A stretch of DNA of 64,000 nucleotides from Vicinamibacterales bacterium. Its GTDB lineage: Bacteria; Acidobacteriota; Vicinamibacteria; Vicinamibacterales; UBA2999. Each line of letters begins with the position of its first letter. Positions within the stretch are counted from its first letter, which is position 1. Where the stretch lies: positions 107,374-171,373 of the forward strand of contig JAWKHS010000005.1 of assembly GCA_041394705.1 (NCBI GenBank). Direction: 5' to 3'. The translations under genes and the position numbers were made by a program. Of this stretch, positions 1 through 64,000 are shown piece by piece. The notes beneath the pieces are model-generated. The model searched no databases. It was not told the DNA's origin and saw only the letters and a list, made by a program, of their open reading frames with translations.

Positions 1-339
1 GCCGGGGTCCCCCGCCTCGTCGGCGAAGGGAATGGCGTCGGTCGGTTCGAACACGAGCGTGAAGTCGCCCACTTTCAGGACGTCGTTCGGCGCGAGCCGC
101 TCGGGATCCGAGCCCAGGCGCCGCCCGTTCAGGAACGTGCCGTTGCGGCTGCCCAGATCCTCGACGGTGACCGTCGCGCCGGAGCGGACGAAGCGGGCGT
201 GGCGCCGGGAGATGCGGGCGTCGTCCAGGATCAGGCCGGCCTGGGCACGGCCCAGGGTCGTCTCGCCTTCCGGAAGCGCGTGGGACGCGAGACGCCCGTC
301 CAGGGCCTGGACGCGGACGATCGGAGACTGGCGGCGCAT
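1..339 (-). CDS. FHA domain-containing protein, N-terminal part (ORF continues past the left window edge)
   Basis: Reverse-strand ATG at 339-337. My own translation reads MRRQSPIVRVQALDGRLASHALPEGETTLGRAQAGLILDDARISRRHARFVRSGATVTVEDLGSRNGTFLNGRRLGSDPERL... This carries the FHA signature (G-R ... S-R-x-H-A ... D-L-G-S-x-N-G-T-x-x-N-G). It is absent from the ORF track because no stop codon lies inside the window. Confidence 0.8.
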   Translation of the reverse strand, partial: MRRQSPIVRVQALDGRLASHALPEGETTLGRAQAGLILDDARISRRHARFVRSGATVTVEDLGSRNGTFLNGRRLGSDPERLAPNDVLKVGDFTLVFEPTDAIPFADEAGDPG

Positions 340-350
340 CGGGCGGAACG

Positions 351-1829
351 TCAGCGGAGCTTGGAGTGCCGCATCCCGTAGGCCCCGTAGACGAGCAGGC
401 CCAGCACGAGCCACACGCCGAAGCGCTCCCAGGCAGGGGCCGGCAGTCCGGCCATCACGAACACACAGGCGAGCGCGCCCAGCGGCGCGACGACCCAGAC
501 CAGGGGAACGCGGAACGGCCGCGGCCGTTCGGGCTCCAGCACGCGGAGCACGAGCACGCCGATCGAGACGAGGGTGAAGGCGAAGAGCGTGCCGATGTTC
601 GTCAGGTCGTAGGTTTCGGCGGCGTCGCCGATGGCCGCCGCCAGCGCCACGACCACGCCCGTCACGAGCGTCGTGGTGGCCGGCACGCCCGTGCGCGGGC
701 TCACGCGGGAGGCCCACGCCGGCAGGAGGCCGTCACGGGCCATCGCGAAGAAGATCCGCGGCTGGCCGTACTGGAACACCAGCAGCACCGCCGTCATGGA
801 CACGGCCGCGCCGAGTGCGACGATCCAGCCGACGGTGCTGTAGCCGGCGATCTCGAGCGCGCGGGCCAGAGGGTCCGCCACGGCCAGTTGCTGGTACGGC
901 ACCATGCCGGTCAGCACGGCGCCGACGATGACGTAAATCAGCGTGCAGATCGCCAGCCCGCCGAGGATGCCGATGGGCAGGTTGCGCTGCGGGTTGATGG
1001 TCTCCTCGGCCGCCGTCGAGATGGCGTCGAAGCCGATGTAGGCGAAGAAGACGATCGCCGCCCCCTGGTGAATGCCCGTGAACCCGTTGGGGGCGAACGG
1101 CTGGTAGTTCGCGGGGTTGATGCTCCGGAGCCCGACGGCGATGAACAGCCCCAGGGCCAGCAGCTTCACGACCACCATCACGTTGTTGGCGCTGGCGCTC
1201 TCCCTCGCACCGCGCAGGAGGAGCCACGTGATGAAGGCCACGATCAGGAACGCGGGGAGGTTCAGGAGGATGGGCACGCCGAGCAGATGCGGGGCCGAGC
1301 CGATGAGGGCGTGCACGTCGGGATTCGAGCTGAGCGCGGCCGTCCGGTAGCCCGTGGTGAGCCAGACCGGCAACTCCAGGCCGAAGCCGCGCAGGAGCGT
1401 GGTGAAGTAGTCGCCCCACGAGATGGCCACGGCCACGTTGCCGACGGCGTATTCGAGGATGAGGTCCCACCCGATGATCCAGGCGACGAACTCCCCCAGC
1501 GTGGCGTACGCATAGGCGTAGGCGCTGCCGGCCTGCGGGATCATGGCCGCCAGTTCCGCGTAGCAGAGCGCCGCGAGCGCGCACGCACCGCCGAGCAGGA
1601 GGAACGAGAACACGAGCGCCGGGCCCGCGCCGTACCGGATGATCGCGCCGCTCGGATCCGTCTGGCCGGCGGCCGCCGTGCCAATCGCGCCGAAGATCCC
1701 GGCGCCGATGACGGCGCCGATAGCCAGCATCACGAGGTCCCCGGCGCCCAGCACGCGGCGCAGCGACTCGGCGCCGCCTTCGTGGGCGGTCAGTGCGGCG
1801 ATGGGTTTGCGTCGGAGCAGGGATGCCAT
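351..1829 (-). CDS. APC-superfamily amino acid permease
   Basis: 492-aa ORF with about 12 hydrophobic segments. The N-terminal LGAGDLVMLAIGAVIGAGIFG motif is typical of amino-acid/polyamine/organocation permeases. The overlapping ORFs 366..1856(+) and 733..2316(-) are Arg/Gly/His/Pro-rich artefacts. Confidence 0.9.
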   Translation of the reverse strand: MASLLRRKPIAALTAHEGGAESLRRVLGAGDLVMLAIGAVIGAGIFGAIGTAAAGQTDPSGAIIRYGAGPALVFSFLLLGGACALAALCYAELAAMIPQAGSAYAYAYATLGEFVAWIIGWDLILEYAVGNVAVAISWGDYFTTLLRGFGLELPVWLTTGYRTAALSSNPDVHALIGSAPHLLGVPILLNLPAFLIVAFITWLLLRGARESASANNVMVVVKLLALGLFIAVGLRSINPANYQPFAPNGFTGIHQGAAIVFFAYIGFDAISTAAEETINPQRNLPIGILGGLAICTLIYVIVGAVLTGMVPYQQLAVADPLARALEIAGYSTVGWIVALGAAVSMTAVLLVFQYGQPRIFFAMARDGLLPAWASRVSPRTGVPATTTLVTGVVVALAAAIGDAAETYDLTNIGTLFAFTLVSIGVLVLRVLEPERPRPFRVPLVWVVAPLGALACVFVMAGLPAPAWERFGVWLVLGLLVYGAYGMRHSKLR

Positions 1830-1879
1830 CCGATCGGTGGACCGCGGCTAGGTTAGTCGCGCTCGGCTGGCTGGCGCAA

Positions 1880-2938
1880 TCAGGGAATGGCGTCGAACCG
1901 GAACACGGAGTCCGAGGTGGCCGCGATGAGCTCGCCGGCGGGGCCGAACGCGATGCCGACCAGGCCGGGGCCGGCCACCACGGGCCGCCGCGGCGCGCCG
2001 ATCGACACGCGGTGTACGGCCGCCGCCCCGGCCAGCGCGTCCACGACGTGCAGGACGCCGTGCCGGTCGAAGGCGAGCCCCTGGGGACGCCCGAACGCCC
2101 GGTCGATGACCTCACACCGGCCGTCGGCGTCGAAGCGGTAGACGGCGTCGTGCGTCGCCAGCGTGGGTCCGGTGACGTACAGCCGCTCGTCCGGTCCCAT
2201 CGCCAGGTGATAGGCCGCGACGCTCGGGGGGAGGGTGGCGAAGGTCTGCGTGCGCGCGCCGTCGGGCGCCACGCGGTGAATCGTGCCCGTCCGATCCCCC
2301 ACGAAGAGGGTGCCATCGGGCGCGAACGCCAGTCCGCACGCCACGCCGAGCTCGGTGGCGAACGGCTCGGCGCGTCCCTCGGGGCTCACGCGGTAGACGG
2401 CCCCATCGAAGCGGCTCGACACGTGGAGCACGCCGGCCGGCGAGAAGGCCAGGCTCGTCGCGTTGACGATGCCCTCGACGAACGGCTCGCGCCCGCCGTC
2501 GGGACCGATGCGGTAGACCGAGACCGGCACCTGCTGGCCCCGCGGGCCGCTGAAGGCACAATAGAGGCGGCCCTCGCCGTCGAAGGCCGGACTGTCCACG
2601 GTGTGGAGGCCAGTGGCCAAGGGCACGCCGACCGTGACGAACGCCGTGGCCCCGGGGGACCACGCCGCCCGGACCGGCACGGCCCCGGGGTTCCGCAGTA
2701 CGGGCACCTCCACCGCCACGCGGTCCGGGGAAGAGAACAACACGCGAGCGGCCGCGCCGCCGATCGAGACCGCGGCGTCGGCGGCGGTCACGGGAGGCAG
2801 ACCCTTGCCACGCAGCCATAGCCGCGCCCCAGGCAACACGCACGGCGGGTCGATGCCGGTCAGCGTCGGGACGGCGGGAGCCACGGCGCCGATCGTAGCG
2901 CACGCGGATGGGCCTCTGGTACGATCCGCCGATGACAT
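1880..2938 (-). CDS. IPT/TIG domain + NHL/SMP-30-like beta-propeller protein
   Basis: 352-aa ORF. The N-terminal PTLTGIDPPCVLPGARLWLRGKGL...AVEVPV is IPT/TIG-like. It is followed by repeated blades (GLAFSPAGVLHVSS, GLAFAPDGTLFVGD, GLAFDRHGVLHVVD, GIAFGPAGELIAAT) as in NHL/SMP-30/gluconolactonase propellers. An in-frame GTG at 2884 is an alternative start that removes the divergent overlap with the next gene. Confidence 0.75.
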   Translation of the reverse strand: MSSADRTRGPSACATIGAVAPAVPTLTGIDPPCVLPGARLWLRGKGLPPVTAADAAVSIGGAAARVLFSSPDRVAVEVPVLRNPGAVPVRAAWSPGATAFVTVGVPLATGLHTVDSPAFDGEGRLYCAFSGPRGQQVPVSVYRIGPDGGREPFVEGIVNATSLAFSPAGVLHVSSRFDGAVYRVSPEGRAEPFATELGVACGLAFAPDGTLFVGDRTGTIHRVAPDGARTQTFATLPPSVAAYHLAMGPDERLYVTGPTLATHDAVYRFDADGRCEVIDRAFGRPQGLAFDRHGVLHVVDALAGAAAVHRVSIGAPRRPVVAGPGLVGIAFGPAGELIAATSDSVFRFDAIP

Positions 2939-3639
2939 GCCCCGGCTGCGGCCAGGAGATGGCGGCGCTGTCCCTGGCCGGCCATTACGGGCGAACCATC
3001 GCCATCGACGTCTGCCACGGCTGCAACCACGTCTGGTTCGATGCCCAGGAGGACCTGCACCTCGCGCCCGGTGGGGTGCTGGCGCTGTTCGAAGACATGG
3101 GCCGGGCCGCGCAGGAGGCGCGGACCGTCGTGGCGGCGCGCAAGCCGTGCCCGCGATGCGGCTCGGGCCTCCTGCGGACGCGCGATCGCATCAAGACGAC
3201 GCCCTACGAATACTTCCGGTGCACGCAGGGCCACGGGCGCTTCATGGGCTTCGGCGCGTTCCTTCGGGCCCGCCGCTTCGTCCGGGACCTGGATGCCGCC
3301 GAAGTATCGCGCCTGCGCGCTGACGCCCGCGTCATCAAGTGCGTGAACTGCGGCGCCTCGACCGACATCACCGTGGAATCGGTGTGCCAGTACTGCCGGG
3401 CGCCGATCGCGGTGCTCGACGCCGACCAGCTCTCGAAGACGCTGGCCGACCTCGAGGCGGCAGAGGCCGCACGGGGCAAGGTCGATCCATCGTGGCCGCT
3501 CAAGGCCGCGCAGGTGCGGCGTGAAACCGAGGCCGCCTTCGCCGCACTGCAGGGCGGCCGCGGTACGACGCCCCACCTGGACCTCATCGAGGCCGGCCTG
3601 GCCTTGTTCGCAAACGTCATCAGCGCCCTTCGTCGCTAG
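2932..3639 (+). CDS. zinc-ribbon (zf-TFIIB-type, CxxC...CxxC) domain protein
   Basis: The track ORF is 2908..3639. I prefer the ATG at 2932 (MTCPGCGQEM...), because zinc-ribbon proteins usually begin at the first CxxC and TGGTACGAT sits 6 nt upstream. Three CxxC pairs are present: CPGCG...CHGCN, CPRCG...RCTQGH, CVNCG...CQYC. Confidence 0.7.
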   Translation: MTCPGCGQEMAALSLAGHYGRTIAIDVCHGCNHVWFDAQEDLHLAPGGVLALFEDMGRAAQEARTVVAARKPCPRCGSGLLRTRDRIKTTPYEYFRCTQGHGRFMGFGAFLRARRFVRDLDAAEVSRLRADARVIKCVNCGASTDITVESVCQYCRAPIAVLDADQLSKTLADLEAAEAARGKVDPSWPLKAAQVRRETEAAFAALQGGRGTTPHLDLIEAGLALFANVISALRR

Positions 3640-3667
3640 TGTTCCGAACCGAAGTTCGGTGACAAGT

Positions 3668-3690
3668 GATCCGGGCGCGGCGCCCGGATC
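3668..3690. terminator. GC-rich palindromic hairpin between convergent genes (possible bidirectional terminator, no U-tract)
   Basis: GATCCGGGCGC-G-GCGCCCGGATC has perfect 11-nt arms. It lies in the 173-nt spacer between the zinc-ribbon gene (+) and the HNH gene (-). Two weaker 6-bp hairpins flank it. Confidence 0.35.
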
Positions 3691-3812
3691 GCCAGGCACG
3701 ACGACCGAACATACGGTGAGTATTCGAGCGAGAAGCAACGCCGCGAGGCGGGATGCCCCGCCCGGAGCATGTCAGCGAACGTCGGTTGCGGGACACGAGG
3801 TCCGGGCGGCGC

Positions 3813-4349
3813 TCAGCTGTCGTCGTCGAGCTCGAGGTTCCAGTAGAGATAGTCGCGCCAGCTGTCGGGCGTCCGCCTGAGCCCGATCGTGATGCGGAGC
3901 GCCGGGGCCGTGTCGGGACGCCGCGGCGGTCGGACGAGGTGCATCCCAGCTTCTGCCGGAGTCCGGCCGCCCTTGCGCCGGTTGCAGGCGACACAGCAGG
4001 TGACGATGTTCTCCCAGTCCTTGCGGCCCCCCTGCGAGACCGGAATCACGTGGTCGAACGTGAGGTCCTGGGTGGAATGGTGCCGGTTGCAGTACTGGCA
4101 GGTGTGCTGGTCACGCGCGTAGATGTTCGCGCGTGAGAAGGGCACGTAGTCGAATCGCTTCTTGATCCGCACGTAGCGGAGCAGCCTGATCACCGACGGC
4201 AGGCGCAAGCTGAACGACACCGCGCGGATCTCGCGGTCGTGCGACGCGATGATCTCTACTTTCCCCTGGCACCAGAGCGTGACGGCCTTCTGCCAATGGA
4301 CGACCTTCAGCGGCTCGTAGGTGGCGTTCAGGAGGAGCGTCTGCTCCAT
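3813..4349 (-). CDS. HNH endonuclease
   Basis: 178-aa ORF with the HNH/zinc motif CQYCNRH...LTFDHVIPVSQGG...WENIVTCCVACNRRKG. Confidence 0.9.
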   Translation of the reverse strand: MEQTLLLNATYEPLKVVHWQKAVTLWCQGKVEIIASHDREIRAVSFSLRLPSVIRLLRYVRIKKRFDYVPFSRANIYARDQHTCQYCNRHHSTQDLTFDHVIPVSQGGRKDWENIVTCCVACNRRKGGRTPAEAGMHLVRPPRRPDTAPALRITIGLRRTPDSWRDYLYWNLELDDDS

Positions 4350-4363
4350 GGGTCGTGACGCTC

Positions 4364-4392
4364 ATTGTGGACAGCCCCGCACGGCGTGTCAA
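4364..4392 (-). promoter_or_regulatory. sigma-70-type promoter of the HNH gene: TTGACA - 17 nt - CACAAT
   Basis: The reverse strand reads TTGACA CGCCGTGCGGGGCTGTC CACAAT, followed by 14 nt and then the ATG at 4349. The -35 is perfect, the spacer is 17 nt, and the -10 matches 4 of 6 positions. Confidence 0.55.
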
Positions 4393-4490
4393 GGTTCGCG
4401 CCCCGTAAAGGACTGTCAACCAAGGGCTTAGCGGACGCTCTGTTCGGACGGTGCACACAACCGCACCGTCGGCCGATACTCTGGGAGCAC

Positions 4491-5006
4491 GTGCGAGCCC
4501 TCGTCCCCGTCGTCCTCACCGCCGCCTTGTCCGCGGCCTGCGCCTCGGGCCGCGCCGTCCCGCGTCCCGGACCGGCGGGCGCGGTCGGCCCTCCCGCCGG
4601 GGAGGTCACGCCGGAGGCCTCGTCGCCGGGCGTCGCGCTCGGCCATCGGCTCGTGGCCGACGCGCTGGAGCTTCGCGGAACGCCCTACCGCAACGGCGGC
4701 ACGGACCCGCGCACCGGCTTCGACTGCAGCGGGCTGGTCAGCTACGTGTTCAGCCGCCGCGGCCTGGCGGTGCCCCGGCAGACCAGCGCCCAGTTCAAGG
4801 CGGGCGAAGCGGTCCCGCGCGACAGGCTCCAGCCGGGCGACCTCGTGTTCTTCTCCACCGTCGCGCCCGGCGCGTCTCACGTCGGCATCGCGATCGACGA
4901 GGACGAGTTCGTCCACGCGCCCAGCAGCCGGGGCGTGGTCCGCGTGGAACGCCTCACCCTGCCCTATTGGCGGACGCGGTTCATCGGCGCCCGCCGGATC
5001 CGCTGA
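4491..5006 (+). CDS. NlpC/P60 (C40) family peptidoglycan peptidase, lipoprotein
   Basis: The track ORF is 4365..5006. I place the start at the in-frame GTG at 4491, giving VRALVPVVLTAALSAACASG, a signal peptide with a lipobox. C40 catalytic motifs are present: GFDCSGLVSYVF ... GDLVFF ... SHVGIAI ... FVHAP. Confidence 0.85.
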   Translation: MRALVPVVLTAALSAACASGRAVPRPGPAGAVGPPAGEVTPEASSPGVALGHRLVADALELRGTPYRNGGTDPRTGFDCSGLVSYVFSRRGLAVPRQTSAQFKAGEAVPRDRLQPGDLVFFSTVAPGASHVGIAIDEDEFVHAPSSRGVVRVERLTLPYWRTRFIGARRIR

Positions 5007-5024
5007 TCGCGGCGCCCTCCGCCC

Positions 5025-5732
5025 TCAGCCGGCGGGCGGGTCGGCGGCGCCCATCCGGCCGAGGATGATTTGCTGCCGCCGGAGGAGGCGCCGCGTCGGC
5101 CTCGCGGGGTTGTGCACGCGGGGATTGATGATGGCGCCCGCCATCAGCGCCGCCTCGGCCGGCCCGAGATCGGCCGCCGACTTCCCGAAATACGCGCGGG
5201 CCGCCGCCTCGCACCCGAAGATGCCATCGCCCCATTCGATCGAGTTCAGGTAGATCTCGAAGATGCGCCGCTTGGACAACGCCGCCTCGAGCCGCCGCGT
5301 GATGATGAGCTCGATCAGCTTGCGGGTCGGATTGCGCGACGGCGACAGGTACAAGTTCTTCGCCAGCTGCTGCGTGATCGTGCTGGCGCCGCGCAGGGCC
5401 ACGCCGTCCTCGAGGCTCGATTCGATCGATTCCCGCAGCTGCTGGTAGTCCACGCCTTCGTGCTGGAAGAACGCGCTGTCCTCCGCCACCAGGACCGCCC
5501 GCTTCAGCTGCGTCGAGATCCGTCCGTAGGGCACCCACCGGCGCCGCAGGGTGAACGTCCTGCCGTCGCGCCGGGCCTCGTCGCGCCGCAACTCGATGAA
5601 CGCGGTGGTGTCGGGATTCTGCGAGACGAGGACGCGCACGTCGGGCAGGGTGAGATAGACGTACGCAATGTAGGCGAACGCGACGCCGAGGGCGCCGGCG
5701 ACCCAGCGGGGCCATCGGGAGCTGCGCGCCAT
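5025..5732 (-). CDS. mtgA: monofunctional biosynthetic peptidoglycan transglycosylase (GT51)
   Basis: 235-aa ORF with an N-terminal membrane anchor. GT51 motifs are present: EDSAFFQHEGVD, GASTITQQLAKN, RKLIELIITRRLE, KRRIFEIYLNSIEWG. TATAAT lies 8 nt upstream of the ATG. Confidence 0.9.
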   Translation of the reverse strand: MARSSRWPRWVAGALGVAFAYIAYVYLTLPDVRVLVSQNPDTTAFIELRRDEARRDGRTFTLRRRWVPYGRISTQLKRAVLVAEDSAFFQHEGVDYQQLRESIESSLEDGVALRGASTITQQLAKNLYLSPSRNPTRKLIELIITRRLEAALSKRRIFEIYLNSIEWGDGIFGCEAAARAYFGKSAADLGPAEAALMAGAIINPRVHNPARPTRRLLRRQQIILGRMGAADPPAG

Positions 5733-5789
5733 TCCCGGGGATTATAGGGCGCGCTCGCCTCCGGAGGCGCCTGCCGCCGCGCGCCAGCG

Positions 5790-7259
5790 TCAGCCAGCGA
5801 CGACGATCTTCAGGCGCGTGCCGGCGGGAGGCTGGACGTTCACGGCGAATCCGTTCATGAGCGCCAGCCGCGACGCGGACACCAGGCCCTGTCCCGCGCG
5901 CTGGGCGATCGACTGCCAGGAGTCGTCGGCCCGCGACGTGTAGAGCGCGATCTCGTTGGGCCGGATGTTGGAGGCCTCGCGGGTCGACAGCTCGCGGAAC
6001 GACCGGAGGGCCGCGTCGAACTCGGCGTCGACGCTCGGGAACTCGGCCTCGGGCGCGACGCCCGCCACCATGTACACCTGGCGCCCGACGGGCAGGTGGG
6101 CGGCGCGCAGGCGGACCTTGCCGATCTCGCGGGCCTTGCCGTGATAGAGCCCGACGAACGCGTCGATCCCGTTCACCTGCTCGACGCCGCCGCTGTCGAG
6201 CGTGAAGCCCAGCCCGCGCATGTGCCGCCTGGCCCCGTCGGCGAGGGATGGGCCGCGTGCCGCGTCCGCCGCCCGCAGCACCATCAGCACCGTGCCGCCG
6301 TCGGGTTCGGCGATGACCTGGTCGCTGGTGTTCTGGACCGTCCAGGCCTCCGGGAAGTCGATGGCGATGCGGAGATCGGGGTGCAGGAAGCGGTGTCCGC
6401 GCACGACCCCTTCCGCCGGGTTGTCGCCATACGCCATCCCCGCCACGTGCTGCAGAAAGTCATCCCGGTTGCGCGCGCGTTCGCCGCCGTCGGCCGCCGC
6501 CGCGACCGGAGTGGCCTTCGCCACGCGGGAGCCAGGATCTGGATGGGTCGACAGCCAGTTCGGGATGCCTCGCTCGCTGAGGGCGTCGAGCCGAGACAGG
6601 GTGGCCAGGAAGCGCGGCACGGCGTTCGGATCCCAGCCGGCCTTCGCTGCATACTCGACGCCGAGCCGATCCGACTCGAGCTCGTCGTCGCGGCCGTATT
6701 TCAGGAAGAGCGTTCCCAGCCCCATCGAGGCCACGTCGCGGAACGGCGCGACGCCGGGAATGAAGATGCTGGCCAGGAGCACGCCGAGCGACCCGCCCGC
6801 GGAGCGCGTGTACTGCTGCGAGGCGTGGCGCGCCGTGACATGCCCCACTTCGTGCCCGAGGACGCCCGCCAGCTCGGACTCGTCGCCCAGATGCGCCAGC
6901 AACCCGCGTGTGACGTACACGTAGCCCCCAGGCAGGGCGAACGCGTTCACCACGGGGACGTCCACCACGGTGAACGTCCAGGGCAGCGTGGGACGGTGTG
7001 AGACGGCGGCGATCCGTTCGCCCACGCCGCTGACGTAGCGCTGCAGCGCCTCGTCGTGGTAGACGCCCATCTCCCGACGGATCTCCGCGTCGCCCTGCCT
7101 GCCGAGGGCGATCTCCTCGGCCTCGCTGATGAGCGTCACCTCGCGGCGCCCGGTGACGGGATTGGAGGCGCAGGCCGACGCGACCAGCACGGGGAGCACC
7201 AGCCAGGCGAGCCGTCCGCGGCGCCACGCAGCGGAGGAGATGCGAGTCGTTCGGACCAT
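5790..7259 (-). CDS. M48 family zinc metalloprotease lipoprotein with C-terminal LysM-like domain
   Basis: The track ORF runs 5790..7358. The internal ATG at 7259 gives MVRTTRISSAAWRRGRLAWLVLPVLVASACASNP (lipobox) and has GGAG 9 nt upstream. The HEVGHV zinc motif is present. The C-terminus (YTSRADDSWQSIAQRAG...LALMNGF...GTRLKIV) resembles LysM. Confidence 0.85.
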   Translation of the reverse strand: MVRTTRISSAAWRRGRLAWLVLPVLVASACASNPVTGRREVTLISEAEEIALGRQGDAEIRREMGVYHDEALQRYVSGVGERIAAVSHRPTLPWTFTVVDVPVVNAFALPGGYVYVTRGLLAHLGDESELAGVLGHEVGHVTARHASQQYTRSAGGSLGVLLASIFIPGVAPFRDVASMGLGTLFLKYGRDDELESDRLGVEYAAKAGWDPNAVPRFLATLSRLDALSERGIPNWLSTHPDPGSRVAKATPVAAAADGGERARNRDDFLQHVAGMAYGDNPAEGVVRGHRFLHPDLRIAIDFPEAWTVQNTSDQVIAEPDGGTVLMVLRAADAARGPSLADGARRHMRGLGFTLDSGGVEQVNGIDAFVGLYHGKAREIGKVRLRAAHLPVGRQVYMVAGVAPEAEFPSVDAEFDAALRSFRELSTREASNIRPNEIALYTSRADDSWQSIAQRAGQGLVSASRLALMNGFAVNVQPPAGTRLKIVVAG

Positions 7260-7446
7260 CAGGTGCGTCTCCGCGGGCCGAAGCGCCGCTGCTGAACGGC
7301 GGCCCGTCGGCGGGCCGAAGTGCAACTGCCGTACCACGGCGCGCTTCCGCGCGCGCACTTTGCGGGCGCACGTGACGTGCGCCGCGGCCCTGCCGCGCGC
7401 CGGCAGCGGCGGGTCGCAAGGCGACAGTCGATGTCGCCAGGAGCGG

Positions 7447-8373
7447 TCAGGTCGTCGCGGGATCCGCGTCCATCGACGCCGGCTCGACCAGGGGCACGCC
7501 CAGGTCGGTGAGCATCCGGCGCAGTTGTCCGATCACCGACGGCGGCGTGGGCCCGAGTGGCGCGCGCGGCAGTCCGCCGTCGTAGCCCATCAGGTCGAGC
7601 GCCGCCTTGAGAGCGGGCACGCCGTGCAAGCCTCCGATGGTGCGGGCCAGCGGCGTCAGCGTGCGCTGCAGGGCACGCGCCTCGAGGAACCGGCCCGCGC
7701 GCACGTGGTCGAGGAGGTCCGCACACAGGTCGGGCACGAGGCCGGCCAGCGCCAGGATCGCGCCATGGGCGCCGGCGGCGAGGCCGGTGAAGTACGTGAC
7801 GCCGCTGCCCGCCAGCACGAAGAACTCGGGGCCCGAGCGCGAGATGTAGTCCGCCAGCAGCGACGCATCGCTGCCGGATTCCTTCATGCCCACGATGTTC
7901 GGATGCTCGGCCAGCAGGCCGACCGCGTCCGGTGGCAGGGTCACGCCCGTGTACATCGACACGTTGTAGAGCAGCACGGGCACGGGGCTGGCCTCGGCGA
8001 CGGCCACGTAGTGGCGCACGAAGACGTCGGCCGTCATCATGTTCTTGAAGAACGAGGGCGTCCGGACGAGCACGGCGTCGGCGCCGGCGCGGGCCGCGCG
8101 CAGCGTCGCGGCGATGGTGGCCTTGGTGGACTCGGCCCCCGTGCCGGCGATGAGGGGCCGCGTGGACGGCATGGCCGACCGCGCGGCGGCGATGACTCGC
8201 TCGGCTTCGGAGTCGTCGAGCATCACCGCTTCGCCGTTGGATCCCAGCACGACGAGGCCCGTGAGCCGCGTCTGCATGTACCGCTCGACGTTGCGGTGCA
8301 GGGCCGCATCGTCGACGGTGTCGTGGTTGAACGGCGTGACGATGGGCGTGTACAGACCAGCGAGCGGAGACAT
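7447..8373 (-). CDS. dihydrodipicolinate synthase/N-acetylneuraminate lyase (DapA) family enzyme
   Basis: 308-aa ORF. Motifs: TPIVTPF, VLGSNGE, LYNVSMYTG, and the Schiff-base lysine context IVGMKESG. It starts 9 nt after the stop of the upstream ABC permease gene. The exact substrate cannot be called from sequence. Confidence 0.85.
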   Translation of the reverse strand: MSPLAGLYTPIVTPFNHDTVDDAALHRNVERYMQTRLTGLVVLGSNGEAVMLDDSEAERVIAAARSAMPSTRPLIAGTGAESTKATIAATLRAARAGADAVLVRTPSFFKNMMTADVFVRHYVAVAEASPVPVLLYNVSMYTGVTLPPDAVGLLAEHPNIVGMKESGSDASLLADYISRSGPEFFVLAGSGVTYFTGLAAGAHGAILALAGLVPDLCADLLDHVRAGRFLEARALQRTLTPLARTIGGLHGVPALKAALDLMGYDGGLPRAPLGPTPPSVIGQLRRMLTDLGVPLVEPASMDADPATT

Positions 8374-8382
8374 GCCCCGAGT

Positions 8383-9327
8383 CTATCGCGGTTGCGCGGC
8401 CTCGGCGGCGCTCGGCGAGGTGCGGCCGAGCAGGACGTTCGTGGCCAGGACGACGAGGAAGATCGCGAGGGCCGGCGCGAGCATCCAGGGCGCCCGGGCG
8501 AGCGCCGAGACGTTCGCGGCCTCGCTGAGGGCCGTACCCCAGCTGGGAATCGTCTCGGGGAAGCCGAGCCCGACATACGAGAGCGTGGCCTCGGTCAGGA
8601 CGAAGCTGGGCACGAGCAGCGCGGTCTGCACACCCAGGAAGCCGCCGCAGGCCGGCAGCAGGTGCCGGGTCACGATTCGCCACCGTGACGCGCCGAGCGC
8701 CCGGGCCGCCTGGACGTACTCCTCGCGCACCTCCGCCCGCACGATGGACCACACGCCACGCGCGACACGAGGCCATCCCAGCAGCACGAGGATCGCCGCC
8801 AGCGCGACGACGACTGTCGAGGTCGGCAGCACGAGCGGCAGGGCCGCCCGAAGGGCCACCACCGCGTAGAGGGCGGGGATCACGATCAGCACGTCGCCGA
8901 ACCGGAGGATGCCCTGCTCGACGACGCCGCCCGCGAGTCCCGCCCAGGCCCCGGCGAGCGCTCCGACGACCAGCGTGACGGCCGTCGCCAGCAAGGCGAG
9001 CCCGAGCGACGCCCTCGCGCCGTGAAGTACGCGGGAGAGGACGTCGCGACCGAAGCCGTCGGCGCCCAGCAACAGGACGGGCGGCGATCCCGCCGGCGCG
9101 GACCAGGGCAGCGCCGCGCGCCGCGCGGTGTCGACGTCGAAGCGCTGTTCGAGCCGGTCGACCAGCACGAGCGGATGCGCGTAGAAGCCGCCGCCGTCCA
9201 TGTGGACGCGCATCGGGGGCGCGTAGAGATAGTCGTCGAAGCGCTGGACGGGTCCGTACGGCGCGGCGAACGGGCCGAAGAGCGCGACGGCCGCCAGGGA
9301 CGCGACCAGCCAGCCCGCCCGATTCAT
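8383..9327 (-). CDS. ABC transporter permease (peptide/nickel, DppC/OppC-like)
   Basis: The real start is the internal ATG at 9327 (MNRAGWLVASLAAVALFGPF...). It overlaps the stop of the upstream permease by 4 nt (ATGA). The typical GADGFGRDVLSR motif and the EAA-like loop ARALGASRWRIVTRHLLP are present. The remaining 316 N-terminal codons of track ORF 8383..10275 are an Arg/Gly/Ala-rich artefact. Confidence 0.9.
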   Translation of the reverse strand: MNRAGWLVASLAAVALFGPFAAPYGPVQRFDDYLYAPPMRVHMDGGGFYAHPLVLVDRLEQRFDVDTARRAALPWSAPAGSPPVLLLGADGFGRDVLSRVLHGARASLGLALLATAVTLVVGALAGAWAGLAGGVVEQGILRFGDVLIVIPALYAVVALRAALPLVLPTSTVVVALAAILVLLGWPRVARGVWSIVRAEVREEYVQAARALGASRWRIVTRHLLPACGGFLGVQTALLVPSFVLTEATLSYVGLGFPETIPSWGTALSEAANVSALARAPWMLAPALAIFLVVLATNVLLGRTSPSAAEAAQPR

Positions 9328-10286
9328 CGGGCGCCCCGCGTCCGCACCCGCGGGTCGACGGCGGCGTGCACGACATCGGCGATCGTCGTGCCGATCGCGA
9401 GCGCCACCGCGCCAGCGGCGCCGCAGCCGGCGACGAGCCAGACGTCGCGTGCGCGCAGCGCATCCATCATGAGCCGTCCGATGCCCGGCCAGGCCGTCAC
9501 GATCTCCACCACGAAGCTGCCGCTGAACAGGCCGCCGACGATCACGCCGTAGGTGCCGAGGACGGGCGCGAGGGACACTGGCCAGGCGTGACGCCGAACC
9601 GCCGCGTCCACGTCGAGTCCGCGCGCCCGGCTGGCAACCACGAACGGGCGGCCCATCACCTCGCCAATGGCGCCGGCCTGCAGACGCTCCAGCGTGGCGG
9701 CCAGGGGCAGCGCGAGCGCGAGCGTCGGCACCGGCAGGTGCCGCGCGAGGTCCACGGCCCACGCGACACCCGTCACTCCGGCCGACGTCATGCCGCCGGC
9801 CGGCAGCCAGCCCGTGACGGCCGCCACGTAGACCAGCGCGAGGGCACCGACGAGCGGGGGCACGGAGAGCACGGCCAGCGACACGGCGCGCACGGCACGG
9901 CTCCCGCGGTCCGTCCTGGAGCCGGCGTATCGTCCAAGCGGCACGCCGATGGCCGTGGCCACGACGAGGGAGACGACCGCCAGGAGACCGGTGTTGAGGA
10001 AGCGCTCGCCCACCAGGTCGGCGACCGGGCGGCGAAACAGCGTCGAGCGGCCGAGGTCCAGCCGGAGCAGCCCGCGGAGCCAGTGGCCGTACTGCACGAG
10101 AAACGGCTGGTCGAGGCCGAGCTCGGCGCGCAGCGCCGCCCGCTCCGCGTCCGTCTGGTCCAGTCCGGCCACCGTGGCGGCATCGCCGGGGGCACTCCTG
10201 GCGAGCACCAGCGTGAGCGACGCCACGACCAGCGCGAAGACAGCGCCGCCCGCCACCCGACGCGCCGCGAACCACGCCAGCGACAT
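9324..10286 (-). CDS. ABC transporter permease (peptide/nickel, DppB/OppB-like)
   Basis: Internal ATG at 10286 (MSLAWFAARRVAGGAVFALVV...), 5 nt after the stop of the binding-protein gene. It has a six-TM profile and the loop SRARGLDVDAAVRRHAWP. The long N-terminal extension of track ORF 9324..12053 runs in another frame across the binding-protein gene. Confidence 0.9.
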   Translation of the reverse strand: MSLAWFAARRVAGGAVFALVVASLTLVLARSAPGDAATVAGLDQTDAERAALRAELGLDQPFLVQYGHWLRGLLRLDLGRSTLFRRPVADLVGERFLNTGLLAVVSLVVATAIGVPLGRYAGSRTDRGSRAVRAVSLAVLSVPPLVGALALVYVAAVTGWLPAGGMTSAGVTGVAWAVDLARHLPVPTLALALPLAATLERLQAGAIGEVMGRPFVVASRARGLDVDAAVRRHAWPVSLAPVLGTYGVIVGGLFSGSFVVEIVTAWPGIGRLMMDALRARDVWLVAGCGAAGAVALAIGTTIADVVHAAVDPRVRTRGAR

Positions 10287-10291
10287 GGACG

Positions 10292-12034
10292 CTACGGCGC
10301 GGACCCGACCACGCTGAGCGTGTCGGCGCTCCAGAGCAGTTGGGGCCGGTTCACGGTCGGCACCTCGTGTCGCACACGGGAGCTGACGGCGACGTACACC
10401 CGGGGCGCGGCGAAGTAGAGCGCCGGCAGGTGCCGGCTGAACACGAGTTGGGCGTCGCGGAACAGGCGGACGCGCTCGGCCTCGTCGACGGCGGCGGCCT
10501 GGCGCGTGACGAGGTCGTCCAGCTCGCGTTCCCAGTCCGTGGCCGGCGTGGGTTCCGCGATGTTCCAGATGTGCGCGCTGCCGCTGCTCATCCAGAAGTC
10601 CCGCTGCATCGCAGGATCGGGATCCGACGTGACGTAATTGAAGAAGATCGCCTCGAACGAGCCGGACATCAGGCGCTCGATGAGCGCGCCGGGCTCGAGC
10701 GGCACGACGTCCACGCCGATGCCGACCGCTTCGAGGCTTTCCTTCAGCACCTGCGCGCCGCGCTGAAGCGACGTATTGGATTTGAAGGTCAGGACGGTGA
10801 AGCGCGCCTCGTTCCCCGCCTCGTCTTCGAGGAACGCGTCGGCGTCCCGGTTCGCGAGCCCGAGACTCGCCAGGAGCGCTTCGGCCTTCGACCGGTCGAA
10901 CGCGTAGCGTGGCAGGTCCGGCCAGAACCACTGGCGGTTTCCCGGAGTGACGGGGCCGTGCACGGGGACGGCCGCGCCCAGGTAGACCGTGTTGGCGTAG
11001 GCCTCGCGGTCGACGGCGTGGCTGATGGCCTGCCGGAACTCGTCGGTGGGCAGCCACCTCCGACGAGGGTCCTTCGCCCACGCGCTTGGCCGCAGGTTGA
11101 AGAAGAAGACGTCCGGGTCGAGGGCCACGCCGACCTCGATCACCCGGACCGCCCCTTGGCGCTCGAGGTCCCGGGCCCTGGCGTAGTCCTCGGCGCGCAG
11201 CTGCTGCTGGGTGAGGTCGAGGCGCCCCGCTTGCAGCCCCAGCAGCTCGGCGTTCTGGTCGGGCACGATCTCGACGACGAGGCCATCGAGGTACGGCAGG
11301 GGCTGGCCGGCCTCGTCGCGGCGCCAGTAGTGGGGGTTGCGGGCCAGAATCAGCCGCTGTCCCGGCTCGTAGGAGCTCAGGACGAACGGCCCCATCCCGC
11401 TCATCTCGGCCGGTGGAGTCGTCGGTCCCCATGCCTGGGACATCGTGCCGTCGGCCTGGGCCCGTCCGAGACGGTGCTTGGGCAGAATGACGAAGTTGTC
11501 GAGCAGACGGAGACCGGGCCCGAAGGGCTTGGGGAACGTGACCACGACGGTGCGGCTGTCCGGCGTCGCGACGGTGAGCGGCTGATCGTCGATCAGGAGG
11601 TTCCCGGCCAGGACGCTCTTGACGGCGGGGTCGGCGATGGCGGCGAACGTGAACGCCACGTCCTCTGCGGTGAACGGCTCGCCGTCTGACCAGCGGAGTC
11701 CCTCCCGCAACACCAGCGTGTAGACGAGCCCATCGGGAGACGACGTCCAGCGCTCCGCCAGCCACGGCTCGAGTTCCTGGGTGGCCCGGTTGACCCGCAC
11801 CAGGCGGGCCTGCGTCAGGAGCGTGACGAACTCGGTCGCGTAATCGCGCGAGACCAGCCGGTTGAACGACCGGGGTTCGGAGCGGAGCGAGGCGACGAGC
11901 GTGCCGCCCCGGACGGGCGCCTCGACGGCGGGGCGTGACGGGCCGGGGCCAGGCCGTCGGTCGCTCCACCAGAAGAGGGCGACGAGCCCAACCACGATCA
12001 CGGCGACGAGGGGAAATCGCGAGTGTCGGTTCAC
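10292..12034 (-). CDS. ABC transporter substrate-binding protein, family 5 (peptide/nickel)
   Basis: The track ORF starts at 12151 with TTG. Codons upstream of the in-frame GTG at 12034 are A/T-ending and not gene-like. The GTG start gives VNRHSRFPLVAVIVVGLVALFWW, an N-terminal anchor. The body matches SBP family 5: GTLVASLRSEPRSFN, LVRVN, YTLVLREGLRWSDGEPFTAEDV, NPHYWR. The start is uncertain. Confidence 0.85.
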   Translation of the reverse strand: MNRHSRFPLVAVIVVGLVALFWWSDRRPGPGPSRPAVEAPVRGGTLVASLRSEPRSFNRLVSRDYATEFVTLLTQARLVRVNRATQELEPWLAERWTSSPDGLVYTLVLREGLRWSDGEPFTAEDVAFTFAAIADPAVKSVLAGNLLIDDQPLTVATPDSRTVVVTFPKPFGPGLRLLDNFVILPKHRLGRAQADGTMSQAWGPTTPPAEMSGMGPFVLSSYEPGQRLILARNPHYWRRDEAGQPLPYLDGLVVEIVPDQNAELLGLQAGRLDLTQQQLRAEDYARARDLERQGAVRVIEVGVALDPDVFFFNLRPSAWAKDPRRRWLPTDEFRQAISHAVDREAYANTVYLGAAVPVHGPVTPGNRQWFWPDLPRYAFDRSKAEALLASLGLANRDADAFLEDEAGNEARFTVLTFKSNTSLQRGAQVLKESLEAVGIGVDVVPLEPGALIERLMSGSFEAIFFNYVTSDPDPAMQRDFWMSSGSAHIWNIAEPTPATDWERELDDLVTRQAAAVDEAERVRLFRDAQLVFSRHLPALYFAAPRVYVAVSSRVRHEVPTVNRPQLLWSADTLSVVGSAP

Positions 12035-12266
12035 TTGTTGGCCGACCGGCCAAGATGTTGGCCGATCGCCTTTCTTACCGCTTTCATCGAAGAAAGCGGG
12101 AGGTTTGCACGCAGATTTTGCGATCGTCGCAGTTTCTGCGGCAGCAGCCAATCCGTTGACCGGCTGCGCCGTTCGGGGAGCGCCCCGAGACCGGCTGCCA
12201 TCCTAGGCCATCAAGTTATTTCAGTTCAACAACTTAGGGGCAGACTCCGGGCGCGAAGCCCGAGGG

Positions 12267-12282
12267 TGGCACTCACCCTGCC
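12267..12282 (+). promoter_or_regulatory. sigma-54 (-24/-12) promoter candidate TGGCAC-N5-CTGC
   Basis: TGGCACTCACCCTGCC has GG at 12268-69 and GC at 12280-81, so the spacing is GG-N10-GC. It lies 24 nt upstream of the ATG at 12305, with GGAG at 12295-98. A sigma-54 activator is encoded in the same locus. Confidence 0.6.
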
Positions 12283-12304
12283 ATCCATATCGGCGGAGTT
12301 CGCA

Positions 12305-12514
12305 ATGGACAGCAGCACCCAGGACCTGACCGGCTTCCCGTCCGCCCCTCAGTTGGGACGCAGCGTGTCCATCGAACGCGCCGCCGAGATTCTCGGCGTC
12401 TCGCGGAGAACTGTTTACTACCGCATCAGCGAAGGCGTCCTGCAGACCATCCGCACCAGGGGTGGTTCCCAGCGGGTCGTCGTGGAGTCGCTGACGGCGC
12501 CAGAGAAGCACTAG
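12305..12514 (+). CDS. small helix-turn-helix (excisionase/MerR-type, HTH_17-like) DNA-binding protein
   Basis: Internal ATG of track ORF 12023..12514, preceded by GGAG. The 69-aa product is MDSSTQDL...SIERAAEILGVSRRTVYYRISEGVLQTIRTRGGSQRVVVESL, the classic excisionase-family HTH. Confidence 0.7.
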   Translation: MDSSTQDLTGFPSAPQLGRSVSIERAAEILGVSRRTVYYRISEGVLQTIRTRGGSQRVVVESLTAPEKH

Positions 12515-12540
12515 CCACCCCCGGAACAGGACTGGACCCA

Positions 12541-14226
12541 ATGACTCGTCGCCTCCTTGCCGTCATCGCTGCTCTCGCAATCGCCGTTCCGGCGGCCGCC
12601 GCGGGCTCGCAGCGGCGTGCTCGTCTGTCTGCCGACCTCCGAGCGGAAGTCGGCCGGGGGAACACCAACACCGTGCAGGTGATCGTCGACGGCGACGACG
12701 CGACGATCAGCCGCATCCTGTCGCGCCACCCGCTGGACCTCAAGCGGCGGCTGCGCCACGGCGCGGTCGTCGAGGTGCCTGCGGGCCAGCTCGACGCCCT
12801 GGCCGGCGACCTCGACATCGGCAAGCTCTCGTCGAACGCGCTGGTCACGTCGCACATGGCACTGACCACGGCGACGACGGGCGCCGACGCTGCCCTCGCG
12901 GGCCTCGTCGAGACGCTCGGCGCCGTGAACGGCTCGGGCGTGGGTGTGGCCGTGATCGACTCCGGCATCGCGCGCCACCGGTCGCTGAACGGGAAGGTGA
13001 TCGCCCGGGTGGACTTCACGGCCGACGGGCGTGGGCGCGACGGCTACGGCCACGGCACGCACGTGGCCGGCATCGTCGCCGGCAGCGCCCTGCCGGGACG
13101 CAACGGCGGCGCGGCGGGCATGGCCCCCGGGGCGAACCTGATCGACCTTCGCGTGCTCGGTGACGACGGCTCTGGCGACGTCGCCTCCGTCATCGAAGCC
13201 GTCGACTGGGCCGTCGAGAACCGCGGCCGCTACAACATCCGCATCATCAACATGTCGCTCGGCACCGCGGTGACGCAGTCCTACAAGGACGACCCGCTGG
13301 ACCAGGCCGTGGAGCGCGCCGTGCGCGCGGGCATCCTCGTGGTGGCATCGGCCGGCAACCGCGGCCAGACCGAGGACGGCCGCATCGTGATGGGCAGCAT
13401 CACGGCCCCCGGCAACTCCCCGTACGTCCTGACCGTCGGCGCCGTCCGCGCCAACGGGACGGTCGGCCACGAAGACGACACGCTGGCCCCCTGGAGTTCC
13501 CGCGGTCCGACGCTCTACGACTACGTCATCAAGCCCGACATTGCGGCCCCCGGCAGCATGATCACGGCCGCTGGCGTCGACGGCTCCACCCTGGCCCAGA
13601 TTCGTCCGGACCGGCTCATCGGCCGCGGCGCGAACGCCTACATGACGCTCAGCGGCACCAGCATGTCGGCGGCCGTCGTCAGCGGCGCGGCGGCCCTCCT
13701 GATCGATGCGAACCCCCGCCTGACGCCGCTTGGCGTCCGCCTGGCTCTTCAGGCCTCGGCCGACTTCCTGCCCGACGCCGGCCTCCTCGGCGCGGGCGCG
13801 GGCGACCTGAACCTTGCCGGCGTGCTGCGCGACGGCGCCAAGCTGCCTACCCGCACGACGGCGGACCTCTTCCCGGTCAGCTGGGGCGTGAAGGTCAACC
13901 AGGAAATCGTCAACTGGAGCGGCGTCCGCGGTGACGCGTTGGTGTGGGGCGACACGCTGGTCTGGGGCGACGCGCTGGTCTGGGGCGACGCGCTGGTGTG
14001 GGGCGATACGCTGGTGTGGGGCGACACCCTGGTGTGGGGTGACACGCTGGTGTGGGGCGACACCTTGGTCTGGGGCGACGCGCTAGTCTGGGGAGACACC
14101 TTGGTCTGGGGCGAGGCGCTGGTGTGGGGCGACACCTTGGTGTGGGGCGACTCAATCATCTGGGGCAATTCCATCATTTGGGGCAATTCGATCATCTGGG
14201 GCAACTCCATCATTTGGGGAAACTGA
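12541..14226 (+). CDS. secreted S8 (subtilisin-family) serine peptidase with C-terminal Trp-hexapeptide repeat tail
   Basis: 561-aa ORF. The signal peptide is MTRRLLAVIAALAIAVPAAAAG. Catalytic triad contexts are VAVIDSGI (Asp), GHGTHVAG (His) and SGTSMSAAVVSG (Ser). The last 98 residues are 16 tandem hexapeptides. Confidence 0.92.
   Translation: MTRRLLAVIAALAIAVPAAAAGSQRRARLSADLRAEVGRGNTNTVQVIVDGDDATISRILSRHPLDLKRRLRHGAVVEVPAGQLDALAGDLDIGKLSSNALVTSHMALTTATTGADAALAGLVETLGAVNGSGVGVAVIDSGIARHRSLNGKVIARVDFTADGRGRDGYGHGTHVAGIVAGSALPGRNGGAAGMAPGANLIDLRVLGDDGSGDVASVIEAVDWAVENRGRYNIRIINMSLGTAVTQSYKDDPLDQAVERAVRAGILVVASAGNRGQTEDGRIVMGSITAPGNSPYVLTVGAVRANGTVGHEDDTLAPWSSRGPTLYDYVIKPDIAAPGSMITAAGVDGSTLAQIRPDRLIGRGANAYMTLSGTSMSAAVVSGAAALLIDANPRLTPLGVRLALQASADFLPDAGLLGAGAGDLNLAGVLRDGAKLPTRTTADLFPVSWGVKVNQEIVNWSGVRGDALVWGDTLVWGDALVWGDALVWGDTLVWGDTLVWGDTLVWGDTLVWGDALVWGDTLVWGEALVWGDTLVWGDSIIWGNSIIWGNSIIWGNSIIWGN
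13930..14223 (+). repeat. in-frame tandem repeat, 16 x 18 nt (+6 nt), encoding (G-D-[AT]-L-V-W)x12 then (G-[DN]-S-I-I-W)x4, G-N
   Basis: I read the repeat unit by unit: ggtgacgcgttggtgtgg / ggcgacacgctggtctgg / ... / ggcaactccatcatttgg / ggaaac. Differences between units are almost all synonymous: ggc/ggt/gga, gac/gat, ctg/ttg/cta, gtg/gtc, atc/att, tcc/tcg/tca. Confidence 0.95.
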
Positions 14227-16562
14227 AGCCCGAGCGTTGCCACTTCGAGAATTACTGGGCAGCGAGCACTCGACTGCCGTCGTAGGAACCCGAGGTAATA
14301 TATGAAGCCGCTCATCATCTGGGGCGAGTAGCCAACCGTTTCCTCCCGCTGTGGTAGACACTCGTCGTAGCGCCATCGGTCGTGTCTACCTCTGGGCGGT
14401 GCCGGCGGCCGGAATAGGGACGTTGGCGTGGGCTGTCACTGACCTCCTAGCCCATTCCCCGTCCCCTTACTGGATCGCGCTGGCGACTCTGACCGCCCTT
14501 ACCGGCTCGTTCACGGTAAAAATTCCTGGCATGGTGGCTCGGCTGTCGGTTTCCGAGCCATTCGTCTTTGCGGCTGCCCTCCTGTTTGGCCCCGCCGCTG
14601 GCACTGCTACGGTAGCGATCGACGCGTGCGTCATGTCGCTTCGGCTAATGCCGAGCTTGCGGACGCCTCACCGTGTTCTGTTCAACGTCGGCACCCTGGT
14701 ACTGTCGGTCGCGAGCTCTTCGTGGGTATTCTTCATCCTTTCTGGCATTGACCCGCGGGCACCGGAATACCCTTCAGTCGACTCCTTTATCTGGCCGCTT
14801 TACGCCTTCAGCGCTTGCTGCTTCTTTGTGAACAGCGGGTTGGTTGCGCTGGCGTTAAGCGTCGAGCGCAAGAGCTCGCCCGTAACGATCTGGCGAGAGC
14901 AGTTCATGTGGCTTTCGGTGAACTACTTCGCCGGCGCTTCGGTGGCTGCGCTCATTGTCGTCTTCGCCCGAACTGTCGACGTCGCGATACTTGGAATCGT
15001 CATTCCGCTGATTGCCATTTCTTACCTAACATTCCGCACAACCCTGGGCCGTCTAGACGACGCAAACAAGCACCTTGGCGACTTGAATTCGCTATACCTG
15101 TCGACCATCGAAACGCTCGCGATGGCGATCGACGCCAAGGACCAAGTGACCCACAGTCACATCCGCAGGGTACAGCGATACGCCACCGGCCTAGCGCGCG
15201 CGCTGGGAATACAAAACGAAAAGCAAGTCAAAGCAATCGAAGCGGCAGCACTCCTGCACGACATGGGCAAGCTGGCAATCCCTGAGTTCATATTGAACAA
15301 ACCCGGCAAGCTCACTAGTCGGGAGTTCTCGGTGATGAAGACCCACGCAGCCGTCGGGGCTGACCTGTTGTCGTCTATCCGGTTTCCTTACCCCGTCGTG
15401 CCAATCGTGAGACACCATCACGAGAACTGGGATGGAAGTGGCTATCCGGACGGCCTCCGCGGTCCCGCAATTCCAATCGGAGCCAGGATCCTCGCCGTTG
15501 TCGACTGCTACGATGCTCTTACTTCTCATCGACCGTACAGGCCAGCGCTCTCGGCCAGTCAAGCCCTAGAGATTCTGACGCAGCGGCGCGGCAAGATGTA
15601 CGACCCACTGGTCGTCGATGCATTTGTTCGCGAGCATGCCTCACTGAGCACGCAGGCCGAGTTGCAGGACTTCCCAACCGTTCTGCTCGCGACTCAGGCG
15701 GACGCCACGCCTGAACCCATTGACGACAAACTTGAGCAGCAAGACACGCCAATCGAGTCGCTGCGCCTTCTGGCCAGCGTGTCGGCGTTTCCAGGAGGTC
15801 CTCCAACTCGAGTCGTGTGCCGGCAGCTTGTCGACAGCTTGCACGCACTCGTGCCGTTTGACACGGCGGCTGTGTTCGTCCTTAGCGAGGCTTCAAGCGA
15901 TGCCGAGGTGCTGTATGTCGATGGCTCCGCCGCGCATGTCCTCACCGGGCAGCGTATCCCGATAGCGGAGCGCCTCACTGGCTGGGTTGCTGCACACCGG
16001 ACGGCGGTGTGGAATTCGGACGCAAGGCTTGATCTTGGACCGATGAATGCGAGCACCACGCTTTCGCTCGGCTCCAGCCTGCCGCTCTACCAGAACGAGA
16101 CTCTCTTTGGCGTGCTCTCGCTTTACGGTCGCCCCGAGCACGAGATCACCGTTGGCCAGCGACGCGCGCTGGAGTCATTGCTTCCCATTCTATCGGCACA
16201 CATTGGCGATTCCCTGGCACGTCCTGGTACTGCGATTGACTGCACCGCACCGCAGCCTCGAGAGGCAGCTTTGTCTGCGCTTGAGTCGCTGCTTTCACAC
16301 AATCGCCGCAGCAGCTCTGAGGACGCGGTTGCAATCGTGGCCGTCGCGATGTCTGCGCTAGTTTCAGACGGTGCGCCGCAGAATTCACTAGAAGCAGCGA
16401 CCCGGACTCTTGCGGTTCGGCTTTCGCCAACCGTCGCATCAAAGCGATGTGTTCTAAAGATTGCCGATGGGCATCTGCTCTTGTGCGGACTGGATAGCGT
16501 GGACGCCACCGAACTTGAGCAAGAAGTATTGACGGCGGCGAAAGTCTCGGCCCTGCAGCCAT

Positions 16563-19466
<2,904 letters not shown>

Positions 19467-19530
19467 GCGCGTCGACCGCCCCGAGGCGGTGTGGCCGTCG
19501 CTGCCCGGGGACCGGTGGGACCTCGGCGCC

Positions 19531-20544
19531 TCAGTTCGTGGCGGCCGTCAGCATGCCTTTCAGATGCTTCGCGATGTCCTCGTGCGTGGCGAACCAGACG
19601 CCGGGCTTGCTCTTCATGTGGCGGATGAGGCGGTCCAGCATCGCGACGCGCGAGCGGTGCCCCGTGTAGTGCGGATGCATCGTCAGGACGTAGAGGCCGC
19701 GCTCCTCCCAGGCCACGTCGAACTCCGACTGGAACACGGCCAGCACCTGCTCCGGCGACGGCATCGAGCCGTCGGCGGCGCCGAAATACGGCGCGTCGTC
19801 CACGATGCGCTCGATCGGGAGCTCGACCAGCCCCGTGGGCTTGCCATCGAGGTTCACCTCGTAGCCGTCGTCGCTGGCCATGAGGCTGCTGTCGTACAGG
19901 AAGCCCGCGTCCACGACCTGCTTCAGCGTGTACTTGCTGAACTTCCACGACGGCGCCCGATAGCCGACGGGCCGCTTGCCCATCGCCTTGGTCAACGTGT
20001 CGATGGACTGGGTCAGCAGCCGCAGTTCCTCCTGCTCGTCGTTCAGCACGGGCAGCCGCTCGTGGATCCAGCCGTGGATGCCGATCTCGTGCATGTTCCG
20101 CGACAGGATGTCCGGAATCATCTGCGGGTGCAGCAGCGAGCTCACGGCCGGGATGAAGAACGACGCCGGCACCTTGTGGGCGTCCAGCAGGCGCAGGATG
20201 CGCGGCAGCCCGTCCACCGCGCCGTACTCGCCGCGCGACAGCACCTCGTAGTCGAGGTTGCCCTGGGACAGCGCCATCGTGGCGTTGTCCACGTCGAATG
20301 AGAGCGCCACGGCGACCCGGTTGCCGCCGGGCCACGAGGCCGGCTTCAGGCGCCGTCCGGCGCCCACGTGGAACATCTCGGCCTTGAGGTCGTCGAGATT
20401 CTTGGTCACCCCCGGCAGGGGGTTCGCGCGCGGCGCGGCCGCACCGGCCGGCGCCTGAGCTCCGGCGTTCTGTTCTGCGCATCCGGCGGCCAGGCTCGCG
20501 ACCGCGACGACCGCGGCCACCGACATCAAGCGTGTGATCTTCAT
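19531..20544 (-). CDS. polysaccharide deacetylase (NodB/CE4-like) family lipoprotein
   Basis: 337-aa ORF. The signal peptide MKITRLMSVAAVVAVASLAAGC carries a lipobox. Deacetylase-family motifs are present: ALSFDVDN ... FFIPA ... HEIGIHGWIHE ... GYRAPSW. Its ATG overlaps the stop of the GMC gene (ATGA). Confidence 0.8.
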   Translation of the reverse strand: MKITRLMSVAAVVAVASLAAGCAEQNAGAQAPAGAAAPRANPLPGVTKNLDDLKAEMFHVGAGRRLKPASWPGGNRVAVALSFDVDNATMALSQGNLDYEVLSRGEYGAVDGLPRILRLLDAHKVPASFFIPAVSSLLHPQMIPDILSRNMHEIGIHGWIHERLPVLNDEQEELRLLTQSIDTLTKAMGKRPVGYRAPSWKFSKYTLKQVVDAGFLYDSSLMASDDGYEVNLDGKPTGLVELPIERIVDDAPYFGAADGSMPSPEQVLAVFQSEFDVAWEERGLYVLTMHPHYTGHRSRVAMLDRLIRHMKSKPGVWFATHEDIAKHLKGMLTAATN

Positions 20545-22160
20545 CCTCGTGCCTCCGAGCGGGCGCCGCCCAGCGCCTCCGCGATGTGATCGGCCGACCG
20601 CAGCGTGAGCGCCGCGAACGTCAGCGTCCCGTTGGTGCAGCCAGCCGTGGGGAGCGTGGGCGCCCCGACGACGAACAGGTTCTCGTGATCGTGCGTGCGT
20701 CCGTGGCCGTCGGTCACGCTGGCGGCCGGGTCCGTGCCCATGCGGCAGCCGCCGGCGGGATGATCCCAGTAGGTGCCGATGTCCAGGTCGTGCATGACGC
20801 CGTTGTGATTGGCGGCCAGCCGCGCGAACACACCGCGGATGTGCTCCACCGTGGCCGCACGCCGCGCCTCGGTGGCCGCGTCGGCCCTGTGCGCGACCTT
20901 CGGCATCGGGTCGCCGTACTGATTCTTGTGTGCCGGGTCGAGCGTGAGCTCGCTCGTGCGGTCGGGGTGCACGTCGTAGTACGCGCGCACGCGTGCCGTC
21001 GCCCGGCGGGTCCGGGACCGCCAGTCGGCCATCAGCGCGTCGCCGAGCATCACGCGTCCTTCGGCGTCACGCAGCCGCGGCTCGCGGAACACCGGGCTTT
21101 CCCACACCCGCAGGTCGTGCCGGACGAATGGCTTCGTGCGATCCGCCCGGAAGAACTGCCTGGAGATGAGGCTGTGCTGCGGGTTGATGCCGGGGTAGAC
21201 CTCGGCGTCCAGCTCGATCTGCGTCTGGACGAACGCGTGACCCGCCATGAACTTGCCGACGAGGCCCGACGAGTTGGCCAGGCCGTTCGGAAAGCGCCGG
21301 TCCGCGGAGAGGAGCAGCAGATGCGGGCTCCACGCATAGCCGGAGGCCAGCACGAACGTCTTCGCCCGGTACTCCACGGTTTCGCCGGGCCGATCGCGAT
21401 GGAGTCCCTGCGCCGCCGCGATCCTGGGTGTCGCCCCGCCGCCGTCGGCGGCCACCAGCTTCCTGACGAGGGTGCGATCGTGCAGGGTGATGGTCTTCGC
21501 CGCCAGCAGACGCTTGAACGTCGCGTCGGGCGCGTAGCGGGCCTCGGTGGGACACACCGCACACGTGTTGCAGCGCCGGCACTCGCCGCGGCCGTCGTAG
21601 GGCCGCGTGTTCTTGGCCTGCGGCGTGCCGCCGAACGGAATCCCGCTCTTGTCCGCCCATGCCTTCAACTGCAGCAGGTTCCACGAGAGCGGCATGCCGG
21701 GCATCGGATACGGCTCCGAACGGGCATCCTCGGGAAACGGACTCGGGTCTCCGGACACGCCGATGCGCCGCTCCGCCTCGCAGTAGAAGCGTTCCAGCTC
21801 CGTCCACGCGATCGGCCAGTCGGTGGCGAGGCCGAACATCGATCGGAGCCGGGTGTCCTCCTCCGAGAAGCGGTTGGTGACGCCGCCCCAGTGCATGGCC
21901 GATCCGCCGACGACCATGGACCGGGAGATCACGCCCTCGCCCGCCTGGTCCGGAATGTGGTCGCCCGGCCACGGCGCCTCGCCGTACTCGAGCACGCGGC
22001 GGCGCTGCTCCCATCGCCGCTGGGCGTCGAACATCCGGTCGCCCGCCTCCACCACGACGATCGACGTCCCGGGGCGGCGCTCGGACAGCTTCCAGGCCAG
22101 GAGCGCGGCGGAGATCCCGCCGCCGATCACGACGACGTCGGCCTCGTAGCGCGGCATCAT
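20541..22160 (-). CDS. GMC family FAD-dependent oxidoreductase (gluconate 2-dehydrogenase flavoprotein-subunit-like)
   Basis: Internal ATG at 22160 of the 1138-aa track ORF. The 539-aa product starts MMPRYEADVVVIGGGISAALLA (the GxGxxG FAD fold). Other motifs: GGSAMHWGG, CxxCxxC segment GECRRCNTCAVCP, and C-terminal HPAGGCRMG ... NLFVVGAPTLPT. The ATGA overlap with the small-subunit gene supports this start. Confidence 0.9.
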   Translation of the reverse strand: MMPRYEADVVVIGGGISAALLAWKLSERRPGTSIVVVEAGDRMFDAQRRWEQRRRVLEYGEAPWPGDHIPDQAGEGVISRSMVVGGSAMHWGGVTNRFSEEDTRLRSMFGLATDWPIAWTELERFYCEAERRIGVSGDPSPFPEDARSEPYPMPGMPLSWNLLQLKAWADKSGIPFGGTPQAKNTRPYDGRGECRRCNTCAVCPTEARYAPDATFKRLLAAKTITLHDRTLVRKLVAADGGGATPRIAAAQGLHRDRPGETVEYRAKTFVLASGYAWSPHLLLLSADRRFPNGLANSSGLVGKFMAGHAFVQTQIELDAEVYPGINPQHSLISRQFFRADRTKPFVRHDLRVWESPVFREPRLRDAEGRVMLGDALMADWRSRTRRATARVRAYYDVHPDRTSELTLDPAHKNQYGDPMPKVAHRADAATEARRAATVEHIRGVFARLAANHNGVMHDLDIGTYWDHPAGGCRMGTDPAASVTDGHGRTHDHENLFVVGAPTLPTAGCTNGTLTFAALTLRSADHIAEALGGARSEARG

Positions 22161-22735
22161 CGTCCCCCGGGGCCGAGCGCCGGCGGCCGGGCGTCCGAGC
22201 CCTGGAGCCCGCGGCACGCGTCGCGACCGATCGCGCGCGCATACGCGGCGTCGTTGGCGGCGGCGCCGCGGAAGTAGTGCGCCATCAGGTCCGTGGCGAT
22301 GTGACCGCCGTTCGGCCGAACGGGCAAATCGCGAATCCCGGCAGCGTCGATGGCCTCGACGACGACGCGGCGCCGGTCGGCATCGGCCAGTCCCAGGAAC
22401 GAGCCCCCGGCGCGTCGATCGAGGTCCGCCAGATGCCCGGCATAGCGGTCCGCCGGCGAGGCCGGCAGGGATCGCAACGCGGTGACGCCATACCCGGAGT
22501 CGCGCTCGGCGCCCGGCCGGTAGTCCCGCAGCCACTGGAGGAATCGCTCGACGGCCTGTTCCTGTCCCTGAGGCGTCAGCGTGGCCGGCAGCACGACCGC
22601 CGCGAGGGCGCGCACGGCGGGCAGGTGCGCGGGTCCGAAGGCGGCCTGCGCCGCAGCGGCGACCCGGCGGGGCCGCCCGACGGCCAGGCCCGCAAGGGCC
22701 GATTGCAGCAGTCTTCGCCGGGGCAGCATCGGCAT
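22157..22735 (-). CDS. gluconate 2-dehydrogenase subunit 3 (gamma-subunit-like) family protein with Tat signal
   Basis: The track ORF starts with TTG at 22783. I prefer the ATG at 22735, giving MPMLPRRRLLQSALAGLAV, a twin-arginine signal. ATGs at 22756 and 22729 are alternatives. The small size and its position directly upstream of the GMC subunit, with a 4-nt overlap, match the gamma subunit of membrane-bound sugar dehydrogenases. Confidence 0.65.
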   Translation of the reverse strand: MPMLPRRRLLQSALAGLAVGRPRRVAAAAQAAFGPAHLPAVRALAAVVLPATLTPQGQEQAVERFLQWLRDYRPGAERDSGYGVTALRSLPASPADRYAGHLADLDRRAGGSFLGLADADRRRVVVEAIDAAGIRDLPVRPNGGHIATDLMAHYFRGAAANDAAYARAIGRDACRGLQGSDARPPALGPGGR

Positions 22736-22907
22736 CTCGGTGAAACTCTGGTGCATCCTGAGCCAGCGCGCGATGCGAGTCAAGCGTACGGCGGCAAGCG
22801 CGGTGTCCCCCGGGCTGCGCGGGAGCCACGCGCGCCACGGCCGCCCGGCGAAGTCCTGCTACGATGGAACCTCGCCCCCCGCCAACACCAGAGAGGCTCC
22901 TCACACG

Positions 22908-23900
22908 ATGACCGCACTCACCCGTCTCGCGATCCGGTCCGTACTGCCGGCCACCGTCCTGGCCCTGTTTGGCGTCGCAGCGCCCGCGTCGGCGCAGACC
23001 ATCGGCACGTTCCCCTTCGCGCTCCAGCCATACTGCAACCAGGTCACCATCACGATCACGCAGGAAGGCAGCACCTACCGCCTGGCGGGGTGGGACGACG
23101 CCTGCGGGGCCGCAAAGCGGTACCCGTTGCATGGCACCATCGTTCCGAACCCTGACGGCACGCTCCACATCTCGTTTACCGTCACGCGCACGAACGGCAT
23201 TGCCGTCGAGACCAGCGTGCCCAACTTCAACGTCGGCACCTTGGGCGGCACCTGGACCGATAGCGCGGGGAACACTGGCCCCTTTCTGCTCGGAGGTGCG
23301 CCCGGCGGCAGCGGCGCCAGGCCCGGGCCCACGTCCACGATTCCCGCCAACTCCGTCACCACCGTGAACATCGTGGACGGGTCGGTGAACGCCGCCGACG
23401 TGAACGCCGCGCAGGTGCAGCTGCGGGTCAGCGGCTCGTGCGCGAGCGGCCAGGCCGTGCGTTCGGTGAACCAGGACGGCACGGTCGTGTGCGGCGCCGT
23501 CACCGGCCCGACGACCATGGGGAACGAGATCTCCGTACTGAACGGCATCACGAGCACCTGTGAAGAACTGGACGCGCTCTCGTTCGGCACGGTCCCGACG
23601 GGCACGCTGTCCTGCACAGCGGCGGTGAGTGCGAATTTCGGCCACACGAACGGCACCGTCGATCACCTGGAGTTCGACGTCGCGACCGTCACGAACGGCT
23701 GCAACGGCCTGAACCGGTCCGTCTTCGAGATGCCGGCCACCGCGGCCACGGAGGCCGGCATCGACGTGACCGTGCCCGTGCACCGCTGGCTCGGCACGGT
23801 CTCGGCCGGGCCGCTCACCGTCTACCTGAACGCGCGCACGCTCGGCACGACGGCGAACGTCCTCGCCTCGCAGTTCACCTGCACCTTCACGCCGCAGTAG
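22908..23900 (+). CDS. secreted hypothetical protein (Cys-containing, tail-fibre-like central motif)
   Basis: Internal ATG at 22908 of track ORF 22581..23900, with AGAGAGG upstream. The signal peptide is MTALTRLAIRSVLPATVLALFGVAAPASAQ. The central stretch IPANSVTTVNIVDGSVNAADVNAAQVQLRVSGSCASGQAVRSVNQDGTVVCG resembles a motif seen in tail-fibre-like and cell-surface proteins. No function can be assigned. Confidence 0.7.
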   Translation: MTALTRLAIRSVLPATVLALFGVAAPASAQTIGTFPFALQPYCNQVTITITQEGSTYRLAGWDDACGAAKRYPLHGTIVPNPDGTLHISFTVTRTNGIAVETSVPNFNVGTLGGTWTDSAGNTGPFLLGGAPGGSGARPGPTSTIPANSVTTVNIVDGSVNAADVNAAQVQLRVSGSCASGQAVRSVNQDGTVVCGAVTGPTTMGNEISVLNGITSTCEELDALSFGTVPTGTLSCTAAVSANFGHTNGTVDHLEFDVATVTNGCNGLNRSVFEMPATAATEAGIDVTVPVHRWLGTVSAGPLTVYLNARTLGTTANVLASQFTCTFTPQ

Positions 23901-23920
23901 CGGCGCCGTCGTCTGTCGCC

Positions 23921-23950
23921 GGGCCCGTCTCCGCGGCGCGGAGCGGGCCC
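23921..23950. terminator. strong GC hairpin between convergent genes
   Basis: GGGCCCGTCTCCGCG-G-CGCGGAGCGGGCCC forms a 14-bp stem with one bulged T. It sits in the 63-nt spacer between the secreted protein (+) and the Cys-cluster protein (-). There is no U-tract. Confidence 0.4.
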
Positions 23951-23963
23951 GCGCCATGTACGG

Positions 23964-25115
23964 TCAGGCGGGACCGGCCAGCGACGCCGCCAGCGACGCG
24001 CCATCGGCGTAGTGGAGCAGCAGGCGATCCGCCTCGCCGACGGCCGTCACGAGCGTCGTGCGGTCCAGACGCCGCCCCGCCTCCGCCGCCGCTCGCCCAC
24101 ACTCCACGCGTAGCACGGCCAGCGACAGGTCGAGCCACCCCACCAGCCCACGCGCGGCGTCAGCGTGGTAGGTCAGCCACGAGCCGAAGGCGCGCGCCGC
24201 CAGGTAGCGCCTGACGGTGACGGCGGCGTCTGCCCACGCCGGCTCCACCCACCGCGCGTCGGCATCCGCGAGATTCGGTGGAGCCGCCGGCCAGGTCCAC
24301 GGCGCCCGGCAGGCCGCCCTCGCCATCTCGAACAGCCGACCCCGGCGTGCGGCCGCGTCGGCGCCGCCCGGCGCGGACCGCAGCGGGCGCTCGGCCTCCC
24401 GCAGCCGGCCGACGGCCGCTTCGAGCGTGTCACCGGCGGGCCGCCAGGCGCGCAGGTCCTCGGCATCGGCCCGGAGGCGTTCGAGAATGTCCTCCGGCGC
24501 GCCCGTGTCCGCGGCAGGCCCGGCCAGCGCGCCAACGACGTGCGCCTCCCACGCCGACAACCCCTCGAGATCACACAACACGCGATCCGACAGACGCGGC
24601 GGCAGCGCGCCCCTGGCGTCCAGGCCTTCCGGCACGGGCACATCGGGCACGGCCGGCGGCCCCGGCACCAGGGTCACGGGCTCGTCGTAGTGGACCAGCA
24701 TCGCCGCCGCGGTCGGACACGCGTGCGACAGCGAGACCCGCACCCCCCGGTCGTCGACCAGGCAGACGCGCGGAAAGTGCTGGCACGTCGCCGGCAACGC
24801 CGCGTGGCCGAGGCTTGCGTGCACGGCACACCGGTGGCCGCCGCCAAGCGCCGGGACGTGGAACACGCACGCCCCATCCACGTGGCGAAACGTTCCCGCG
24901 ACGCCGTCCGGCGCCTCGGCCGACTCCTCGAGCCAGCGGGGCGACCCATCCACCGTCATCAACCGGCAGGCGATGACGGCGCGATCGATGCCCGCCACGA
25001 CGCCGTCGTCGACGGGCACGGGCCACCCCGCACGGCAACAGGCGCCGCTGTGCCGGCACGCGTACCCGGTGTGGCAGGAGAGCCACCACGTGGTGACAGT
25101 GGGCGGGATGCTCAC
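23964..25115 (-). CDS. YkgJ/FliB-family cysteine-cluster (putative Fe/Zn-binding) protein
   Basis: The GTG at 25115 overlaps the stop of the upstream cysteine-synthase-like gene (GTGA). The 383-aa product starts VSIPPTVTTWWLSCHTGYACRHSGACCRAGW. It also contains DGACVFH ... HRCAVHASLGHAALPATCQHFPRVC, the pattern of the CxxCxxCC/UPF0153 family. The N-terminal 321 codons of the 704-aa track ORF are an alternate-frame artefact. Confidence 0.6.
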   Translation of the reverse strand: MSIPPTVTTWWLSCHTGYACRHSGACCRAGWPVPVDDGVVAGIDRAVIACRLMTVDGSPRWLEESAEAPDGVAGTFRHVDGACVFHVPALGGGHRCAVHASLGHAALPATCQHFPRVCLVDDRGVRVSLSHACPTAAAMLVHYDEPVTLVPGPPAVPDVPVPEGLDARGALPPRLSDRVLCDLEGLSAWEAHVVGALAGPAADTGAPEDILERLRADAEDLRAWRPAGDTLEAAVGRLREAERPLRSAPGGADAAARRGRLFEMARAACRAPWTWPAAPPNLADADARWVEPAWADAAVTVRRYLAARAFGSWLTYHADAARGLVGWLDLSLAVLRVECGRAAAEAGRRLDRTTLVTAVGEADRLLLHYADGASLAASLAGPA

Positions 25116-26023
25116 GAACGGTAGAGGGCGCCGGCCAGGTATTTGAGTCCAGAGTCGCAGACCACCGTCACCACGCGCGCGCCGGGCGGCAGGCGCTTCG
25201 CGCGTTCCAGCGCCATCCACACGTTGGCGCCCGTCGAGGTGCCGCCCCAGATCCCTTCCTCGCGGGCCAGGCGCCGGGCCGTCTCCATCGCGTCGCGGTC
25301 CGTCACGGCGAGGACCGCCTCCGCCAGGGACGGATCGTAGTTGCCAGGAACGAACCCGGGCCCGGTGCCTTCGATCCGGTGCCCACCCGTGGGAGCATGG
25401 CCGGAGAGGGCGCGGCTCTCGGCGGGCTCGCCGGCGATGCACCGGACGCCGGGCACCTTGGCCTTGAGCGCCGCCGCATTGCCGGCGAAGCAGCCGGCCG
25501 TGCCCACCATCATCACGAACTCGTCGAGCCGGCCCCCGAGGGCGGCAAGCATCTCGTCGGCCATGGCGTGATACCCGGCCGGGTTGTCGGGGTTGTTGAA
25601 CTGGTCGGTCCAGAACGTGTTCGGCTCCGCCGCCAGCGTCCGGGCGCGGGCGATCATGGACTGAATCAGGCTCGCCGTGATCTTGCCGCCCTCGCTCGGG
25701 AGCACGTCGAGGCGGGCGCCGAACGCCCGCATCGTCTGCAGCTTCTCTTCCGAGAACGCGTCGGAGGACACGAAGTGCGCCTGATAGCCGAGGGCGGCGC
25801 ACACCATGGCGAGCGAGCTTCCCGTGCTGCCGCCCGTGTACTCGACCACGCGGCCGCCGGGCCGAAGCGCCCCGCGGGCCACGGCGCCCTGGATCATCGA
25901 GAGCGCCATCCGGTCCTTCATGCTGCCCGTGGGATTGGCGCCTTCCCACTTCACCCAGACCTCGACGCCATTGGCGGGTGCGAGCCGTTCCAGCTTGATG
26001 AGTGGTGTGCCGCCGATCTGCAT
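25112..26023 (-). CDS. PLP-dependent cysteine synthase family protein (CysK/CysM-like)
   Basis: 303-aa ORF. Motifs: GGTPLIKL, NPTGSMKDR (PLP lysine), GSTGSSLA, GTAGCFAG, and a GTSTGA-type C-terminal motif. TAAGAT lies 6 nt upstream of the ATG. Confidence 0.9.
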   Translation of the reverse strand: MQIGGTPLIKLERLAPANGVEVWVKWEGANPTGSMKDRMALSMIQGAVARGALRPGGRVVEYTGGSTGSSLAMVCAALGYQAHFVSSDAFSEEKLQTMRAFGARLDVLPSEGGKITASLIQSMIARARTLAAEPNTFWTDQFNNPDNPAGYHAMADEMLAALGGRLDEFVMMVGTAGCFAGNAAALKAKVPGVRCIAGEPAESRALSGHAPTGGHRIEGTGPGFVPGNYDPSLAEAVLAVTDRDAMETARRLAREEGIWGGTSTGANVWMALERAKRLPPGARVVTVVCDSGLKYLAGALYRS

Positions 26024-26111
26024 GGGGGCATCTTAGAACGTGCAAGGACCGGTGAGCAGGAATACGGGACCGGGCCATCTCCCCTGGCCCCGGGTCCCGG
26101 ATCCCGGGTCA

Positions 26112-27572
26112 CTACCGCTCTTCAGACACCTCCGCGTCGGCCTCGATCTCCACCAGGTACTCGTCGCCGATCAACCGGGCCTGGACGAGGGTGTTGGCCG
26201 GACGGATTCTCCCGAACCGCTCACCGTGGGCGCGCGCCACGGCCTCCCAGTGCGCGACGTCCGACACGAAGATCCGCGTACGAACGACGTCCTCCAGGCG
26301 GCCGCCGAGCGACTGGAGCGCGCCGGCAATCTTGTCGATCGCCGCGTGGGTCTGCGCGGCCGCGTCGCGGCCGCCGAGCAGGCGATCGCCATGCGTGGCG
26401 GTGGTCCCCGACACGGCGATGCGCGATCCCGTCCGGACGGCGCGGGCGTAGCCGCAGGCCGGCTCCCACGGCGTGCCGCTGAAGCAGTGCCGCGTGCCGC
26501 GGGGTCCGGGGCGCACCTCGTACGGCGGCGGGAACGCGTCCAGGTGGTGACTCAGGTCGCCGGAAGCCGTCAGGAACGGCGGCACGCGGTACTCGTCGCC
26601 ACAGTCTCCAGGAATCGGCGCCAGGGTGGCGATGGCGGCCTCGAGGTGGGCGCGGTCTTCCGCCGTCAGGTGGAGATCGAACATGCGGACGTTCTCGTCG
26701 ACATGCGCCCGCTCACCCAGCCGCGCGCCCACGATCACGGCGGCCACCCCCGATTGATCGAGGATGTACCGGGTGGCGACGTTGGTGAGCGAGACGCCGT
26801 GCCGCTCCGCCACATCCTGGGCCGCGCGCAGGACGCGCTGCAGCGCCGGCCAGCCGCCGGCTTCGCGGATGAAGCGCCCGTACTTCATCTGCGACCACGT
26901 GCCCTCGCGCTCCCAGTCCGGTTCCGCCCGGCCGAGCCAGCGATCGCTCAGCCACCCGCCGCAGACGGTCCCGTACGCCAGCAGGTGCACGCCGAACTCG
27001 GCGCAGACGCCGGCCAGCGCACCCGCGGCCCGGCGATCCATGAGCGAGGCGCTCACCTGGTTCGACACCACCTCGATGCCCGTGGCCAGCGCCAGCCGGA
27101 GGTGCGCCGCATCCACGTTGGTCAGGCCGAGGTGACGGATCAGGCCCTCGCGCTTGAGATCCTGCAGATGGAACAGGGCGTCGAGCCACGCGGGGTCCGC
27201 GTAGTTCCAGGCGTGGAACTGCAGGAGATCGATCGCGGGCACGCGCAAGCGCTCGAGGGAGCGCTCCACGGCCGCGCGGACGTCCGCCGCGGTCACCGGT
27301 CCCGGCTTCGGCACCCACTTGGTGAAGAGCTGCAGCCGCGACGGGTCGCCCAGGGCGCGGCACGTGCCGGCGATCACTTCGGCCGATCCGTAGTGGTCGG
27401 CCATGTCGAACGCGGTGAGGCCAGCCGCCACGTAGGGCTCCATGGCGCGGGCGGCACGCACGGGATCGAGCGACGCGCCGTGCCGCTCCATGTCCGCCAC
27501 CTGCCACAAGCCGGTGACGACACGCGGAATCGGGAACCCGGGAGCGAGCGCGATGCTGGGGACAAACGCCAC
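26112..27572 (-). CDS. aldo/keto reductase fused to a C-terminal RidA (YjgF/TdcF/L-PSP) domain
   Basis: In-frame GTG at 27572, preceded by AGAGGAG 7 nt upstream. The AKR part carries FDMADHYG, IDLLQFHAW, HLGLTNV and AAVIVGARL. The last 125 aa or so (ARAVRTGSRIAVSGTTA...AAAQTHAAIDKIAGALQSLGGRLEDVVRTRIFVSD...PANTLVQARLIGDEYLVEIEADA) are RidA-like. Confidence 0.8.
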   Translation of the reverse strand: MAFVPSIALAPGFPIPRVVTGLWQVADMERHGASLDPVRAARAMEPYVAAGLTAFDMADHYGSAEVIAGTCRALGDPSRLQLFTKWVPKPGPVTAADVRAAVERSLERLRVPAIDLLQFHAWNYADPAWLDALFHLQDLKREGLIRHLGLTNVDAAHLRLALATGIEVVSNQVSASLMDRRAAGALAGVCAEFGVHLLAYGTVCGGWLSDRWLGRAEPDWEREGTWSQMKYGRFIREAGGWPALQRVLRAAQDVAERHGVSLTNVATRYILDQSGVAAVIVGARLGERAHVDENVRMFDLHLTAEDRAHLEAAIATLAPIPGDCGDEYRVPPFLTASGDLSHHLDAFPPPYEVRPGPRGTRHCFSGTPWEPACGYARAVRTGSRIAVSGTTATHGDRLLGGRDAAAQTHAAIDKIAGALQSLGGRLEDVVRTRIFVSDVAHWEAVARAHGERFGRIRPANTLVQARLIGDEYLVEIEADAEVSEER

Positions 27573-27588
27573 GGGCGAACTCCTCTGC

Positions 27589-29082
27589 CTACTCCGGCGG
27601 CAGCACGGCGAACCGCGCCGCCAGGTCGACGCCTCGCGCCGCGAGACGCCGCGTCTCACGCACGTACACCACCGAGCCGATGGCCATCACGATGGCCCAG
27701 ACCGGCGTCGATCGGAAGTACCACGCCGCGGCCGGCCCCGTCAGGTCCTTCCACGTGTGGACCCCCAGGAACACGGCGAGGACGACCACACCAGCGACGG
27801 CCACTGGCAGTTGCAGCGCGCGGGACGGCAGCACCGACACCCGGGCCGCGATGGCGGGACTGCGCCGCGGCAAGGTCACGACCGACACCGCCATGAACAG
27901 GAAGTTCACGAGCATCGACGTCACCAGGATGTCCACGCCGAGGAAGAAGTCCCCGGCCACGTGGCTGCCGATCACACCGAGCGTCGCCATGCCGGCGCTG
28001 GCGAGGATGGCGGCGTACGGCGTGCGGCGCGTGGGATGCACGGCGGCGATGACCGCCGGCACGATGCCGTCCTCGGCCCAGGCGAACATCAGCCGCGACA
28101 CGCCGAGGAGCATCGCCGGGAGATCCTTGATCAGGGCAACGGCGGCGCTGGACACGATCACGACGGACCAGAAGGGCGGCAGCACGTAGGCGAGGAGGCC
28201 GGGCGCCGTCAGGTCGCGGGTGCGCGAGAGGTCCGCGACGTAGGCCCACGGCACCGTGTGATAGACGGCGGCCGTGAACAGGAAATAGAAGATGGCCACC
28301 GAGCCCACGGCGATGAAGATCGCGAGGGGCAGGTCGCGGCCGGGGTGGCGGGCTTCCCCGCCGGCCTGGGCGATCGAATCGAACCCGATGAACGACGCGA
28401 AGAGCGTCGCCGCGGCGGGCAGGAGGACGCGGCCTCCGCCCATCGGCATCTCGGTCCGCCAGGTCTCCCCCTTCAGCGCGGCGGCCGCGAGGAAATCGCT
28501 CGGGTCGTGGCTGAACCCCGCCACGATCACGACGCCGCCGAGCGCGAAGGTCAGGAACATCAGCGGCACCATCAGGCGCTCGTACGCCTTGACGCCCCGC
28601 AGGTTCAGGCCGGCTGCCGCCCACAGGAAGCCCAGCGCCACCCCCACGCGCACGGCGCCGGACTCGAGCCACACCGCGACGCCCCTGGCGTCGAGCGCCA
28701 GCGCGATGTCACGCAGGAACGGCGCGATCAGGTAGGAGACGACGCCGATGGCGACCGAGAGCGAGAACCACTGCGAGAAGGACGCGATGAACCCGAGATA
28801 GGGCGAGAGCGCGCGGCTGGCGTAGACGTAGCTGCCGCCGGCGCGCGGCATCGCGGACGCCAGGATGGCGTAGGCCAGGCCGGCGAACACGGCCGGCACC
28901 GCGCCGAGGACGAAGGCGGGCAGCACCCACGATCCCACGCCCGGCACGTTGCGCTGGATCATGAAGGGGATCACGTTCAGCCCGGCGCCCACCATCGAGC
29001 AGACGCCGGTGGCGGTCAGGCCCAGCAGGCCCATCTCGCGGGCGAGGCTGGCGCCTGGCCGGGTGCCCCCCGGCGTCGTCAT
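27589..29082 (-). CDS. APC-superfamily amino acid permease
   Basis: Internal ATG at 29082 (MTTPGGTRPGASLAREMGLLGLTATGVCSMVGAGLNVIPF...). It overlaps the stop of the upstream oxidase gene (ATGA). The product is 497 aa with about 12 TM segments. Confidence 0.9.
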   Translation of the reverse strand: MTTPGGTRPGASLAREMGLLGLTATGVCSMVGAGLNVIPFMIQRNVPGVGSWVLPAFVLGAVPAVFAGLAYAILASAMPRAGGSYVYASRALSPYLGFIASFSQWFSLSVAIGVVSYLIAPFLRDIALALDARGVAVWLESGAVRVGVALGFLWAAAGLNLRGVKAYERLMVPLMFLTFALGGVVIVAGFSHDPSDFLAAAALKGETWRTEMPMGGGRVLLPAAATLFASFIGFDSIAQAGGEARHPGRDLPLAIFIAVGSVAIFYFLFTAAVYHTVPWAYVADLSRTRDLTAPGLLAYVLPPFWSVVIVSSAAVALIKDLPAMLLGVSRLMFAWAEDGIVPAVIAAVHPTRRTPYAAILASAGMATLGVIGSHVAGDFFLGVDILVTSMLVNFLFMAVSVVTLPRRSPAIAARVSVLPSRALQLPVAVAGVVVLAVFLGVHTWKDLTGPAAAWYFRSTPVWAIVMAIGSVVYVRETRRLAARGVDLAARFAVLPPE

Positions 29083-30290
29083 CGACGCGGCGAGGACGCG
29101 GGAGCCGCCGGCGCCCCGGGGGCACGCATGGACGCGAAGAGGGCCGCGTGCGTCTCCACGATGCGCGCCTTCTCGGCCTCGTTCACGTCCGTCGTCCAGA
29201 CGTCCCGCTCTGACGTGCCGCCCAGCACGATGCCATCGGTGCGCGGCATCATGTGGATGAAGAGTCCGCGCTGCGAGTTCGGGATGTTGACCCCGCCGTT
29301 GGTGCTGTAGTGCACCTCCGGCTGCGCCGGCAGCAGCACGAGCAGCCCCTTGAGCGGCATCAGCTCCTCGTCGCCGAAGAGAGCCTTGGCGCCGAGTCCG
29401 GTGCAGTTCACGACGAGGTTCTCGGAGAGCGCCATCACGTCGCGCGGCGACTCGAACCTGCGGATCACGAAGCGGCCGCCGAAGGCCAGCACGTCGTCCA
29501 TCAGGGCCGGCAGGTAGATGTTCGGCTCGATACGCAGTTCCGGCCGTTCGATGCAATAGGTGGTCGGGAACGGATGCTCACCGGGCTGGAGCAGCGTCTG
29601 CTCGCTCTGCAGGTGGCGCGGCAGGAGCGCGTTCTCCCCGCGCGCGGCCTCGGCGGAGTCGGTCGGGGAGTAGTTGGTGATCCACGAGATGCCGTAGCGG
29701 GTCCCGGCCATGAACTGCAGCTGGCGGTAGGCGATCTCGGCGGCCTGCACGAGCTGGGTGCTCCACTCGGGCGTCCGCTTCGCGAACTCGACGAGCCCCG
29801 AGGTGGGCGTCCAGGCCGCCAGCGAGAAGTTCGACGTCACGTCCGGCGGCACGCGCTCGGCGTAGACGGTCACGTCGAAGCCCCGCCGCTGCAGCTGCCT
29901 CGCCGTGGTGAGCCCGACCACGCCGGACCCCAGGACGGCGGCCCGGCGCTGGCCGTGCGCCAGCGCCATGTCGGCGGCCATCGTGGCCGTGCCCCAGGAG
30001 AGGGACATACCCGATCCGCCGTGTCCGTAGTTGTGGATCACGGTCTTCTGGTCGAGCCGCCCGTCCTTCAGCACGAAGCCTGACGGGCGGTGCGGCCGGA
30101 GCCCCACCGTCTGGCGGATGACGCGGTCCATCGACGCGCGCACGAGCGGCAGCTGCACCATCGGCCGCCGGGTCGCCGCCGGGGCCACGGGCGCCGTCCG
30201 CGCGGGCGCCTTCGATGCGCAGGCCGGCAGTCCCAGTCCGGCCAGCGCCAGGCCGGCGTTGCTCAACAGGGTGCGACGGTTCACGGGCAA
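29079..30290 (-). CDS. FAD-dependent oxidoreductase of the D-amino-acid-oxidase (DAO) family, Tat signal, circularly permuted segment order
   Basis: 403-aa ORF. The Tat-type signal is MPVNRRTLLSNAGLALAGLGLPAC. The DAAO C-terminal signature VGLRPHRP...VIHNYGHGGSGMSLSWG sits at residues 62-100. The dinucleotide-binding fold AAVLGSGVVGLTTARQLQRRGFDVTVYAE follows it at residues 117-145, which is the reverse of the canonical order. NLVVNCTGLGA and GIVLGGT come later. Confidence 0.85.
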   Translation of the reverse strand: MPVNRRTLLSNAGLALAGLGLPACASKAPARTAPVAPAATRRPMVQLPLVRASMDRVIRQTVGLRPHRPSGFVLKDGRLDQKTVIHNYGHGGSGMSLSWGTATMAADMALAHGQRRAAVLGSGVVGLTTARQLQRRGFDVTVYAERVPPDVTSNFSLAAWTPTSGLVEFAKRTPEWSTQLVQAAEIAYRQLQFMAGTRYGISWITNYSPTDSAEAARGENALLPRHLQSEQTLLQPGEHPFPTTYCIERPELRIEPNIYLPALMDDVLAFGGRFVIRRFESPRDVMALSENLVVNCTGLGAKALFGDEELMPLKGLLVLLPAQPEVHYSTNGGVNIPNSQRGLFIHMMPRTDGIVLGGTSERDVWTTDVNEAEKARIVETHAALFASMRAPGAPAAPASSPRR

Positions 30291-30299
30291 GTCCGCCGG

Positions 30300-31724
30300 T
30301 CAGCGGGCGTGCGCGACGTCGTGCACGACGTCGTAGTAGTAGCGCACGAACCGGTACAGCTCCGATTCGTTGATACGTTCCTGGTCGCTGTGGGCGCCGA
30401 ACCCCTTCGGGCCGTCCTCCACGTCGATGGCGGGCCCGACGCCGTAGCACTGCACGCCCTTCGCCCTCAGGTAGGCCATGTCGGTGGCGCCCGTGCTCAT
30501 CGTCGGCAGCGTCAGCACGTTGTAGTGCTTCTTCACGCCGGCCTCGATGGCCTCGAACATCTCTGTGTTCAGGCGCGAGACGCCGTTCGGACGGACGTCG
30601 CGGGCGCCGAAGGACACCTCCACCGAGGGGTCGTTGACCACCTTCTTGACCATCTCGAGGAAGGCCGCCGGATCCTGGTCGGGCATCATCCGCACGTCGA
30701 GCGTGGCCGAGACTTCCGACGGGATGACGTTGGTCCGGTAGCCGGCCTGGATCATGGTCGGTGAGATGGACGTCCGGATCGTGGAGGCGTGCCGGGGTTC
30801 GTTGTCGAGGAGGTACTCGTCGGCGGCGTCCTGGGCCTTCGGATCGCTGGCGTTCAGGATGGCGCGATAACGCTCGGCCGAGGCCGGATCGGAAATGGTC
30901 GCCAGGCGCTTGAAGTAGGCGGCGGTGGTCTCGTTGAAGCTGATGGGCGGCTTCCACTTGGCCACGGTCGAGACGGCCGTCGACAGCTTCACCACGGCGT
31001 TGCTCCTGAGCGGTACCGACCCGTGGCCTGCCGTGCCGCGCGCGGTGAGGGTGATTGCCCGCGGAATCTTCTCCAAGGTCTGGATGGACGCGAACGTCAC
31101 CTTCTCCTTCTCCCGGTTCAGGCTGCCGCCCTCGGCCAGGCAGTACTCGGCGTCGATCTTGGGGAAGCGCTCGGGCTCGGTCATGTGGGCGATGCCGTAG
31201 CGGACCGCACCTTCCTCGCCGGCCTCGAACAGGGCGATGACGTCGCGGTCGAGCTGCACGTTCTGGCGCTTGAGCAGCACCATCGCCATGATGGTGGCCG
31301 TCACGTTGTCCTTGTCGTCGACGGTCCCGCGGCCGTAGATATAGCCGTCGGCCCGGTCGGCGCTGAACGGCGGATGCGACCACTTCTTGGCGTCGATGTT
31401 CACCGTGTCGGTGTGGGCCATGAGGAGGAGCGGCCGCTTCCGGCCGGAACCCTTCAGGCGCGCCACGAGGTTCGGGCGATTGGCCTCAAGCGCAAACGTC
31501 TCGGTCGGGATGCCCTCCTGCTCGAGGACCCCCCGGATGTAGTCCACGACGGGCTTCTCGATGCCGGGCGGCGTCGTCGGCGGGTCCGTCGAGTCGATCC
31601 GGACGATGGACTGGAAGTGCTTCAGCGTCTCGGCATCGGCCGCCGTCCAGTCGATCGCGGGCCCTTGAGCCGAGGCGACAGCCACGGCTCCAGCCACGGA
31701 AAACAGGAGTGCCAGTCTACGCAT
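30300..31724 (-). CDS. exported M20/M25/M40 family metallopeptidase
   Basis: 474-aa ORF. The signal peptide is MRRLALLFSVAGAVAVASAQG. M20 motifs are present: LLLMAHTDTV, GRGTVDDKD, ALFEAGEE, and GATD in the C-terminal part. TGCTACCAT lies 7 nt upstream of the ATG. Confidence 0.9.
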   Translation of the reverse strand: MRRLALLFSVAGAVAVASAQGPAIDWTAADAETLKHFQSIVRIDSTDPPTTPPGIEKPVVDYIRGVLEQEGIPTETFALEANRPNLVARLKGSGRKRPLLLMAHTDTVNIDAKKWSHPPFSADRADGYIYGRGTVDDKDNVTATIMAMVLLKRQNVQLDRDVIALFEAGEEGAVRYGIAHMTEPERFPKIDAEYCLAEGGSLNREKEKVTFASIQTLEKIPRAITLTARGTAGHGSVPLRSNAVVKLSTAVSTVAKWKPPISFNETTAAYFKRLATISDPASAERYRAILNASDPKAQDAADEYLLDNEPRHASTIRTSISPTMIQAGYRTNVIPSEVSATLDVRMMPDQDPAAFLEMVKKVVNDPSVEVSFGARDVRPNGVSRLNTEMFEAIEAGVKKHYNVLTLPTMSTGATDMAYLRAKGVQCYGVGPAIDVEDGPKGFGAHSDQERINESELYRFVRYYYDVVHDVAHAR

Positions 31725-31872
31725 GCGCGGGATGGTAGCACGGGGGTTTGCCGTGCTCGCCCGGCCGAGCTCAGCGCCAAAATGCGTCGGTGGATCGACA
31801 AAATTGTCAGCTCAACCGCAAAATGACGCCGCGCCGACACCCGTACGCCGGGGTCTCGACGGGCCCCGCAGG

Positions 31873-31888
31873 TGGCAAACGCATTGCA
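31873..31888 (+). promoter_or_regulatory. sigma-54 (-24/-12) promoter candidate TGGCAA-N5-TTGCA
   Basis: TGGCAAACGCATTGCA has GG at 31874-75 and GC at 31886-87, so the spacing is GG-N10-GC. It is a near-consensus match, 17-23 nt upstream of the ATGs at 31905 and 31911 of the PilZ gene. It overlaps the GTG at 31872 used by the ORF track, which argues against that start. Confidence 0.6.
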
Positions 31889-31904
31889 AACTCGTCAGCC
31901 CGTC

Positions 31905-32693
31905 ATGTCCATGTCGCCCCGTGTCGGAATAGCGTGCCCTCGGCCCACTGAGCGCGCCGCCATTTCCGAGTGGTTGAGTGCAGCCGGCTTCGAGCCGCTC
32001 GTTCTGGTCGATGCCTGCTTCGTGACCACCGAAATTTCGGGGCCCCCGCCCGTTCTGGTTGTCGCCGACGCCAAACTGCTGTCGGCCCAGTTCATCAACG
32101 CCCTGCGCAAAGGCGATCCCAACCGTCCAATCCTGGCCATCGGCGATGCCGGGGACCCGAACGAGCCGGCCCTGACCCGGAAGGGCGTGGCGTTCCACGT
32201 CCGCCCGTTGGACGAGCAGGCGCTGGTGCTCGCCGTCTCGCTGGCGCAGGCCGAGAACCGGCATGCCCGCCGGTCCGCGCGACGCACGCTCCCCCGGCTG
32301 GCGTCTTCGATCGAAGGGGCGCCCGCGGTCCTGCTCGACGTCAGCAACGAAGGCCTCCGGCTGGAGATGGATTCCAAGGGTGGCGTCAAACTCCTGCCGC
32401 AGTTCCTGGTGCACGTGCCCATCCTGAAGATGGCCGTGCCGGTCCAGCGCGTGTGGGTGCGGTCGGCGGCGACCGACGCCGGGCGCCGCGTACAGTGCGG
32501 GGCCTCCCTGCTGGCTCCGGACGAGCGGACGCAGCGGATCTGGCAGCGCCTGGCGATGCCCGGCACGCGCATCGTCACCGAGCAGCCCGCGCGCGTCGGC
32601 GCCGAGGGCCTCTTCGGCCGCGTCTCGAACCTGATCGCTCAGGCGCCCATCGTCGGCTCGCTGGCCCACCTGCCCTGGCGCGGCCGTTCGTAG
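31905..32693 (+). CDS. PilZ domain protein with N-terminal receiver-like (degenerate REC) domain
   Basis: PilZ c-di-GMP motifs are present: RRSAR (RxxxR) followed by LLDVSNEGLRLE (DxSxxG). The N-terminal 120 aa have a CheY-like alternation (PPVLVVADAKLL ... PILAIGD) but lack the N-terminal acidic pair. The start is ATG 31905 or 31911. The track start GTG 31872 is unlikely. Confidence 0.75.
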   Translation: MSMSPRVGIACPRPTERAAISEWLSAAGFEPLVLVDACFVTTEISGPPPVLVVADAKLLSAQFINALRKGDPNRPILAIGDAGDPNEPALTRKGVAFHVRPLDEQALVLAVSLAQAENRHARRSARRTLPRLASSIEGAPAVLLDVSNEGLRLEMDSKGGVKLLPQFLVHVPILKMAVPVQRVWVRSAATDAGRRVQCGASLLAPDERTQRIWQRLAMPGTRIVTEQPARVGAEGLFGRVSNLIAQAPIVGSLAHLPWRGRS

Positions 32694-32786
32694 CCCCAGC
32701 CGTGCCGGTGCAGGCGCACGCAGGGCGGCGCAGCGACACAAGTATTACAGTCGCCTCGCGCGTGACTTGCTAGTGTAGGCGTCGCG

Positions 32787-33692
32787 ATGCAGCCCATCTC
32801 CACCATCTACGGCCGCAAGGCGGCCACCGGCCTCAACTGGATCACCTTCATCGCCATGACGGCGTACCACATCGGTGCCGTCGCGGCCTTCTTCTACATC
32901 GACTCGGGAGCCATCCTCGCCGCCGCGTTCCTCTGGTGGCTGAGCGGCAGCCTGGGCATCGGCATGGCGTACCACCGCCTGCTCACCCACCGCGGCTACA
33001 AGTGCCCGAAGTGGGTCGAGTACTTCCTCACCCTCTGCGGCGCGCTCGCGCTGGAGGGCGGCCCGATCTTCTGGGTGGCGACCCACCGCATCCACCACCA
33101 GCTATCCGACAAGGACGGCGATCCCCACACGCCGAAGGAAGGCGCCTGGTGGGCGCACATCGGCTGGATCATGTTCGGCAAGGCGATGCACCACGACACC
33201 GAGATCCTGAAGCGCTACGTGCCGGATCTCAGCAAGGACCCGTTCCACGTGGCCCTCACGAAGTGGCACTGGGTGCCGCAGGTGGTGGTCGGCCTCATCC
33301 TGCTGGCGATCGGCGGCCTGCCCTACGTCCTGTGGGGCGTCTTCTTCCGCACCACGCTCGGCCTGCACGCGACCTGGGCCGTCAACTCGGCCACCCACAT
33401 GTGGGGCTACAAGACGTTCCGGACGCGCGACGACTCGCGCAACCTCTGGTGGGTCGGCCTCATCGCCTTCGGCGAGGGCTGGCACAACAACCACCACGCG
33501 CACCCGGTCTCGATGCGCCACGGCCTGGCCTGGTACGAGTTCGACCTGAACTACATCCAGATCAAGCTGCTCGAGAAGCTCGGTCTGGCCTGGGACCTCA
33601 AGGTGGCCCGCCGTCCGAAGGACGCCTCCGAAATCGTCCCGCAGGAGACGCCGGACGCCGTGGACATCTCGGAAGCGGCGCCCGTAGGATAG
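32787..33692 (+). CDS. acyl-CoA/acyl-lipid fatty acid desaturase (delta-9-type, membrane)
   Basis: 301-aa ORF with the three histidine boxes HRLLTH, HRIHHQLSD and GEGWHNNHHAHP, plus four TM segments. Confidence 0.92.
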   Translation: MQPISTIYGRKAATGLNWITFIAMTAYHIGAVAAFFYIDSGAILAAAFLWWLSGSLGIGMAYHRLLTHRGYKCPKWVEYFLTLCGALALEGGPIFWVATHRIHHQLSDKDGDPHTPKEGAWWAHIGWIMFGKAMHHDTEILKRYVPDLSKDPFHVALTKWHWVPQVVVGLILLAIGGLPYVLWGVFFRTTLGLHATWAVNSATHMWGYKTFRTRDDSRNLWWVGLIAFGEGWHNNHHAHPVSMRHGLAWYEFDLNYIQIKLLEKLGLAWDLKVARRPKDASEIVPQETPDAVDISEAAPVG

Positions 33693-33715
33693 GGCGGGGC
33701 TCGGGGCTCGGGGCT
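33691..33715 (+). repeat. G-tract element AGGGCGGGGCTCGGGGCTCGGGGCT (left arm of a 25-bp inverted pair; G-quadruplex-type motif)
   Basis: It starts inside the TAG stop of the desaturase gene. It has four G-runs separated by 1-3 nt. Its partner is at 33835..33859. Confidence 0.8.
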
Positions 33716-33729
33716 GCTGAATGCTGAAG

Positions 33730-33765
33730 GAGCCGGCACCGGTGGGTGCCGGCTCTTTCTTTTCC
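33730..33765 (+). terminator. rho-independent terminator of the desaturase gene
   Basis: GAGCCGGCACC-GGTG-GGTGCCGGCTC forms a perfect 11-bp stem with a 4-nt loop, followed by TTTCTTTTCC. It lies 38 nt after the stop codon. Confidence 0.8.
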
Positions 33766-33834
33766 TCGCTCTCCAAAGTCAACCTGCGCAGCCGCGACGC
33801 CCGGGCGGATGGCAAAGGGCTGTCCCGAAACCCG

Positions 33835-33859
33835 AGCCCCGGGCCCCGGGCCCCGCCCT
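33835..33859 (-). repeat. right arm of the inverted pair (reverse complement AGGGCGGGGCCCGGGGCCCGGGGCT, 23/25 identical to the left arm)
   Basis: Compared by hand. The only mismatches are two T/C positions. It ends 5 nt before the TACAAT box of the histidine-kinase gene. Confidence 0.8.
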
Positions 33860-33876
33860 CTGACTACAATCCCTCC

Positions 33877-34782
33877 ATGACCCGCCGGCAGTCGGCCACC
33901 GTCGCGTTCATCGTCCTGTGCGTGGTGCTGGTCGCCGCGGCGGTGTCCCTGAACGTCGGCTGGATCCTGAGCGGCGAGCGGCACGTCGCGATGCTGGTGT
34001 TCGGTGTCGTGGCGTTCGCCCTCATCATCGCCGGCATCATCATCTACACGGTGTTCCTGGTCCGCGAGCTCAGGCGCACGGAGCAGCAGGACAGCTTCCT
34101 GAACGCCGTCACGCACGAGTTGAAGACGCCGATCGCGTCGATCCGGCTGTACCTGGAGACGCTCCAGGCGCGCGAGACCTCCGAGGCGCAGCGCCAGGAG
34201 TTCTACAAGGTCATGCTCGACGACACGACGCGCCTCCAGTACACGGTGGAGCAGGTGCTGAGGGCCGGCGTGGCCAGCCAGCGCCGCAAGCTCGCCCACC
34301 GGGCGCCCGTGGACCTGGCGACGCTGGCGGTGGAGTGCATCGAGACGACGCGGCGCCGGCACCACCTGGCCGACGAGGCCGTCACGCTCGCGGCGGCGCC
34401 CGCGCAGGCGATGCTGGTGGACGGCGACGCCGACGAACTGCGGACGGCCATCGGCAACCTGCTCGACAACGCGGTCAAGTACTCGGCCAAGGCCGTCCGC
34501 GTCACCGTGGAACTGGCCTCGCCGGCGCCGGACACGCTGTGGGTACGCGTTCGCGATCGCGGCGTGGGCATCCCGCGCCGCCAGTTGCGCCGCATCTTCA
34601 ACCGCTTCTACCGTTTCCAGGCCCGTGGCTTCAGCGTGAAGGGCACCGGCCTGGGCCTCTACATCGTGCGGTCGATCGCCAGACAGCACGGCGGCCGCGT
34701 GTTCGCCGAGAGCGCGGGCGAGGGCACCGGCGCGACCTTCACGCTCGAACTGCCCAAGCTCTCGCCCGGGACGGCCTCGTGA
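33877..34782 (+). CDS. sensor histidine kinase (2 TM, HisKA + HATPase_c)
   Basis: Internal ATG at 33877 (MTRRQSATVAFIVLCVVLVAAAV...). The track start at 33721 lies inside the terminator hairpin. The kinase boxes are present: H-box VTHELKTPIASI, N-box LLDNAVKYS, G1 RDRGVGIP, G2 GTGLGLYIV. TACAAT lies 6 nt upstream. Confidence 0.9.
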   Translation: MTRRQSATVAFIVLCVVLVAAAVSLNVGWILSGERHVAMLVFGVVAFALIIAGIIIYTVFLVRELRRTEQQDSFLNAVTHELKTPIASIRLYLETLQARETSEAQRQEFYKVMLDDTTRLQYTVEQVLRAGVASQRRKLAHRAPVDLATLAVECIETTRRRHHLADEAVTLAAAPAQAMLVDGDADELRTAIGNLLDNAVKYSAKAVRVTVELASPAPDTLWVRVRDRGVGIPRRQLRRIFNRFYRFQARGFSVKGTGLGLYIVRSIARQHGGRVFAESAGEGTGATFTLELPKLSPGTAS

Positions 34783-35504
34783 GCCGCATCCTCATCGTCG
34801 AGGACGAGCAGCACATCGCCGAGGGCCTGCGCTTCAACCTGGCCGCGGACGGTCACGACGTCACCGTCGTGGGCGACGGCCTCGAGGCGCTGAAGGTCCT
34901 GCGCGACGAGCGCGGCGCCTACGACGCGGTGGTGCTCGACGTGATGCTGCCCAGCCTCGACGGCTTCGAGGTGGCGCGCGCGCTCAGGGCCGAGAGCGAC
35001 TACGTCCCGATCCTGATGCTGACGGCGAGGTCCAGGCCCGAGGACGTCCTGCAGGGCTTCGAAAGCGGGGCCGACGACTACCTGCCGAAGCCGTTCGAGC
35101 TGGCCATTCTCCTGGCGCGTCTGCGCGGCCTGCTCCGCCGGCGCGAATGGCTCCGCGGCCCCACCGAGCCCCAGAAGCCCGCACAGCCACCACCGCCCCC
35201 GGCCGACGTCCTGGAATTCGCCGGCCACCGGTTGGACCTGCGGGCCCTCGAGCTGCACGCGCGCGGACGGGCCTACCGCCTCACCGTCATGGAAGCGGAC
35301 CTGCTGGCCTACCTCGTGCGCCACGCCGGGCAGGTCGTGTCCAGGAAGGCGATCCTCGAGGACGTCTGGAACCTGCACGAGGACACGGACACGCGCGCGA
35401 TCGACAACTTCATCGTGCGGCTGCGGCGGTATCTCGAGGTGGACCCGGCCAAGCCCACGCTGATCGCCACGGTCCGGGGCGTCGGCTACCGCCTGCAGGT
35501 GTGA
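34779..35504 (+). CDS. OmpR/PhoB-family response regulator
   Basis: The GTG at 34779 overlaps the kinase stop (GTGA). The sequence reads VSRILIVEDEQHIAEGL ... VVLDVMLPSLDG ... PILMLTA ... KPF. The C-terminal winged helix is LTVMEADLLAYLVRHAGQVVSRKAIL...VRGVGYRL. A Pro-rich linker (QKPAQPPPPPA) joins the two domains. Confidence 0.92.
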   Translation: MSRILIVEDEQHIAEGLRFNLAADGHDVTVVGDGLEALKVLRDERGAYDAVVLDVMLPSLDGFEVARALRAESDYVPILMLTARSRPEDVLQGFESGADDYLPKPFELAILLARLRGLLRRREWLRGPTEPQKPAQPPPPPADVLEFAGHRLDLRALELHARGRAYRLTVMEADLLAYLVRHAGQVVSRKAILEDVWNLHEDTDTRAIDNFIVRLRRYLEVDPAKPTLIATVRGVGYRLQV

Positions 35505-36693
35505 CGCCGCGCGGGCCGGCGGGCCCGGCCAGGGCCAGCCACAGGAACGCGGTCGTCTGGGTCGGCCGGAAGTTGTCGTCGCTGACGAGCATCACCGTCG
35601 TCTCGCCCGCGGGTCCCGGAGGCCCGAACGCCATCCCCTCGAAGTTGGACAGGGTCGCCAGCGCGGGAGGCAGCCGGGACCGCCACTGCGCCAGATCGAC
35701 CACGAGGCGCTTGCGCGCCAGGACAGGCGCGGCGCCCGCCAGCGAGTCGAGCCCCGACACGTCGTCGGCGCCGTCCAGCGTGACCTCGAACAGGCGGACG
35801 GGGTTGTAGGCCGGCGCGCCGTCGCTCGCGAGCAGGCACGCCCGTTCCAGGGCCAGGAGCGTCGAATCAGTGAGCGCGAGCAGGTCGGACAGCCCGTTCT
35901 CGCCGTCCTCACAGGCCGGACCGTACCCGGCCACGCTGGGCGTCGGCTCGAGCTGGTAGGCCCACTCGCGGCCGGGTCGCCACGCGGGCGGCCCCGGTAC
36001 GAACTCCACGAGCCGGACCACCCCGCCCCGGGCCGCGCTGGACACGGGCCCGTCCTGGGCCAGCGGCTGCTCGAGGCCACTCAGCAGGCGCCCGTCCGGC
36101 GTGCGCGTCAGGCTCTCGAGGCCCAGGTTGTGGCGGACGCCGTGCGTGCGATCGGCGGGATCGATCGTGAACCGTTCCCGCGGCCGGACGCCGCCGGTCA
36201 CCACGCCCTCGCGCGTCGCGAAGAGCACCTGGGGCTGACGCGCCACACCGCGGCGGTCCACGTGGCCCTCGTGGGACACGGCCAGCGATCCGTCGCCCAG
36301 TACCGCCAGGCCTTCCATGTCGAGGGCGGTCAAGGCATCGGGCGGCGCGCCCGGGCCCGCCGTGATGAACGTCACGCCGACCGGCATGGGGTCGAGCGAC
36401 GGCGAACCGGAGACGTCGAACCACAGGAGCCGGGGGCGCACGATGTCGTCGGAGGCGGCCATCCAGCGGCGGGAGGCCGAATCGTACGCCAGCGCCGACA
36501 GGCTGCCCACGCGCACGCCGTCCAGCGGTGGCCACGTGCCGGCCCAGATGGCCGAGGCGCCGAGCAGCCGGACCTCGGGCGGATCGCCAGCCCGGCCGAC
36601 GGTCGCCGGAAGCACGGGGGCGCAGGCCGCGCCGGCGGCGAGCGCGGCGACGAGCGCGAGAATTGGCGATATGCTCGACGGGCGCCATCCCAC
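35410..36693 (-). CDS. esterase-like activity of phytase family protein (exported)
   Basis: Family motifs are present: NLGLESLTRTPDGRLL, GLSDLLALTDSTLLALER, NFEGMAFGPP...VMLVSDDNF. The start is uncertain. I chose the in-frame GTG at 36693, which gives VGWRPSSISPILALVAALAAGAACAP. GTGs at 36714 and 36705 and the track ATG at 36834 are alternatives. The 3' end overlaps the response-regulator gene by 95 nt (convergent). Confidence 0.75.
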   Translation of the reverse strand: MGWRPSSISPILALVAALAAGAACAPVLPATVGRAGDPPEVRLLGASAIWAGTWPPLDGVRVGSLSALAYDSASRRWMAASDDIVRPRLLWFDVSGSPSLDPMPVGVTFITAGPGAPPDALTALDMEGLAVLGDGSLAVSHEGHVDRRGVARQPQVLFATREGVVTGGVRPRERFTIDPADRTHGVRHNLGLESLTRTPDGRLLSGLEQPLAQDGPVSSAARGGVVRLVEFVPGPPAWRPGREWAYQLEPTPSVAGYGPACEDGENGLSDLLALTDSTLLALERACLLASDGAPAYNPVRLFEVTLDGADDVSGLDSLAGAAPVLARKRLVVDLAQWRSRLPPALATLSNFEGMAFGPPGPAGETTVMLVSDDNFRPTQTTAFLWLALAGPAGPRGVTPAGGSRRPGPWRSAWAWPGPPRDTAAAAR

Positions 36694-36706
36694 GAGGAGA
36701 GTCACG

Positions 36707-37228
36707 ATGCTCACACGGTGTCTTGGTTTCGGTGTCCTGCTGCTCGCCGCCACGTCGTCCGCCTTCGCCCAGACCGACCCGGCCATGACGGCCATCAAGG
36801 GGCAGTTCGGCATGATCAGCGGCGTGGTGTCCAAGACCGCCGAGAAAGTGCCCGAGAATCTTTACTCATTCAAGGCCACGCCGGAAGTCCGCTCGATCGG
36901 GCAGCTGCTGGCGCACATCGCCGACGCCCAGTTCTCGATGTGCGCGGCGGCGGCCGGCGAGAAGCCGCCGCAGATGGGCATCGAGAAGGGCAAGACGTCG
37001 AAGGCCGACATCAGCAAGGCCGTCAACGATTCGATCGCGTACTGCAACGGCGTCATCGCCGGCATGAACGACCAGAAGGGCATGGAGGTGGTGAAGTTCT
37101 TCACGGGCCCATCGCCGCGCCTGATGGTCCTCTCCTTCACCATCTCCCACAGCTACGAACACTACGGGAACCTCGTCACCTACATGCGGCTGAACAAGAT
37201 GGTGCCGCCGTCGAGCGAAGGACAGTAG
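36707..37228 (+). CDS. DinB family protein (exported)
   Basis: Internal ATG at 36707, preceded by GAGGAG. The sequence reads MLTRCLGFGVLLLAATSSAFAQ (signal) ... IGQLLAHIADAQ ... SHSYEHYGNLVTYMRL. This is the DinB/YfiT-type His triad spacing. Confidence 0.8.
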   Translation: MLTRCLGFGVLLLAATSSAFAQTDPAMTAIKGQFGMISGVVSKTAEKVPENLYSFKATPEVRSIGQLLAHIADAQFSMCAAAAGEKPPQMGIEKGKTSKADISKAVNDSIAYCNGVIAGMNDQKGMEVVKFFTGPSPRLMVLSFTISHSYEHYGNLVTYMRLNKMVPPSSEGQ

Positions 37229-37297
37229 GCGTCTGACGACCCGCAGGGAGCAGGGACCAGGGATCGCGGACGGGCGCCGAGGCGGAACGACCGCCCG

Positions 37298-38302
37298 GTG
37301 CCCGGACCGCTGACGCGCATGATGCGAGTGCCGGCGTCCTTTCGCCGCCACCGGGGCGTGCTCGTCCGCGCCGGCGCCATCCTGCTGAGCGCGGTCGTCG
37401 TCCAGGCCTGTTCGCCCGTCTACTGGCTGGGGGCGAAACTGCTGTACGAGACCGCGCCGCCACCGCCGGTCGTGGCGCTGGCCGTGCCCTACGACCCGGC
37501 CGCCCCGGACGACCCGAAGCGGCAGCTCGATCTGTATCTGCCGTCCGGCCGCGGCTTCCCGCTCGTGGTCTTCGTGCACGGGGGGGGCTGGGCCTGGGGC
37601 GACCGGACGCAGCGGTTCGGCGGCGCCGACATCTACCGGAACATCGGTCGCTTCCTCGCCGATCACGGCATCGGCGCAGCCGTGATCGGCTACCGCCTGC
37701 TCTGGCCCCTCGACTGGCAGAGCCAGGTCGGCGACGTGGCGCGCGCGGTGGCGTGGGTGCAGGCACACGCGGCCGACCGCGGCGGACGGGCCGATCGCGT
37801 GTTCCTCATGGGCCATTCGGCCGGTGCCCAGCTCGCCGCGCGCGTGGCCACGGATCCGTCGTGGCTGGAGAAGGAGGGCGGCACGCCGTCGGGCATCTGC
37901 GGCGTCATTGCCGTGAGCGGCGCCGCCTACGACCTCGGCGACATCGAGACCTACCGCGCCGGCTTCGATCCCCTCTACTTCGCCGAGCGCTTCGGCGGCA
38001 GCCGCCTGGACGGCTCCTGGTGGCACGACGCGTCGGTGGTGCCGTGGCTGGACGCCGGCGACCCGCCGTTCCTCGTGATCTCGGCGACCGGCGAGGACGC
38101 GGGCCTGCGCCGGCAGTCCGCGCTCCTGCACGCCGCGCTCGGCAAGGCCGGCATCCCGTCCACGCTCGTGACGGTGCAGGGCTCGAGCCACGAGCGCATC
38201 ATCCTGGAGCTGAGCCGCGACGACAAGACTGCGGGGCCCGCCGTGCTCCGTTTCCTTCGCGACACGCCCTGTCCCCGCGCGGCCGGGGCCGGCGGCGGCT
38301 AG
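37298..38302 (+). CDS. alpha/beta hydrolase (esterase/lipase-type)
   Basis: The oxyanion motif VFVHGGGW and the nucleophile elbow GHSAG are present, with a C-terminal SSHE. The N-terminus carries a hydrophobic anchor. The start is GTG 37298 or ATG 37319. Confidence 0.85.
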   Translation: MPGPLTRMMRVPASFRRHRGVLVRAGAILLSAVVVQACSPVYWLGAKLLYETAPPPPVVALAVPYDPAAPDDPKRQLDLYLPSGRGFPLVVFVHGGGWAWGDRTQRFGGADIYRNIGRFLADHGIGAAVIGYRLLWPLDWQSQVGDVARAVAWVQAHAADRGGRADRVFLMGHSAGAQLAARVATDPSWLEKEGGTPSGICGVIAVSGAAYDLGDIETYRAGFDPLYFAERFGGSRLDGSWWHDASVVPWLDAGDPPFLVISATGEDAGLRRQSALLHAALGKAGIPSTLVTVQGSSHERIILELSRDDKTAGPAVLRFLRDTPCPRAAGAGGG

Positions 38303-39504
38303 TCGCGAGGCGAGTCGCCCGGCGGGAGGAAGGCGCTGAAGTCGCGCGCGAGCCGCTCGGCGTAGGCGCTGACGAGTTCGGACACGCGGGCGTGGCTGGG
38401 CGAGGCGACGATGAGCCCCGCATGGTGGGCCTTGTCCATGCGCCACACGATCTCGGGGTCCGAGAAGCTGGAGAGATCCGGCCGTTCGTCCTTCGTGAGG
38501 CACGTGACCAGCCCGGCGTAGTCCTCGCGCAGCACCGGCGGCACGTACGGCGTCTTGCCGCCGGCCAGTTCCACCTTCGCCCATTCCTGCCAGAAATTCG
38601 CGCCCGTGGCGGCCTCGACGAGCTCCACGATGTGCGCGCCGCCGACGCGGGCCGACGTCTCGAGGAAGTACCAGGTGCCGTCGGCGCCCTTGATGAACTC
38701 CGTGTGCGACACGCCGCGCACGAGGCCCAGTGCCCCGAGCACCGCGCGGTTGGTCGCCAGCGCGGCCCGCTCGTCGGCCGATCCGTGCGGCAGGAGCCGG
38801 GTCGTGAAGACGCCGCCGCCGTGGGAGACGTCGAACGGCGGGCGGCCGTAGCCGCTGGCGACCGCCGCCAGCACGCGGCTGTGATCCACGAGGCTGTCCA
38901 CGTGGAAGACGTCGCCAGGGACGAACTGCTCGAGCAGGTAGTACGACGCCTGGTCGCCCAGGGCGTCGATGTGCTGCCACAGCTCGGCCTGCTGCTGCAC
39001 CTTCCTGATGCCGATGGTGCCGGCCGACAACCGCGGCTTCAGCACCCAGGGCGGAGACACCTCGGCGGTGAACGCGCGGATGGCGGCCTCGTTGAGGACG
39101 TGGACGAAGCGCGGCACCGGGATGCCGGCGTCGCGCGCGCGGAGGCGCATGGCGAGCTTGTCGCGAAAGTAGCGCGTGGTCGTCTCGCCCATGCCGCCGA
39201 CGCGGAGGTGTTCGCGCAGGGCCGACGCCTTCTCGAGATCGAAGTCGTCGAGCGGCACGATCCGGTCGATGACGACCTTCCGCGCGAGGTGGCTGGCGCC
39301 GAGCAGCAGGTCGTCGAGCTCCCAGCGCTTCCGGTCGTCCTTGACGAAGTAGACCTCGTCGAGGCTCTCGCGCGGCCAGTCGGCGTCGCGCAGGCTCTCC
39401 GACGTCACCAGGAACACGCGGGCGCCCTGGCGCTTCGCCTCGCGCAGGAACTCCTGCCCCTTGTGGTAGGACGCGATGCAGAGAATGGTCAACGGCTCGG
39501 GCAT
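38299..39504 (-). CDS. ATP-grasp domain-containing protein (carboxylate-amine ligase-like, substrate unknown)
   Basis: 401-aa ORF. ATP-grasp features are present: FRDKLAMRLRARDAGIPVP, PWVLKPRLSAGTIGI, YLLEQFVPGDVFHVD, HTEFIKG..GTWYFLETSARVGG. Its stop overlaps the hydrolase stop (CTAG). Confidence 0.8.
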   Translation of the reverse strand: MPEPLTILCIASYHKGQEFLREAKRQGARVFLVTSESLRDADWPRESLDEVYFVKDDRKRWELDDLLLGASHLARKVVIDRIVPLDDFDLEKASALREHLRVGGMGETTTRYFRDKLAMRLRARDAGIPVPRFVHVLNEAAIRAFTAEVSPPWVLKPRLSAGTIGIRKVQQQAELWQHIDALGDQASYYLLEQFVPGDVFHVDSLVDHSRVLAAVASGYGRPPFDVSHGGGVFTTRLLPHGSADERAALATNRAVLGALGLVRGVSHTEFIKGADGTWYFLETSARVGGAHIVELVEAATGANFWQEWAKVELAGGKTPYVPPVLREDYAGLVTCLTKDERPDLSSFSDPEIVWRMDKAHHAGLIVASPSHARVSELVSAYAERLARDFSAFLPPGDSPRD

Positions 39505-39548
39505 GGTGGCGGCGCCTCGGCGCCGGGCCGCATGCTACCATCTGCCGC

Positions 39549-40370
39549 GTGAGCGTCTTCGACGAGACTCCGTCCGATCCGTCGCCAGGGCGCGGGCCGC
39601 TCATGGCCGTGGCCGGAGTGGTGGTCCTGCTGGCCGGGGCCGGTGTGTGGTACGTCACGAGCCGGCCCGAGGCGCCCGACACGGCCGAGGCCCCGGCCGC
39701 CGCGCCGCGGCCGGCACCGGCGCCGACGCGCAAGGCCGAGCCGCCGCCGCCCGAACCCGCGAAGCCCGAGGAGCCCGCCCCCCGCCGGACCGCGCCACGC
39801 AAGGCGGAGGCCCCGGCCCCGGCGCCCGCGGAAACGGCGGCGCCCGACACGGCCTCGCTCGTCGTCGAGTCGGACGTGCCCGGCGCATCCGTGTTCGTCG
39901 ATCGCGAGTTCGTGGGCACGGCACCGGTGACGCTCACGAACGTGGCGCCGGGCACCAAGCGCATCAACCTGTCCGCCGAGGGCTTCGAAGGCGTGCAGCG
40001 CTCGGTCGACGTCGTGCCGGGCGAGAACACGGTGACGCTGCGCTTCAAGGAAGTCCGTCTCAACGCCTCGGTCCCGGTGTCGCACAAGCACGGCATGGGC
40101 GGCGGCTGCGAGGGCACGCTCCGCGCCACCGTCGACGGCCTCAGCTACCAGACGTCCAACAAGAACGACGCCTTCACGCTGCCCTACGCCCAGATCGAGA
40201 CCTTCGAGGTGAACTACCTCGAGAAGAACCTGCGCGTGAAGCAGAAGGGCGGCAAGACCTGGAACTTCACCGACAAGGCCGCCACCAACGCCGACGCGCT
40301 GTTCGTCTTCCACCGCGACGTGACGGCCGCGCGAGAGAAGCTCGCCAAGGGCTACACGGCCGCGCGTTAG
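39549..40370 (+). CDS. PEGA domain-containing membrane-anchored protein
   Basis: 273-aa ORF with a GTG start. It has a TM segment, a Pro/Ala/Glu-rich linker, and the PEGA domain LVVESDVPGASVFVDREFVGTAPVTLTNVAPGTKRINLSAEGF. TGCTACCAT lies 7 nt upstream. Confidence 0.8.
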   Translation: MSVFDETPSDPSPGRGPLMAVAGVVVLLAGAGVWYVTSRPEAPDTAEAPAAAPRPAPAPTRKAEPPPPEPAKPEEPAPRRTAPRKAEAPAPAPAETAAPDTASLVVESDVPGASVFVDREFVGTAPVTLTNVAPGTKRINLSAEGFEGVQRSVDVVPGENTVTLRFKEVRLNASVPVSHKHGMGGGCEGTLRATVDGLSYQTSNKNDAFTLPYAQIETFEVNYLEKNLRVKQKGGKTWNFTDKAATNADALFVFHRDVTAAREKLAKGYTAAR

Positions 40371-40420
40371 ACGCACGCACCACCCGCGCGGTTCCCGCCG
40401 GGGCCTGCCGCCGGATCTGC

Positions 40421-40449
40421 TTGCGCGCCGGCTCGGCCGCCCCTATGCT
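40421..40449 (+). promoter_or_regulatory. sigma-70-type promoter candidate of htpX: TTGCGC - 17 nt - TATGCT
   Basis: Hexamers at 40421-26 and 40444-49 are separated by a 17-nt spacer. They lie 42 nt upstream of the ATG at 40492. Confidence 0.4.
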
Positions 40450-40491
40450 GAGTTCACGGCGCCATCGTCGCCGTCGTGAGCTGGCCCACCC

Positions 40492-41388
40492 ATGATGAAA
40501 CGCATCTTCCTGTTCGTCGCCACCAACATCGCCATCGTCCTGACGGTGAGCATCGTGCTGAGCCTGCTCGGCATCGGCGGCTACCGGCTCGGCGGAGGCA
40601 GGCTCGACTACACGTCGCTCATGGCCTTCTGCTTCGTCTGGGGCATGGTGGGCTCGTTCATCTCGCTCCAGCTGTCGCGTTTCATGGCCAAGCGCATGCT
40701 GGGCGTGCAGCTCGTCGACGGCCAGACGGGGCACGAGGACGCCGACTGGGTCTATCGCACCGTCGAGCGCCTGACGCGCCAGGCGCAGCTGCCGATGCCC
40801 GAGGTCGGCATCTACAACTCGCCCGAGGTCAACGCGTTCGCCACGGGTCCCAGCAAGTCGCGCAGCCTGGTGGCGGTGTCGGCGGGCCTGCTGCGTGCGA
40901 TGCGCCGCGACGAAGCCGAGGCGGTGCTGGCGCACGAGGTGTCGCACATCCGGAACGGCGACATGGTGACGCTGACGCTCATCCAGGGCGTCGTCAACGC
41001 GTTCGTGATGTTCGCCTCGATCGTCATCGCCAACATCGTCCGCCAGGCCATCCAGAGCCGCGACGAGCGCGGAGGTGGAGGCGGGTACATGGTGGAGTTC
41101 CTGGTCCGCATGGTGCTCCAGGTGGTCTTCGGCTTCCTTGGCTTCATGGTCGTGGCCTGGTTCTCCCGCGCCCGCGAGTTCCGGGCCGACGCCGGCGCGG
41201 CCTCGCTGTCCGGCCGCCAGGGCATGATCGCGGCGCTCCGCCGGCTGCAGGGCACGCACGACCGCATCGACACGAGCGAGCCCGCGCTGGCCGCGATGAA
41301 GATCTCGGACAAGCCGTCGTGGACGGCGCTCCTCTCCACGCACCCGCCGCTCGAGGCCCGCATCGCGGCGCTCGAGCAGATGCGCTAG
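40492..41388 (+). CDS. htpX: membrane zinc protease HtpX (M48B)
   Basis: 298-aa ORF. The sequence reads MMKRIFLFVATNIAIVLTVSIVL..., with the HEVSHIRNGD zinc motif and four TM segments. It is colinear with HtpX along its full length. Confidence 0.92.
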   Translation: MMKRIFLFVATNIAIVLTVSIVLSLLGIGGYRLGGGRLDYTSLMAFCFVWGMVGSFISLQLSRFMAKRMLGVQLVDGQTGHEDADWVYRTVERLTRQAQLPMPEVGIYNSPEVNAFATGPSKSRSLVAVSAGLLRAMRRDEAEAVLAHEVSHIRNGDMVTLTLIQGVVNAFVMFASIVIANIVRQAIQSRDERGGGGGYMVEFLVRMVLQVVFGFLGFMVVAWFSRAREFRADAGAASLSGRQGMIAALRRLQGTHDRIDTSEPALAAMKISDKPSWTALLSTHPPLEARIAALEQMR

Positions 41389-41408
41389 CCGGCGCCGGCC
41401 CCGTGGCC

Positions 41409-41897
41409 ATGCCTTCCTTGCACGCCGCCGGCCGCACCGCCCTCGCGGCGGGGCTCCTCACGGTCCTGGCCGTGCCCGCGCTCGCGCGGGAGGCTCGTTC
41501 GACCGACGATGAGGCCGGGGTCCGGGCCGCCGTCGAACGGTTCCTGGACGTCCTCGGCCAGCGGGATCTGAACGAGGTCGAACGGCTCCTCGCGCCCAAC
41601 GCGACCATCGCGGTCGTGCGGCTGCGCGACGGCGCCTGGACGACGACGACGCAGACCGGCGGCGAGTTCCTGAAGGGCCTGCGGGCCCAGAGCGCGCCCA
41701 CGCCCTTCCGCGAGCCGCTCACGGGCATCAGCGTGCACGTCGAGCAGGAGCAGCTCGCGTTCCTTCGTGCCGACTTCACGGTGGTGATCGACGGCCAGAT
41801 CCGCTCGCACGGCGTGGACTACTTCACGCTCGTGAAGACCGGCGGCGCCTGGACCATCCTGAACGTGTCCTACACGTCGATCCCGGGCGCGCCGTAG
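41409..41897 (+). CDS. NTF2-like (SnoaL/DUF4440-type) exported protein
   Basis: Internal ATG at 41409. The signal is MPSLHAAGRTALAAGLLTVLAVPALA. It continues with AAVERFLDVLGQRDLNEVERLLAPNATI ... DYFTLVKTGGAWTILNVSYT, typical of the NTF2-like fold. Confidence 0.7.
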   Translation: MPSLHAAGRTALAAGLLTVLAVPALAREARSTDDEAGVRAAVERFLDVLGQRDLNEVERLLAPNATIAVVRLRDGAWTTTTQTGGEFLKGLRAQSAPTPFREPLTGISVHVEQEQLAFLRADFTVVIDGQIRSHGVDYFTLVKTGGAWTILNVSYTSIPGAP

Positions 41898-41910
41898 TCG
41901 CGCCGATGTC

Positions 41911-42191
41911 ACCCGGACCACGCTGACGGGCGACGACTGGGTCCTGGCCGACGAGGTCTCGACGTCCACGCTGCGCCTGGCCGACGAGCTCCTCCGCCGG
42001 GCCCTGCCGCGGGTGGACGACGTCCCAGCTGCGCGATCGTCGGGAGCGGCGGCCTCGCCAGCGACGAGGCCGACCAGGTGCACGTGCAGGACGCGGTGGT
42101 TAGGCAGATCACGGCCGAGATGGTCGCGCGCGACGCCCGGATGCCGTGCGCGGACGCCACGGCCCGGCCCGTCCAACGTCCGGCGGCATAG
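41911..42191 (+). pseudogene. possible gene remnant (no start codon, apparent frameshift near 42020-42030)
   Basis: Strong G/C-third-position periodicity occurs in one frame for 41911-42026 (TRTTLTGDDWVLADEVSTSTLRLADELLRRALPRVDDV). It then switches to the neighbouring frame for 42027-42191 (SCAIVGSGGLASDEADQVHVQDAVVRQITAEMVARDARMPCADATARPVQRPAA*). There is no ATG/GTG/TTG before 42013 in the first frame. Confidence 0.25.
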
Positions 42192-42223
42192 AATAGCGCG
42201 CACGGCCCCGGGCCGCGCCCCGC

Positions 42224-43459
42224 ATGATCGCAGAAACCATCGACGCCGAAGGCCACCTGATCGACTCGGGCGACCTGCAGGCCATCCTCACCACCGTCGT
42301 CGAACACGGCGCCACCTACGAGATCCTGCGGTTCGACGTCGGACGCACCAACGCGGACGCGTCCCGCCTCTCGATGCGCGTGGCCACCGAGACGCAGGAG
42401 TCGCTCGATCACCTCCTGGCGACGCTCTCCACCTTCGGCTGCTACGTCAAGGGCGCGCCCGACGCCGTCGTCCGCACCAACGACATCGCCGGCGCCGCGC
42501 CGACGGACTTCTACTCCACCACCAACCACCACACCGAGGTGCTGCTCGGCGGCCGCTGGGTCACCGTGGCGCAGCAGCGGATGGACGCCGCGATCGTCGT
42601 CGACGGCGACCGCGCCTTCTGCCGCAAGCTCCGCGACCTGGCGGTCGGGGATCGCGTCGTCTGCGGGATGCAGGGCGTCCGCGTGAAGCCGGATCTGCAG
42701 GATCGCGACAAGCCGACCTTCGGCTTCATGAGCAACGACGTCTCCTCCGAACGCCGCGTGGAAGTCGCGGTGGGCCGCGTGGCCGACATGCTCCGCGAGA
42801 CGCGGGCCGCCGGCCGGCGCATCGCCTTCGTCGCCGGCCCCGTCGTGGTGCACACGGGCGGCGGGGAGTACTTCTGCGAGCTCATCCGGCTGGGGTACGT
42901 GGACGTGGTCCTCTCGGGTAACGCCCTGGCCGTCCACGACATCGAAGCCGCGCTCTCCGGCACGTCGCTCGGCATCGACCTGTCGACGGGGCGCCCGGTG
43001 GAGCACGGACACCGGAACCACATGCGCGCCATCAACGCGATCCGGCGCGCCGGCGGCATCGGCGCGGCGGTGCAGGCCGGCCTGCTGACGCGCGGTGTCA
43101 TGCACGCCTGCCACGTCCACGGCGTGCCCTACGTGCTGGCCGGGTCGATTCGCGACGACGGGCCGCTCCCCGAGACGGAGATGGACCTCGCCCGTGCCCA
43201 GGACCTCTACGCCGCGGCGCTGGCCGACGTCGGCGTGGTCATCATGCTGTCGTCGATGCTCCACAGCATCGGCGTCGGCAACATGGTGCCGTCGTGGGTG
43301 AAGGTGGTGTCGGTGGACATCAACCCGGCGGTCGTGACGAAGCTGAGCGATCGCGGCTCCACGCAGACCATCGGCGTCGTGACCGACGTCGGCCTGTTCC
43401 TCCACCAGCTCGCCGTCGCGCTTCGAGGATCTCCCGCCCATGCACACGACGCTCGTTGA
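42224..43459 (+). CDS. LOR/SDH conserved-region protein (TIGR00300-type, archaeal-type ornithine cyclodeaminase-like)
   Basis: 411-aa ORF. The N-terminus IAETIDAEGHLIDSGDLQAILTTVVEHGATYEILRFDVG and the later VAGPVVVHTGGGEYFCELIRLGYVDVVLSGNALAVHDIE and LAGSIRDDGPLP match my recollection of this family. TAGAAT lies 29 nt upstream. Confidence 0.7.
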   Translation: MIAETIDAEGHLIDSGDLQAILTTVVEHGATYEILRFDVGRTNADASRLSMRVATETQESLDHLLATLSTFGCYVKGAPDAVVRTNDIAGAAPTDFYSTTNHHTEVLLGGRWVTVAQQRMDAAIVVDGDRAFCRKLRDLAVGDRVVCGMQGVRVKPDLQDRDKPTFGFMSNDVSSERRVEVAVGRVADMLRETRAAGRRIAFVAGPVVVHTGGGEYFCELIRLGYVDVVLSGNALAVHDIEAALSGTSLGIDLSTGRPVEHGHRNHMRAINAIRRAGGIGAAVQAGLLTRGVMHACHVHGVPYVLAGSIRDDGPLPETEMDLARAQDLYAAALADVGVVIMLSSMLHSIGVGNMVPSWVKVVSVDINPAVVTKLSDRGSTQTIGVVTDVGLFLHQLAVALRGSPAHAHDAR

Positions 43460-44282
43460 TCCCGCCACGCTCGCCGCCCACCTCGACGACCCCGCCTGGG
43501 TGGTGCTGGACGCCCGCTTCGACCTGGCCGCGCCCGACCGCGGTGAGGCGCTGTACCGCGAGGGCCACATCCCGGGCGCGCGCTATCTCGACCTCGAGCG
43601 GCACCTCTCGGGCGAGAAGACCGGCGCCAACGGGCGCCATCCCCTGCCGTCGCCCGAGGAGGCGGCGCGGCGGTTCGGCGCGCTGGGCGTCGGTCCGGGC
43701 TCGCAGGTCGTGCTCTACGACGCCGACATGGGCATGTACGCCGCGCGCGGGTGGTGGATGCTCCGATGGCTCGGCCATCGGGCGGCGGCCGTGCTCGATG
43801 GCGGTCTGGCCGCCTGGGAGCGCGCCGGCCTGCCCGTGACCTCCACCGACGAGCGGTGGGGACCGGCGACCTTCACGCCCGCGCCCGACTCGGACCGCGC
43901 GGCCGGCGTGGGAGACGTGGCGGCCCATCTGGGCGACACCCGCCGCGTGCTCGTCGACGCCCGGGCGAACGACAGGTTCCACGGGCGGAACGAGACGCTC
44001 GACCCGGTCGGCGGACACATTCCCGGCGCCGTCAACCGGTTCTACCAGCTCAACCTCACGCCCGATCGCACCTTCAAGTCGCCGGCCGAGCTGCGCGAGG
44101 AGTGGTCCGCCGTCTGCGGCGGGACCGACGCCTCGCGGGTGGTGATGTACTGCGGCTCCGGAGTGACGGCCTGTCACAACCTGCTCGCCCTCGAGCACGC
44201 AGGACTGCCGGGAGCGCGGCTCTTCCCAGGGTCGTGGAGCGAGTGGTGCGCGGACCGCTCGCGGCCGGTGGCCGTGGACTGA
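43440..44282 (+). CDS. tandem-rhodanese sulfurtransferase (thiosulfate/3-mercaptopyruvate type)
   Basis: 280-aa ORF with two rhodanese halves. Motifs include EGHIPGARYLD and GHIPGAVN. The active-site loop is YCGSGVTACH, followed by FPGSWSEW. It overlaps the upstream gene by 20 nt. Confidence 0.9.
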   Translation: MHTTLVDPATLAAHLDDPAWVVLDARFDLAAPDRGEALYREGHIPGARYLDLERHLSGEKTGANGRHPLPSPEEAARRFGALGVGPGSQVVLYDADMGMYAARGWWMLRWLGHRAAAVLDGGLAAWERAGLPVTSTDERWGPATFTPAPDSDRAAGVGDVAAHLGDTRRVLVDARANDRFHGRNETLDPVGGHIPGAVNRFYQLNLTPDRTFKSPAELREEWSAVCGGTDASRVVMYCGSGVTACHNLLALEHAGLPGARLFPGSWSEWCADRSRPVAVD

Positions 44283-44359
44283 CCGGCCGGCGCCCCTGGC
44301 GCCAACGTTTTCGCGCGGACGCTCGTCCAACCCGCTGACCAGTTTTCGGGGAGACGACG

Positions 44360-45481
44360 ATGACCTTCCGCCTGTTCGCCGGGCTGCTCGCCCTGGCCCT
44401 GACCACCACGTCCGCCACCGTCGCCGCGCAGGAGCGCTGGCGCGACGACGACCTCCGCCTGCAGGTCCGGAGCCTCGTCCGTGACGTCCTGCGCGACGTC
44501 CGGCACGTGGTCCGCGATGCCCGGCTCATCGCCCGGGACGTGACGCGCGAGGTGGACCGGGCCGTGCGGGACCTGGATCTGGACCGGGAGTGGGCCGGGA
44601 TCGCCCAGGACTCCCAGGCCCGCCAGGAGCGCCGGCGCGTGCTGCGTCAGCAGCGCGACGAACGGCGCGCCCGGTCCCGGGCCTCGCGAGAGTCGACCCG
44701 GCAGGACCGCGACCGCGAGCGGGACGCCCGCCGCTTCGCCTCGGTGTCTCCCACCGACGATCCCTGCGCGCGTGACGACTGGGGCTCCCGCGGCCGCGCG
44801 TGCGAAGTCCGCGACACGCGCCTGCCGGCGCCCGGCGGGCCGCTGACGGTGGACGCGTCACCCAACGGCGGCATCCGGGTGGAGGGCTGGGACCAGCCGG
44901 ACGTCCTGGTGCGCGCGGTGGTTCGGACCCAGGCCGACAGCGACGACGAGGCGCGCGCCCTGCTGCCGCGCGTCTCGGTCACGGCGGCGGGCACGACGGT
45001 GTCGGCCCAGGGGCCGGAGCGGGGCGACGGGCGGCGCAGCGGATGGTCCGTCAGTTTCCAGATTTGGGCGCCGCGGCAGACCGCGCTCGCGCTCACGGCC
45101 AGGAACGGCGGGGTGACCATCTTCGGCATGCGCGGCGAGTCGCGCTTCGCGACCGAGAACGGCGGCGTCACGCTGAACGACGTCGGCGGGCAGATGGCCG
45201 GGCACACCCGCAACGGGGGCGTCACCGTGCGGCTGTCTGGCGACCGCTGGGAAGGCGCGGGCCTCGACGTGGAGACCACCAACGGCGGCGTGTCCCTCTC
45301 GATCCCTCGGGGCTATTCGGCGGCGCTCGAGGTGGGCACCGTGAACGGCGGCATCGACACCGACGTACCGATGACCGTCCAGGGCCGCGTAGGCCGCGAG
45401 CTGAGGACGACGCTCGGGGCCGGCGGCCCGCTGGTGAAGGTCCGCACCACCAACGGCGGCGTCCGGATCAACGAGCGCTGA
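44360..45481 (+). CDS. DUF4097-type beta-strand-repeat protein (putative adhesin) with charged coiled N-region
   Basis: Signal peptide MTFRLFAGLLALALTTTSATVAAQ. An Arg/Asp-rich VRD-repeat segment follows. The C-terminal repeats NGGIRVEG, NGGVTIFG, NGGVTLND, NGGVTVRL, NGGVSLSI, NGGIDTDV and NGGVRINE are characteristic of DUF4097. GGGGAG lies upstream. Confidence 0.8.
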   Translation: MTFRLFAGLLALALTTTSATVAAQERWRDDDLRLQVRSLVRDVLRDVRHVVRDARLIARDVTREVDRAVRDLDLDREWAGIAQDSQARQERRRVLRQQRDERRARSRASRESTRQDRDRERDARRFASVSPTDDPCARDDWGSRGRACEVRDTRLPAPGGPLTVDASPNGGIRVEGWDQPDVLVRAVVRTQADSDDEARALLPRVSVTAAGTTVSAQGPERGDGRRSGWSVSFQIWAPRQTALALTARNGGVTIFGMRGESRFATENGGVTLNDVGGQMAGHTRNGGVTVRLSGDRWEGAGLDVETTNGGVSLSIPRGYSAALEVGTVNGGIDTDVPMTVQGRVGRELRTTLGAGGPLVKVRTTNGGVRINER

Positions 45482-45527
45482 CGCGCGGGACGACCAGGTC
45501 CGCCGGGCGGGCCCGCGCACGTGCGCG

Positions 45528-45998
45528 CTAGTGCGACAGCAGGGCGGTGACGCGGCCGGAGGCCGTCTGGTAGTACTCCGCGTCGTAGGTCGAGAAGCGG
45601 ACCAGGAGCAGCCGCGGATCGCTCGCTCCGCCCGGGAACCAGCGGCGGAACGTCGGCCGCCACATCTTCCCGATCACGACGGAGTCGGTGATCACTTCGG
45701 CCCGGCCCGACAGGCTCAGGTACACGCGCTCGTCCGGGCTCTGGAACGTCAGGGTCACGACCTGGCGCCGCTGCGACTCCCAGTCGAGCAGCGTGCGCGC
45801 GTCGGCCAGGAACCACAGCACGCGGGCGTCGTCGGGCGCGCGGTCGGGCGCGTGGATGGCGCCGAGTCCCTCGGCCGTCATGAGCACGGCTGGTTCGAAT
45901 CGTTCGAGGGTGCGCGCTGCCAGCGGCAGGGCGTCCAGGCCGCGGATGTGATCGAACGCCGGCGGCGGCGGGGTCGGGGAGGCAGGCGCCACGTGCAC
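45528..45998 (-). CDS. pyridoxamine 5'-phosphate oxidase-like (general stress protein 26-type) FMN-binding protein
   Basis: 156-aa ORF with a GTG start. The stretch LWFLADARTLLDWESQRRQVVTLTFQSPDERVYLSLSGRAEVITD...WFPGGASDPRLLLVRF is typical of the split-barrel family. Confidence 0.7.
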   Translation of the reverse strand: MHVAPASPTPPPPAFDHIRGLDALPLAARTLERFEPAVLMTAEGLGAIHAPDRAPDDARVLWFLADARTLLDWESQRRQVVTLTFQSPDERVYLSLSGRAEVITDSVVIGKMWRPTFRRWFPGGASDPRLLLVRFSTYDAEYYQTASGRVTALLSH

Positions 45999-46154
45999 AT
46001 TAGGATAGACCCTCCCGCGGTGCCTGAGTCACGCGTCGCCCGCACTTTTTTCGGCGGGGCGTGTCCTGAGGCGCCCGCCGGTCCGCCAACGCAGGCCCAC
46101 GGCGGCGCCGTCCGCCGTACAATCGGCCGGCGCCGCGGAGGGCGTGAGACGCCG

Positions 46155-46613
46155 ATGGCCGGACGAGTACGACGCATTTGGGTGAAGCGCAGCCACGGCG
46201 GCGTGATGGACGAAGTCCGGGACGCCGATCTCGTCGAGGGGCGGGGCCTCTCGGGCAGCGCCACGCAGGGCGGCTTCCGGCAGGTCACGCTGATGTCGCT
46301 CGATCGGTGGCAGGCGCTCACGGCGCACCTGGCCGGGCCGCCGGATCCCGCGGTCCGCCGCGCGAACCTGCTCGTGGACGGCCTGGACCTGGCCGACTCG
46401 CGCGGCCGCGTGCTCGCGATCGGCGATGCCCGGATCGAGATCGTGGGCGAGACGAGGCCCTGCCGGCAGATGGACGAGGCCTGCCCCGGGCTGCAGGCGG
46501 CGCTGTCGCCGCCGTGGGGCGGCGGCGCCTTCGGCCGCGTGCTGCGCGGAGGTGCGATCGCGGTGGGCGCCCCGGTGGACTGGGCCCAGGAGCCGCCGCA
46601 CGCGCCGGACTAG
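46155..46613 (+). CDS. MOSC domain-containing protein
   Basis: Internal ATG at 46155, preceded by GGAGGG. The sequence reads VKRSHGGVMDEV...GRGLSGSA...RQVTLMSLDRWQ...RANLLVDGLDL...IGDARIEIVGETRPCRQMD, including the conserved MOSC cysteine context. Confidence 0.8.
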   Translation: MAGRVRRIWVKRSHGGVMDEVRDADLVEGRGLSGSATQGGFRQVTLMSLDRWQALTAHLAGPPDPAVRRANLLVDGLDLADSRGRVLAIGDARIEIVGETRPCRQMDEACPGLQAALSPPWGGGAFGRVLRGGAIAVGAPVDWAQEPPHAPD

Positions 46614-47287
46614 AGTCCGAACACGGCCAGTCCCAGCCACGCGGTGATGCGGCCGGTGTGGGGCTCGACGAGCGCCTTGTTCCTGGCCGGGGCGTCGGGC
46701 AGATCGACCTCAGGGATCTCCACGCGGCTGCCGTCGGTCATCGCGCGGATGACCCGCTCGAGGTCCCGCGCGTCGTAGCGCACGGCGTTCAGGCCGGCGG
46801 CCTGGTAGACGCGGCCGCGCACCCACGAGAACTCGGCGCGGGAGAAGCCTGCGTCGTTCATCGCCACGACCTGGGCGCGCCAGGCCTCCAGGTAGATCTG
46901 CGAGAGGTCGGCGACGGCGCCGAGCAGGTCCGGCAGCGTGGGCACGGGCGTGGTGCCGTCGGGCCTCTGGCGCGTCAGCTCCCGGTACTTCGCCGTGAAC
47001 GCGCCGGCGCGCTCCCCGAGCGCCCGCTCGACGCCGGCCTGGACCCGCAGGAAGCGCGCCACCTGGTCGCCGGTGAGTTCGCCCGACGGAGGCGGATCGT
47101 AGGGGGTGGTGTTGGTCAGCCCGCGTTCGATGGCCGAGACGTCGCCCAGCTTCCTGACGCCCGAGGTGACGTCGGCGACTTTCTCGGCCACGGGCTGCGC
47201 GGTCCGCCACACCATCACGGCGGCGATCGCGGCCAGGACGCCGCACGCGACCGACGCCAGCAGGCACCCCGCCAGCCACTTGCGCAT
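46610..47287 (-). CDS. hypothetical membrane-anchored protein
   Basis: 225-aa ORF with an N-terminal TM segment (LAGCLLASVACGVLAAIAAVMVW). Composition is balanced and codons are G/C-ending. I recognise no motif. TAGCAT lies 7 nt upstream of the ATG. Its stop overlaps the MOSC stop (CTAG). Confidence 0.6.
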   Translation of the reverse strand: MRKWLAGCLLASVACGVLAAIAAVMVWRTAQPVAEKVADVTSGVRKLGDVSAIERGLTNTTPYDPPPSGELTGDQVARFLRVQAGVERALGERAGAFTAKYRELTRQRPDGTTPVPTLPDLLGAVADLSQIYLEAWRAQVVAMNDAGFSRAEFSWVRGRVYQAAGLNAVRYDARDLERVIRAMTDGSRVEIPEVDLPDAPARNKALVEPHTGRITAWLGLAVFGL

Positions 47288-47345
47288 GGGGCCGATGCTA
47301 TCCCAGCCCCGGTCCTGGTCCGGCGCGGTGGTCTACAGTAGGGAT

Positions 47346-47921
47346 ATGACACACCTCACTCGACCCACCTGGATCCTCGCGGCAGCCCTCGCCGCAGCTC
47401 TCGTGCCACGCGCCGCATCCGCCGACCTCCGGGCCACCGGCTTTGCAGGCAGCGCGCGGATCAACGAGACGAACAAAGGCACGTTCGGCGGGGCCGTCAC
47501 TTTCGGGGGCCTGCTCGGCATCGAGTTCGACGCATCGCGCATCTCGCTGGGCACCCTGGCCGACGTCGACGTGGCGGAAGTGACGGCGAACATCACCACC
47601 TACATGGGCAACCTCGTGGTCCGCGCGCCCACCGGCCCCATCCAGCCCTACGCCTCGGCGGGCGTGGGGGTCGTTCGCGTGACGGGCGACGTCAAGGTCC
47701 CGTTCGTGGGCAGCCTGGTCAGCGCCAGCGCCAGGGACGCGGCCTGGAACCTGGGTGGCGGCGTCTACGTGATGCCGTCCGAGAACTTCGGGCTCCGGGC
47801 CGACCTGCGCCATTTCCAGACGTCCGACGTCACGTGGGAGGACATCACGGGCCTGAACGACCTGCCGCTGCCGAAGTTCGACTTCTGGCGCGCGACCGTC
47901 GGTCTCACCGTGAAGTTCTGA
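47346..47921 (+). CDS. outer-membrane beta-barrel protein (OmpW/OmpA-like small porin family)
   Basis: Internal ATG at 47346. The signal is MTHLTRPTWILAAALAAALVPRAASA. The body has alternating amphipathic strands, Gly/aromatic girdles, and a C-terminal ...WRATVGLTVKF ending in Phe. TACAGT lies 6 nt upstream. Confidence 0.75.
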   Translation: MTHLTRPTWILAAALAAALVPRAASADLRATGFAGSARINETNKGTFGGAVTFGGLLGIEFDASRISLGTLADVDVAEVTANITTYMGNLVVRAPTGPIQPYASAGVGVVRVTGDVKVPFVGSLVSASARDAAWNLGGGVYVMPSENFGLRADLRHFQTSDVTWEDITGLNDLPLPKFDFWRATVGLTVKF

Positions 47922-47944
47922 GCCGGCGGCTCGTCCTCCCGCGA

Positions 47945-47980
47945 GGAACCCATCCCCCGGGTTCCACTTTCCCTCTCTTC
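47945..47980 (+). terminator. candidate intrinsic terminator of the OM-barrel gene
   Basis: GGAACCC-ATCCCC-GGGTTCC forms a 7-bp stem, followed by the pyrimidine/T-rich ACTTTCCCTCTCTTC. It lies 24 nt after the stop. Confidence 0.45.
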
Positions 47981-48047
47981 TCCCCCGACAGCACACGGGC
48001 GCAGCCCAGCCCCTCGCAGGTCGCGAGGCGCCGGATACCGCGCGGGT

Positions 48048-50057
48048 TCAGGGCAGGTTGTCGATGGGCACCGGCGCCAGCGTCCCCGCGGGCGTGAAGC
48101 CCAGCACCTTCCCGTAGAAGTACAACTCCGACTCGAGCGCCCGGACGATGTTCTCGGCCTTGCGGAAGCCGTGCTGCTCGCCGGGGAAGGTCACGTACGC
48201 GACGGGCAGGCCCTTCTTCCGCACGGCGTCGGCCATCATCGCGGACTGGTTCGGTGGGACCACCTTGTCGTCGAGCCCCTGGAACAGGATGAGCGCGCAG
48301 TTCAGCCGGTCCACGAAGTGGATGGGCGAGCGCTCGCGATACGTCGCCTGCATCGCCGGGAAGGGGCCGACCATCGAGTCCAGGTAGCGCGACTCGAACT
48401 TGTGCGTGTCGGTCGCGAGCACCTCGAGGTCGCTGATGCCGTAGTAGCTCGCGCCGGCCTTGAACGTGTCGTGGAACGTCAACGCCGCGAGCGTCGTGTA
48501 GCCGCCGGCGCTGCCGCCGCGGGTGACGAGCCTGGCGCCGTCCGCCTTGCCCGCGGCGACGAGGTAGCGCGCGGCGTTCACGGCGTCGCGGACGTCCACC
48601 ACCCCCCACTGCCCGTTGAGTCGCCGCCGGTACGCGCGGCCGTACCCGGTGCTGCCGCCGTAGTTCACGTCCACGACCGCGAAGCCCCGCGTCGTCCAGA
48701 ACTGCACCTCCGGATCGAAGACCGCGTCGGTGGCGCCCGTGGGTCCGCCGTGGCTCACCACGAGGAGCGGCGGCGCCGTGCCTGGGGGCGCCGCGAAGTC
48801 CGGGTTCGTGGGCGGATAGTAGAACGCGTGGGTGGCCTCGCCCCCGCTGTCGAACGTGATGGCCTCGGGGCGCGAGACGAACGCGGCCGCCAGCGTGTCC
48901 TCGCGCGAGCGCCGCAGCACGTCCCCGCTCCCGCCGTCGGCCGGCACACGGACGATCGCCGGGCCCTCGGTGTCGGAGCCTCCGACGAAGTAGACCGCGC
49001 TGCCCGTCGCCACCACCGCGTCCAGGGGCTCGAGAGCCAGGTGCCACGGTTCGAGGCGCCGGGGCTCGAGCGACAGCAGGCCCATGCGCCAGCGGCCCCC
49101 GTCCGCCCACGTCACGACGAGGCGGTCCGCCGACTGGAAGCCATAGGTCGTGGTGCCGAACTGCCACTGCGGCTTGCCGAAGTCGTTCGGCATCGCGTGC
49201 ACGGCCTCGACCACGTCGCCGCGGCGTCGGTACAGGTTCCACCAGCCCGATCGATCCGACATGAAGAACAGCACGCCGTCGGGCGACCAGCGCGGCTGGA
49301 AGACGCTTTCGTCCGATCCCCCAGCCACCTTGACGGCGGCACGCGGCACACCGCGGGCGTCGAGATCCGCGACGTACAACTCGGTGCCATCCCACGGCAT
49401 GTTCGGATGGCGCCACTGCAGCCATGCCAGGCGCGCGCCGTCCGGACTCAGGACCGGATCCGAGTAGAAGTCCGCGCCCGACGCCAGCGTCGTGCCCGCC
49501 TGCGGCGTCGAGGTGTCCAGACCGATCGCCACGATCGCGGCCGGCGGCTGCTGGCCGCTGGCGGTGTGGTCCTCGCGGACGCACAGCAGGCGGTTCCGGC
49601 CCTCGTCCACCTGACACTGCGCGAAGAAGTACCCGGGGATCGTCAGCGGCCGCGGCGCCTGGCCGTCGGCCAGCGCGTACACCCGCTGGTCGCCGAAGCT
49701 CGACGCGTAGACGGCGCCGCGATGGACCGTGAAGGCCGCCCCGCCGTACTCGTGGACGCGCGTCCGCACGTTGAAGTCGGCGGGCGTGACCTCGACGGCC
49801 GGTCCGGCCGCCGAGCGCCGCATCAGCACGCTCCGCCCGCCTTCCGAGGCCCGGCCTTCCAGCCAGTACACGTCGTCGCCGTCGAGCACGATCTGCCCGA
49901 GCCTGAGGGCGCCGGCCGTGGCGCCGGTCGCCGAGAGGGGCGACGCCCACGCGCCGTACGGCGCGACCGTCGCCGCCGTCCCTCCCCCCGTTGCCCCGCC
50001 CCCGCATCCCGCCATCGCCAACCCTCCCGCGGTGATCGCCGACGTCCACCAACGCAT
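48048..50057 (-). CDS. S9 family serine peptidase (prolyl oligopeptidase/acylaminoacyl-peptidase type) lipoprotein
   Basis: 669-aa ORF. The signal MRWWTSAITAGGLAMAGC carries a lipobox. An N-terminal beta-propeller is followed by a C-terminal alpha/beta domain with the nucleophile GGSAGGYTT, then QGLDDKVVP and GEQHGF. TAAGAT lies 6 nt upstream of the ATG. Confidence 0.9.
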   Translation of the reverse strand: MRWWTSAITAGGLAMAGCGGGATGGGTAATVAPYGAWASPLSATGATAGALRLGQIVLDGDDVYWLEGRASEGGRSVLMRRSAAGPAVEVTPADFNVRTRVHEYGGAAFTVHRGAVYASSFGDQRVYALADGQAPRPLTIPGYFFAQCQVDEGRNRLLCVREDHTASGQQPPAAIVAIGLDTSTPQAGTTLASGADFYSDPVLSPDGARLAWLQWRHPNMPWDGTELYVADLDARGVPRAAVKVAGGSDESVFQPRWSPDGVLFFMSDRSGWWNLYRRRGDVVEAVHAMPNDFGKPQWQFGTTTYGFQSADRLVVTWADGGRWRMGLLSLEPRRLEPWHLALEPLDAVVATGSAVYFVGGSDTEGPAIVRVPADGGSGDVLRRSREDTLAAAFVSRPEAITFDSGGEATHAFYYPPTNPDFAAPPGTAPPLLVVSHGGPTGATDAVFDPEVQFWTTRGFAVVDVNYGGSTGYGRAYRRRLNGQWGVVDVRDAVNAARYLVAAGKADGARLVTRGGSAGGYTTLAALTFHDTFKAGASYYGISDLEVLATDTHKFESRYLDSMVGPFPAMQATYRERSPIHFVDRLNCALILFQGLDDKVVPPNQSAMMADAVRKKGLPVAYVTFPGEQHGFRKAENIVRALESELYFYGKVLGFTPAGTLAPVPIDNLP

Positions 50058-50220
50058 GGAGCGATCTTACCGGGGGCTCGGAGCCCTCGGCTCGAAGCCA
50101 GGGTTCGGGGGCGCCGGCGTGAGGCCGTGGGCGCCCGATTGCCTCCCGACGTCCCGGGTCATCGGCGCGAGGCACTCCCGGGTCCCGAGCCCCGAGCCCC
50201 TGACTGTATAGTTACTGCCC

Positions 50221-51144
50221 GTGGCGACCCTCGGCGTCGTGGTGCCCGTGTACAACGGGGAGCCGACGCTCCATGAACTGCATCGACGCCTCACGGCGCA
50301 GTTGTCGGCCCTGGCCGACGACTGGCAGGTCGTGTACGTCGACGACCGCAGCCCCGACCGGTCCTGGGAGATCCTCGAAGGGTTCGCCGCCGCCTCGCCC
50401 CGGGTACGTGCGCGCCGGCTGATCCGGAACTACGGCGAGCACATCGCGATCACGGCCGGGCTCGACGAGGTGGACGCGGACCACACGTTCATCATGGCGT
50501 GCGACCTCCAGGACGACCCGTCCGCCATGCCGGCGCTCCTCGAGGCCGCGCGGACGACGGGCGCCGATCTGGTGCTGACGCGGCGCATGCGGCGGCAGGA
50601 CGCGGTGCTCAAGCGGCTCCTGGCGCGCCTCTTCTACCTGGTGGTGCAGTTCCTGGTGAAGGTGAAGTACGACCACCGCGTCGGGAACTACCGCCTGGTC
50701 AGCCGCCGCGCCGTCACGATGTTCCGCGAGTACCGGGAGCGGACGCGGAACGTGAACGCGATCATGGCCATCATGGGCGTGCCCACCACGACGGTGGACG
50801 TCCAGCACCAGCCCCGGGGCGGCGGGTCGAGCGGCTACACGCTCTCGCGGTCGGCGCGGCTGGCGTTCCACGTGCTGGTCGGATACTCGGAGGTGCCACT
50901 GCAGCTCGTCGTGCTGCTGGGCGTCACCATCTCGGCCATCGCCGCCGTCGCCTTCGCGCGCCTGCTCGTGGCGCCGGCCGATCCGGACCCGGCCGTGCAG
51001 GCCATCCACACGGCCGCGGCCCTCCTGGTGCTGATCGGGGGGTTCATCGTCCTCGCCATCGGCACCGTCGGCGTCTATCTCACGAAGAGCTTCGTCGAGT
51101 CGATGAAGCGGCCGCTTTATTTCGTCGCCGACCGCCGGGGGTGA
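50221..51144 (+). CDS. family 2 glycosyltransferase (polyprenyl-phosphate sugar transferase-like, 2 C-terminal TM)
   Basis: 307-aa ORF with a GTG start. Motifs: VVVPVYNGE, VVYVDDRSPD, the DxD-like MACDLQDDP, and C-terminal TM helices as in ArnC/DPM1-type GT2 enzymes. Confidence 0.85.
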   Translation: MATLGVVVPVYNGEPTLHELHRRLTAQLSALADDWQVVYVDDRSPDRSWEILEGFAAASPRVRARRLIRNYGEHIAITAGLDEVDADHTFIMACDLQDDPSAMPALLEAARTTGADLVLTRRMRRQDAVLKRLLARLFYLVVQFLVKVKYDHRVGNYRLVSRRAVTMFREYRERTRNVNAIMAIMGVPTTTVDVQHQPRGGGSSGYTLSRSARLAFHVLVGYSEVPLQLVVLLGVTISAIAAVAFARLLVAPADPDPAVQAIHTAAALLVLIGGFIVLAIGTVGVYLTKSFVESMKRPLYFVADRRG

Positions 51145-51146
51145 CC

Positions 51147-52502
51147 ATGATCCGACAGACCGCACGCGCGTTCGCCGTTCTCGCCCTGTCCCTGGCCCTG
51201 GCCCAGCCGTCCGGCGCGCAGTCGCTGCCGCGGGCCGCCTCCCCCGACGCCGTCGGGATGTCCGGCGAGCGGCTGGCCCGGCTCACGCGGGTGATGCAGG
51301 AGGCCGCCGCGAAGAAGCAGGTGGCCGGCACGGTCACGATCGTCCTCCGGGACGGCAAGGTCGTGTACCACGAGGCCGCCGGATTGCAGGACGTCGAGCA
51401 GGGACGGGCCATGCGGCCCGACTCGATCTTCCGCATCGCCTCGATGACCAAGGCCGTGGTCAGCGTCGGCCTGATGATGCTCGTGGAAGAAGGCCGGCTC
51501 TCGATCTCGGACCCGGTGTCGCGCTATATCCCGGCCTTCCAGAAGACGACGGTCCTCGGGACCAGGAACGGGCGCGTCGCCGTCGTGCCGGCGGAGCGCC
51601 CGATCACCATCCGCGACCTTCTCACCCACACGGCCGGCATCTCCTACGGGGCCGGCGCCCTGGAGCCGTACTACAAGGCTGCGGGCTTCACGCAGTGGTA
51701 CTTCGCCGACCGCAAGGAGCCGATGACCTACTGGATCGACAAGCTCGCGGCGCTGCCCTTCGAGGCGCAGCCGGGCGAGCGCTGGGTCTACGGCTACAAC
51801 ACGGACATTCTCGGTAACGTCATCGAACGGATCACGGGCCAGACGCTGGCGGCGTTCGTCGCCGAGCGCATCACCACGCCCCTCAAGATGGTGGACACCG
51901 CGTTCTTCCTGCCGCTGGAGAAGGCGTCCCGCCTGGCCGCCGTCTATGCCGTCGGTCCCGACGGCACCATCTCGCGCGCCGAGGACGGGCGTCCAGCCGT
52001 CCCCGATCTGCCGCACTCGGGCCAGGGCGCCTACGTCGGCGGACCGGGCGTGGCCTTCTCGGCCGGCGCCGGCCTCCTCTCGACGGCCCAGGACTACGCG
52101 CGCTTCATGCAGATGCTCCTGAACGGCGGCGAGCTGGAGGGCGTGCGCCTGCTGAGTCCGACCACGGTGGCGCTCATGACGTCGAACCACGTCGGCATGC
52201 TGTACCGCGACGGCACGCTCGGGTGGGGGCTCGGCTTCGAGGTCGTGGAGCGGGTCGGCCGCGCGCCCCGCTACGGCGCCGCCGGCGAGTTCTCGTGGAG
52301 CGGCGCGTACCACACGACCTACTGGGCCGACCCGGTCGAGAAGCTCGTCGTGGTGTTCATGAGCCAGCTCCTGCCGGCCGGGACCACCAACCTCACGACC
52401 CGCGTGCGGACGCTCGTGAACCAGGCCATCGTGGGACCGCCGGACGGCGCGTCGGGCTCCGCGGGGACCGGCGCGAAGTCACAGGCGCGGCCCGACCGAT
52501 AG
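51147..52502 (+). CDS. serine hydrolase (class C beta-lactamase/PBP4*-like family), exported
   Basis: Internal ATG at 51147, 2 nt after the GT2 stop. The signal is MIRQTARAFAVLALSLALAQPSGAQ. Motifs: S-x-x-K as FRIASMTKAV, YGYN (a Y-x-N motif), and a late WSGAYHT segment. Confidence 0.85.
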   Translation: MIRQTARAFAVLALSLALAQPSGAQSLPRAASPDAVGMSGERLARLTRVMQEAAAKKQVAGTVTIVLRDGKVVYHEAAGLQDVEQGRAMRPDSIFRIASMTKAVVSVGLMMLVEEGRLSISDPVSRYIPAFQKTTVLGTRNGRVAVVPAERPITIRDLLTHTAGISYGAGALEPYYKAAGFTQWYFADRKEPMTYWIDKLAALPFEAQPGERWVYGYNTDILGNVIERITGQTLAAFVAERITTPLKMVDTAFFLPLEKASRLAAVYAVGPDGTISRAEDGRPAVPDLPHSGQGAYVGGPGVAFSAGAGLLSTAQDYARFMQMLLNGGELEGVRLLSPTTVALMTSNHVGMLYRDGTLGWGLGFEVVERVGRAPRYGAAGEFSWSGAYHTTYWADPVEKLVVVFMSQLLPAGTTNLTTRVRTLVNQAIVGPPDGASGSAGTGAKSQARPDR

Positions 52503-52534
52503 GACTGCCAGCCGGTGCCGGAATCGGGGGGCCG

Positions 52535-53431
52535 ATGACGCCGCTTCCGCCCCTGAGCGCGGCGGCCTTCGCGGCGCTGACGGCCACCCTCGTCGCGGTG
52601 TGGGCGCCGCGCGTCTCACCCTCGCCGCGGGCCTGGACCTGGTGGGTACTCCCCTTTCTGGCCACGCTCGTCCTGGCGCAGGCCGCCGGCCTCGTGACGA
52701 CGGCCGGCCTCGTGGCGCTGTTCGTCCTGGTCGGGGCGTGCCGCGTGGCGGCCACGGTCCCGCACGGCGCGCTGAAGGGCTTCGCCCTCAGTGTCGTCCT
52801 CGCGGTCAGCGCCGGCATCCTCGCCCACGTGCTGCCGGGATTCGAGAACCCGCGAGTGCTGGACGCCGCGCGCCTCTCGCCCGAGGCGGCGCCGTATACG
52901 CGCTACCTGAACCTGGACAAGGGGCTGCTGGGCCTCTTCCTCCTCACGCTGGTGTCGCCGCGCGAGGCCATCCGGCGGTCGCGCCTGCCCGTCGCGGCGC
53001 TCGTCCCGCCGTTCGCGCTGACGGCGCTCGTCGTGACGATCGCGACGATGGCCGCCGGCTACGTGCGGTGGGATCCGAAGCTGCCCGGCTGGTGGGCGTC
53101 ATGGCTGTGGAGCATGGCGTTCCTGACGGCGCTCCCGGAGGAAGCCGTGTTCCGCCACGTGATCCAGGGCGGGCTCCAGACCTGGCTCGGCGCGTCCACG
53201 CGCGCGCACTGGACGGCGATTGCGGCGTCGGGCCTGCTCTTCGGGGCGGCGCACGCCGGCGGCGGGTGGACCTACGCGGGCCTCGCCAGCCTGGCCGGCA
53301 TCGGCTACGGCTGGATCTACGCGCTGAGCGGATCGCTCACGGCCAGCATCGCGGCGCACACCGCGCTGAACCTGCTGCACTTCCTCCTCTTCACCTACCC
53401 TGCGCTCGCCTCGGCCGCGCCCGTCGGGTGA
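52535..53431 (+). CDS. CPBP family intramembrane glutamic endopeptidase (CAAX protease-like)
   Basis: Internal ATG at 52535. It is polytopic and carries the motifs LPEEAVFRHVIQ, FGAAH and AAHTALNLL. Confidence 0.8.
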   Translation: MTPLPPLSAAAFAALTATLVAVWAPRVSPSPRAWTWWVLPFLATLVLAQAAGLVTTAGLVALFVLVGACRVAATVPHGALKGFALSVVLAVSAGILAHVLPGFENPRVLDAARLSPEAAPYTRYLNLDKGLLGLFLLTLVSPREAIRRSRLPVAALVPPFALTALVVTIATMAAGYVRWDPKLPGWWASWLWSMAFLTALPEEAVFRHVIQGGLQTWLGASTRAHWTAIAASGLLFGAAHAGGGWTYAGLASLAGIGYGWIYALSGSLTASIAAHTALNLLHFLLFTYPALASAAPVG

Positions 53432-53456
53432 GCGTCCGGCACCGTATACTCGCGCC

Positions 53457-55328
53457 ATGACGCGCGCCTTCCGTTCGCCCCGCCCGCTCCTGCCGGCCGT
53501 GGCCCTGGCCGCCCTCGGCGCCCTGGCCGCCGCCGCGCTCGACGCCCGCCAGCCGGCGCCGAATCCCGCCGACGGCTTCACGGTGCGGGACGAGATGATC
53601 CCGATGCGGGACGGCGTGAAGCTCTTCACCAAGATCTTCATCCCGAAGAACCAGGCGGGTCCCCTGCCGATGGTGTTCCGGCGGACGCCGTACGGCATCG
53701 ACGGCGCGGCGGGGTCCTTCGTGCGCTACTACAAGGCGCTCGTGGACGAAGGCTACATCTTCGTCTTCCAGGACATCCGCGGGAAGTTCCGCTCCGAGGG
53801 CACGTTCGTGATGCAGCGTCCGGCGCGCGCGCCCGGCGACACGACGAGCCTCGACGAGGGCACGGACACGTACGACACCATCGAGTGGCTCCTGAAACAC
53901 GTGCCGCAGCACAACGGGCGCGTGGGGATGCTGGGCGTCAGCTACGACGGCTGGACCACCATCATGGGCGCCGTAGAGCCGCACCCGGCGCTGAAGGCGA
54001 TCTCGCCGCAGGCCTCGCCCGCCGACATGTGGCTGGGTGACGACTTCCACCACAACGGGGCCTTCCGCCTGAGCTACGCGTTCGAATACGCCACGATGAT
54101 GGAGTCGGGCAAGGACGTCCAGCAGTTCAGCTTCGACCGCTACGACACCTACGACTGGTATCTCGCGCTCGGGCCGCTCTCGGCCGTGAACCGCCGCTAC
54201 CTCCGCGAGTCGATTCCCACGTGGAACGACTACGTGCGCCATCCCGACTACGACGAGTTCTGGAAGCGGCAGACGATGATCCCGCACCTGCGCTCGGTGC
54301 TGGTGCCGACGCTGAACGTGGCGGGCTGGTGGGACCAGGAGGACTTCTACGGGCCCATCACGATCTACTCGGCGCTCGAGAAGTTCGACACGGCCGGCAT
54401 GAACTACCTCGTCGTGGGACCGTGGAACCACGGCGGCTGGACGCGGGACGGCACGGCGCTCGGGCCCATCGGCTTCGGCAGCGACACCGCGGCCTACTTC
54501 CGCGACCAGGTGCAGGCGCCGTTCTTCGCCTACTTCCTGAAGGACAAGGGCACGCGCGACTTCCCCGAAGCCCTCACCTTCGAGGCCGGCGCGAATCAGT
54601 GGCGGCGCTGGTCGCAGTGGCCGCCCGTCAGGGAGACGAAGACGATGGGCCTGTACTTCGGCGCCGACGAGGCCCTGCGCCTGTCGGAAGCCGCGCCCGC
54701 CGGCGCGACGGGCTTCGACAGCTTCGTGTCCGACCCGGCGCACCCGGTGCCGTACCGCCACCGGCCCATCCAGGCGACGTACTTCCCCGGCGGCTCGAAG
54801 TGGTCCACGTGGCTCGTGGAGGACCAGCGCTTCGTGGACGACCGTCCGGACGTGCTCAGCTGGGAGTCGCCGGCCCTGACGGAGGACGTGACGATCGCGG
54901 GCGAGGTCGTGGCGAAGCTCTTCACGTCCACGACCGGCTCGGACGCGGACTGGGTCGTGAAGCTGATCGACGTGTATCCGGAGTCGCGGCCCGACGACTG
55001 GAGCCTCGCCGGCTACCAGCTCATGGTGTCGAACGAAGTGTTTCGCGGACGCTACCGCCGCGGCTTCGAGACGCCGGTGCCGATGACGCCCAACGCCGTG
55101 GAGCCGATCACGTTCAGCCTGCACACCCAGAACTACACGTTCAAGGCGGGCCACCGGATCATGGTGCAGGTGCAGAGCACGTGGTTCCCGCTCATCGACA
55201 GGAACCCGCAGACCTTCACGAAGAGCATCTTCGACGCCACCGAGAAGGACTTCGTCCGGGCCACACACCGCGTGTACCGCTCGTCCCGCTACCCGTCGCG
55301 GGTCGAGATACCCGTCGTGTCCCGCTGA
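53457..55328 (+). CDS. CocE/NonD family hydrolase (S15 X-Pro dipeptidyl-peptidase fold), exported
   Basis: 623-aa ORF with the signal MTRAFRSPRPLLPAVALAALGALAAAAL. Motifs: RTPYG, the nucleophile context GVSYDGW, and C-terminal jelly-roll-domain motifs (DVYP ... RGRYRRG ... HRIMVQVQSTWFP). TATACT lies 6 nt upstream of the ATG. Confidence 0.9.
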   Translation: MTRAFRSPRPLLPAVALAALGALAAAALDARQPAPNPADGFTVRDEMIPMRDGVKLFTKIFIPKNQAGPLPMVFRRTPYGIDGAAGSFVRYYKALVDEGYIFVFQDIRGKFRSEGTFVMQRPARAPGDTTSLDEGTDTYDTIEWLLKHVPQHNGRVGMLGVSYDGWTTIMGAVEPHPALKAISPQASPADMWLGDDFHHNGAFRLSYAFEYATMMESGKDVQQFSFDRYDTYDWYLALGPLSAVNRRYLRESIPTWNDYVRHPDYDEFWKRQTMIPHLRSVLVPTLNVAGWWDQEDFYGPITIYSALEKFDTAGMNYLVVGPWNHGGWTRDGTALGPIGFGSDTAAYFRDQVQAPFFAYFLKDKGTRDFPEALTFEAGANQWRRWSQWPPVRETKTMGLYFGADEALRLSEAAPAGATGFDSFVSDPAHPVPYRHRPIQATYFPGGSKWSTWLVEDQRFVDDRPDVLSWESPALTEDVTIAGEVVAKLFTSTTGSDADWVVKLIDVYPESRPDDWSLAGYQLMVSNEVFRGRYRRGFETPVPMTPNAVEPITFSLHTQNYTFKAGHRIMVQVQSTWFPLIDRNPQTFTKSIFDATEKDFVRATHRVYRSSRYPSRVEIPVVSR

Positions 55329-55371
55329 GAAATCCGCGCCGGCGGGCCCGTCAATCCGAATGGAGGGCGTG

Positions 55372-58356
55372 ATGATCGCGTGTCGAGTCGAAGCTCGCCT
55401 GGTCGCAGTGGTGGCGCTCGTCGCGCTGGCGACGAACGCGGGGGCCGAGCCCTCGACGGCGTCTTCGATGCCGTGGAAGGTCGGCAGGCCGGATGCGATG
55501 GCCGTCTCCGGCACGACCGTGTACATGGCCAGCCGCGGCGATCTCATCCCAAGGACGAAGGCCCTCGGGGGCTTCGGCGTGTTCGGCGCGGCGGAAGCAG
55601 TGGCCGATCCCGTCCCCGCGACGAACGGAGCAGTGGCGGCCATCATCGCCGACGGCGCCGGGGGCTGGTACATCGGGGGCACCTTCACGACGGTGGGCGG
55701 TGTGCCTCGGGCCGGTCTGGCGCGGGTGCGCGCCGACGGCTCCGTCGATTCGACGTTCGTCTGCAACGTCGCCGGCTCGGTCAACGCCCTCGCGTTGAAC
55801 GGAGCGAATCTGATCGTGGGCGGCGTCTTCACGACGCTCAACCTGGTGCCGCGCGCGTCGCTGGGCGTGATCAGCGCGACGACGGGCTTGGTCCTGAGCG
55901 CGGCTCCGTCGGTGACGGGCGGCGCGGTGAACGCGCTGTTGCTGTCGGGACCGACGCTGTACGTCGGCGGCGCGTTCACGATGGCCGGCGGACAGCCGCG
56001 CATCGGCATGGCCGCCTTCACGCTGGCGACCGGGGCGATCGTGGCGGGCTTCACGGCGAACGTCAGCTCGGGCCACGCCGTGCTCGCCCTCGCGCAGTCG
56101 GGATCCTCGCTGTTCCTCGGCGGCACCATGCTGACGGTGAACGGCGTGGCGCGCCCCAAGCTGGCCAAGGTCAGCCTCGCGACGGGGTTCGTCGATGCGA
56201 GTTGGAACGGTCTCGTGGACGACGCCGTGACCACGCTCGCCGTGGACGGGAACGCGGTGGTCGCCGGCGGAACCTTCACCACCGCCGGCGGGCAACCCCG
56301 CAGCCGGCTGGCCGCCCTCGACGCGGCGACCGGCGCGGCGACCGCCTGGCGCGCGGACACCGACGGCGATGTCAACCGGCTTCGCGTGGCCGGCGGAGTG
56401 GCGTACGTGGTCGGCACCTTCGACATGGTGTCGGGTCAGCGGCGGCAAGGCGCCGCCGCGATTACGGCCGCAGCGCCGGCGACCGTCCTGCCGTGGCAGC
56501 CGTCGCTGGCCAGGAGCGTCGTCACCCTCGAGGTCGCGGGGGGGCGGGTCGCCGTCGGGGGCACCGTCCTCCAGGGATGGGGCGCGGCGGCGCGGGGCAA
56601 CCTGGCGGCCATCGACCTGCTGACGGGCGACGTGCTCCCGTGGGCGCCCAAGGTCACGGGGGGCGTGACCTCGATGGTCGCCGCCGGCTCGCGGCTCGTC
56701 GTCTCAGGCGTCTTCACCGCCATCGATGGCGTCAACCGCAAGAACGTGGCGGCGTTCGACCTGACGACGCACGCGCTCCTGCCGCTGAGCCTGACGCTGG
56801 ACGGCCCGGTCTGGGCCTTGGCCGCCATCGGCGACACGCTCTTCCTGGCTGGCGATTTCACCGTGGTGAACGGCGCCTTCCGGATCCGGCTGGCCGCCAT
56901 CGACCTCGCCACTGGTGCTCTTCTGTCGTGGGATCCGCAAGCCGACTTGACGCCGTACTTCCTCATGGCGCGAGGAGACCGGGTCCTCGTCGGCGGATAC
57001 TTCACGTCGCTCATCGGCACGAACGGCTTCCAGGTGCGGCAGGGCCTCGGCGAGATCACGACCGGCGGAGCCGTGACGGCGTTCGACGTGGGAGCCACAT
57101 ACGGCGGCTCGACGGGCTATATCGGCGCCGCCGCCATCGCGGGAAGCCGGATGCTCGTGAGTGGGGACTTCACGGCACTCCAGGGCGCGCCGCGGCAGGG
57201 GCTCGCAGCGGTGGATGCGACCACGGGCGCCGTCCTTCCATGGGCGACCGCCGTCAGTACGCCGCCTGGCCAGCTCAGCGCCCGAGGGAACGACGTGTAC
57301 CTCGCGGGCCTGTTCACGTCGGTCGGCGGCCAGCCGCGGAACGGGTTCGCGAAAGTGGACGCCACGACCGGTGCGGTGTCGCCATGGGTGCCCTCGCAGG
57401 TCCCGTTGAGCGGTCAGTTCGTGCTCACGACAGAGTTCGGGGTGCTGTTCGTCGGCGATGTCCTCCTCGCCGACCGCCTCGCCTTCTATCCAGAGCAGGC
57501 GCTCGGTGGACCGCCGGGACCGCCGGTCCAGGTCAACGCGCGGACGGTGGGCGGCGTGCTGACGATGTCGTGGTTGCCGCCCATCATCGGGCCCCGTCCG
57601 AGCGCGTACGTGCTGGAGGTCGGCACGGGACCCGGCCTCGCCAACGTCGGGACCCTCGCGCTGGCCTCCACGTCGTTCACCATCGGCGGCGTGCCACCGA
57701 CCACGTTCTACGCGCGCGTGCGGGGAGTCAATGGCGCGGGCGCTGGCGCAGCGTCGCGCGATGTCGCCTTCACGGCCGGCGCGCCTTCGTGCACGGCCGC
57801 TCCGGAGGCGCCCTCGAAGCCATCGACGGTCGTGGCCGGCAACACCGTGATCGTCTCGTGGGCGGGTGAGCCCGGCTCCGCGCCCGCGAGCTACACCCTG
57901 CAGGCGGGCACGTCCAGCGGCCTCGCCAACATCGGCGCGATCCCGATCGGGGCCGCGACGTCGTTTTCGACCGGCGGGGTTCCCCCCGGCGCCTATTTCG
58001 TGCGCGTCGTCGGCGCCAACACCTGCGGACCGAGCCCCGCGTCGGCGGACGGCGTGCTCGCGGTCGGCGGCGCCGCTGGGCCGCCAGGCGCGCCGATCAA
58101 CCTGACGACCACGACGGCGCCGGGCTCCGTGTCGCTGTCGTGGACGACGTCCGCGGCTGGCGGCGCACCGGCAGGCCACCTGCTCGAAGCCGGCACCGGA
58201 CCGGGTCTCAGCAACCTCGCGGTCGTTCCGATCGGGCCGGCGACGTCATTCAGTGTGGGGGGAGTGCCGCCAGGGACGTACTACCTCAGGATTCGGGCCG
58301 TGAACGGCTCGGGCTCCAGCGCGACGTCCGGACTGGCGGTCGCCGTCGTTCCCTGA
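55372..58356 (+). CDS. large secreted repeat protein: about 14 beta-propeller blades (G-G-x-F-T...G...R...L-A...D...T-G) followed by three FN3-like modules
   Basis: I prefer the ATG at 55372, which has GGAGGG 6 nt upstream, over the track ATG at 55360. It gives MIACRVEARLVAVVALVALATNAGA as signal. A repeat of about 47 aa recurs about 14 times between 55675 and 57480 (GGTFTTVGGVPRAGLARVRADGSVD / GGAFTMAGGQPRIGMAAFTLATGA / GGTFTTAGGQPRSRLAALDAATGA ...). Three modules of about 90 aa at 57508-58353 share Y.L.aGTgpGL.N.g....atSF..GGVPPg.Y..R...vN..G. Confidence 0.8.
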   Translation: MIACRVEARLVAVVALVALATNAGAEPSTASSMPWKVGRPDAMAVSGTTVYMASRGDLIPRTKALGGFGVFGAAEAVADPVPATNGAVAAIIADGAGGWYIGGTFTTVGGVPRAGLARVRADGSVDSTFVCNVAGSVNALALNGANLIVGGVFTTLNLVPRASLGVISATTGLVLSAAPSVTGGAVNALLLSGPTLYVGGAFTMAGGQPRIGMAAFTLATGAIVAGFTANVSSGHAVLALAQSGSSLFLGGTMLTVNGVARPKLAKVSLATGFVDASWNGLVDDAVTTLAVDGNAVVAGGTFTTAGGQPRSRLAALDAATGAATAWRADTDGDVNRLRVAGGVAYVVGTFDMVSGQRRQGAAAITAAAPATVLPWQPSLARSVVTLEVAGGRVAVGGTVLQGWGAAARGNLAAIDLLTGDVLPWAPKVTGGVTSMVAAGSRLVVSGVFTAIDGVNRKNVAAFDLTTHALLPLSLTLDGPVWALAAIGDTLFLAGDFTVVNGAFRIRLAAIDLATGALLSWDPQADLTPYFLMARGDRVLVGGYFTSLIGTNGFQVRQGLGEITTGGAVTAFDVGATYGGSTGYIGAAAIAGSRMLVSGDFTALQGAPRQGLAAVDATTGAVLPWATAVSTPPGQLSARGNDVYLAGLFTSVGGQPRNGFAKVDATTGAVSPWVPSQVPLSGQFVLTTEFGVLFVGDVLLADRLAFYPEQALGGPPGPPVQVNARTVGGVLTMSWLPPIIGPRPSAYVLEVGTGPGLANVGTLALASTSFTIGGVPPTTFYARVRGVNGAGAGAASRDVAFTAGAPSCTAAPEAPSKPSTVVAGNTVIVSWAGEPGSAPASYTLQAGTSSGLANIGAIPIGAATSFSTGGVPPGAYFVRVVGANTCGPSPASADGVLAVGGAAGPPGAPINLTTTTAPGSVSLSWTTSAAGGAPAGHLLEAGTGPGLSNLAVVPIGPATSFSVGGVPPGTYYLRIRAVNGSGSSATSGLAVAVVP

Positions 58357-58387
58357 TCCCCTGCGCCCGGGCGGGCACAGGGACGGG

Positions 58388-59113
58388 TCACGGCCTTGGG
58401 GGGCGAATCATCGGCACGAACTGCACCGCCAGGCTGCGCTCGGTCGTGACCCCGGTGGACGTCTTCGTGAGGATGCGGAGTTCCTGGGCGCCGTAGACCG
58501 GGCCGACCGGCAGGATCATCGTGCCGCCGTCCTTCAGCTGGTCGACGAGCGCAGGAGGCACGGCTTCCGGCGCCGCGGTCACCACGATCCTGTCGAACGG
58601 CGCGTGCTCGGGCCAGCCCTGGTAGCCGTTGCCGGTCAGGACGTGGACGTGGCGGTACCCCTCGGCGGCCAGCGTATCCCGCGCCCGGTCGGCCAGGGCA
58701 GGCACGAGTTCGATCGTGTAGACCTCGCGCGCGAGTTCGCCGAGAACGGCCGCCTGGTAGCCCGAGCCGGTGCCGATCTCGAGCACGACGTCGTCCGGGC
58801 GGATCGCCAGCGCCTCGGTCATGAACGCCACGATGTAGGGCTGCGAGATCGTCTGACCGTGGCCGATCGGGAGCGGATGGTCGTCGTACGCCTCGGCCGC
58901 CACGGCGGCCGGCACGTAGCGATGCCGGGGGACGCGGGACATGGCGGCCAGGACCCGCGGATCGCGGATCCCCCTGGCGCGGAGCTGCCGGTCCACCATG
59001 CGGACCGCGTCGGCGCGGCGGTCCTGGGTGTCGCCCGCACCGGCGTCACCGCCGGGCGTGAGGGCCGACAGCGCCATCACCGGGCCCGACAGCCGCTGGA
59101 AGACGCGCCACAT
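58388..59113 (-). CDS. pcm: protein-L-isoaspartate O-methyltransferase
   Basis: Internal ATG at 59113, preceded by GAGGAGG. Motifs: RVPRHRYVP, DHPLPIGHGQTISQPYIVAFM, the SAM motif VLEIGTGSGYQAAVL, and DRIVVTAA. The 100-codon N-terminal extension of the track ORF is Arg/Pro/Ala-rich and unlikely to be real. Confidence 0.9.
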   Translation of the reverse strand: MWRVFQRLSGPVMALSALTPGGDAGAGDTQDRRADAVRMVDRQLRARGIRDPRVLAAMSRVPRHRYVPAAVAAEAYDDHPLPIGHGQTISQPYIVAFMTEALAIRPDDVVLEIGTGSGYQAAVLGELAREVYTIELVPALADRARDTLAAEGYRHVHVLTGNGYQGWPEHAPFDRIVVTAAPEAVPPALVDQLKDGGTMILPVGPVYGAQELRILTKTSTGVTTERSLAVQFVPMIRPPRP

Positions 59114-59322
59114 CGTCGGGGCCTCCTCATGGCCCCACACTACTCCCGATGCGGCCGGCCGCGCCGCACGGCGCCCCGCGCTGGAGGGCCTGCCGGCGGC
59201 GGCCTGCCGGATACCAGCTCTTGCGTACTGGCGCCGCCCGCAGTAGAACTCCGCAGGCGACGATGCCCGGCCCGCCCGGTCCCAGGGCGGTCCACGCGGC
59301 TGGACGCGGTGGTGGAGGTGGT

Positions 59323-62300
59323 ATGACGCGCACGAGACGGTTCGTTCTGGCACTTCTCGTGGCCGGCCTGAGCGTGGCCTGGCCCACGGCACAACAGCGG
59401 CCGGGCCCTTCACCGGACCAGTACGCGCGGCTCCACTGGCGGACCATCGGACCGGAAGGCAACCGCTTCTCCTCAGCCGCCGGCATCGCCGGCGATCCCT
59501 ACACCTACTACGTCGGGGCCGCGTCGGGCGGCGTGTGGAAGACGACCGACGGCGGCACCACCTGGGATCCCATCTTCGACGACCAGCCGGTGCAGTCCAT
59601 CGGCTCGCTCGCGGTGGCGCCCTCGGACCCGAACATCGTCTGGGCGGGTACGGGCGAGGGGAAGATCCGCAGCCACATCTCGCTCGGCCAGGGCATCTAC
59701 AAGTCCACCGACGCCGGGAAGACGTGGGCGCTCATGGGGCTGGAGCAGACCGGGCGCATCCCGCGCCTCGTGATCCATCCGACCGACCCCGACATCGTCC
59801 TCGCCTGCGCCCTCGGCCATGCCTATGGCCCGCAGCAGGAGCGGGGCGTGTTCCGGACGGCCGACGGCGGACGGACCTGGACGCGCACGCTGTTCACGGA
59901 CGAGAACGCCGGGTGCTCGGACATCGCCATGAACCCGAAGAACCCGCGCATCCTGCTCGCCGGGATGTGGACGCTCGAGATCCACACCTGGGGCCGCGAC
60001 AGCGGCGGCCCCGGCAGCGGGCTCTTCATGTCACGCGACGGCGGACAGACCTGGACGAAGCTGACGGGCGGCCGCGGCCTGCCCACCAAGCCGGTGGGCA
60101 AGGTGGCGGTGGCCATCTCGGCCTCGAACCCGCAGCGGATGTACGCCCTCATCGAGACCGGCGACGGCGTGCCGTGGAAGGGCCAGGAGACCGAGCGCGG
60201 CCAGCTGTGGCGATCCGACGACGGCGGCGAACGCTGGCAGGTCGTGAGCTACGACCACAACGCGATGGGACGCGCCCACTACTACTCGCGGATGGCCGTG
60301 GCGCCGGACGATCCCGACGAGGCGTACTTCCTCACGGCGTCCTTCTCGAAGAGCATCGACGGCGGCAAGACGCTCACGGTCCTCAGCCGCGGCGCCGGGG
60401 GCGACGCCATGGCCCCGGGCGGCGACCATCATGACATCTGGATCGATCCGACCAACGCGAATCGCCAGATCGTGGCGCACGACCAGGGCCTGTCCATCAC
60501 GGTGAACCGCGGCAAGACCTGGTACCGGCAGCGCCTGAAGAACGCCCAGATCTACCACGTCACCGTGGACAACGAGATTCCCTACAACGTGCTCGGCAAC
60601 AAGCAGGACGAGCCCACCTACCGCGGGCCCAGCAACAGCCGTCTCCAGGGCGGTTTCGGAGGGGACCCGGGCATCCCGCGCGCGATGTGGAACGCGGTCG
60701 GCGGCGGTGAGAGCGGCTGGGCCACGCCGGATCCGAAGAACTCGAACGTCGTCTGGTCGACGGCCTCCGGATCCGGCATGGTCGGCGGCATCGTGGTGCG
60801 CTTCGAACAGGATCGCCGCCAGTTCCGGAACATCGAGGTGTGGCCGGATCAGTCCAACGGCCCGGCGGAGGGCGTCCGGTACCGCTTCGTGTGGGACGCG
60901 CCGCTCCAGATCTCGCCGCACGACTCCAACACCATCTACGTCGGCAGCCAGCACGTCCACCGCACCACCAACGGCGGACAGAGCTGGGAGGTCATCAGCC
61001 CCGATCTCACGCTGAACGACCGAACGAAGATGGGCAGTTCCGGGGGACTCACGCCCGACAACATCGGCGTCGAGTACGCGGGCGTCGTCTACGGCATCGC
61101 CGAGTCGCCGAAGGTGAAGGGCCTCATCTGGGCGGGCACCAACGACGGCCAGGTGCAGCTCACGCGTGACAGCGGAAAGTCGTGGACCAACGTCACGAAG
61201 AACATCCCGGGCCTCATCTCGTGGGGCTCGGTGCGCAGCCTGGCGCCCTCGCGCTACGACGACGGCACCTGCTTCATCGCCGTGGACGGCCACCAGGCGA
61301 ACAGCCGCGACCCGTGGGTGTACCGCACGACCGACTTCGGCGCCACGTGGAGGCTCATCACGAACGGCCTGCCGAAGCACATGGTGAGCTACGCGAAGGT
61401 GATCTACGAGGACCCGGTGCGGCGCGGCCTGCTCTACCTGGGCACCGAGAGCGGCATCTACGTGACCTTCGACGCCGGGGACACCTGGCAGCCGCTGCAG
61501 AACGACCTGCCGCACGCGCCCGTCTCGGGCATCGTCGTGCAGGAGCACTTCAACGACCTCGTGATCTCCACCTACGGGCGCGGCTTCTGGATTCTCGACG
61601 ACATCACGCCCCTCAGGGCGATGACGCCCGAGGTGCTGACCCAGGCCGCCCACCTCTTCCCGGTGCGCCAGGCGTACCGCTTCCGCGGGATCACGGCGCC
61701 GTCCACGCCCTACGACGACCCGACCGTGGGCGAGAACCCCCAGTACGGCGCGGCCATCAACTACTACCTGAGCAAGCCCGTGAGCGGCGGCGGCACCGTG
61801 ACCATCGCGGACGCCCGCGGCCAGACGGTGCGGACCATGCGCGTGCCCGGCGGCGCCGGCCTGAACCGGGTCACCTGGGACCTCAGGTACGAGCCGACGA
61901 AGGAGATGCGGTTCAGGACCGATCCCCTCTACGGTCACGAACTGCCCCGGGAGAACGACGACACGCGCCCGCCCGCCGGCGGCGGCGGACGCATCACCAT
62001 CCTCGCGCCGCCCGGCGCCTACACCGTGAAGCTGAACATCGGCGGCCGCGACTACCAGCAACCGCTCACGGTGCTGAAGGACCCGCACTCGGGCGGCACG
62101 GAGGCCGACATCCAGAGCCAGACGACGCTCCTGCGCACGCTCGCGACGGGACTCAACTCCGGCGTGGACGCGGTGAACCAGCTCGAGTTCATGCGCAACC
62201 AGATCCAGGAGGTGCTGCGGACCTCGTCCGAGGCCGAGGTGAAGCAGATGGCCCAGAAGGTCCACGACGCGCTCACCGATCGGGAGATGAACCTCTACGA

Positions 62301-62556
62301 CCTCCGGATCACGGGCGGCCAGGACGGGGTCCGGTACGCCGCGAAGCTCCTGTCGCGGTTCAACTATCTCGCCAACGGCGTCTCCGGCAGCGACTTCAGG
62401 CCGACCGACCAGCACCAGGAGGTCGCCACGCTGCTCGCCGAGCGTCTGCAGGCGGAGCTCACGGCCATCAGGGGCCTCGTGGACAAGGACGTCACGGCCC
62501 TGAACGAGCTGCTCCGGCGCCACGCCGCCGGGCAGATCGTGACGAAGGCGCCGTAG
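59323..62556 (+). CDS. sortilin/VPS10-like BNR (Asp-box) repeat protein, exported
   Basis: Internal ATG at 59323, preceded by GGAGGTGG. The signal is MTRTRRFVLALLVAGLSVAWPTAQQ. There are at least 10 Asp-boxes (S/T-x-D-x-G-x-T-W): TTDGGTTW, STDAGKTW, TADGGRTW, SRDGGQTW, SDDGGERW, TTNGGQSW, TRDSGKSW, TTDFGATW, FDAGDTW. The product is 1077 aa. Confidence 0.85.
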   Translation: MTRTRRFVLALLVAGLSVAWPTAQQRPGPSPDQYARLHWRTIGPEGNRFSSAAGIAGDPYTYYVGAASGGVWKTTDGGTTWDPIFDDQPVQSIGSLAVAPSDPNIVWAGTGEGKIRSHISLGQGIYKSTDAGKTWALMGLEQTGRIPRLVIHPTDPDIVLACALGHAYGPQQERGVFRTADGGRTWTRTLFTDENAGCSDIAMNPKNPRILLAGMWTLEIHTWGRDSGGPGSGLFMSRDGGQTWTKLTGGRGLPTKPVGKVAVAISASNPQRMYALIETGDGVPWKGQETERGQLWRSDDGGERWQVVSYDHNAMGRAHYYSRMAVAPDDPDEAYFLTASFSKSIDGGKTLTVLSRGAGGDAMAPGGDHHDIWIDPTNANRQIVAHDQGLSITVNRGKTWYRQRLKNAQIYHVTVDNEIPYNVLGNKQDEPTYRGPSNSRLQGGFGGDPGIPRAMWNAVGGGESGWATPDPKNSNVVWSTASGSGMVGGIVVRFEQDRRQFRNIEVWPDQSNGPAEGVRYRFVWDAPLQISPHDSNTIYVGSQHVHRTTNGGQSWEVISPDLTLNDRTKMGSSGGLTPDNIGVEYAGVVYGIAESPKVKGLIWAGTNDGQVQLTRDSGKSWTNVTKNIPGLISWGSVRSLAPSRYDDGTCFIAVDGHQANSRDPWVYRTTDFGATWRLITNGLPKHMVSYAKVIYEDPVRRGLLYLGTESGIYVTFDAGDTWQPLQNDLPHAPVSGIVVQEHFNDLVISTYGRGFWILDDITPLRAMTPEVLTQAAHLFPVRQAYRFRGITAPSTPYDDPTVGENPQYGAAINYYLSKPVSGGGTVTIADARGQTVRTMRVPGGAGLNRVTWDLRYEPTKEMRFRTDPLYGHELPRENDDTRPPAGGGGRITILAPPGAYTVKLNIGGRDYQQPLTVLKDPHSGGTEADIQSQTTLLRTLATGLNSGVDAVNQLEFMRNQIQEVLRTSSEAEVKQMAQKVHDALTDREMNLYDLRITGGQDGVRYAAKLLSRFNYLANGVSGSDFRPTDQHQEVATLLAERLQAELTAIRGLVDKDVTALNELLRRHAAGQIVTKAP

Positions 62557-62594
62557 GGGCGGGGGCTCGGGGACCGGGGTGTGCGGGGGCGCGG

Positions 62595-64000
62595 TCAGCG
62601 CCTCCGCATCGCGGCGAGCTCACGCAGCGCGGTCGCGCGGATGTCGGGCCGCACCTCTGGGCCGGTGAGGCGCTCGAGGTCGGCGCGGGACTCCCGTGCG
62701 CGGCCGAGGCGGCTGTAGACGGCCGCGCGTTCGATGCGCGCCTCCTCCTGGCCGGCATCGAGCTCGAGGGCCTTCGTGAAGAGCGCCAGCGCCCGATCCA
62801 GCGCGCTCTGGCGCGCCAGCAGCATGCCGAGGCCGACGAGCGCCCGCGTGTCGTCGCCGCGGCGATCGAGGGCGCGCTGATACTCCGCGGCCGCCTCGTC
62901 CACGCGACCGGCGTCGGCGAGGAGGTCCGCGTAGTCGGTGCGGAGCGCGGCGTGATTGGGCTGCGCCTCCACGGCCGCCCGCAGGGCCTCCAGGCCCTCG
63001 CCGGCGCGGCCGCTCGAAAACAGCAGTCCCGCACGGAGCGCGATGGCAGGCGCCAGTCGCGGATCGAGGGCGAGCGCGGCCTCCTCTTCCGCGAGCGCCA
63101 GGTCGCGCCGGTCCTGACGTACGTGGGCGAGCGCGAGCCAGTGATGGGCCTCGGCGCTCCCGGGCACGGCCGCGAGATAGGTCGTCAGGGCGGCGACGGC
63201 GCCCGGCGCGTCGCCCCCGGCCAGGAGCGCGCGTCCCAGGACGAGCCGCGCGAAGGGATTGGCGCCGTCCTGCGCGATCACGTCGCGGGCGATGCGGGCG
63301 GCCTCCCCGGCCCGGCCGCCGGCGATCGCGCGGTTCCCGGCGAGCAGCCGTTCGAAGATCGGCACCATCCGCTTGGGATCCGGTCCCGTCTCGCCGGCCT
63401 GGGCCACCGCGGGCGTCGCGACGTAGCCAAGGGCCGAGAGCCGGCGCTGGGCTTCGGCACTCACCGGCGCCTGGGCGGATCGATCCGGCGTGGCTCGCAC
63501 GGACGTCTCGAGCGTCCGCTTGAGCGCGCGCGCCACGGCGGGATCGGTGGCGGCCCGGTTCCGCGCCTCGCCAGGGTCGGTCGCGATCTCGTAGAGCTCC
63601 GGCTCGGGGCCGTCGATGTACTTCCACCTGCCGTCGTCCACCGCGCGCAGCGGTGCCCATCGCATGAAGAACTGGGGGAAGTAGGTCTCGGCGTAGGCCG
63701 GCGGGGCCGGCTCCGGCGCCTCGCCCGTCCTGCGGACCAGTGGCGTGAGGTCCCGGCCATCGGTCGCCCCGAACTCGACGCCCGCCAGGCGCGCGAGCGT
63801 CGGGGCCACGTCCACCAGCCGGACGGCCGTGTCGACGACCTGCCGGCGCAGGATCCCGGGCCACGCGACGATCAGCGGCACCTTGATGGCGCCCTCGTAC
63901 AGGAACAGACCGTGCGTGCTCTCGCCGTGATCGCCGAGGCTCTCGCCGTGGTCGCCGGCCACGATCACGAGCGGCGGCGCGGCACCCTGGACGTCTGGCG
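62595..64000 (-). CDS. sulfatase-family domain fused to C-terminal TPR repeats (N-terminus lies beyond the right window edge)
   Basis: The frame stays open to position 64000. The sulfatase C-terminal motifs VIVAGDHGESLGDHGE..HG.FLYE..IKVPLIV and DVAPTLA are present. At least 6 TPR-like units follow (AEAHHWLALAHVRQDRRDLALAEEE, GEGLEALRAAVEAQPNHA, DEAAAEYQRALDRRGDD, LDRALALFTKALELDAGQ, ...). Confidence 0.8.
   Translation of the reverse strand, partial: PDVQGAAPPLVIVAGDHGESLGDHGESTHGLFLYEGAIKVPLIVAWPGILRRQVVDTAVRLVDVAPTLARLAGVEFGATDGRDLTPLVRRTGEAPEPAPPAYAETYFPQFFMRWAPLRAVDDGRWKYIDGPEPELYEIATDPGEARNRAATDPAVARALKRTLETSVRATPDRSAQAPVSAEAQRRLSALGYVATPAVAQAGETGPDPKRMVPIFERLLAGNRAIAGGRAGEAARIARDVIAQDGANPFARLVLGRALLAGGDAPGAVAALTTYLAAVPGSAEAHHWLALAHVRQDRRDLALAEEEAALALDPRLAPAIALRAGLLFSSGRAGEGLEALRAAVEAQPNHAALRTDYADLLADAGRVDEAAAEYQRALDRRGDDTRALVGLGMLLARQSALDRALALFTKALELDAGQEEARIERAAVYSRLGRARESRADLERLTGPEVRPDIRATALRELAAMRRR

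Follow-up and report, generated by a model that had tools for sequence, protein, structure and literature searches.

In a soil acidobacterium, about one-quarter of genes carry a -10 box 6–8 bases before the start codon, and their mRNAs most likely begin at that codon

A 64,000-nt stretch of the genome of a Vicinamibacterales bacterium (the window; A 14.9%, T 14.2%, G+C 70.9%) raises the question of what function is served by TAnnnT hexamers that lie immediately before the start codons of many of its genes. The preliminary description listed 11 such genes, in which the hexamer ends 6, 7, or 8 nt before the start codon (spacing d), and proposed that their mRNAs are leaderless. On rechecking, all 11 strings of hexamer, spacer, and start codon were found in place and on the correct strand. 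The hexamers are very probably -10 elements of sigma-70-type promoters positioned at start codons, with leaderless mRNAs as the product. The sites in the window, together with one terminator, are as follows.

2892..2897, minus strand: TACGAT, d = 7; start codon GTG 2884, SGL/Vgb-lyase-like gene (1880-2884)
2920..2925, plus strand: TGgTACGAT, extended -10, d = 6; start codon ATG 2932, zf-TFIIB zinc-ribbon gene (2932-3639; MEZ5290753)
4477..4482, plus strand: TACTCT, d = 8; start codon GTG 4491, C40/NlpC-P60 peptidase gene (4491-5006; MEZ5290755)
5741..5746, minus strand: TATAAT, perfect consensus, d = 8; start codon ATG 5732, mtgA (5025-5732; MEZ5290756)
8380..8385, minus strand: TAGACT, d = 6; start codon ATG 8373, DHDPS-family gene (7447-8373)
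26030..26035, minus strand: TAAGAT, d = 6; start codon ATG 26023, cysteine-synthase-family gene (CysK, 25112-26023; MEZ5290771)
31732..31737, minus strand: TGcTACCAT, extended -10, d = 7; start codon ATG 31724, M20 peptidase gene (30300-31724; MEZ5290775)
33726..33759, plus strand: intrinsic terminator (stem of 15 bp, then a T-run) between the desaturase gene and the histidine kinase gene
33865..33870, plus strand: TACAAT, d = 6; start codon ATG 33877, histidine kinase gene (HK, 33877-34782; MEZ5290778)
39536..39541, plus strand: TGcTACCAT, extended -10, d = 7; start codon GTG 39549, PEGA-domain gene (39549-40370; MEZ5290784)
47295..47300, minus strand: TAGCAT, d = 7; start codon ATG 47287, hypothetical envelope or lipoprotein gene (46610-47287; MEZ5290792)
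47334..47339, plus strand: TACAGT, d = 6; start codon ATG 47346, outer-membrane beta-barrel gene (OMP, 47346-47921; MEZ5290793)
50064..50069, minus strand: TAAGAT, d = 6; start codon ATG 50057, S9 peptidase gene (48048-50057; MEZ5290794)
50207..50212, plus strand: TATAGT, d = 8; start codon GTG 50221, GT2 glycosyltransferase gene (50221-51144; MEZ5290795)
53445..53450, plus strand: TATACT, d = 6; start codon ATG 53457, CocE/NonD hydrolase gene (53457-55328; MEZ5290798)

The 11 start codons first proposed coincide with those of the NCBI annotation, and the proteins are identical to entries within MEZ5290753-798. This agreement is evidence, but is not fully independent, because the NCBI pipeline uses GeneMarkS-2, which models this motif. 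The 11 listed sites differ in strength, HK and S9 being less secure, and the list omitted one good site, TACGAT-7-GTG at 2884(-); the deposited annotation of the close relative L110 uses the same GTG. Two further sites outside the list are doubtful. That at 4491(+) is ambiguous because its spacer contains GGGAG, and that at 8373(-) is probably a coincidence, since its TAG belongs to the upstream permease gene as stop codon and the gene it precedes lies inside an ABC-transporter operon. Inspection of the upstream regions bears out the lack of a Shine–Dalgarno sequence at the 11 genes; AGGGA at the OMP start and GGGA at the mtgA start directly adjoin the start codon and are therefore too close for Shine–Dalgarno function. 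The Shine–Dalgarno strings quoted for other window genes are also present. About 12–13 of the ~53 genes appear to use the leaderless mode and the others GGAGG-type Shine–Dalgarno sequences. The statement that several sites carry an extended -10 TG holds in canonical TGn form for three (2932, 31724, 39549), but not for GT2 (ctgTATAGT).

The hexamer is rare in the window, and is concentrated at gene starts. Both strands together contain only 100 TAnnnT hexamers, 22 of which have ATG or GTG 6–8 nt downstream, and 14 of these 22 pairs fall at gene starts. The motif thus precedes 14 of ~53 gene starts vs 8 of 3,599 other ATG/GTG codons (Fisher p = 8e-22; p = 1e-15 when restricted to the 11 listed sites). 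TANNNT-N6-ATG occurs 8 times vs 1.56 expected from dinucleotide-preserving shuffles, a count reached in 1 of 100 shuffles. When starts are chosen blind to the motif, nine hexamers lie at d = 6–8 vs ~0.25 per bin at d = 9–40 (Poisson p = 1e-7). The original chance estimate of ~1% per gene is right for genome-average composition, and the positional background of TAnnnT upstream of genes is ~0.5% per position.

The enrichment extends to related loci. In a histogram of spacings made without gene calls from 873 kb of Vicinamibacterales DNA, a sharp peak is seen at d = 6: TAnnnT-N6-ATG occurs 121 times vs ~20 per neighboring bin, with 48 occurrences at N7 and 32 at N8. ATG is enriched 6-fold at d = 6 and GTG 1.6- to 1.7-fold at d = 6–7, whereas the control triplets ACG, ATC, CTG, and TTG give a flat histogram in the same loci. 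Other spacings, including the in-frame spacings 0, 3, 9, and 12, are at background level, and Chloroflexota and cyanobacterial loci obtained with the same query lack the peak. With motif-blind start calls (668 genes), 56–64 hexamers lie at d = 6, 25–29 at d = 7, and 12 at d = 8 vs 2–5 elsewhere. The related loci are syntenic, which inflates raw counts; after family weighting the peak persists (10.1, 6.3, and 2.2 at d = 6, 7, and 8 vs ~1), and the motif is found in ~8% of gene families with blind start calls. With d = 6, a sigma-70 -10 element has the first base of ATG as its +1 position, as the leaderless-promoter reading predicts.

Could the promoters be real and the true start codons lie downstream, such that ordinary leaders merely begin with AUG or GUG? 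This is quite improbable. Its best case is S9, in which an alternative ATG at 50015, 14 codons downstream, has a strong GGGAGGG Shine–Dalgarno sequence at good spacing and was preferred by a coding-score caller; the same caller favored downstream codons for the M20, PEGA, and zinc-ribbon genes. However, the lipoprotein-type signal peptide of S9 requires the start at 50057 and is lost from 50015, and apart from S9 no Shine–Dalgarno-preceded downstream start was found near these genes. The proposed N-termini coincide with the beginnings of domains or signal peptides: the PALP domain of CysK starts at residue 2 and the GT2 domain at residue 6, and the zinc-ribbon protein has its CPGC zinc knuckle at residues 3–6, within an N-terminal Pfam match. 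Orthologues conserve the N-terminal protein sequence from the proposed start codon onward, and an independent Logan gene call picks the same start for mtgA. In addition, a promoter needs only a purine at +1, yet the 6-fold enrichment is of ATG and does not extend to ACG or ATC.

Conservation between orthologues also links the hexamer to the start codon. At 8 of the 11 genes the hexamer is kept 6–8 nt from the start in orthologues with diverged flanks; such fixed spacing is seen for the 47287 gene, OMP, S9, CocE/NonD, PEGA, M20, and CysK. The 47287 gene has a hexamer 6–7 nt before ATG/GTG in ~21 orthologues with unrelated flanking DNA, OMP has TACAGT or TAGAGT 6 nt before ATG (5 nt in L001) in 11 of 13, and CocE/NonD, whose hexamer lies within a 25-nt intergenic gap, has TATACT 6–7 nt before ATG in all five. 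At CysK, the related loci L081, L083, and L088 carry TAGGAT-6-ATG with diverged flanks, and the PEGA arrangement (catgctaccat...GTG) is kept in these three and in L015 and L023. When the length of the N-terminus changes, as in the S9 and M20 families, the hexamer moves with the start codon: most close S9 orthologues have it 6–8 nt before the first ATG, and ~20 M20 relatives, down to 55% identity, have TGnTACCAT, TACCCT, or TACGAT 7–8 nt before ATG. The zinc-ribbon and mtgA hexamers are kept in L110, which is merely a close relative, and that of HK is not conserved in four relatives at 87% identity.

An RNA-level role, in which the hexamer is a non-Shine–Dalgarno, A/U-rich motif that binds ribosomes or S1 within longer leaders (GeneMarkS-2 'group B', as in Bacteroidota), is most improbable. 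It would suit an A/T-rich hexamer at the ribosome-binding-site position in a GC-rich genome, and no -35 element was recognizable by PWM; a consensus scan picked up none of the sites, such that the promoter call depends on the -10 element alone. A ribosome-binding motif, however, is expected before operon-internal genes as well, and the hexamer precedes 3.0% of these vs 14–27% of genes with a divergent neighbor or intergenic gap (p = 2e-7); among first-in-operon candidates in the related loci (blind start calls), 20% carry it. The invariant positions T-12, A-11, and T-7 are exactly those read by sigma region 2, and the TGn extension is conserved where the hexamer is weak (TACCAT). Canonical GGAGG is used elsewhere in the genome and substitutes for the hexamer in GT2 orthologues: eight have TATAGT-6/7/8-GTG, seven have GGAGG before the same GTG, and none has both. 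Gene arrangement bears on the same point. The start codons of three divergent pairs are only 47 bp (2884/2932), 58 bp (47287/47346), and 163 bp apart, every gene has its own hexamer, and these gaps leave no room for leaders, nor do those of 47–58 bp for promoters farther upstream.

The M20 gene leads a four-gene operon, and the GT2 gene heads a three-gene operon divergent from S9. Between the M48 peptidase gene and mtgA is a gap of 57 nt, within which the mtgA hexamer sits. The PEGA hexamer overlaps a minus-strand TAGCAT that faces a divergent ATP-grasp gene (start 39504, 44 bp away). The terminator at 33726-33759 sets the HK operon, in which a response-regulator gene follows HK, apart as a separate transcription unit; between this terminator and ATG 33877, the HK hexamer is the sole TAnnnT. 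Compared with other genes, taken at first-in-ORF starts that are often too far upstream, genes with the motif less often have a Shine–Dalgarno motif (6% vs 20%), pair more weakly with the anti-Shine–Dalgarno sequence (p = 1e-4), and are less stably folded over the first 36 nt (-6.1 vs -8.9 kcal/mol; p = 5e-5). What is observed directly is the motif, where it lies, how it is conserved, that it is confined to first-in-operon genes, and that Shine–Dalgarno sequences are lacking.

That the pattern is an artifact of chance or composition (A+T-richer intergenic DNA, stop codons beginning with TA, circular choice of starts) is scarcely credible and is refuted by the positional, control-triplet, and conservation tests: the motif admittedly guided the first choice of start codons, a TAA or TAG hexamer at d = 6 is in frame and makes ATG the first start in the ORF, and the 8373 site is explained by a TAG stop, but the peak is limited to d = 6–8, appears without gene calls and with motif-blind calls, exceeds the shuffles, is conserved across orthologues, and is absent in other phyla.

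The leaderless reading is therefore well supported at the level of sequence; the peak, its ATG/GTG specificity, conservation, Shine–Dalgarno exclusivity in GT2 orthologues, scarcity of Shine–Dalgarno sequences at motif genes, presence of Shine–Dalgarno-led genes alongside, and operon-internal depletion all turned out as it predicts. The TAnnnT hexamers would act as -10 elements of housekeeping sigma-70-type promoters, and RNA polymerase would start at the first base (A or G) of the start codon or 1–2 nt upstream of it. Transcripts of this kind would have neither a 5′ untranslated region nor a Shine–Dalgarno sequence, with leaders at the d = 8 sites (mtgA, GT2) probably of 1–2 nt, not zero. Ribosomes carrying initiator tRNA may then recognize the 5′-terminal AUG or GUG directly. 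Such promoters would be '-10-only', with a -35 region of no recognizable form and a TGn extension at weak hexamers. The proposed transcription start position and translation-initiation mode draw on knowledge of sigma-70 promoters and on dRNA-seq work in Deinococcus and mycobacteria; a literature search found no TSS mapping for any acidobacterium.

In mycobacteria, leaderless transcripts from TANNNT -10-only promoters reportedly make up about one-quarter of mRNAs, and a 5′-terminal AUG or GUG is said to be sufficient for initiation, with experimental validation. The sites described here share this layout, which is experimental in mycobacteria (Cortes 2013; Shell 2015) and sequence-based here. 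In D. deserti, leaderless mRNAs were mapped by dRNA-seq and proteogenomics, with the TSS exactly at the start codon in 47% and a leaderless share of 60% overall (PMC4007540). Common to both are a -10 motif directly upstream of AUG/GUG, the use of GTG starts, the lack of a conserved -35, and Shine–Dalgarno sequences on leadered mRNAs only; TSSs were measured there and are predicted here, and the fraction here is lower (~20–25% of window genes).

In silico, 'TA-led' genes were defined by TANNNT with the first T ~12 bp upstream of the start (equivalent to d = 6), the three middle positions carrying little information in high-GC genomes; they were predicted in all three Acidobacteria genomes analyzed (9.7–19.4% of genes), and orthologues were found to switch between Shine–Dalgarno-led and leaderless initiation (Zheng et al., 2011; PMC3160421). 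The signal and its position are the same here, whereas that survey covered three acidobacterial genomes only and had no per-promoter orthologue evidence. To our knowledge, none of those genomes came from the class Vicinamibacteria, which was named afterward.

Real and conserved as the pattern is, the arrangement is well known: it was predicted in Acidobacteria (Zheng 2011), proven by dRNA-seq in Deinococcus and mycobacteria, and is already modeled by gene finders, including GeneMarkS-2. The original observation is confirmed, but it is less remarkable than was suggested: in 'group C' bacteria this signature is textbook material, and for Acidobacteria it had already been predicted. GeneMarkS-2 models the leaderless genes of this group (Actinobacteria, Deinococcus-Thermus), in which 25–50% of transcription units are reported to be leaderless (PMC6028130). 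Unlike these, the present lineage is a Gram-negative-type acidobacterium of the order Vicinamibacterales. Both have a Pribnow box 6–8 nt from the start of first-in-operon genes, with Shine–Dalgarno-led internal genes and remaining first genes alongside, and the proportion in the window, about one third of transcription units by manual assignment (12–13 of ~38), falls within the 'group C' range.

Eleven genes in the window had been described as having a TAnnnT hexamer that ends 6–8 nt before the start codon, and all 11 hexamer–spacer–start strings of this preliminary description are found unchanged in the sequence. The hexamer is very probably the -10 element of a promoter located at the start codon, and the genes that carry it would be leaderless, as judged from sequence features. 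The sites, with the position and strand of the start codon, are as follows.

2932 (+), zinc-ribbon gene
5732 (-), mtgA
26023 (-), CysK-like gene
31724 (-), M20 gene
33877 (+), histidine kinase (HK) gene
39549 (+), PEGA gene
47287 (-), hypothetical gene
47346 (+), outer-membrane beta-barrel (OMP) gene
50057 (-), S9 peptidase gene
50221 (+), GT2 gene
53457 (+), CocE gene

Three sites are additional to these.

2884 (-), TACGAT-7-GTG, SGL-like gene; a close relative's deposited annotation has the same start
4491 (+), TACTCT-8-GTG, ambiguous
8373 (-), TAGACT-6-ATG, DHDPS-family gene

The SGL-like and zinc-ribbon genes are back to back, with 47 bp between their start codons. The site at 4491 is classed as ambiguous because its spacer holds GGGAG, an exception to the absence of Shine-Dalgarno sequences among motif sites. 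The TAG of the 8373 hexamer serves as the stop codon for the permease gene upstream, and the site is operon-internal: the DHDPS-family gene shares its operon with genes for a binding protein and two permeases. This hexamer, which was rejected as a promoter site, is probably coincidental. Two further candidates were discarded. TAGTGT-6-ATG at 59130 (-) opens an ORF of just 17 codons and was treated as chance. TACGCT-7-ATG at 17430 (+), in the sigma-54 activator gene, was rejected as a start; neither the 17430 nor the 17571 version of the protein is present in the sequence collection, and the call in a relative, at 904 aa, places the start far upstream of 17430.

The window has a G+C content of 70.9%, and its gene map (~53 genes) was made with a self-trained codon-usage caller and patched using Pfam, by which atypical genes overlooked by the caller alone (14.3–17.5 kb, phytase-like, OMP) were added. 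Pfam also upholds the gene labels assigned earlier: Transgly (mtgA), PALP (CysK-like), M20, HisKA/HATPase, PEGA, OMP beta-barrel, S9, GT2, and S15/CocE. Shine-Dalgarno-led genes coexist with the motif genes, as had been claimed, and those starting at 20544, 36707, 44360, 46155, 55372, 59113, and 59323 agree with the Shine-Dalgarno strings quoted in the preliminary description. Twenty-one window proteins have identical counterparts at NCBI (MEZ52907xx), and Rfam and tRNA scans of the window gave no matches. Codon usage is atypical in the HD-GYP/GAF gene and in the sigma-54 activator gene over its 5′ part (14300–17500), with scores near zero in the self-trained caller; the deposited calls in a close relative (649 and 904 aa) imply window starts near 14726 and 16752. 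A search of the genome collection with the S9 peptidase returned mostly Vicinamibacterales and other Acidobacteriota MAG contigs (at most 93% identity), and the clade-wide sample consists of 48 related, syntenic loci (873 kb).

Mis-called start codons are unlikely in general to lie behind the motif, with S9 a possible exception. In this gene, a downstream ATG at 50015 has GGGAGGG ahead of it; a start at this codon would delete a lipoprotein-type signal peptide. For 8 of the 11 starts initially described, the codon is the first possible start of its ORF. The CysK domain begins at residue 2, that of GT2 at residue 6, and the zinc knuckle of the zinc-ribbon protein at residue 3; 8 of the 14 proteins open with a charged n-region and then a hydrophobic signal or anchor stretch. 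When starts are chosen blind to the motif, as the first start in the ORF or by best coding score, hexamers still concentrate at distances (d) of 6–8 nt from the start. N-termini differ in length within both the S9 family and the M20 family, and the hexamer shifts together with the first ATG. Separately, for the pyridoxamine-phosphate-oxidase-family gene, either of two GTG codons 6 nt apart may be the start (45992–46020, -): GTG 45998 is preceded by GGGAGGG, and GTG 45992, the NCBI choice (154 aa), has TATCCT 9 nt upstream. Public gene callers differ on the length of this protein (154–157 aa).

The possibility that the hexamer acts at the RNA level rather than as a promoter is rejected. A ribosome-binding motif of the non-Shine-Dalgarno kind (GeneMarkS-2 group B, as in Bacteroidota) should precede operon-internal genes too, but the hexamer seldom does: it is found before 3.0% of operon-internal genes, as against 14–27% of those that face a divergent neighbour or are set off by ≥25 nt of intergenic sequence (p = 2e-7), a scarcity that fits a promoter and not a general ribosome-binding motif. 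The only operon-internal case in the window is that at 8373, which the stop codon accounts for. Compared with groups of genes whose start codons are less certain, motif genes less often have a Shine-Dalgarno motif (6% vs. 20%), pair more weakly with the anti-Shine-Dalgarno sequence (p = 1e-4), and fold less stably over their first 36 nt (-6.1 vs. -8.9 kcal/mol; p = 5e-5). A spacing histogram for GGAGG/GGAG/GAGG/AGGA before ATG/GTG, made independently of gene calls, was swamped by the 3-nt codon periodicity, and Shine-Dalgarno-led starts were examined gene by gene instead.

In the position weight matrix of the motif, the T, A, and T are invariant and the interior is enriched in A; the matrix contains neither a -35 signal nor a general TGn. 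The canonical TGn (TG at -15/-14) is present at 3 of the 14 sites (5% expected; p = 0.03), and the M20 and PEGA orthologues, which have the weak hexamer TACCAT, conserve it. The sites do not conform to the canonical two-element sigma-70 arrangement, in which the -35 (TTGACA) lies 16–18 bp upstream of the -10 (TATAAT), and a scan for the two-hexamer consensus recovered none of the 14. With no -35 in either the matrix or the scan, the sites are taken to be -10-only promoters. In sigma-70 geometry, a 6-nt spacer places the A of ATG at +1, and spacers of 7–8 nt imply leaders of 0–2 nt.

The sole match of the scan in the window, and its only full sigma-70 consensus, is the promoter of the HNH endonuclease gene (TTGACA-17-CACAAT, 4364–4392, -), which ends 14 nt before ATG 4349 and is conserved in the close relative L110. 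Its position implies a predicted leader of ~7 nt with no Shine-Dalgarno sequence.

Chance or base composition was rejected as the source of the motif. Of ~53 gene starts in the window, 14 have it, as against 8 of the 3,599 ATG/GTG codons elsewhere (Fisher p = 8e-22; p = 1e-15 when only the 11 original sites are counted). TAnnnT is scarce: the two strands of the 64 kb together hold 100, and 22 of these are followed by ATG/GTG at 6–8 nt. For TANNNT-N6-ATG, 8 occurrences are observed and 1.56 are expected from dinucleotide-preserving shuffles. The preliminary estimates of ~1% by chance and ~20% observed are both about right.

The positional signal extends to the clade. In the 48 related loci, counted independently of gene calls, the number of TAnnnT hexamers followed by ATG is 121 at a spacing of 6 nt, 48 at 7 nt, and 32 at 8 nt, compared with ~20 per bin elsewhere, so that the distances from hexamer to start peak sharply (d = 6, 6.0-fold; d = 7, 2.4-fold; d = 8, 1.6-fold). 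GTG has a lesser peak at d = 6–7 in these loci, and the control triplets TTG, CTG, ACG, and ATC have none; ATG makes up ~76% of the start-codon excess behind the hexamer. Among 668 blind-called genes, 56–64 have the hexamer at d = 6, 25–29 at d = 7, and 12 at d = 8 vs. 2–5 per bin. Because the sampled loci are syntenic, proteins were clustered into 229 families, and the peak survives weighting by family (10.1, 6.3, and 2.2 at d = 6, 7, and 8 vs. ~1). The spacing test is also positive (2.2–2.8-fold) in independent metagenome loci anchored on the M20 gene, and flat in the Chloroflexota and cyanobacterial loci from the query that gave the 48 loci.

Conservation among orthologues varies from site to site. 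The hexamer arrangement is kept in 11 of 13 orthologues of OMP, in all five of CocE, and in five close relatives for PEGA; TAGGAT-6-ATG is found in three relatives for CysK. For the hypothetical gene at 47287, TAnnnT is located 6–7 nt before ATG/GTG in ~21 orthologues in which the remaining upstream DNA is unalignable. The M20 family retains TGnTACCAT/TACCCT 7–8 nt before ATG down to 55% protein identity. The comparison for the zinc-ribbon and mtgA sites covers one very close relative. The most informative case is GT2: eight orthologues have TATAGT-6/7/8-GTG with no Shine-Dalgarno sequence (window 50207–50223; loci L001–L017), and seven have GGAGG(G) 3–4 nt before the identical GTG and no hexamer. 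GT2 thus offers a clear case in nature of a single start codon swapping leaderless and Shine-Dalgarno-led initiation, which bears on the ease with which the two modes interconvert.

Four relatives with 87% protein identity (L081, L083, L085, and L088) lack the HK hexamer. In the window, this TACAAT is the sole TAnnnT between the HK ATG and an intrinsic terminator (33726–33759) that follows the upstream desaturase gene. Relative to the same four loci, the window has an extra segment of ~13 nt, tgacTACAATccc, directly before the HK ATG (33860–33872), which looks like a recent gain of a leaderless promoter or a loss in the other four.

At 39533–39541, ATGCTACCAT contains -10-like hexamers that overlap on opposite strands: TACCAT (+), 7 nt before the PEGA GTG 39549, and TAGCAT (-), 27 nt before the ATG 39504 of a divergent ATP-grasp gene, which has GAGG upstream. 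Five related loci (L015, L023, L081, L083, and L088) keep the 10-mer in full, and this conservation suggests a bidirectional promoter that would pair a leaderless gene with a leadered one.

Period-7 tandem arrays are strictly intergenic, with 27 perfect arrays of at least three copies and none in coding DNA; non-coding arrays at the control periods 5, 8, and 10 number 0, 4, and 2. They lie just upstream of the hexamer in 7 of 56 motif genes vs. 3 of 219 others (p = 7.5e-4). The heptamer unit is genome-specific, taking the forms GTCCCTG, GTTCCCT, CCCGAGC, CCAGCCC, and TAGCCGC at one orthologous promoter, and inverted pairs of arrays flank intergenic segments in the window (25 nt, 92% complementary, 119 nt apart). 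Arrays in the window and examples from relatives are as follows.

Window 33691–33715 / 33835–33859
Window 50073–50086 / 50180–50200
Window 26089–26110; 37243–37263
Related loci: L002 9946–9973; L010 41–69; L008 14123–14143; L037 15206–15258

These arrays are reminiscent of cyanobacterial STRR repeats, and to our knowledge such heptamer arrays have no description in Acidobacteriota. It is rather doubtful that they are functional parts of the promoter region and not neutral filler, with Vicinamibacterales leaderless promoters as minimal -10-only modules that often abut an array in the place of the -35; if so, the arrays might serve as spacers or insulators between back-to-back promoters, or as slippage-prone modulators of expression. 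A different repeat, a long in-frame 18/36-nt tandem array with units TGGTGTGGGGCGACACGC and TGGGGCAACTCCATCATC (13933–14224; ~12 + 4.6 copies, 83–86% identity), closes the gene that ends at 14226 and would give its product a repetitive C-terminal region built of 6-residue units; the L110 homologue has no Pfam match.

For annotation and expression work in these abundant, barely cultured soil bacteria, the -10 box is usable to fix start codons in Vicinamibacterales MAGs. A ribosome-binding site is predicted to be needless for roughly a third of transcription units, and the design of heterologous expression and reporter constructs for Vicinamibacterales should allow for leaderless units.

Leaderless genes, their sequence signature, and their occurrence in Acidobacteria are all published already, and NCBI's gene finder incorporates the signature; current understanding is therefore unchanged. 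A literature search found no TSS mapping for any acidobacterium, and what is described here is a known architecture correctly recognised in a lineage with no earlier explicit demonstration. TANNNT with its first T ~12 bp upstream of the start is a mark of leaderless genes, and this signal is found in three of three Acidobacteria genomes, at 9.7–19.4% of genes, with orthologues seen to change their initiation mode (Zheng et al., 2011; PMC3160421). [quoted passage not shown] In Deinococcus deserti, 47% of the TSSs mapped by dRNA-seq coincide exactly with the start codon, with the -10 directly upstream, no -35, and Shine-Dalgarno sequences on leadered mRNAs only (PMC4007540), and the window sites resemble those of Deinococcus in behaving as -10-only promoters.

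Follow-up and report, generated by a model that had tools for sequence, protein, structure and literature searches.

Enhancer-dependent sigma-54 promoters, such as glnAp2 (with NtrC), nifH (with NifA and IHF), Pu (with XylR and IHF) and pspA (with PspF), have a GG-N10-GC core with TGGCAC at -24, and respond to sigma-54 activators (bEBPs) that combine an AAA+ domain carrying the GAFTGA motif with a Fis-type HTH and whose genes adjoin their targets. bEBPs with a Fis-type HTH usually bind dyads, not direct repeats. The one-component members NorR, FhlA, XylR/DmpR, PrpR and RocR have no receiver domain, and are built in the order of N-terminal sensor, GAF/PAS-like small alpha/beta module, AAA+ and HTH. 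In Firmicutes, the Rap/Phr and RRNPP systems serve in peptide signalling, and subtilisin, Epr and Vpr process the Phr peptides.

The window analysed here, a stretch of 64,000 nucleotides from a Vicinamibacterales bacterium, contains a locus comparable to all of these systems. It shares with the enhancer-dependent promoters the GG-N10-GC core, TGGCAC at -24, and a GAFTGA-containing AAA+ and Fis-type HTH bEBP encoded next to its presumed target, as well as conserved dyads 100-250 bp upstream, which are candidate activator sites here. Unlike those promoters, it has CTGCC or GTGCC in the -12 region and a predicted leader of about 12 nt, and unlike at nifH and Pu, the conserved element separating the dyads from the promoter makes a poor IHF site and resembles a divergent sigma-70-type promoter. 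The cassette bEBP has neither a receiver domain nor a domain order different from that of the one-component bEBPs, but its sensor, in contrast to those of NorR, FhlA, XylR/DmpR, PrpR and RocR, is a TPR-like superhelix of roughly 400 residues with no Pfam match; to our knowledge, no characterised bEBP has such a sensor. The likeness to Rap/Phr-RRNPP lies only in the set of parts, namely a secreted S8 protease, an Opp-type importer with SBP_bac_5, a cytoplasmic TPR regulator and short hydrophobic peptides. The regulator of the cassette is a sigma-54 activator and not an HTH/phosphatase RRNPP protein, and the candidate peptides, unlike Phr, are a leaderless micro-ORF of 9 codons and the tandem repeats at the C-terminus of the protease.

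Conservation of the -24/-12 element

The putative sigma-54 element TGGCAC-TCACC-CTGCC is located at 12267..12282 on the + strand (TGGCACTCACCCTGC at 12267-12281), with GG at 12268-69 and GC at 12280-81 in GG-N10-GC spacing and with CTGCC instead of TTGCA/T in the -12 region. The bare match to the -24/-12 pattern is weak evidence. The exact motif TGGCACN5YTGC occurred twice against 0.43 expected, and 11 occurrences with one mismatch were found against 10.8 expected. When scored with a weight matrix, which was an approximation built from the published consensus and not a published table, the site reached 11.7 bits and ranked 7th of 127,970 positions, while shuffled sequences yielded 4.4 +/- 2.3 sites of equal or better score. 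The result is significant only if the search is restricted to the 270-nt intergenic region, where about 0.009 equally good sites are expected on one strand, and the score alone is not decisive. Further canonical sigma-54-like sites were seen upstream of ORFs within the window, which speaks in favour of the promoter.

The element was compared across homologous loci of related soil Acidobacteriota of the Vicinamibacteria type. The footprint was tabulated for 27 cassette loci, and two more distant loci, L081 and L082, which likewise carry the element, bring the total to 29. The GG-N10-GC spacing was unchanged across the 29 loci, with no indels from GG to GC. TGGCA (-26 to -22) and GC (-13/-12) were identical in 27/27 tabulated promoters, and T at -14 was present in 24 of the 27; the spacer was variable (<=0.5 bits per position), and the 12 nt upstream of the element held <=0.38 bits per position. 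In 1.94 Mb of these loci, the relaxed motif has a density of only 0.042 per kb per strand. The conservation of the core is far beyond chance. In the cassette variants lacking the HTH gene, the element precedes the S8 gene, which is then the first gene.

Transcription is predicted to start at 12292..12294 (+), the usual 11-13 nt from the -12 C, which would give a very short leader with the Shine-Dalgarno (SD) sequence at +3. This GGAG (12295..12298, +), serving the HTH gene, is kept in nearly all loci, as GGAG or GGAGG, and the distance of 13 nt from GC to GGAG as well as ATATCGGCGGAG were conserved in most of the HTH-containing loci. A strict scan found no sigma-70-type promoter on the + strand. 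The preliminary description had proposed a sigma-54 promoter at this place, followed by GGAG at 12295-98 and the ATG at 12305, and all three were found at these positions, the core being kept across the homologous loci. Because this phylogenetic footprint is accompanied by a GAFTGA bEBP in the same conserved cassette, the assignment of TGGCAC-N5-CTGC as a sigma-54 promoter directly upstream of the HTH/S8 pair is strongly supported, and the promoter is very probably genuine. We only infer the identity of the sigma factor, as neither an rpoN gene nor an RpoN box was seen in the window or the fetched loci (about 1.1 Mb).

Genes downstream of the promoter

The first gene (12305..12514, +) encodes a 69-aa excisionase-family/Fis-like HTH protein (Pfam HTH_17 and HTH_8; NCBIfam TIGR01764) with 1119 homologues. 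Its start codon is backed by aligned N-termini, and the gene is missing from some cassette variants. It is followed on the same strand by the gene of a secreted S8 (subtilase) protease (12541..14226; Pfam Peptidase_S8), the 9-codon micro-ORF MKPLIIWGE* (14302..14331) with its own SD GAGG at 14292-95, a gene for a membrane HD-GYP and GAF protein of the c-di-GMP phosphodiesterase type (14351..16675; Pfam HD_5, HD and GAF, with a weak match to MASE9), and the bEBP gene (16563..19466 as the ORF is listed; Sigma54_activat at 1.7e-62, HTH_8), whose true start probably falls at about 16670-16870. The HD-GYP gene is syntenic in all sufficiently long loci, and the bEBP is encoded in cis and syntenic in every locus long enough. 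The intergenic gaps are short, and no terminator-like sites were found between the genes.

The bEBP (AF2 model, pLDDT 85.8) consists of the TPR-like superhelix, a small alpha/beta domain, a sigma-54 AAA+ domain with GAFTGA at ORF residue 717 and a Fis-type HTH. The best Foldseek matches of the sensor were MalT domain III and peptide-binding TPRs, and 4gyo, the Rap-CSF complex, was also among the matches (TMt about 0.52). As MalT and LGN matched equally well, the likeness to Rap is a generic TPR similarity. A literature search on the cassette, on sigma-54 in Acidobacteriota and on the micropeptide sequence found nothing specific.

The C-terminus of the S8 protease is composed of about 17 tandem xxLVWG/xSIIWG hexapeptides; translation and TRF analysis of codons about 462-561 (DNA 13933-14224) gave 13 units of (D/E)(A/T)LVWG followed by four of (D/N)SIIWG. 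The micro-ORF peptide MKPLIIWGE repeats this hexapeptide motif. AF2 modelled the catalytic part of the protease with pLDDT >90 and the tail with 25-37, predicting the latter to be disordered. A folded beta-solenoid was considered for the tail and was not supported by this model or by Pfam, which matched nothing in the tail of the window; the heptad versions of the tail in other proteins gave only a weak match to a beta-roll. The repeat tail is also present on many S8 paralogues without the regulatory cassette. The micro-ORF occurs once per locus, always in the gap from S8 to HD-GYP (22 loci plus L081 and L082), with varying codons and stop codons and a retained peptide core, and a search of about 1 Mb of the + strand matched its pattern nowhere else. 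The micro-ORF peptide carries no export signal; the repeat tail is exported as part of the protease. Strict co-variation of the peptide with the repeat unit was not found.

Dyads and a probable divergent promoter in the intergenic region

Two conserved dyads of the form GGCCAA-N4-TTGGCC were identified upstream of the promoter. The proximal dyad, AGCCAA-TCCG-TTGACC at 12146..12161 (no strand assigned), is centred at about -140 from the predicted start. In 14/23 loci it was detected with <=2 mismatches, 115-121 nt upstream of the -26 T, and it was visible in a more degenerate form in the remaining loci. The distal dyad, GGCCAA-GATG-TTGGCC at 12048..12063 (no strand assigned), is perfect and centred at about -238, with an extra half-site TTGGCC beside it at 12038-43. 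All 23 loci had it at <=2 mismatches, 15 of them in perfect form, against a background dyad frequency of 0.115 per kb. The spacing between the two dyads was 94-98 or 87-89 bp, a difference of about one helical turn. Both dyads were retained in the HTH-less variants and the distal one in L081, and no dyads were recognisable in L082. The two dyads are most likely the best candidates for activator-binding sites, their putative assignment to the bEBP drawing only on position and symmetry. Because it lies 14 nt from the start codon of the SBP gene, the distal dyad may just as well belong to the divergent operon, as an operator or a leader element.

A block of 40 bp, CATCCTAGGCCATCAA-N10-TTCAACAACTTAGG (Block B; 12199..12238, - strand), is also conserved in the alignments. 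It contains on the minus strand a -35 sequence TTGAAC (12229-12224), an 18-nt spacer and a -10 sequence TAGGAT (12205-12200), and the pattern TTGnnn-N17/18-TAnnAT was found in 20/29 loci against 0.004 expected per region, with variation at -10 positions 3 and 4. In the strict sigma-70 scan no site reached 9/12; the Block B pattern matches at only 8/12 and was therefore not reported. Block B most likely represents the sigma-70-type promoter of a divergent SBP/Opp operon. This SBP-OppB-OppC-DHDPS operon (8383-12034, 7447-8373) begins with the gene of an SBP_bac_5 (OppA-like) protein (10292..12034, - strand; Pfam). The SBP gene is the conserved divergent partner in all cassette loci, and no SD is visible before its start codon. 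The -24/-12 element read on the minus strand, TGGCAG-N5-GTGCC, was considered as a sigma-54 promoter for this gene and rejected, as it was not conserved and was lost in several loci; no other conserved GG-N10-GC for the SBP gene was seen on inspection of the alignment. Block B had no second copy in about 1.1 Mb, and its interpretation as a repeated element or regulon motif was dropped, and the 10-mer shared with 47327-47335 showed no enrichment, with a count of 10 against 6.2 expected.

Alternative interpretations

The conserved TGGCA...GC could instead be bound by a dimeric transcription factor, as a TGGCA-N7-TGCCA dyad, or belong to another type of promoter, independent of sigma-54. An imperfect palindrome TGGCA-N7-TGCCA is indeed present in the window and in 15/23 loci, and the failure to see rpoN in the window or the fetched loci also agrees with such a site. 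However, TGGCA was kept in 27/27 loci, while the positions -11 and -10 that would complete the palindrome were kept in only 21/27 and 17/27, and this asymmetric conservation is more in keeping with sigma-54 than with a symmetric dimer site. Together with the facts that the invariant positions are those contacted by sigma-54, at sigma-54 spacing, that the loci always encode in cis a GAFTGA bEBP, a type of protein for which no other target class is known, and that no + strand sigma-70-type promoter was found, this makes a sigma-54-independent site very unlikely. The complete architecture drawn in the preliminary description, in which two copies of the direct repeat GACCGGCTGC were the activator sites and ATCAA-N4-TT within an A/T-rich patch was the IHF site, is likewise very improbable. 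Its parts do exist in the window. The repeat copies lie 31 bp apart at 12158-67 (overlapping the right arm of the proximal dyad) and 12189-98, and an exact 10-nt repeat is mildly unusual, as only about 3% of shuffled versions of the region contain one; the palindrome CGGGG-AGCG-CCCCG lies at 12174-87, and the patch (12209-35) is strongly A/T-rich for this genome, with 19/27 A/T against 29% A+T in the window. The comparison of the loci nevertheless spoke against these roles. Conservation was seen for neither copy of the repeat; in L001, the closest relative, their counterparts, GCCCGGCTAG and GACCAGCCTC, match each other at 5/10 positions, and in the other loci the repeat is absent. The palindrome is conserved neither in sequence nor in structure, the folding z being -1.8 in the window but averaging about 0 for both strands of 23 loci, as in a control segment, and a conserved hairpin at this position was thus rejected as GC-driven chance. 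Within ATCAA-N4-TT (12210-20), only CAA was kept, whereas TT and the A/T richness were not, and the matching segment of the homologues is not A/T-rich; the proposed core sits within the variable part of a conserved block, and does not conform to the IHF site WATCAANNNNTTR with an upstream A/T tract. The usual preference of bEBPs with a Fis-type HTH for dyads also disfavours direct repeats as activator sites. What stands of the proposed enhancer-dependent layout is the -24/-12 core with its SD and ATG, and the order of upstream sites, intervening element and -24/-12 appears to exist with parts other than the repeat, palindrome and IHF core first named.

Two further alternatives concern the newly identified elements. 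Block B might be an IHF/HU-type bending site that aids the activator, as at nifH or Pu, and not a divergent promoter. The sequence CAA-N4-TTA in Block B (12227-12236), nearly invariant across the loci, matches the best-conserved part of WATCAANNNNTTR and falls between the proximal dyad and -24, some 60-65 nt ahead of the predicted start. We nevertheless regard this role as unlikely, because the W-A-T positions of the IHF consensus are unmatched, because the N4 (TCAC) and the GC-rich left half of 16 nt, neither needed by IHF, are conserved too and place the block under other constraints, and because the minus-strand promoter pattern shows the variability typical of -10 positions 3 and 4. The two roles are not mutually exclusive, and Block B may be an additional site for a bending protein. 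As for the dyads, they might act as hairpins or operators in the leader of the divergent SBP/Opp operon and not as enhancer sites, which we consider conceivable but doubtful. The distal dyad is close to the SBP start codon, which has no visible SD, and this is in line with a leader function; the SBP gene accompanies the dyads at every locus, and both dyads would be transcribed if Block B were the SBP promoter. On the other hand, RNAalifold returned only the two dyads on either strand, with a covariation term of -0.15, and Rfam had no match in the window; a conserved RNA structure in the intergenic region was rejected on these grounds. In the dyads the arms keep their sequence and the 4-nt centre is variable, a pattern characteristic of a DNA palindrome bound by protein and not of an RNA stem.

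Discussion

The explanation that best accounts for the whole region, with a probability of about 0.8 in our estimation, is a sigma-54 promoter at the head of an HTH-headed operon, with a bEBP encoded in cis, upstream dyads and a divergent promoter block; the conserved core, the gene order, the GAFTGA bEBP and the dyads were observed, and we infer from them the dependence on sigma-54, where transcription starts, how far the operon extends, the dyad-binding protein and the role of the block. Under this explanation, sigma-54 RNA polymerase would bind the promoter as a closed complex, and transcription from about 12293 would have to await ATP-dependent remodelling by a bEBP. The obvious candidate for the activator is the bEBP encoded at the end of the cassette, which would bind the dyads centred at about -140 and -238. 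The operon most likely extends from the HTH gene through the S8 gene, the micro-ORF and the HD-GYP gene to the bEBP gene, and the activation by the cassette-encoded bEBP would amount to positive autoregulation.

The micro-ORF, together with the hexapeptide array and its Trp residues, may be a sign of regulation by peptides. One might go further and place the sigma-54 promoter at the output end of an autoinduction circuit that senses peptides and has no described counterpart in Gram-negative bacteria, a speculative proposal to which we give a low probability. The secreted S8 protease would trim its own C-terminal hexapeptide array, the divergent Opp-like transporter would import the hexapeptides, and the TPR-like domain of the bEBP would bind them and/or MKPLIIWGE. 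The bEBP would then fire the promoter, so that protease, peptide and activator would rise together. If true, this would be Rap/Phr-like logic wired to sigma-54.

The promoter itself is ordinary, one more sigma-54 promoter. The locus is of more interest than the promoter, because the protease bears a tail of about 17 hexapeptides and their motif is repeated in the micro-ORF peptide. The -24/-12 element, the two dyads and the divergent promoter block are supplied here as concrete candidate cis-elements. Sigma-54 control would be tied to a conserved two-operon module of extracellular S8 proteolysis, Opp-like peptide uptake and HD-GYP c-di-GMP turnover. The promoter provides a well-supported regulatory anchor in the Vicinamibacteria, an abundant group of soil Acidobacteriota represented here solely by metagenome assemblies.

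A probable sigma-54 promoter ahead of the HTH gene

The window belongs to a metagenome-assembled genome of the Vicinamibacterales (Acidobacteriota). The + strand downstream of the promoter carries the genes for a 69-aa HTH_17/Fis-like protein (12305-12514), an S8 protease (12541-14226), an HD-GYP/GAF membrane protein (14351-16675) and a bEBP (ORF 16563-19466), the last with Sigma54_activat (1.7e-62), AAA lid and HTH_8 matches and an intact GAFTGA loop. On the other side of the promoter, an Opp-like operon runs divergently and is composed of an SBP_bac_5 gene at its head (10292-12034), two permease genes and a DHDPS-family gene. Rfam gave no family match anywhere in the window.

The -24/-12 core, Shine-Dalgarno sequence and start codon of the preliminary description were confirmed, with TGGCACTCACCCTGC at 12267-12281 in GG-N10-GC spacing, GGAG at 12295-12298 and ATG at 12305. 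Taken by itself, the -24/-12 pattern is weak evidence: the window has two exact matches versus 0.43 expected, and 11 versus 10.8 expected when one mismatch is allowed. A sigma-54 weight matrix that was adapted by hand to the published consensus gave the site 11.7 bits and the 7th rank among 127,970 positions in the window, and shuffling yielded 4.4 +/- 2.3 sites scoring at least as high. At window scale the score is thus neither level with background nor clearly above it; within the 270-nt intergenic region and on the correct strand, about 0.009 such sites are expected.

A scan with the S8 protein, using one genome per species, collected 80 loci, and the HTH gene stood immediately upstream of the S8 gene in 22 of them. 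The gene order HTH, S8, HD-GYP, bEBP was kept in every HTH-containing locus of sufficient length, and the divergent SBP gene was conserved too. The element TGGCA(C/T)-N5-N(T/C)GC was found 37-47 nt ahead of the HTH start codon in 23/23 loci (window included); the background of the relaxed motif was 0.042 per kb per strand over 1.94 Mb of the same loci. Four cassette variants lacking the HTH gene had the same element immediately before the S8 gene, and it was also present in two more distant loci reached via other S8 homologues. The promoters tabulated, 27 in number, all agreed at -26 to -22 (TGGCA) and at -13/-12 (GC), -21 was always a pyrimidine, -14 was T in 24, and no indel fell between GG and GC. 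The twelve positions upstream of TGGCA carried at most 0.38 bits, and the spacer positions -19 and -18 less than 0.1 bit.

The element might also be taken for a symmetric dimer site made up of TGGCA and the TGCCA-like half downstream. In the 27 promoters, however, TGGCA was invariant while the downstream half varied, an asymmetry that argues against such a site and for an orientation fixed towards the HTH gene. Because of the footprint and of the GAFTGA activator always encoded in cis, we consider the core to be a real sigma-54 promoter with a probability of roughly 0.8-0.9, in agreement with the preliminary assignment before the HTH/S8 pair. The promoter core is of a well-known kind.

The best sigma-54-like site of the window by the hand-set matrix was TGGCAAACGCATTGCA (31873-31888, + strand, 17.5 bits), which is intergenic; a ~260-aa ORF without a Pfam match has its ATG 32-38 nt further downstream. 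Another, TGGTACGGCAGTTGCA (7336-7321, - strand, 17.2 bits), precedes by 77 nt the ATG of a minus-strand gene for an M48 peptidase (5790-7259), the outermost gene in the divergent Opp/DHDPS row. In the homologous locus L081 the M48 gene begins 16 nt after its neighbour, and the TGGTACGGCAGTTGCA site is therefore probably not conserved there.

Two observations concern the HTH protein. One homologue, P0199 (684 aa), is an in-frame fusion of the HTH_17 domain with the S8 protease, in the order HTH, hydrophobic segment, protease; this is either a true membrane-tethered HTH-protease or a gene-calling read-through. A second HTH paralogue lies just past the bEBP gene on the minus strand in L012 (13030-13200), L023 (13210-13341) and L018 (13433-13564), with no -24/-12 element seen upstream of it in these loci.

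Conserved elements upstream of the promoter

The activator sites had been placed at a direct repeat. Both copies of GACCGGCTGC are present (12158-12167 and 12189-12198), but neither is conserved in the upstream alignment, and their counterparts in L001, the closest relative (91% identity in the HTH protein, 95% in the S8 protein), read GCCCGGCTAG and GACCAGCCTC. About 3% of shuffles of the region contain a 10-nt repeat; the repeat is mildly unusual but not maintained. Its first copy overlaps the right arm of the proximal dyad described below. The palindrome noted at 12174-12187 exists, although its sequence is not conserved. The idea that a hairpin is conserved there in structure was considered and rejected, the folding z-scores being like those of a control segment (means over 23 loci, -0.08 on the + strand and -0.18 on the - strand vs +0.13). 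As for the A/T-rich patch with its IHF-like ATCAA-N4-TT core, the patch is present, but of the core only CAA is invariant; the patch falls in the middle, variable part of a conserved block, and most homologues are not A/T-rich there. The alignments do not support the enhancer or the IHF assignment; other conserved elements take their place.

Two upstream dyads with the consensus GGCCAA-N4-TTGGCC are conserved. The distal dyad (12048-12063) is perfect in the window and has at most two mismatches in 23/23 loci (perfect in 15), and the proximal dyad, AGCCAATCCGTTGACC (12146-12161), has at most two mismatches in 14/23 loci and can still be made out in the others. Such dyads have a background rate of 0.115 per kb. 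The sequence of the arms is kept and that of the 4-nt centre varies freely, a pattern typical of palindromes bound by dimeric proteins. RNAalifold on either strand found the dyads alone, without covariation. Since the dyads are kept in the variants lacking the HTH gene and in L081, the cis-encoded 69-aa HTH protein is disfavoured as their binder and binding by the bEBP is favoured; an unlinked factor is possible. The centre-to-centre spacing was 94-98 bp in HTH-containing loci versus 87-89 bp in the HTH-less L014, L022 and L054, and this difference of about one helical turn hints that the dyads must keep a certain phase to each other. As 14 nt separate the distal dyad from the start codon of the SBP gene, synteny cannot separate a role in the divergent SBP operon from an enhancer role. 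Between the dyads (12104-12143; columns 62-147 of alignment A2), a partly conserved inverted repeat of the type TTGCAC(G/A) / (C/T)GTGCAA was observed, with arms about 24 nt apart (12110-12123 and 12127-12140 in the window) and displaced towards the distal dyad in more distant loci, which could be another regulator's site.

Block B, a conserved 40-bp block (12199-12238) between the proximal dyad and the -24/-12 element, has the consensus GCATCCTAGACCACCAA-N11-GCAATCACTTAGG, and no further copy was found in ~1.1 Mb. The conserved CAA-N4-TTA within it (12227-12236) resembles the IHF consensus core and is rightly positioned for a bend, but the block is constrained over more positions than IHF explains, and an IHF site alone is unlikely. 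The minus strand shows TTGnnn-N17/18-TAnnAT in 20/29 loci versus 0.004 expected per region, with the -10 hexamers TAGGAT, TACGAT and TACCAT and, by inspection, TACAAT in L014. On account of this pattern and the constraint beyond IHF needs, Block B is tentatively read as in the main a promoter of the sigma-70 type for the divergent Opp-like operon, a reading slightly short of probable; it may be bound by a protein as well. The window's own copy is only an 8/12 match, and a strict sigma-70 scan reported nothing. An exact 9-mer, CTGCCATCC, occurs at the left edge of Block B (12195-12203) and in the -12 region of the sigma-54 promoter (12278-12286), probably by chance.

Proposed regulation by the bEBP

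The sigma-54 holoenzyme would bind at 12267-12282, and the cis-encoded bEBP would bind the dyads and remodel the closed complex by looping. Transcription would start near 12293, leaving a leader of about 12 nt; the distance from GC to GGAG is conserved. As no terminator-like sites were found between the cassette genes, we propose autoregulation of the bEBP, which is not a response regulator. For a bEBP fragment, AlphaFold (21-sequence alignment, pLDDT 85.8) predicted some 21 helices arranged in pairs (residues 8-411 of the fragment) and, between these and the AAA+ module, a small alpha/beta domain. Foldseek matched it with LGN, MalT domain III (TMt 0.65) and a Rap-CSF complex (TMt 0.52), a similarity generic to TPR proteins.

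Micro-ORF and C-terminal repeats of the S8 protease

The gap between the S8 and HD-GYP genes contains an unannotated micro-ORF of 9 codons on the + strand (MKPLIIWGE and stop, 14302-14331; Shine-Dalgarno sequence at 14292-14295). A single copy is present in each of 22 loci and also in L081 and in L082, with varying codons and stop codons and the core [LIV][LIV]W[GDA] kept; its pattern had no match elsewhere in ~1 Mb of + strand sequence, and no literature match was found. The core motif is shared with the C-terminal tail of the S8 protease (13933-14224, + strand; residues ~462-561), which is made up of about 17 hexapeptide repeats in tandem, 13 of (D/E)(A/T)LVWG and then four of (D/N)SIIWG. 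The copies number 5-21 across S8 orthologues, and the wider family keeps the core at a period of 6, 7, 8 or 12 residues. AlphaFold predicted the tail to be disordered (pLDDT 25-37; catalytic domain >90).

The combination of a secreted S8 protease, an Opp-type importer, a TPR regulator and short hydrophobic peptides is reminiscent of Rap/Phr-type signalling. By this analogy the locus might serve peptide signalling of that kind, which we regard as quite improbable because the repeat tail is also found on many S8 paralogues with no part of the regulatory cassette, the TPR similarity is generic, and a literature search found nothing. The promoter itself is of low-to-moderate interest, and the surrounding locus merits a separate look.

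Follow-up and report, generated by a model that had tools for sequence, protein, structure and literature searches.

The window analysed here is a 64,000-nucleotide stretch of DNA from a soil acidobacterium of the Vicinamibacterales (Acidobacteriota). On its minus strand, positions 31724..26112 carry four tightly coupled genes, which encode an M20 metallopeptidase (30300..31724; 474 aa), a flavoprotein of the DAAO/DDO family (29079..30290), an amino-acid permease of the APC superfamily (27589..29082; 497 aa) and a fusion of an aldo-keto reductase with a Rid-family domain (AKR-Rid; 26112..27572, GTG start). An earlier note on this DNA had described the same four genes; all of the open reading frames were found, their junctions can be read from the sequence, and Pfam agrees with the proposed identities in all four cases. 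Of the gaps given in that note (9, -4 and 16 nt), the last two stand: the permease ATG overlaps the oxidase stop codon (ATGA, -4 nt), and between the permease and the AKR-Rid gene stands TAG-GCAGAGGAGTTCGCCC-GTG, where the 16 nt of spacing contain the SD sequence AGAGGAG (27586..27580). The M20-oxidase junction, TGA-CCGGCGGAC-TTG, measures 9 nt if the TTG start is used, but it is probably 15 nt, because the true oxidase start is probably GTG 30284, with an SD-like GGCGGA in the gap; homologues begin with MNRR or MDRR and the identical NCBI protein has the corresponding 401 aa.

The same-strand run extends past the AKR-Rid gene by two further genes. After a gap of 88 nt follows a CysK/CysM-like PLP enzyme of fold-type II (25112..26023; 303 aa), whose stop codon is overlapped (GTGA) by the GTG start of a Cys-rich hypothetical protein with a weakly FliB-like N-terminus (23964..25115; 383 aa). 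The upstream boundary of the cluster is a divergent conserved hypothetical gene on the plus strand (31872..32693; 273 aa, no Pfam match), and the downstream boundary is a convergent plus-strand gene for a secreted protein (22908..23900; 330 aa, GC3 0.90), where the overlapping long minus-strand reading frame has a non-coding-like profile.

An extended -10-like element, TGCTACCAT (31732..31740, minus strand), lies 7 nt before the M20 ATG. Alignment with six relatives (L001, L002, L006, L007, L089 and L090) bears out the leaderless-type promoter that had been proposed here: the element is kept in all six within a block reading GTG[C/T]TAC[C/G]ATCC[G]CGC..ATG, while the remaining intergenic DNA diverges. 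About 15 high-GC3 reading frames in the window likewise begin 5-8 nt after TANNNT. A second leaderless-type element, the -10-like hexamer TAAGAT (26030..26035, minus strand), is located 6 nt before the ATG of the PLP gene, inside the 88-nt gap; it is present in L006 and as a TAGGAT variant in L001, and in L002, L007 and L089 an SD-type coupling takes its place. The divergent gene is preceded by a promoter-like TCGACA-18-CAAAAT (31795..31824, plus strand), the -35 hexamer of which corresponds to the conserved TGTCGA of the intergenic alignment. No terminator-like site was found at any gene junction on the minus strand, the single match on that strand (28311..28295) being within the permease gene; the three terminator-like matches in total, against 1.6 expected from shuffles, were judged to be no excess. 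A common strand, short or overlapping junctions and a conserved -10 element are thus found as in an operon, but with a second promoter-like element before the PLP gene. We infer co-transcription of the cluster: the mRNA most likely begins, leaderless, with the M20 ATG and reaches at least the end of the AKR-Rid gene, and in this genome the PLP gene probably has a leaderless-type promoter as well.

The M20 enzyme is predicted to be exported, in agreement with the earlier note, by an N-terminal Sec-type signal peptide (MRRLALLFSVAGAVAVASA, followed by QG). Its sequence carries the hallmarks of the family, namely a catalytic domain (Peptidase_M20, PF01546, 1.4e-29), a dimerisation domain (M20_dimer, PF07687, 3e-12) and the metal-ligand and catalytic-Glu motifs (HTD104, GTVDDKD133 of the D136 type, GEEG169, LAEGG196 and GAHSD443). 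All NCBIfam models stayed below their cutoffs (PRK09133, 301 bits vs. 349), and the PDB yielded distant relatives only.

The flavoprotein matches Pfam DAO (PF01266; 1.1e-31) in two separate stretches. Its residues 55-108 correspond in the alignment to 273-333 of DAAO/DDO, and its residues 115-384 to 2-270, so that the signature segment (55-108) comes before GxGxxG (121-126) and the canonical DAAO chain order is absent. When de-permuted, the sequence is colinear with human DDO 14-333 in one stretch (E 9e-25), with better E-values than in the native order. All 119 close homologues show the permuted motif order, as do 104 of the 106 representatives at 50% identity. A Foldseek search with the AF2 model (pLDDT 89.1; residues 1-40 disordered) returned DAAO/DDO structures for all of the top 33 matches, the next fold class having an E-value five orders of magnitude worse. 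The circular permutation of the DAAO/DDO fold, suspected before from the reading frame alone, is therefore firmly confirmed; the C-terminal GxRPxR...HNYGHGGxG segment has been relocated ahead of the GxGxxG Rossmann start. At least 595 species genomes encode a member of the permuted family, cultured Xanthomonas and Sphingobium among them; its range takes in Acidobacteriota, Gemmatimonadota, Gamma- and Alphaproteobacteria and Eremiobacterota, and our literature search found no paper describing such a permuted, Tat-targeted oxidase family.

The oxidase begins with a twin-arginine motif, NRRTLL, followed by the hydrophobic stretch SNAGLALAGLGL, which fits the Tat consensus and would suit an FAD-binding passenger. 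Family-wide, conservation of the arginine pair is 90% or higher; the variants RRxFL and RRxLL also fit the consensus, and the pair is found in 68 of the 82 full-length representatives. Tat export, as anticipated earlier, is therefore the predicted route. A lipobox-like Cys is present in 44 of the 82; in the protein studied here the sequence is L-P-A-C24, with an atypical Pro at -2 and a Cys that is invariant in 15 close homologues, and the enzyme is probably lipid-anchored.

R65, G92, the GxGxxG glycines (G121/G123/G126) and NCTG are invariant in a set of 32 sequences whose identity goes down to 32%. R65 occupies the position of human DAAO R283, the α-carboxylate-binding Arg, and G92 that of G313. 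The DAAO signature VIHNYGHGGSGMSLSWGTA and GLRPHRP are both present and invariant; an HNYGHGGxG-type signature and a GxRPxR element are the conserved marks of bacterial DAAOs (PMC9844085). Because the carboxylate-binding Arg is kept, the enzyme most likely acts in periplasmic D-amino-acid deamination beside exported peptidases. We consider it unlikely, though deserving of some weight, that the flavoprotein instead acts on a different amine or on a hydroxy-acid of the periplasm (for instance glycine, sarcosine, an opine or, among peptidoglycan fragments, the D-centre of meso-diaminopimelate), or is a dehydrogenase whose electrons go to a periplasmic carrier and not to O2. Carriers other than O2 are often used by periplasmic redox enzymes; among 85 oxidase loci, however, no neighbour family is conserved, electron-carrier genes included. 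The positions of human DAAO Tyr224 and Tyr228 are taken by F344 and H346 according to phmmer, the alignment in this loop being of low confidence; this subgroup has His at the Tyr228 equivalent, where Tyr (YMxPR) prevails in the permuted family at large, and Arg350 is an extra invariant Arg with no DAAO counterpart. Both features would suit another substrate, as would the NCBIfam result, where no model passes its cutoff and the best is ThiO (52 bits vs. 251), and the presence of the GxRPxR and YGHGGxG elements in some glycine oxidases (PMC9844085). Against this, the best sequence matches and the structural matches given above are all to DAAO/DDO, and both the carboxylate-binding Arg and the DAAO signature are invariant.

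The permease has multiple hydrophobic segments and matches Pfam AA_permease_2 (4e-34), falling below the cutoff of NCBIfam TIGR00909 at 174 bits. In the AKR-Rid protein, the aldo-keto reductase comprises approximately residues 1-340 (Aldo_ket_red, PF00248, 9e-53) and the Rid domain approximately residues 356-486 (Ribonuc_L-PSP, PF01042, 2.5e-21 over residues 371-482). D56, Y61, K85 and H120 are invariant, and we take them to be the AKR catalytic tetrad from their canonical context (DxxxxY, K, H). At the position of RidA Arg105, where PH0854, RutC and YabJ read PAR, the Rid domain has Asn460 (irPANtlV), which is invariant among 12 AKR-Rid fusion homologues; its closest PDB entry is Rv2704 (3i7t). 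The Arg is essential to imine hydrolysis by RidA (Arg105 in S. enterica), Rid subfamilies without it most probably do not hydrolyse imines, and Rid7 was inactive on imines made by an oxidase (PMC4433059). The "AKR-RidA fusion" of the earlier note thus holds for the two folds, while RidA-type catalysis is not expected from the sequence, and the Rid domain may have a role other than imine hydrolysis. The proposed passage of an oxidase-made imine to RidA fares no better on topology: the fusion has no signal peptide and would be cytoplasmic, and the oxidase has a Tat signal, a difficulty already touched on in the earlier note's caveat that an imine formed in the periplasm would probably hydrolyse before uptake.

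The PLP enzyme (Pfam PALP, 3e-70) has Thermus thermophilus OASS as its best PDB match (E 8e-65) and keeps SMKDR, but its substrate (Asn) loop reads TGGSTG rather than TSGNTG, and none of the NCBIfam models cysK, cysM and cysKM reaches its cutoff (TIGR01136, 276 vs. 344; TIGR01139, 261 vs. 351). With these cutoffs missed and the loop altered, an assignment as a standard cysteine synthase CysK/CysM was rejected. The gene follows AKR-Rid in every close relative; in L089 a VapBC pair is inserted between the two. The Cys-rich protein has no Pfam match and scores 44 bits against a cutoff of 85 for NCBIfam Lys_methyl_FliB; only 266 homologues were found, every named one from Vicinamibacterales, and it occupies the same cluster in L090 and L091.

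The whole six-gene cluster was seen only in eight close Vicinamibacterales relatives (the six named above together with L091 and L092). The four genes stay syntenic only in relatives with an oxidase identity of 72% or more, and in these the flanking genes (a FA desaturase, a HisKA kinase, the divergent hypothetical gene and a GMC oxidoreductase pair) are syntenic too. In about 75 of 85 oxidase loci, no partner gene lies within 10 kb. A lack of synteny in relatives is what the earlier note had named as evidence against its pathway, which is weakened accordingly. Further out, at 62-69% identity, an M20 gene is found near the oxidase in different orientations, with an S9 peptidase between the two in one lineage. 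By contrast, 46 of 57 informative metagenome loci have the permease gene directly upstream of AKR-Rid, the other cluster genes being present in just 1 of 80 loci. Judged by gene neighbourhoods, AKR-Rid is tied evolutionarily to the permease and not to the oxidase, and the cluster is a mosaic of three evolutionarily separable modules. Module A consists of the Sec-exported M20 enzyme and the Tat-exported, probably lipid-anchored, circularly permuted flavoenzyme; module B of the permease and the cytoplasmic AKR-Rid protein, a self-contained pair, apparently for uptake and reduction, that occurs in many phyla; and module C, which is lineage-specific, of the divergent CysK-like PLP enzyme translationally coupled to the FliB-like Cys-rich protein. 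The proximity of M20 and oxidase could be residual vertical synteny, since the flanking genes are conserved in the same relatives, and the ATGA overlap across the A/B boundary, kept in all close relatives, leaves room for a functional link between modules A and B.

The earlier note had joined the four genes into a single route from envelope to cytoplasm, in which a peptide is cut outside by the M20 enzyme, a D-amino acid is the substrate of the exported oxidase, the product or the amino acid left over enters through the permease, and RidA and AKR detoxify the imine or 2-oxo compound. Translational coupling behind one conserved promoter, retained in all close relatives, speaks for such a route, and elsewhere RidA and Rid3 genes cluster with those of FAD-dependent amine oxidases in bacteria, with RidA and Rid2 hydrolysing oxidase-made imines (PMC4433059). 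We nevertheless regard the single route as very improbable, given the missing Arg, the two compartments, the mosaic make-up of the cluster and the loci in which the oxidase stands without these partners or AKR-Rid stands with the permease instead. APC permeases, moreover, carry amino acids and amines and are not known to carry 2-oxo acids.

It is also possible, although rather unlikely, that the cluster is an operon of convenience, a chance arrangement inherited vertically in one Vicinamibacterales lineage with no shared physiological theme. Its restriction to a narrow clade with syntenic flanks, the separate occurrence of every module elsewhere and the toleration of a toxin-antitoxin pair inside it would all fit. 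Yet relatives with protein identities as low as 72% keep the 4-nt overlaps and 5-20 nt gaps at module boundaries, conservation extends to the promoter, and five of the six products plausibly handle amino acids or peptides. On balance we lean towards a promoter-proximal, tightly packed assembly of three modules, with amino-acid and peptide scavenging as its theme and no one dedicated pathway.

In such a three-module assembly, the M20 enzyme would trim peptides in the periplasm and the oxidase would deaminate free D-amino acids. The products would be a 2-oxo acid, ammonium and H2O2, released outside the cytoplasm, and the enzyme would therefore be a device for scavenging nitrogen and carbon. The permease may import an amino-acid-like compound, the carbonyl-bearing form of which may be reduced by the AKR domain. 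What the modules have in common would be amino-acid and peptide scavenging, and not the channelling of a metabolite from oxidase to Rid domain.

The noteworthy part of the cluster is the large, unstudied oxidase family, permuted, Tat-targeted and often lipobox-bearing. We suggest, tentatively and with less confidence than the modular reading of the cluster, that its members form an unrecognised class of D-amino-acid oxidases of broad phylogenetic range, periplasmic and often lipid-anchored, that serves a common scavenging trait, and that the DAAO fold has here its first natural circular permutant. If so, extracytoplasmic D-amino-acid deamination would be a common means of scavenging nitrogen and carbon, spanning soil Acidobacteriota, Gemmatimonadota, Xanthomonas and Sphingomonads, and the D-amino acids could be those freed from peptidoglycan peptides by adjoining exported M20 or S9 peptidases.

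Several known systems resemble parts of this cluster. The Rid domain shares the Rid (YjgF/L-PSP) fold of the Rid imine deaminases (Niehaus et al. 2015, PMC4433059), and its neighbourhood likewise holds an enzyme of the FAD amine-oxidase type and a PLP enzyme. It differs in having an invariant Asn for the catalytic Arg, like the Arg-less Rv2704 (3i7t) and PA3499 (2ig8), in its fusion to an AKR, and in having a permease, rather than an oxidase or PLP enzyme, as its conserved partner. With CysK/CysM (O-acetylserine sulfhydrylase), the PLP enzyme shares the fold-type II PLP fold and the SxKDR lysine motif, but it departs from them in its sub-cutoff NCBIfam scores, in the change from TSGNTG to TGGSTG and in its coupling to a lineage-specific FliB-like Cys-rich protein. 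The periplasmic L-amino-acid oxidase LAO1 of Chlamydomonas scavenges nitrogen outside the cytoplasm. The logic proposed for the permuted oxidase would be the same, that is, deamination outside, import of ammonium or keto acid, and H2O2 kept outside, whereas the protein family and the predicted stereospecificity differ. The closest likeness is to DAAO/DDO (EC 1.4.3.3 / 1.4.3.1; human DAAO 2du8, human DDO 6rkf and the Rubrobacter and Rasamsonia DAAOs), with which the oxidase shares the two-domain flavoprotein fold, GxGxxG, NCTG, GxRPxR with its carboxylate-binding Arg, and [IV]HNYGHGGxG, at an identity to the solved DAAOs of only 21-25%. In the oxidase, however, the last ~60 DAAO residues stand first, the Tyr228 equivalent is His in its subgroup, and Arg350 is added. 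Unlike the cytosolic or peroxisomal DAAO/DDO enzymes, the family is predicted to be extracytoplasmic because of its N-terminal twin-arginine signal, usually with a lipobox Cys, and its taxa are other than the Actinobacteria, from which the described bacterial DAAOs come (PMC9844085).

The locus is a mosaic in which three modules have been joined, within one Vicinamibacterales lineage, behind one conserved, putative leaderless-type promoter: an exported M20 peptidase and an exported, permuted enzyme resembling D-amino-acid oxidase (DAAO) form module A, a permease and a fusion of aldo-keto reductase and Rid domains (AKR-Rid) form module B, and a CysK-like PLP enzyme and a Cys-rich protein form module C. 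In the window, which has a G+C content of about 72%, an ORF check found four genes on the minus strand where the earlier note had placed them, encoding the M20 peptidase (30300..31724), the oxidase (29079..30290), the permease (27589..29082) and the AKR-Rid fusion (26112..27572). The M20 stop codon is followed by CCGGCGGAC and TTG, a gap of 9 nt if TTG is read as the oxidase start; the oxidase stop overlaps the permease ATG (ATGA), and the 16 nt of GCAGAGGAGTTCGCCC separate the permease stop from GTG and hold a Shine-Dalgarno sequence, AGAGGAG, at 27586..27580. The claimed spacings of -4 and 16 nt therefore stand, while that of 9 nt is corrected: since oxidase homologues begin with MNRR or MDRR and the NCBI protein has 401 aa, the start is more likely GTG 30284, and the first gap would then probably be 15 nt with GGCGGA ahead of the start.

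The cluster extends beyond these four genes. Behind AKR-Rid, across a gap of 88 nt, comes the CysK-like PLP gene (25112..26023, minus strand), assigned by Pfam and preceded by its own TAAGAT-N6-ATG, and then the gene for the 383-aa Cys-rich protein (23964..25115, minus strand), translationally coupled through a GTG start that overlaps the stop of the PLP gene (GTGA). A convergent gene for a secreted 330-aa protein without a Pfam match (22908..23900, plus strand) closes the cluster downstream and is found in the 96%-identical related locus L006 but absent from L001. An 1138-aa ORF in this region (20541..23957, minus strand) was rejected as a high-GC artefact outside the cluster; a GMC-family oxidoreductase (about 20541-22190) makes up its 3' part, and its 5' part overlies the convergent gene. 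Upstream, a divergent hypothetical gene (31872..32693, plus strand) encodes 273 aa without a Pfam match; its synteny with the cluster is kept in every close relative, and it may be a regulator. Scanning for terminators gave no convincing one on the minus strand behind AKR-Rid or behind the Cys-rich protein gene. Scans of the whole window with Rfam and for tRNAs returned no match, which leaves it with neither a riboswitch nor a leader RNA. With GC3 at 0.88-0.95 in all six genes, there is no sign that any of them arrived singly by recent horizontal transfer. Elsewhere in the window, positions 14000-18000 have a markedly lower G+C content (60-63% vs. about 72%) and carry an HD-GYP-type/GAF protein (14351..16675) and a sigma-54 activator (within ORF 16563..19466), adjoined by an S8 subtilase (12541..14226).

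The single promoter that had been proposed before the first gene gains support from TGCTACCAT at 31740..31732, which ends 7 nt ahead of the M20 ATG, and by the block GTG[C/T]TAC[C/G]ATCC(G)CGC..ATG, which is kept in six related loci while the remaining intergenic DNA is not. We infer that transcription of M20 may start in leaderless fashion. A second conserved intergenic block, TGTCGA, corresponds to the -35 hexamer, conserved in relatives, of a promoter-like site on the plus strand, TCGACA-18-CAAAAT at 31795..31824, ahead of the divergent gene. In some relatives the PLP gene has a Shine-Dalgarno sequence in place of its promoter. In the window, some 15 ORFs whose GC3 is of coding type begin 5-8 nt past a TANNNT hexamer (for example 5732(-), 8373(-), 26023(-), 31724(-), 33877(+), 50057(-), 50221(+) and 53457(+)), the hexamers including TATAAT, TACAAT, TAAGAT and TATAGT; leaderless-type starts thus look common in this genome, which suggests that leaderless mRNAs may be common as well.

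Pfam domains agree with the product identities that had been proposed: Peptidase_M20 and M20_dimer in the peptidase, which has the metal and catalytic motifs of M20 enzymes, DAO in the oxidase, AA_permease_2 in the permease, and Aldo_ket_red plus Ribonuc_L-PSP in AKR-Rid. None of the cluster products searched passed an NCBIfam equivalog cutoff. The export signals are also in place, as a typical Sec signal on M20 (MRR-LALLFSVAGAVAVASA↓QG) and a twin arginine on the oxidase (NRRTLL, a hydrophobic stretch, then LPAC), the RR being at least 90% conserved. The divergent PLP enzyme, whose scores fall short of the NCBIfam cutoffs, retains SMKDR and has TGGSTG in place of TSGNTG as its Asn loop. Pfam finds no domain in the Cys-rich protein, whose N-terminus (C-x6-C-x5-CC) resembles FliB only below threshold; the protein has only 266 detectable homologues, every named one from Vicinamibacterales, and both contexts examined were the same cluster. 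Its NCBI model (351 aa) begins past the Cys motif, and the homologues favour the longer form.

Circular permutation of the oxidase, likewise proposed earlier, was confirmed in several ways. Against PDB sequences, its matches to human D-aspartate oxidase (hDDO) and to many DAAOs fall into two stretches in swapped order, residues 55-108 corresponding to DAAO residues 273-333 (GxRPxR, HNYGHGGxG) and 115-384 to 2-270. When residues 47-112 were relocated in silico behind residue 390, a single end-to-end colinear alignment was obtained (hDDO 14-333, hDAAO 2-328), and E-values improved (9e-25 vs. 5e-23; 4e-20 vs. 6e-18). The permuted motif order occurs in 104 of the 106 members with both motifs among the 150 best representatives at 50% identity; in the same set, 82 full-length oxidases include 68 with RR and 44 with a lipobox-like Cys. 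An AlphaFold model built from 32 diverse homologues (pLDDT 89.1, pTM 0.85; residues 1-40 unstructured) replaced an earlier AF2 run with 15 close sequences that reached a pLDDT of only 70, and the top 33 Foldseek matches of this model in the PDB were all DAAO or DDO, with the next fold class five orders of magnitude weaker. Invariant in 32 family members, down to 32% identity, are R65 (equivalent to hDAAO R283, the ligand of the alpha-carboxylate), HNYGHGG with G92 (equivalent to G313), GxGxxG, NCTG and an extra Arg350, and the Tyr228 equivalent is His in the subgroup of the window and Tyr in most others. A reading of the oxidase as an amadoriase, a fructosyl-amino-acid oxidase yielding glucosone for the aldo-keto reductase, was rejected: no amadoriase was found among the sequence matches, MSOX-type structures matched far more weakly, and the protein has the carboxylate Arg and the signature of DAAO-type enzymes. 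Specificity for D-aspartate lacks support as well, the position of hDDO Arg237 being Ser360 in the window oxidase. The likeliest activity of the oxidase would be extracytoplasmic deamination of D-amino acids.

The company kept by these genes was compared in 85 loci anchored on the oxidase. Where the oxidase is at least 72% identical to that of the window (L001, L002, L006, L007 and also L089-L092), the six-gene cluster is entire and its flanks are conserved, with the divergent hypothetical gene, a fatty-acid desaturase, a histidine kinase and a GMC oxidoreductase pair. At 62-69% identity M20 alone stays nearby, divergent or convergent, with an S9 peptidase between in one lineage, and among the roughly 75 loci at 38-60% no partner of the five lies within 10 kb. 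The co-occurrence of the four families in relatives thus holds for the closest loci and fails in about 75 of the 85. Neither tblastn nor unbiased ORF clustering found a conserved oxidase neighbour in the 85 loci; the only families to recur, and weakly, were MacB/FtsX permeases (11 loci), a PQQ-type dehydrogenase (7 loci) and an S9 peptidase (7 loci, 3 of them near-duplicates). Among relatives, the PLP gene lies 4 nt or more behind AKR-Rid, and in L089 (8517-9101) a VapB/VapC (PIN) toxin-antitoxin pair separates the two in an otherwise identical cluster, so this junction tolerates insertions. A gap of about 650 nt around 14170-14816 of L007 is probably a VapBC insertion too.

The permease and AKR-Rid form an autonomous, strongly conserved and widespread two-gene module. 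Both domains of the fusion are present in all of the best 120 matches (69-92% identical), and at least 571 metagenome loci carry it. Across very different environments the fusions are 55-70% identical (loci L086-L088 and L093-L171). On three distant contigs the permease precedes AKR-Rid with a 5-nt gap and no other cluster gene is present, and in a metagenome scan it lay immediately upstream on the same strand in 46 of the 57 AKR-Rid loci with sufficient upstream DNA. M20, the oxidase, the PLP enzyme or the Cys-rich protein was near AKR-Rid in only one of 80 metagenome loci, from the same clade as the window. Unbiased neighbour clustering over 86 AKR-Rid loci recovered the permease in 64, no other family in more than 10, and no third gene of the module.

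The aldo-keto reductase tetrad of the fusion is intact (D56, Y61, K85, H120). The closest solved relative of the Rid domain is M. tuberculosis Rv2704, and where PH0854, RutC and YabJ have Arg (PAR) it has Asn (PANT), invariant in twelve fusion homologues. This Arg was shown by Niehaus et al. to be essential for imine hydrolysis (PMC4433059), and the functions of Arg-less Rid proteins were called completely unknown in the 2015 family survey (PMC4433059). A limited literature search found no description of AKR-RidA fusions, and the pairing of a permease with AKR-Rid(Asn) bears on the role of Arg-less Rid proteins.

The earlier note had proposed one pathway in which products of the periplasmic oxidase reach the cytoplasmic RidA domain. 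Such a single flow is not supported, because the catalytic Arg is missing, the compartments differ, the Rid fusion goes with the permease and the oxidase normally occurs without any of these genes. The observation of the cluster is confirmed and its interpretation partly supported; the operon-level pathway should not be propagated. Functionally, the reading easiest to defend is that the cluster probably brings together functions in amino-acid and peptide scavenging. As an operon it is an ordinary lineage-specific arrangement; the oxidase is worth a direct test.

DAAO, a textbook flavoenzyme, is used industrially (7-ACA production, biosensors) and is medically relevant. Peptidoglycan D-amino acids are a sizeable soil nitrogen pool and Vicinamibacterales are abundant in soil; an extracytoplasmic D-amino-acid route would be relevant to how nitrogen turnover in soil is modelled. 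The oxidase family comprises at least 340 representative clusters at 50% identity (E <1e-30) and occurs in at least 595 GTDB species genomes, from Acidobacteriota, Gemmatimonadota, Gamma- and Alphaproteobacteria and Eremiobacterota. Cultured carriers are Xanthomonas citri, X. euvesicatoria, X. perforans and Sphingobium, whose database entries call it simply 'FAD-dependent oxidoreductase' or, by automatic annotation, 'D-amino-acid oxidase'. The Xanthomonas and Sphingobium members (P0213, P0511-P0538) have 404-407 aa and genetically tractable hosts, those of Xanthomonas bearing an AxA-type signal rather than a lipobox. Homologues in cultured X. citri, X. euvesicatoria and Sphingobium make the family directly testable; WP_218499138.1 is an example of the X. 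citri / X. euvesicatoria orthologue. A second permuted paralogue, about 51% identical and in an unrelated locus, lies at 10001-11158 of L036, which belongs with L006 to the same MAG (isolate CA_2019_TPBS_142), the closest sequenced relative; one genome can therefore hold several members.

The family is large and apparently undescribed, with cultured members. A literature search of limited scope found no description of a permuted, Tat-targeted or periplasmic DAAO. A 2022 survey counted about ten bacterial DAAO genes from one phylum, printed 'Acinetobacteria' and read here as Actinobacteria, and named GxRPxR and YGHGGxG as conserved marks of the bacterial enzymes (PMC9844085). In the present family the DAAO catalytic signature is kept, yet the chain order is rearranged and an export signal is present. 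Should the family prove active, bacterial DAAOs would be known from a wider range of taxa, D-amino-acid oxidation would also take place in the periplasm, and a natural permutant would be on hand for protein engineering.
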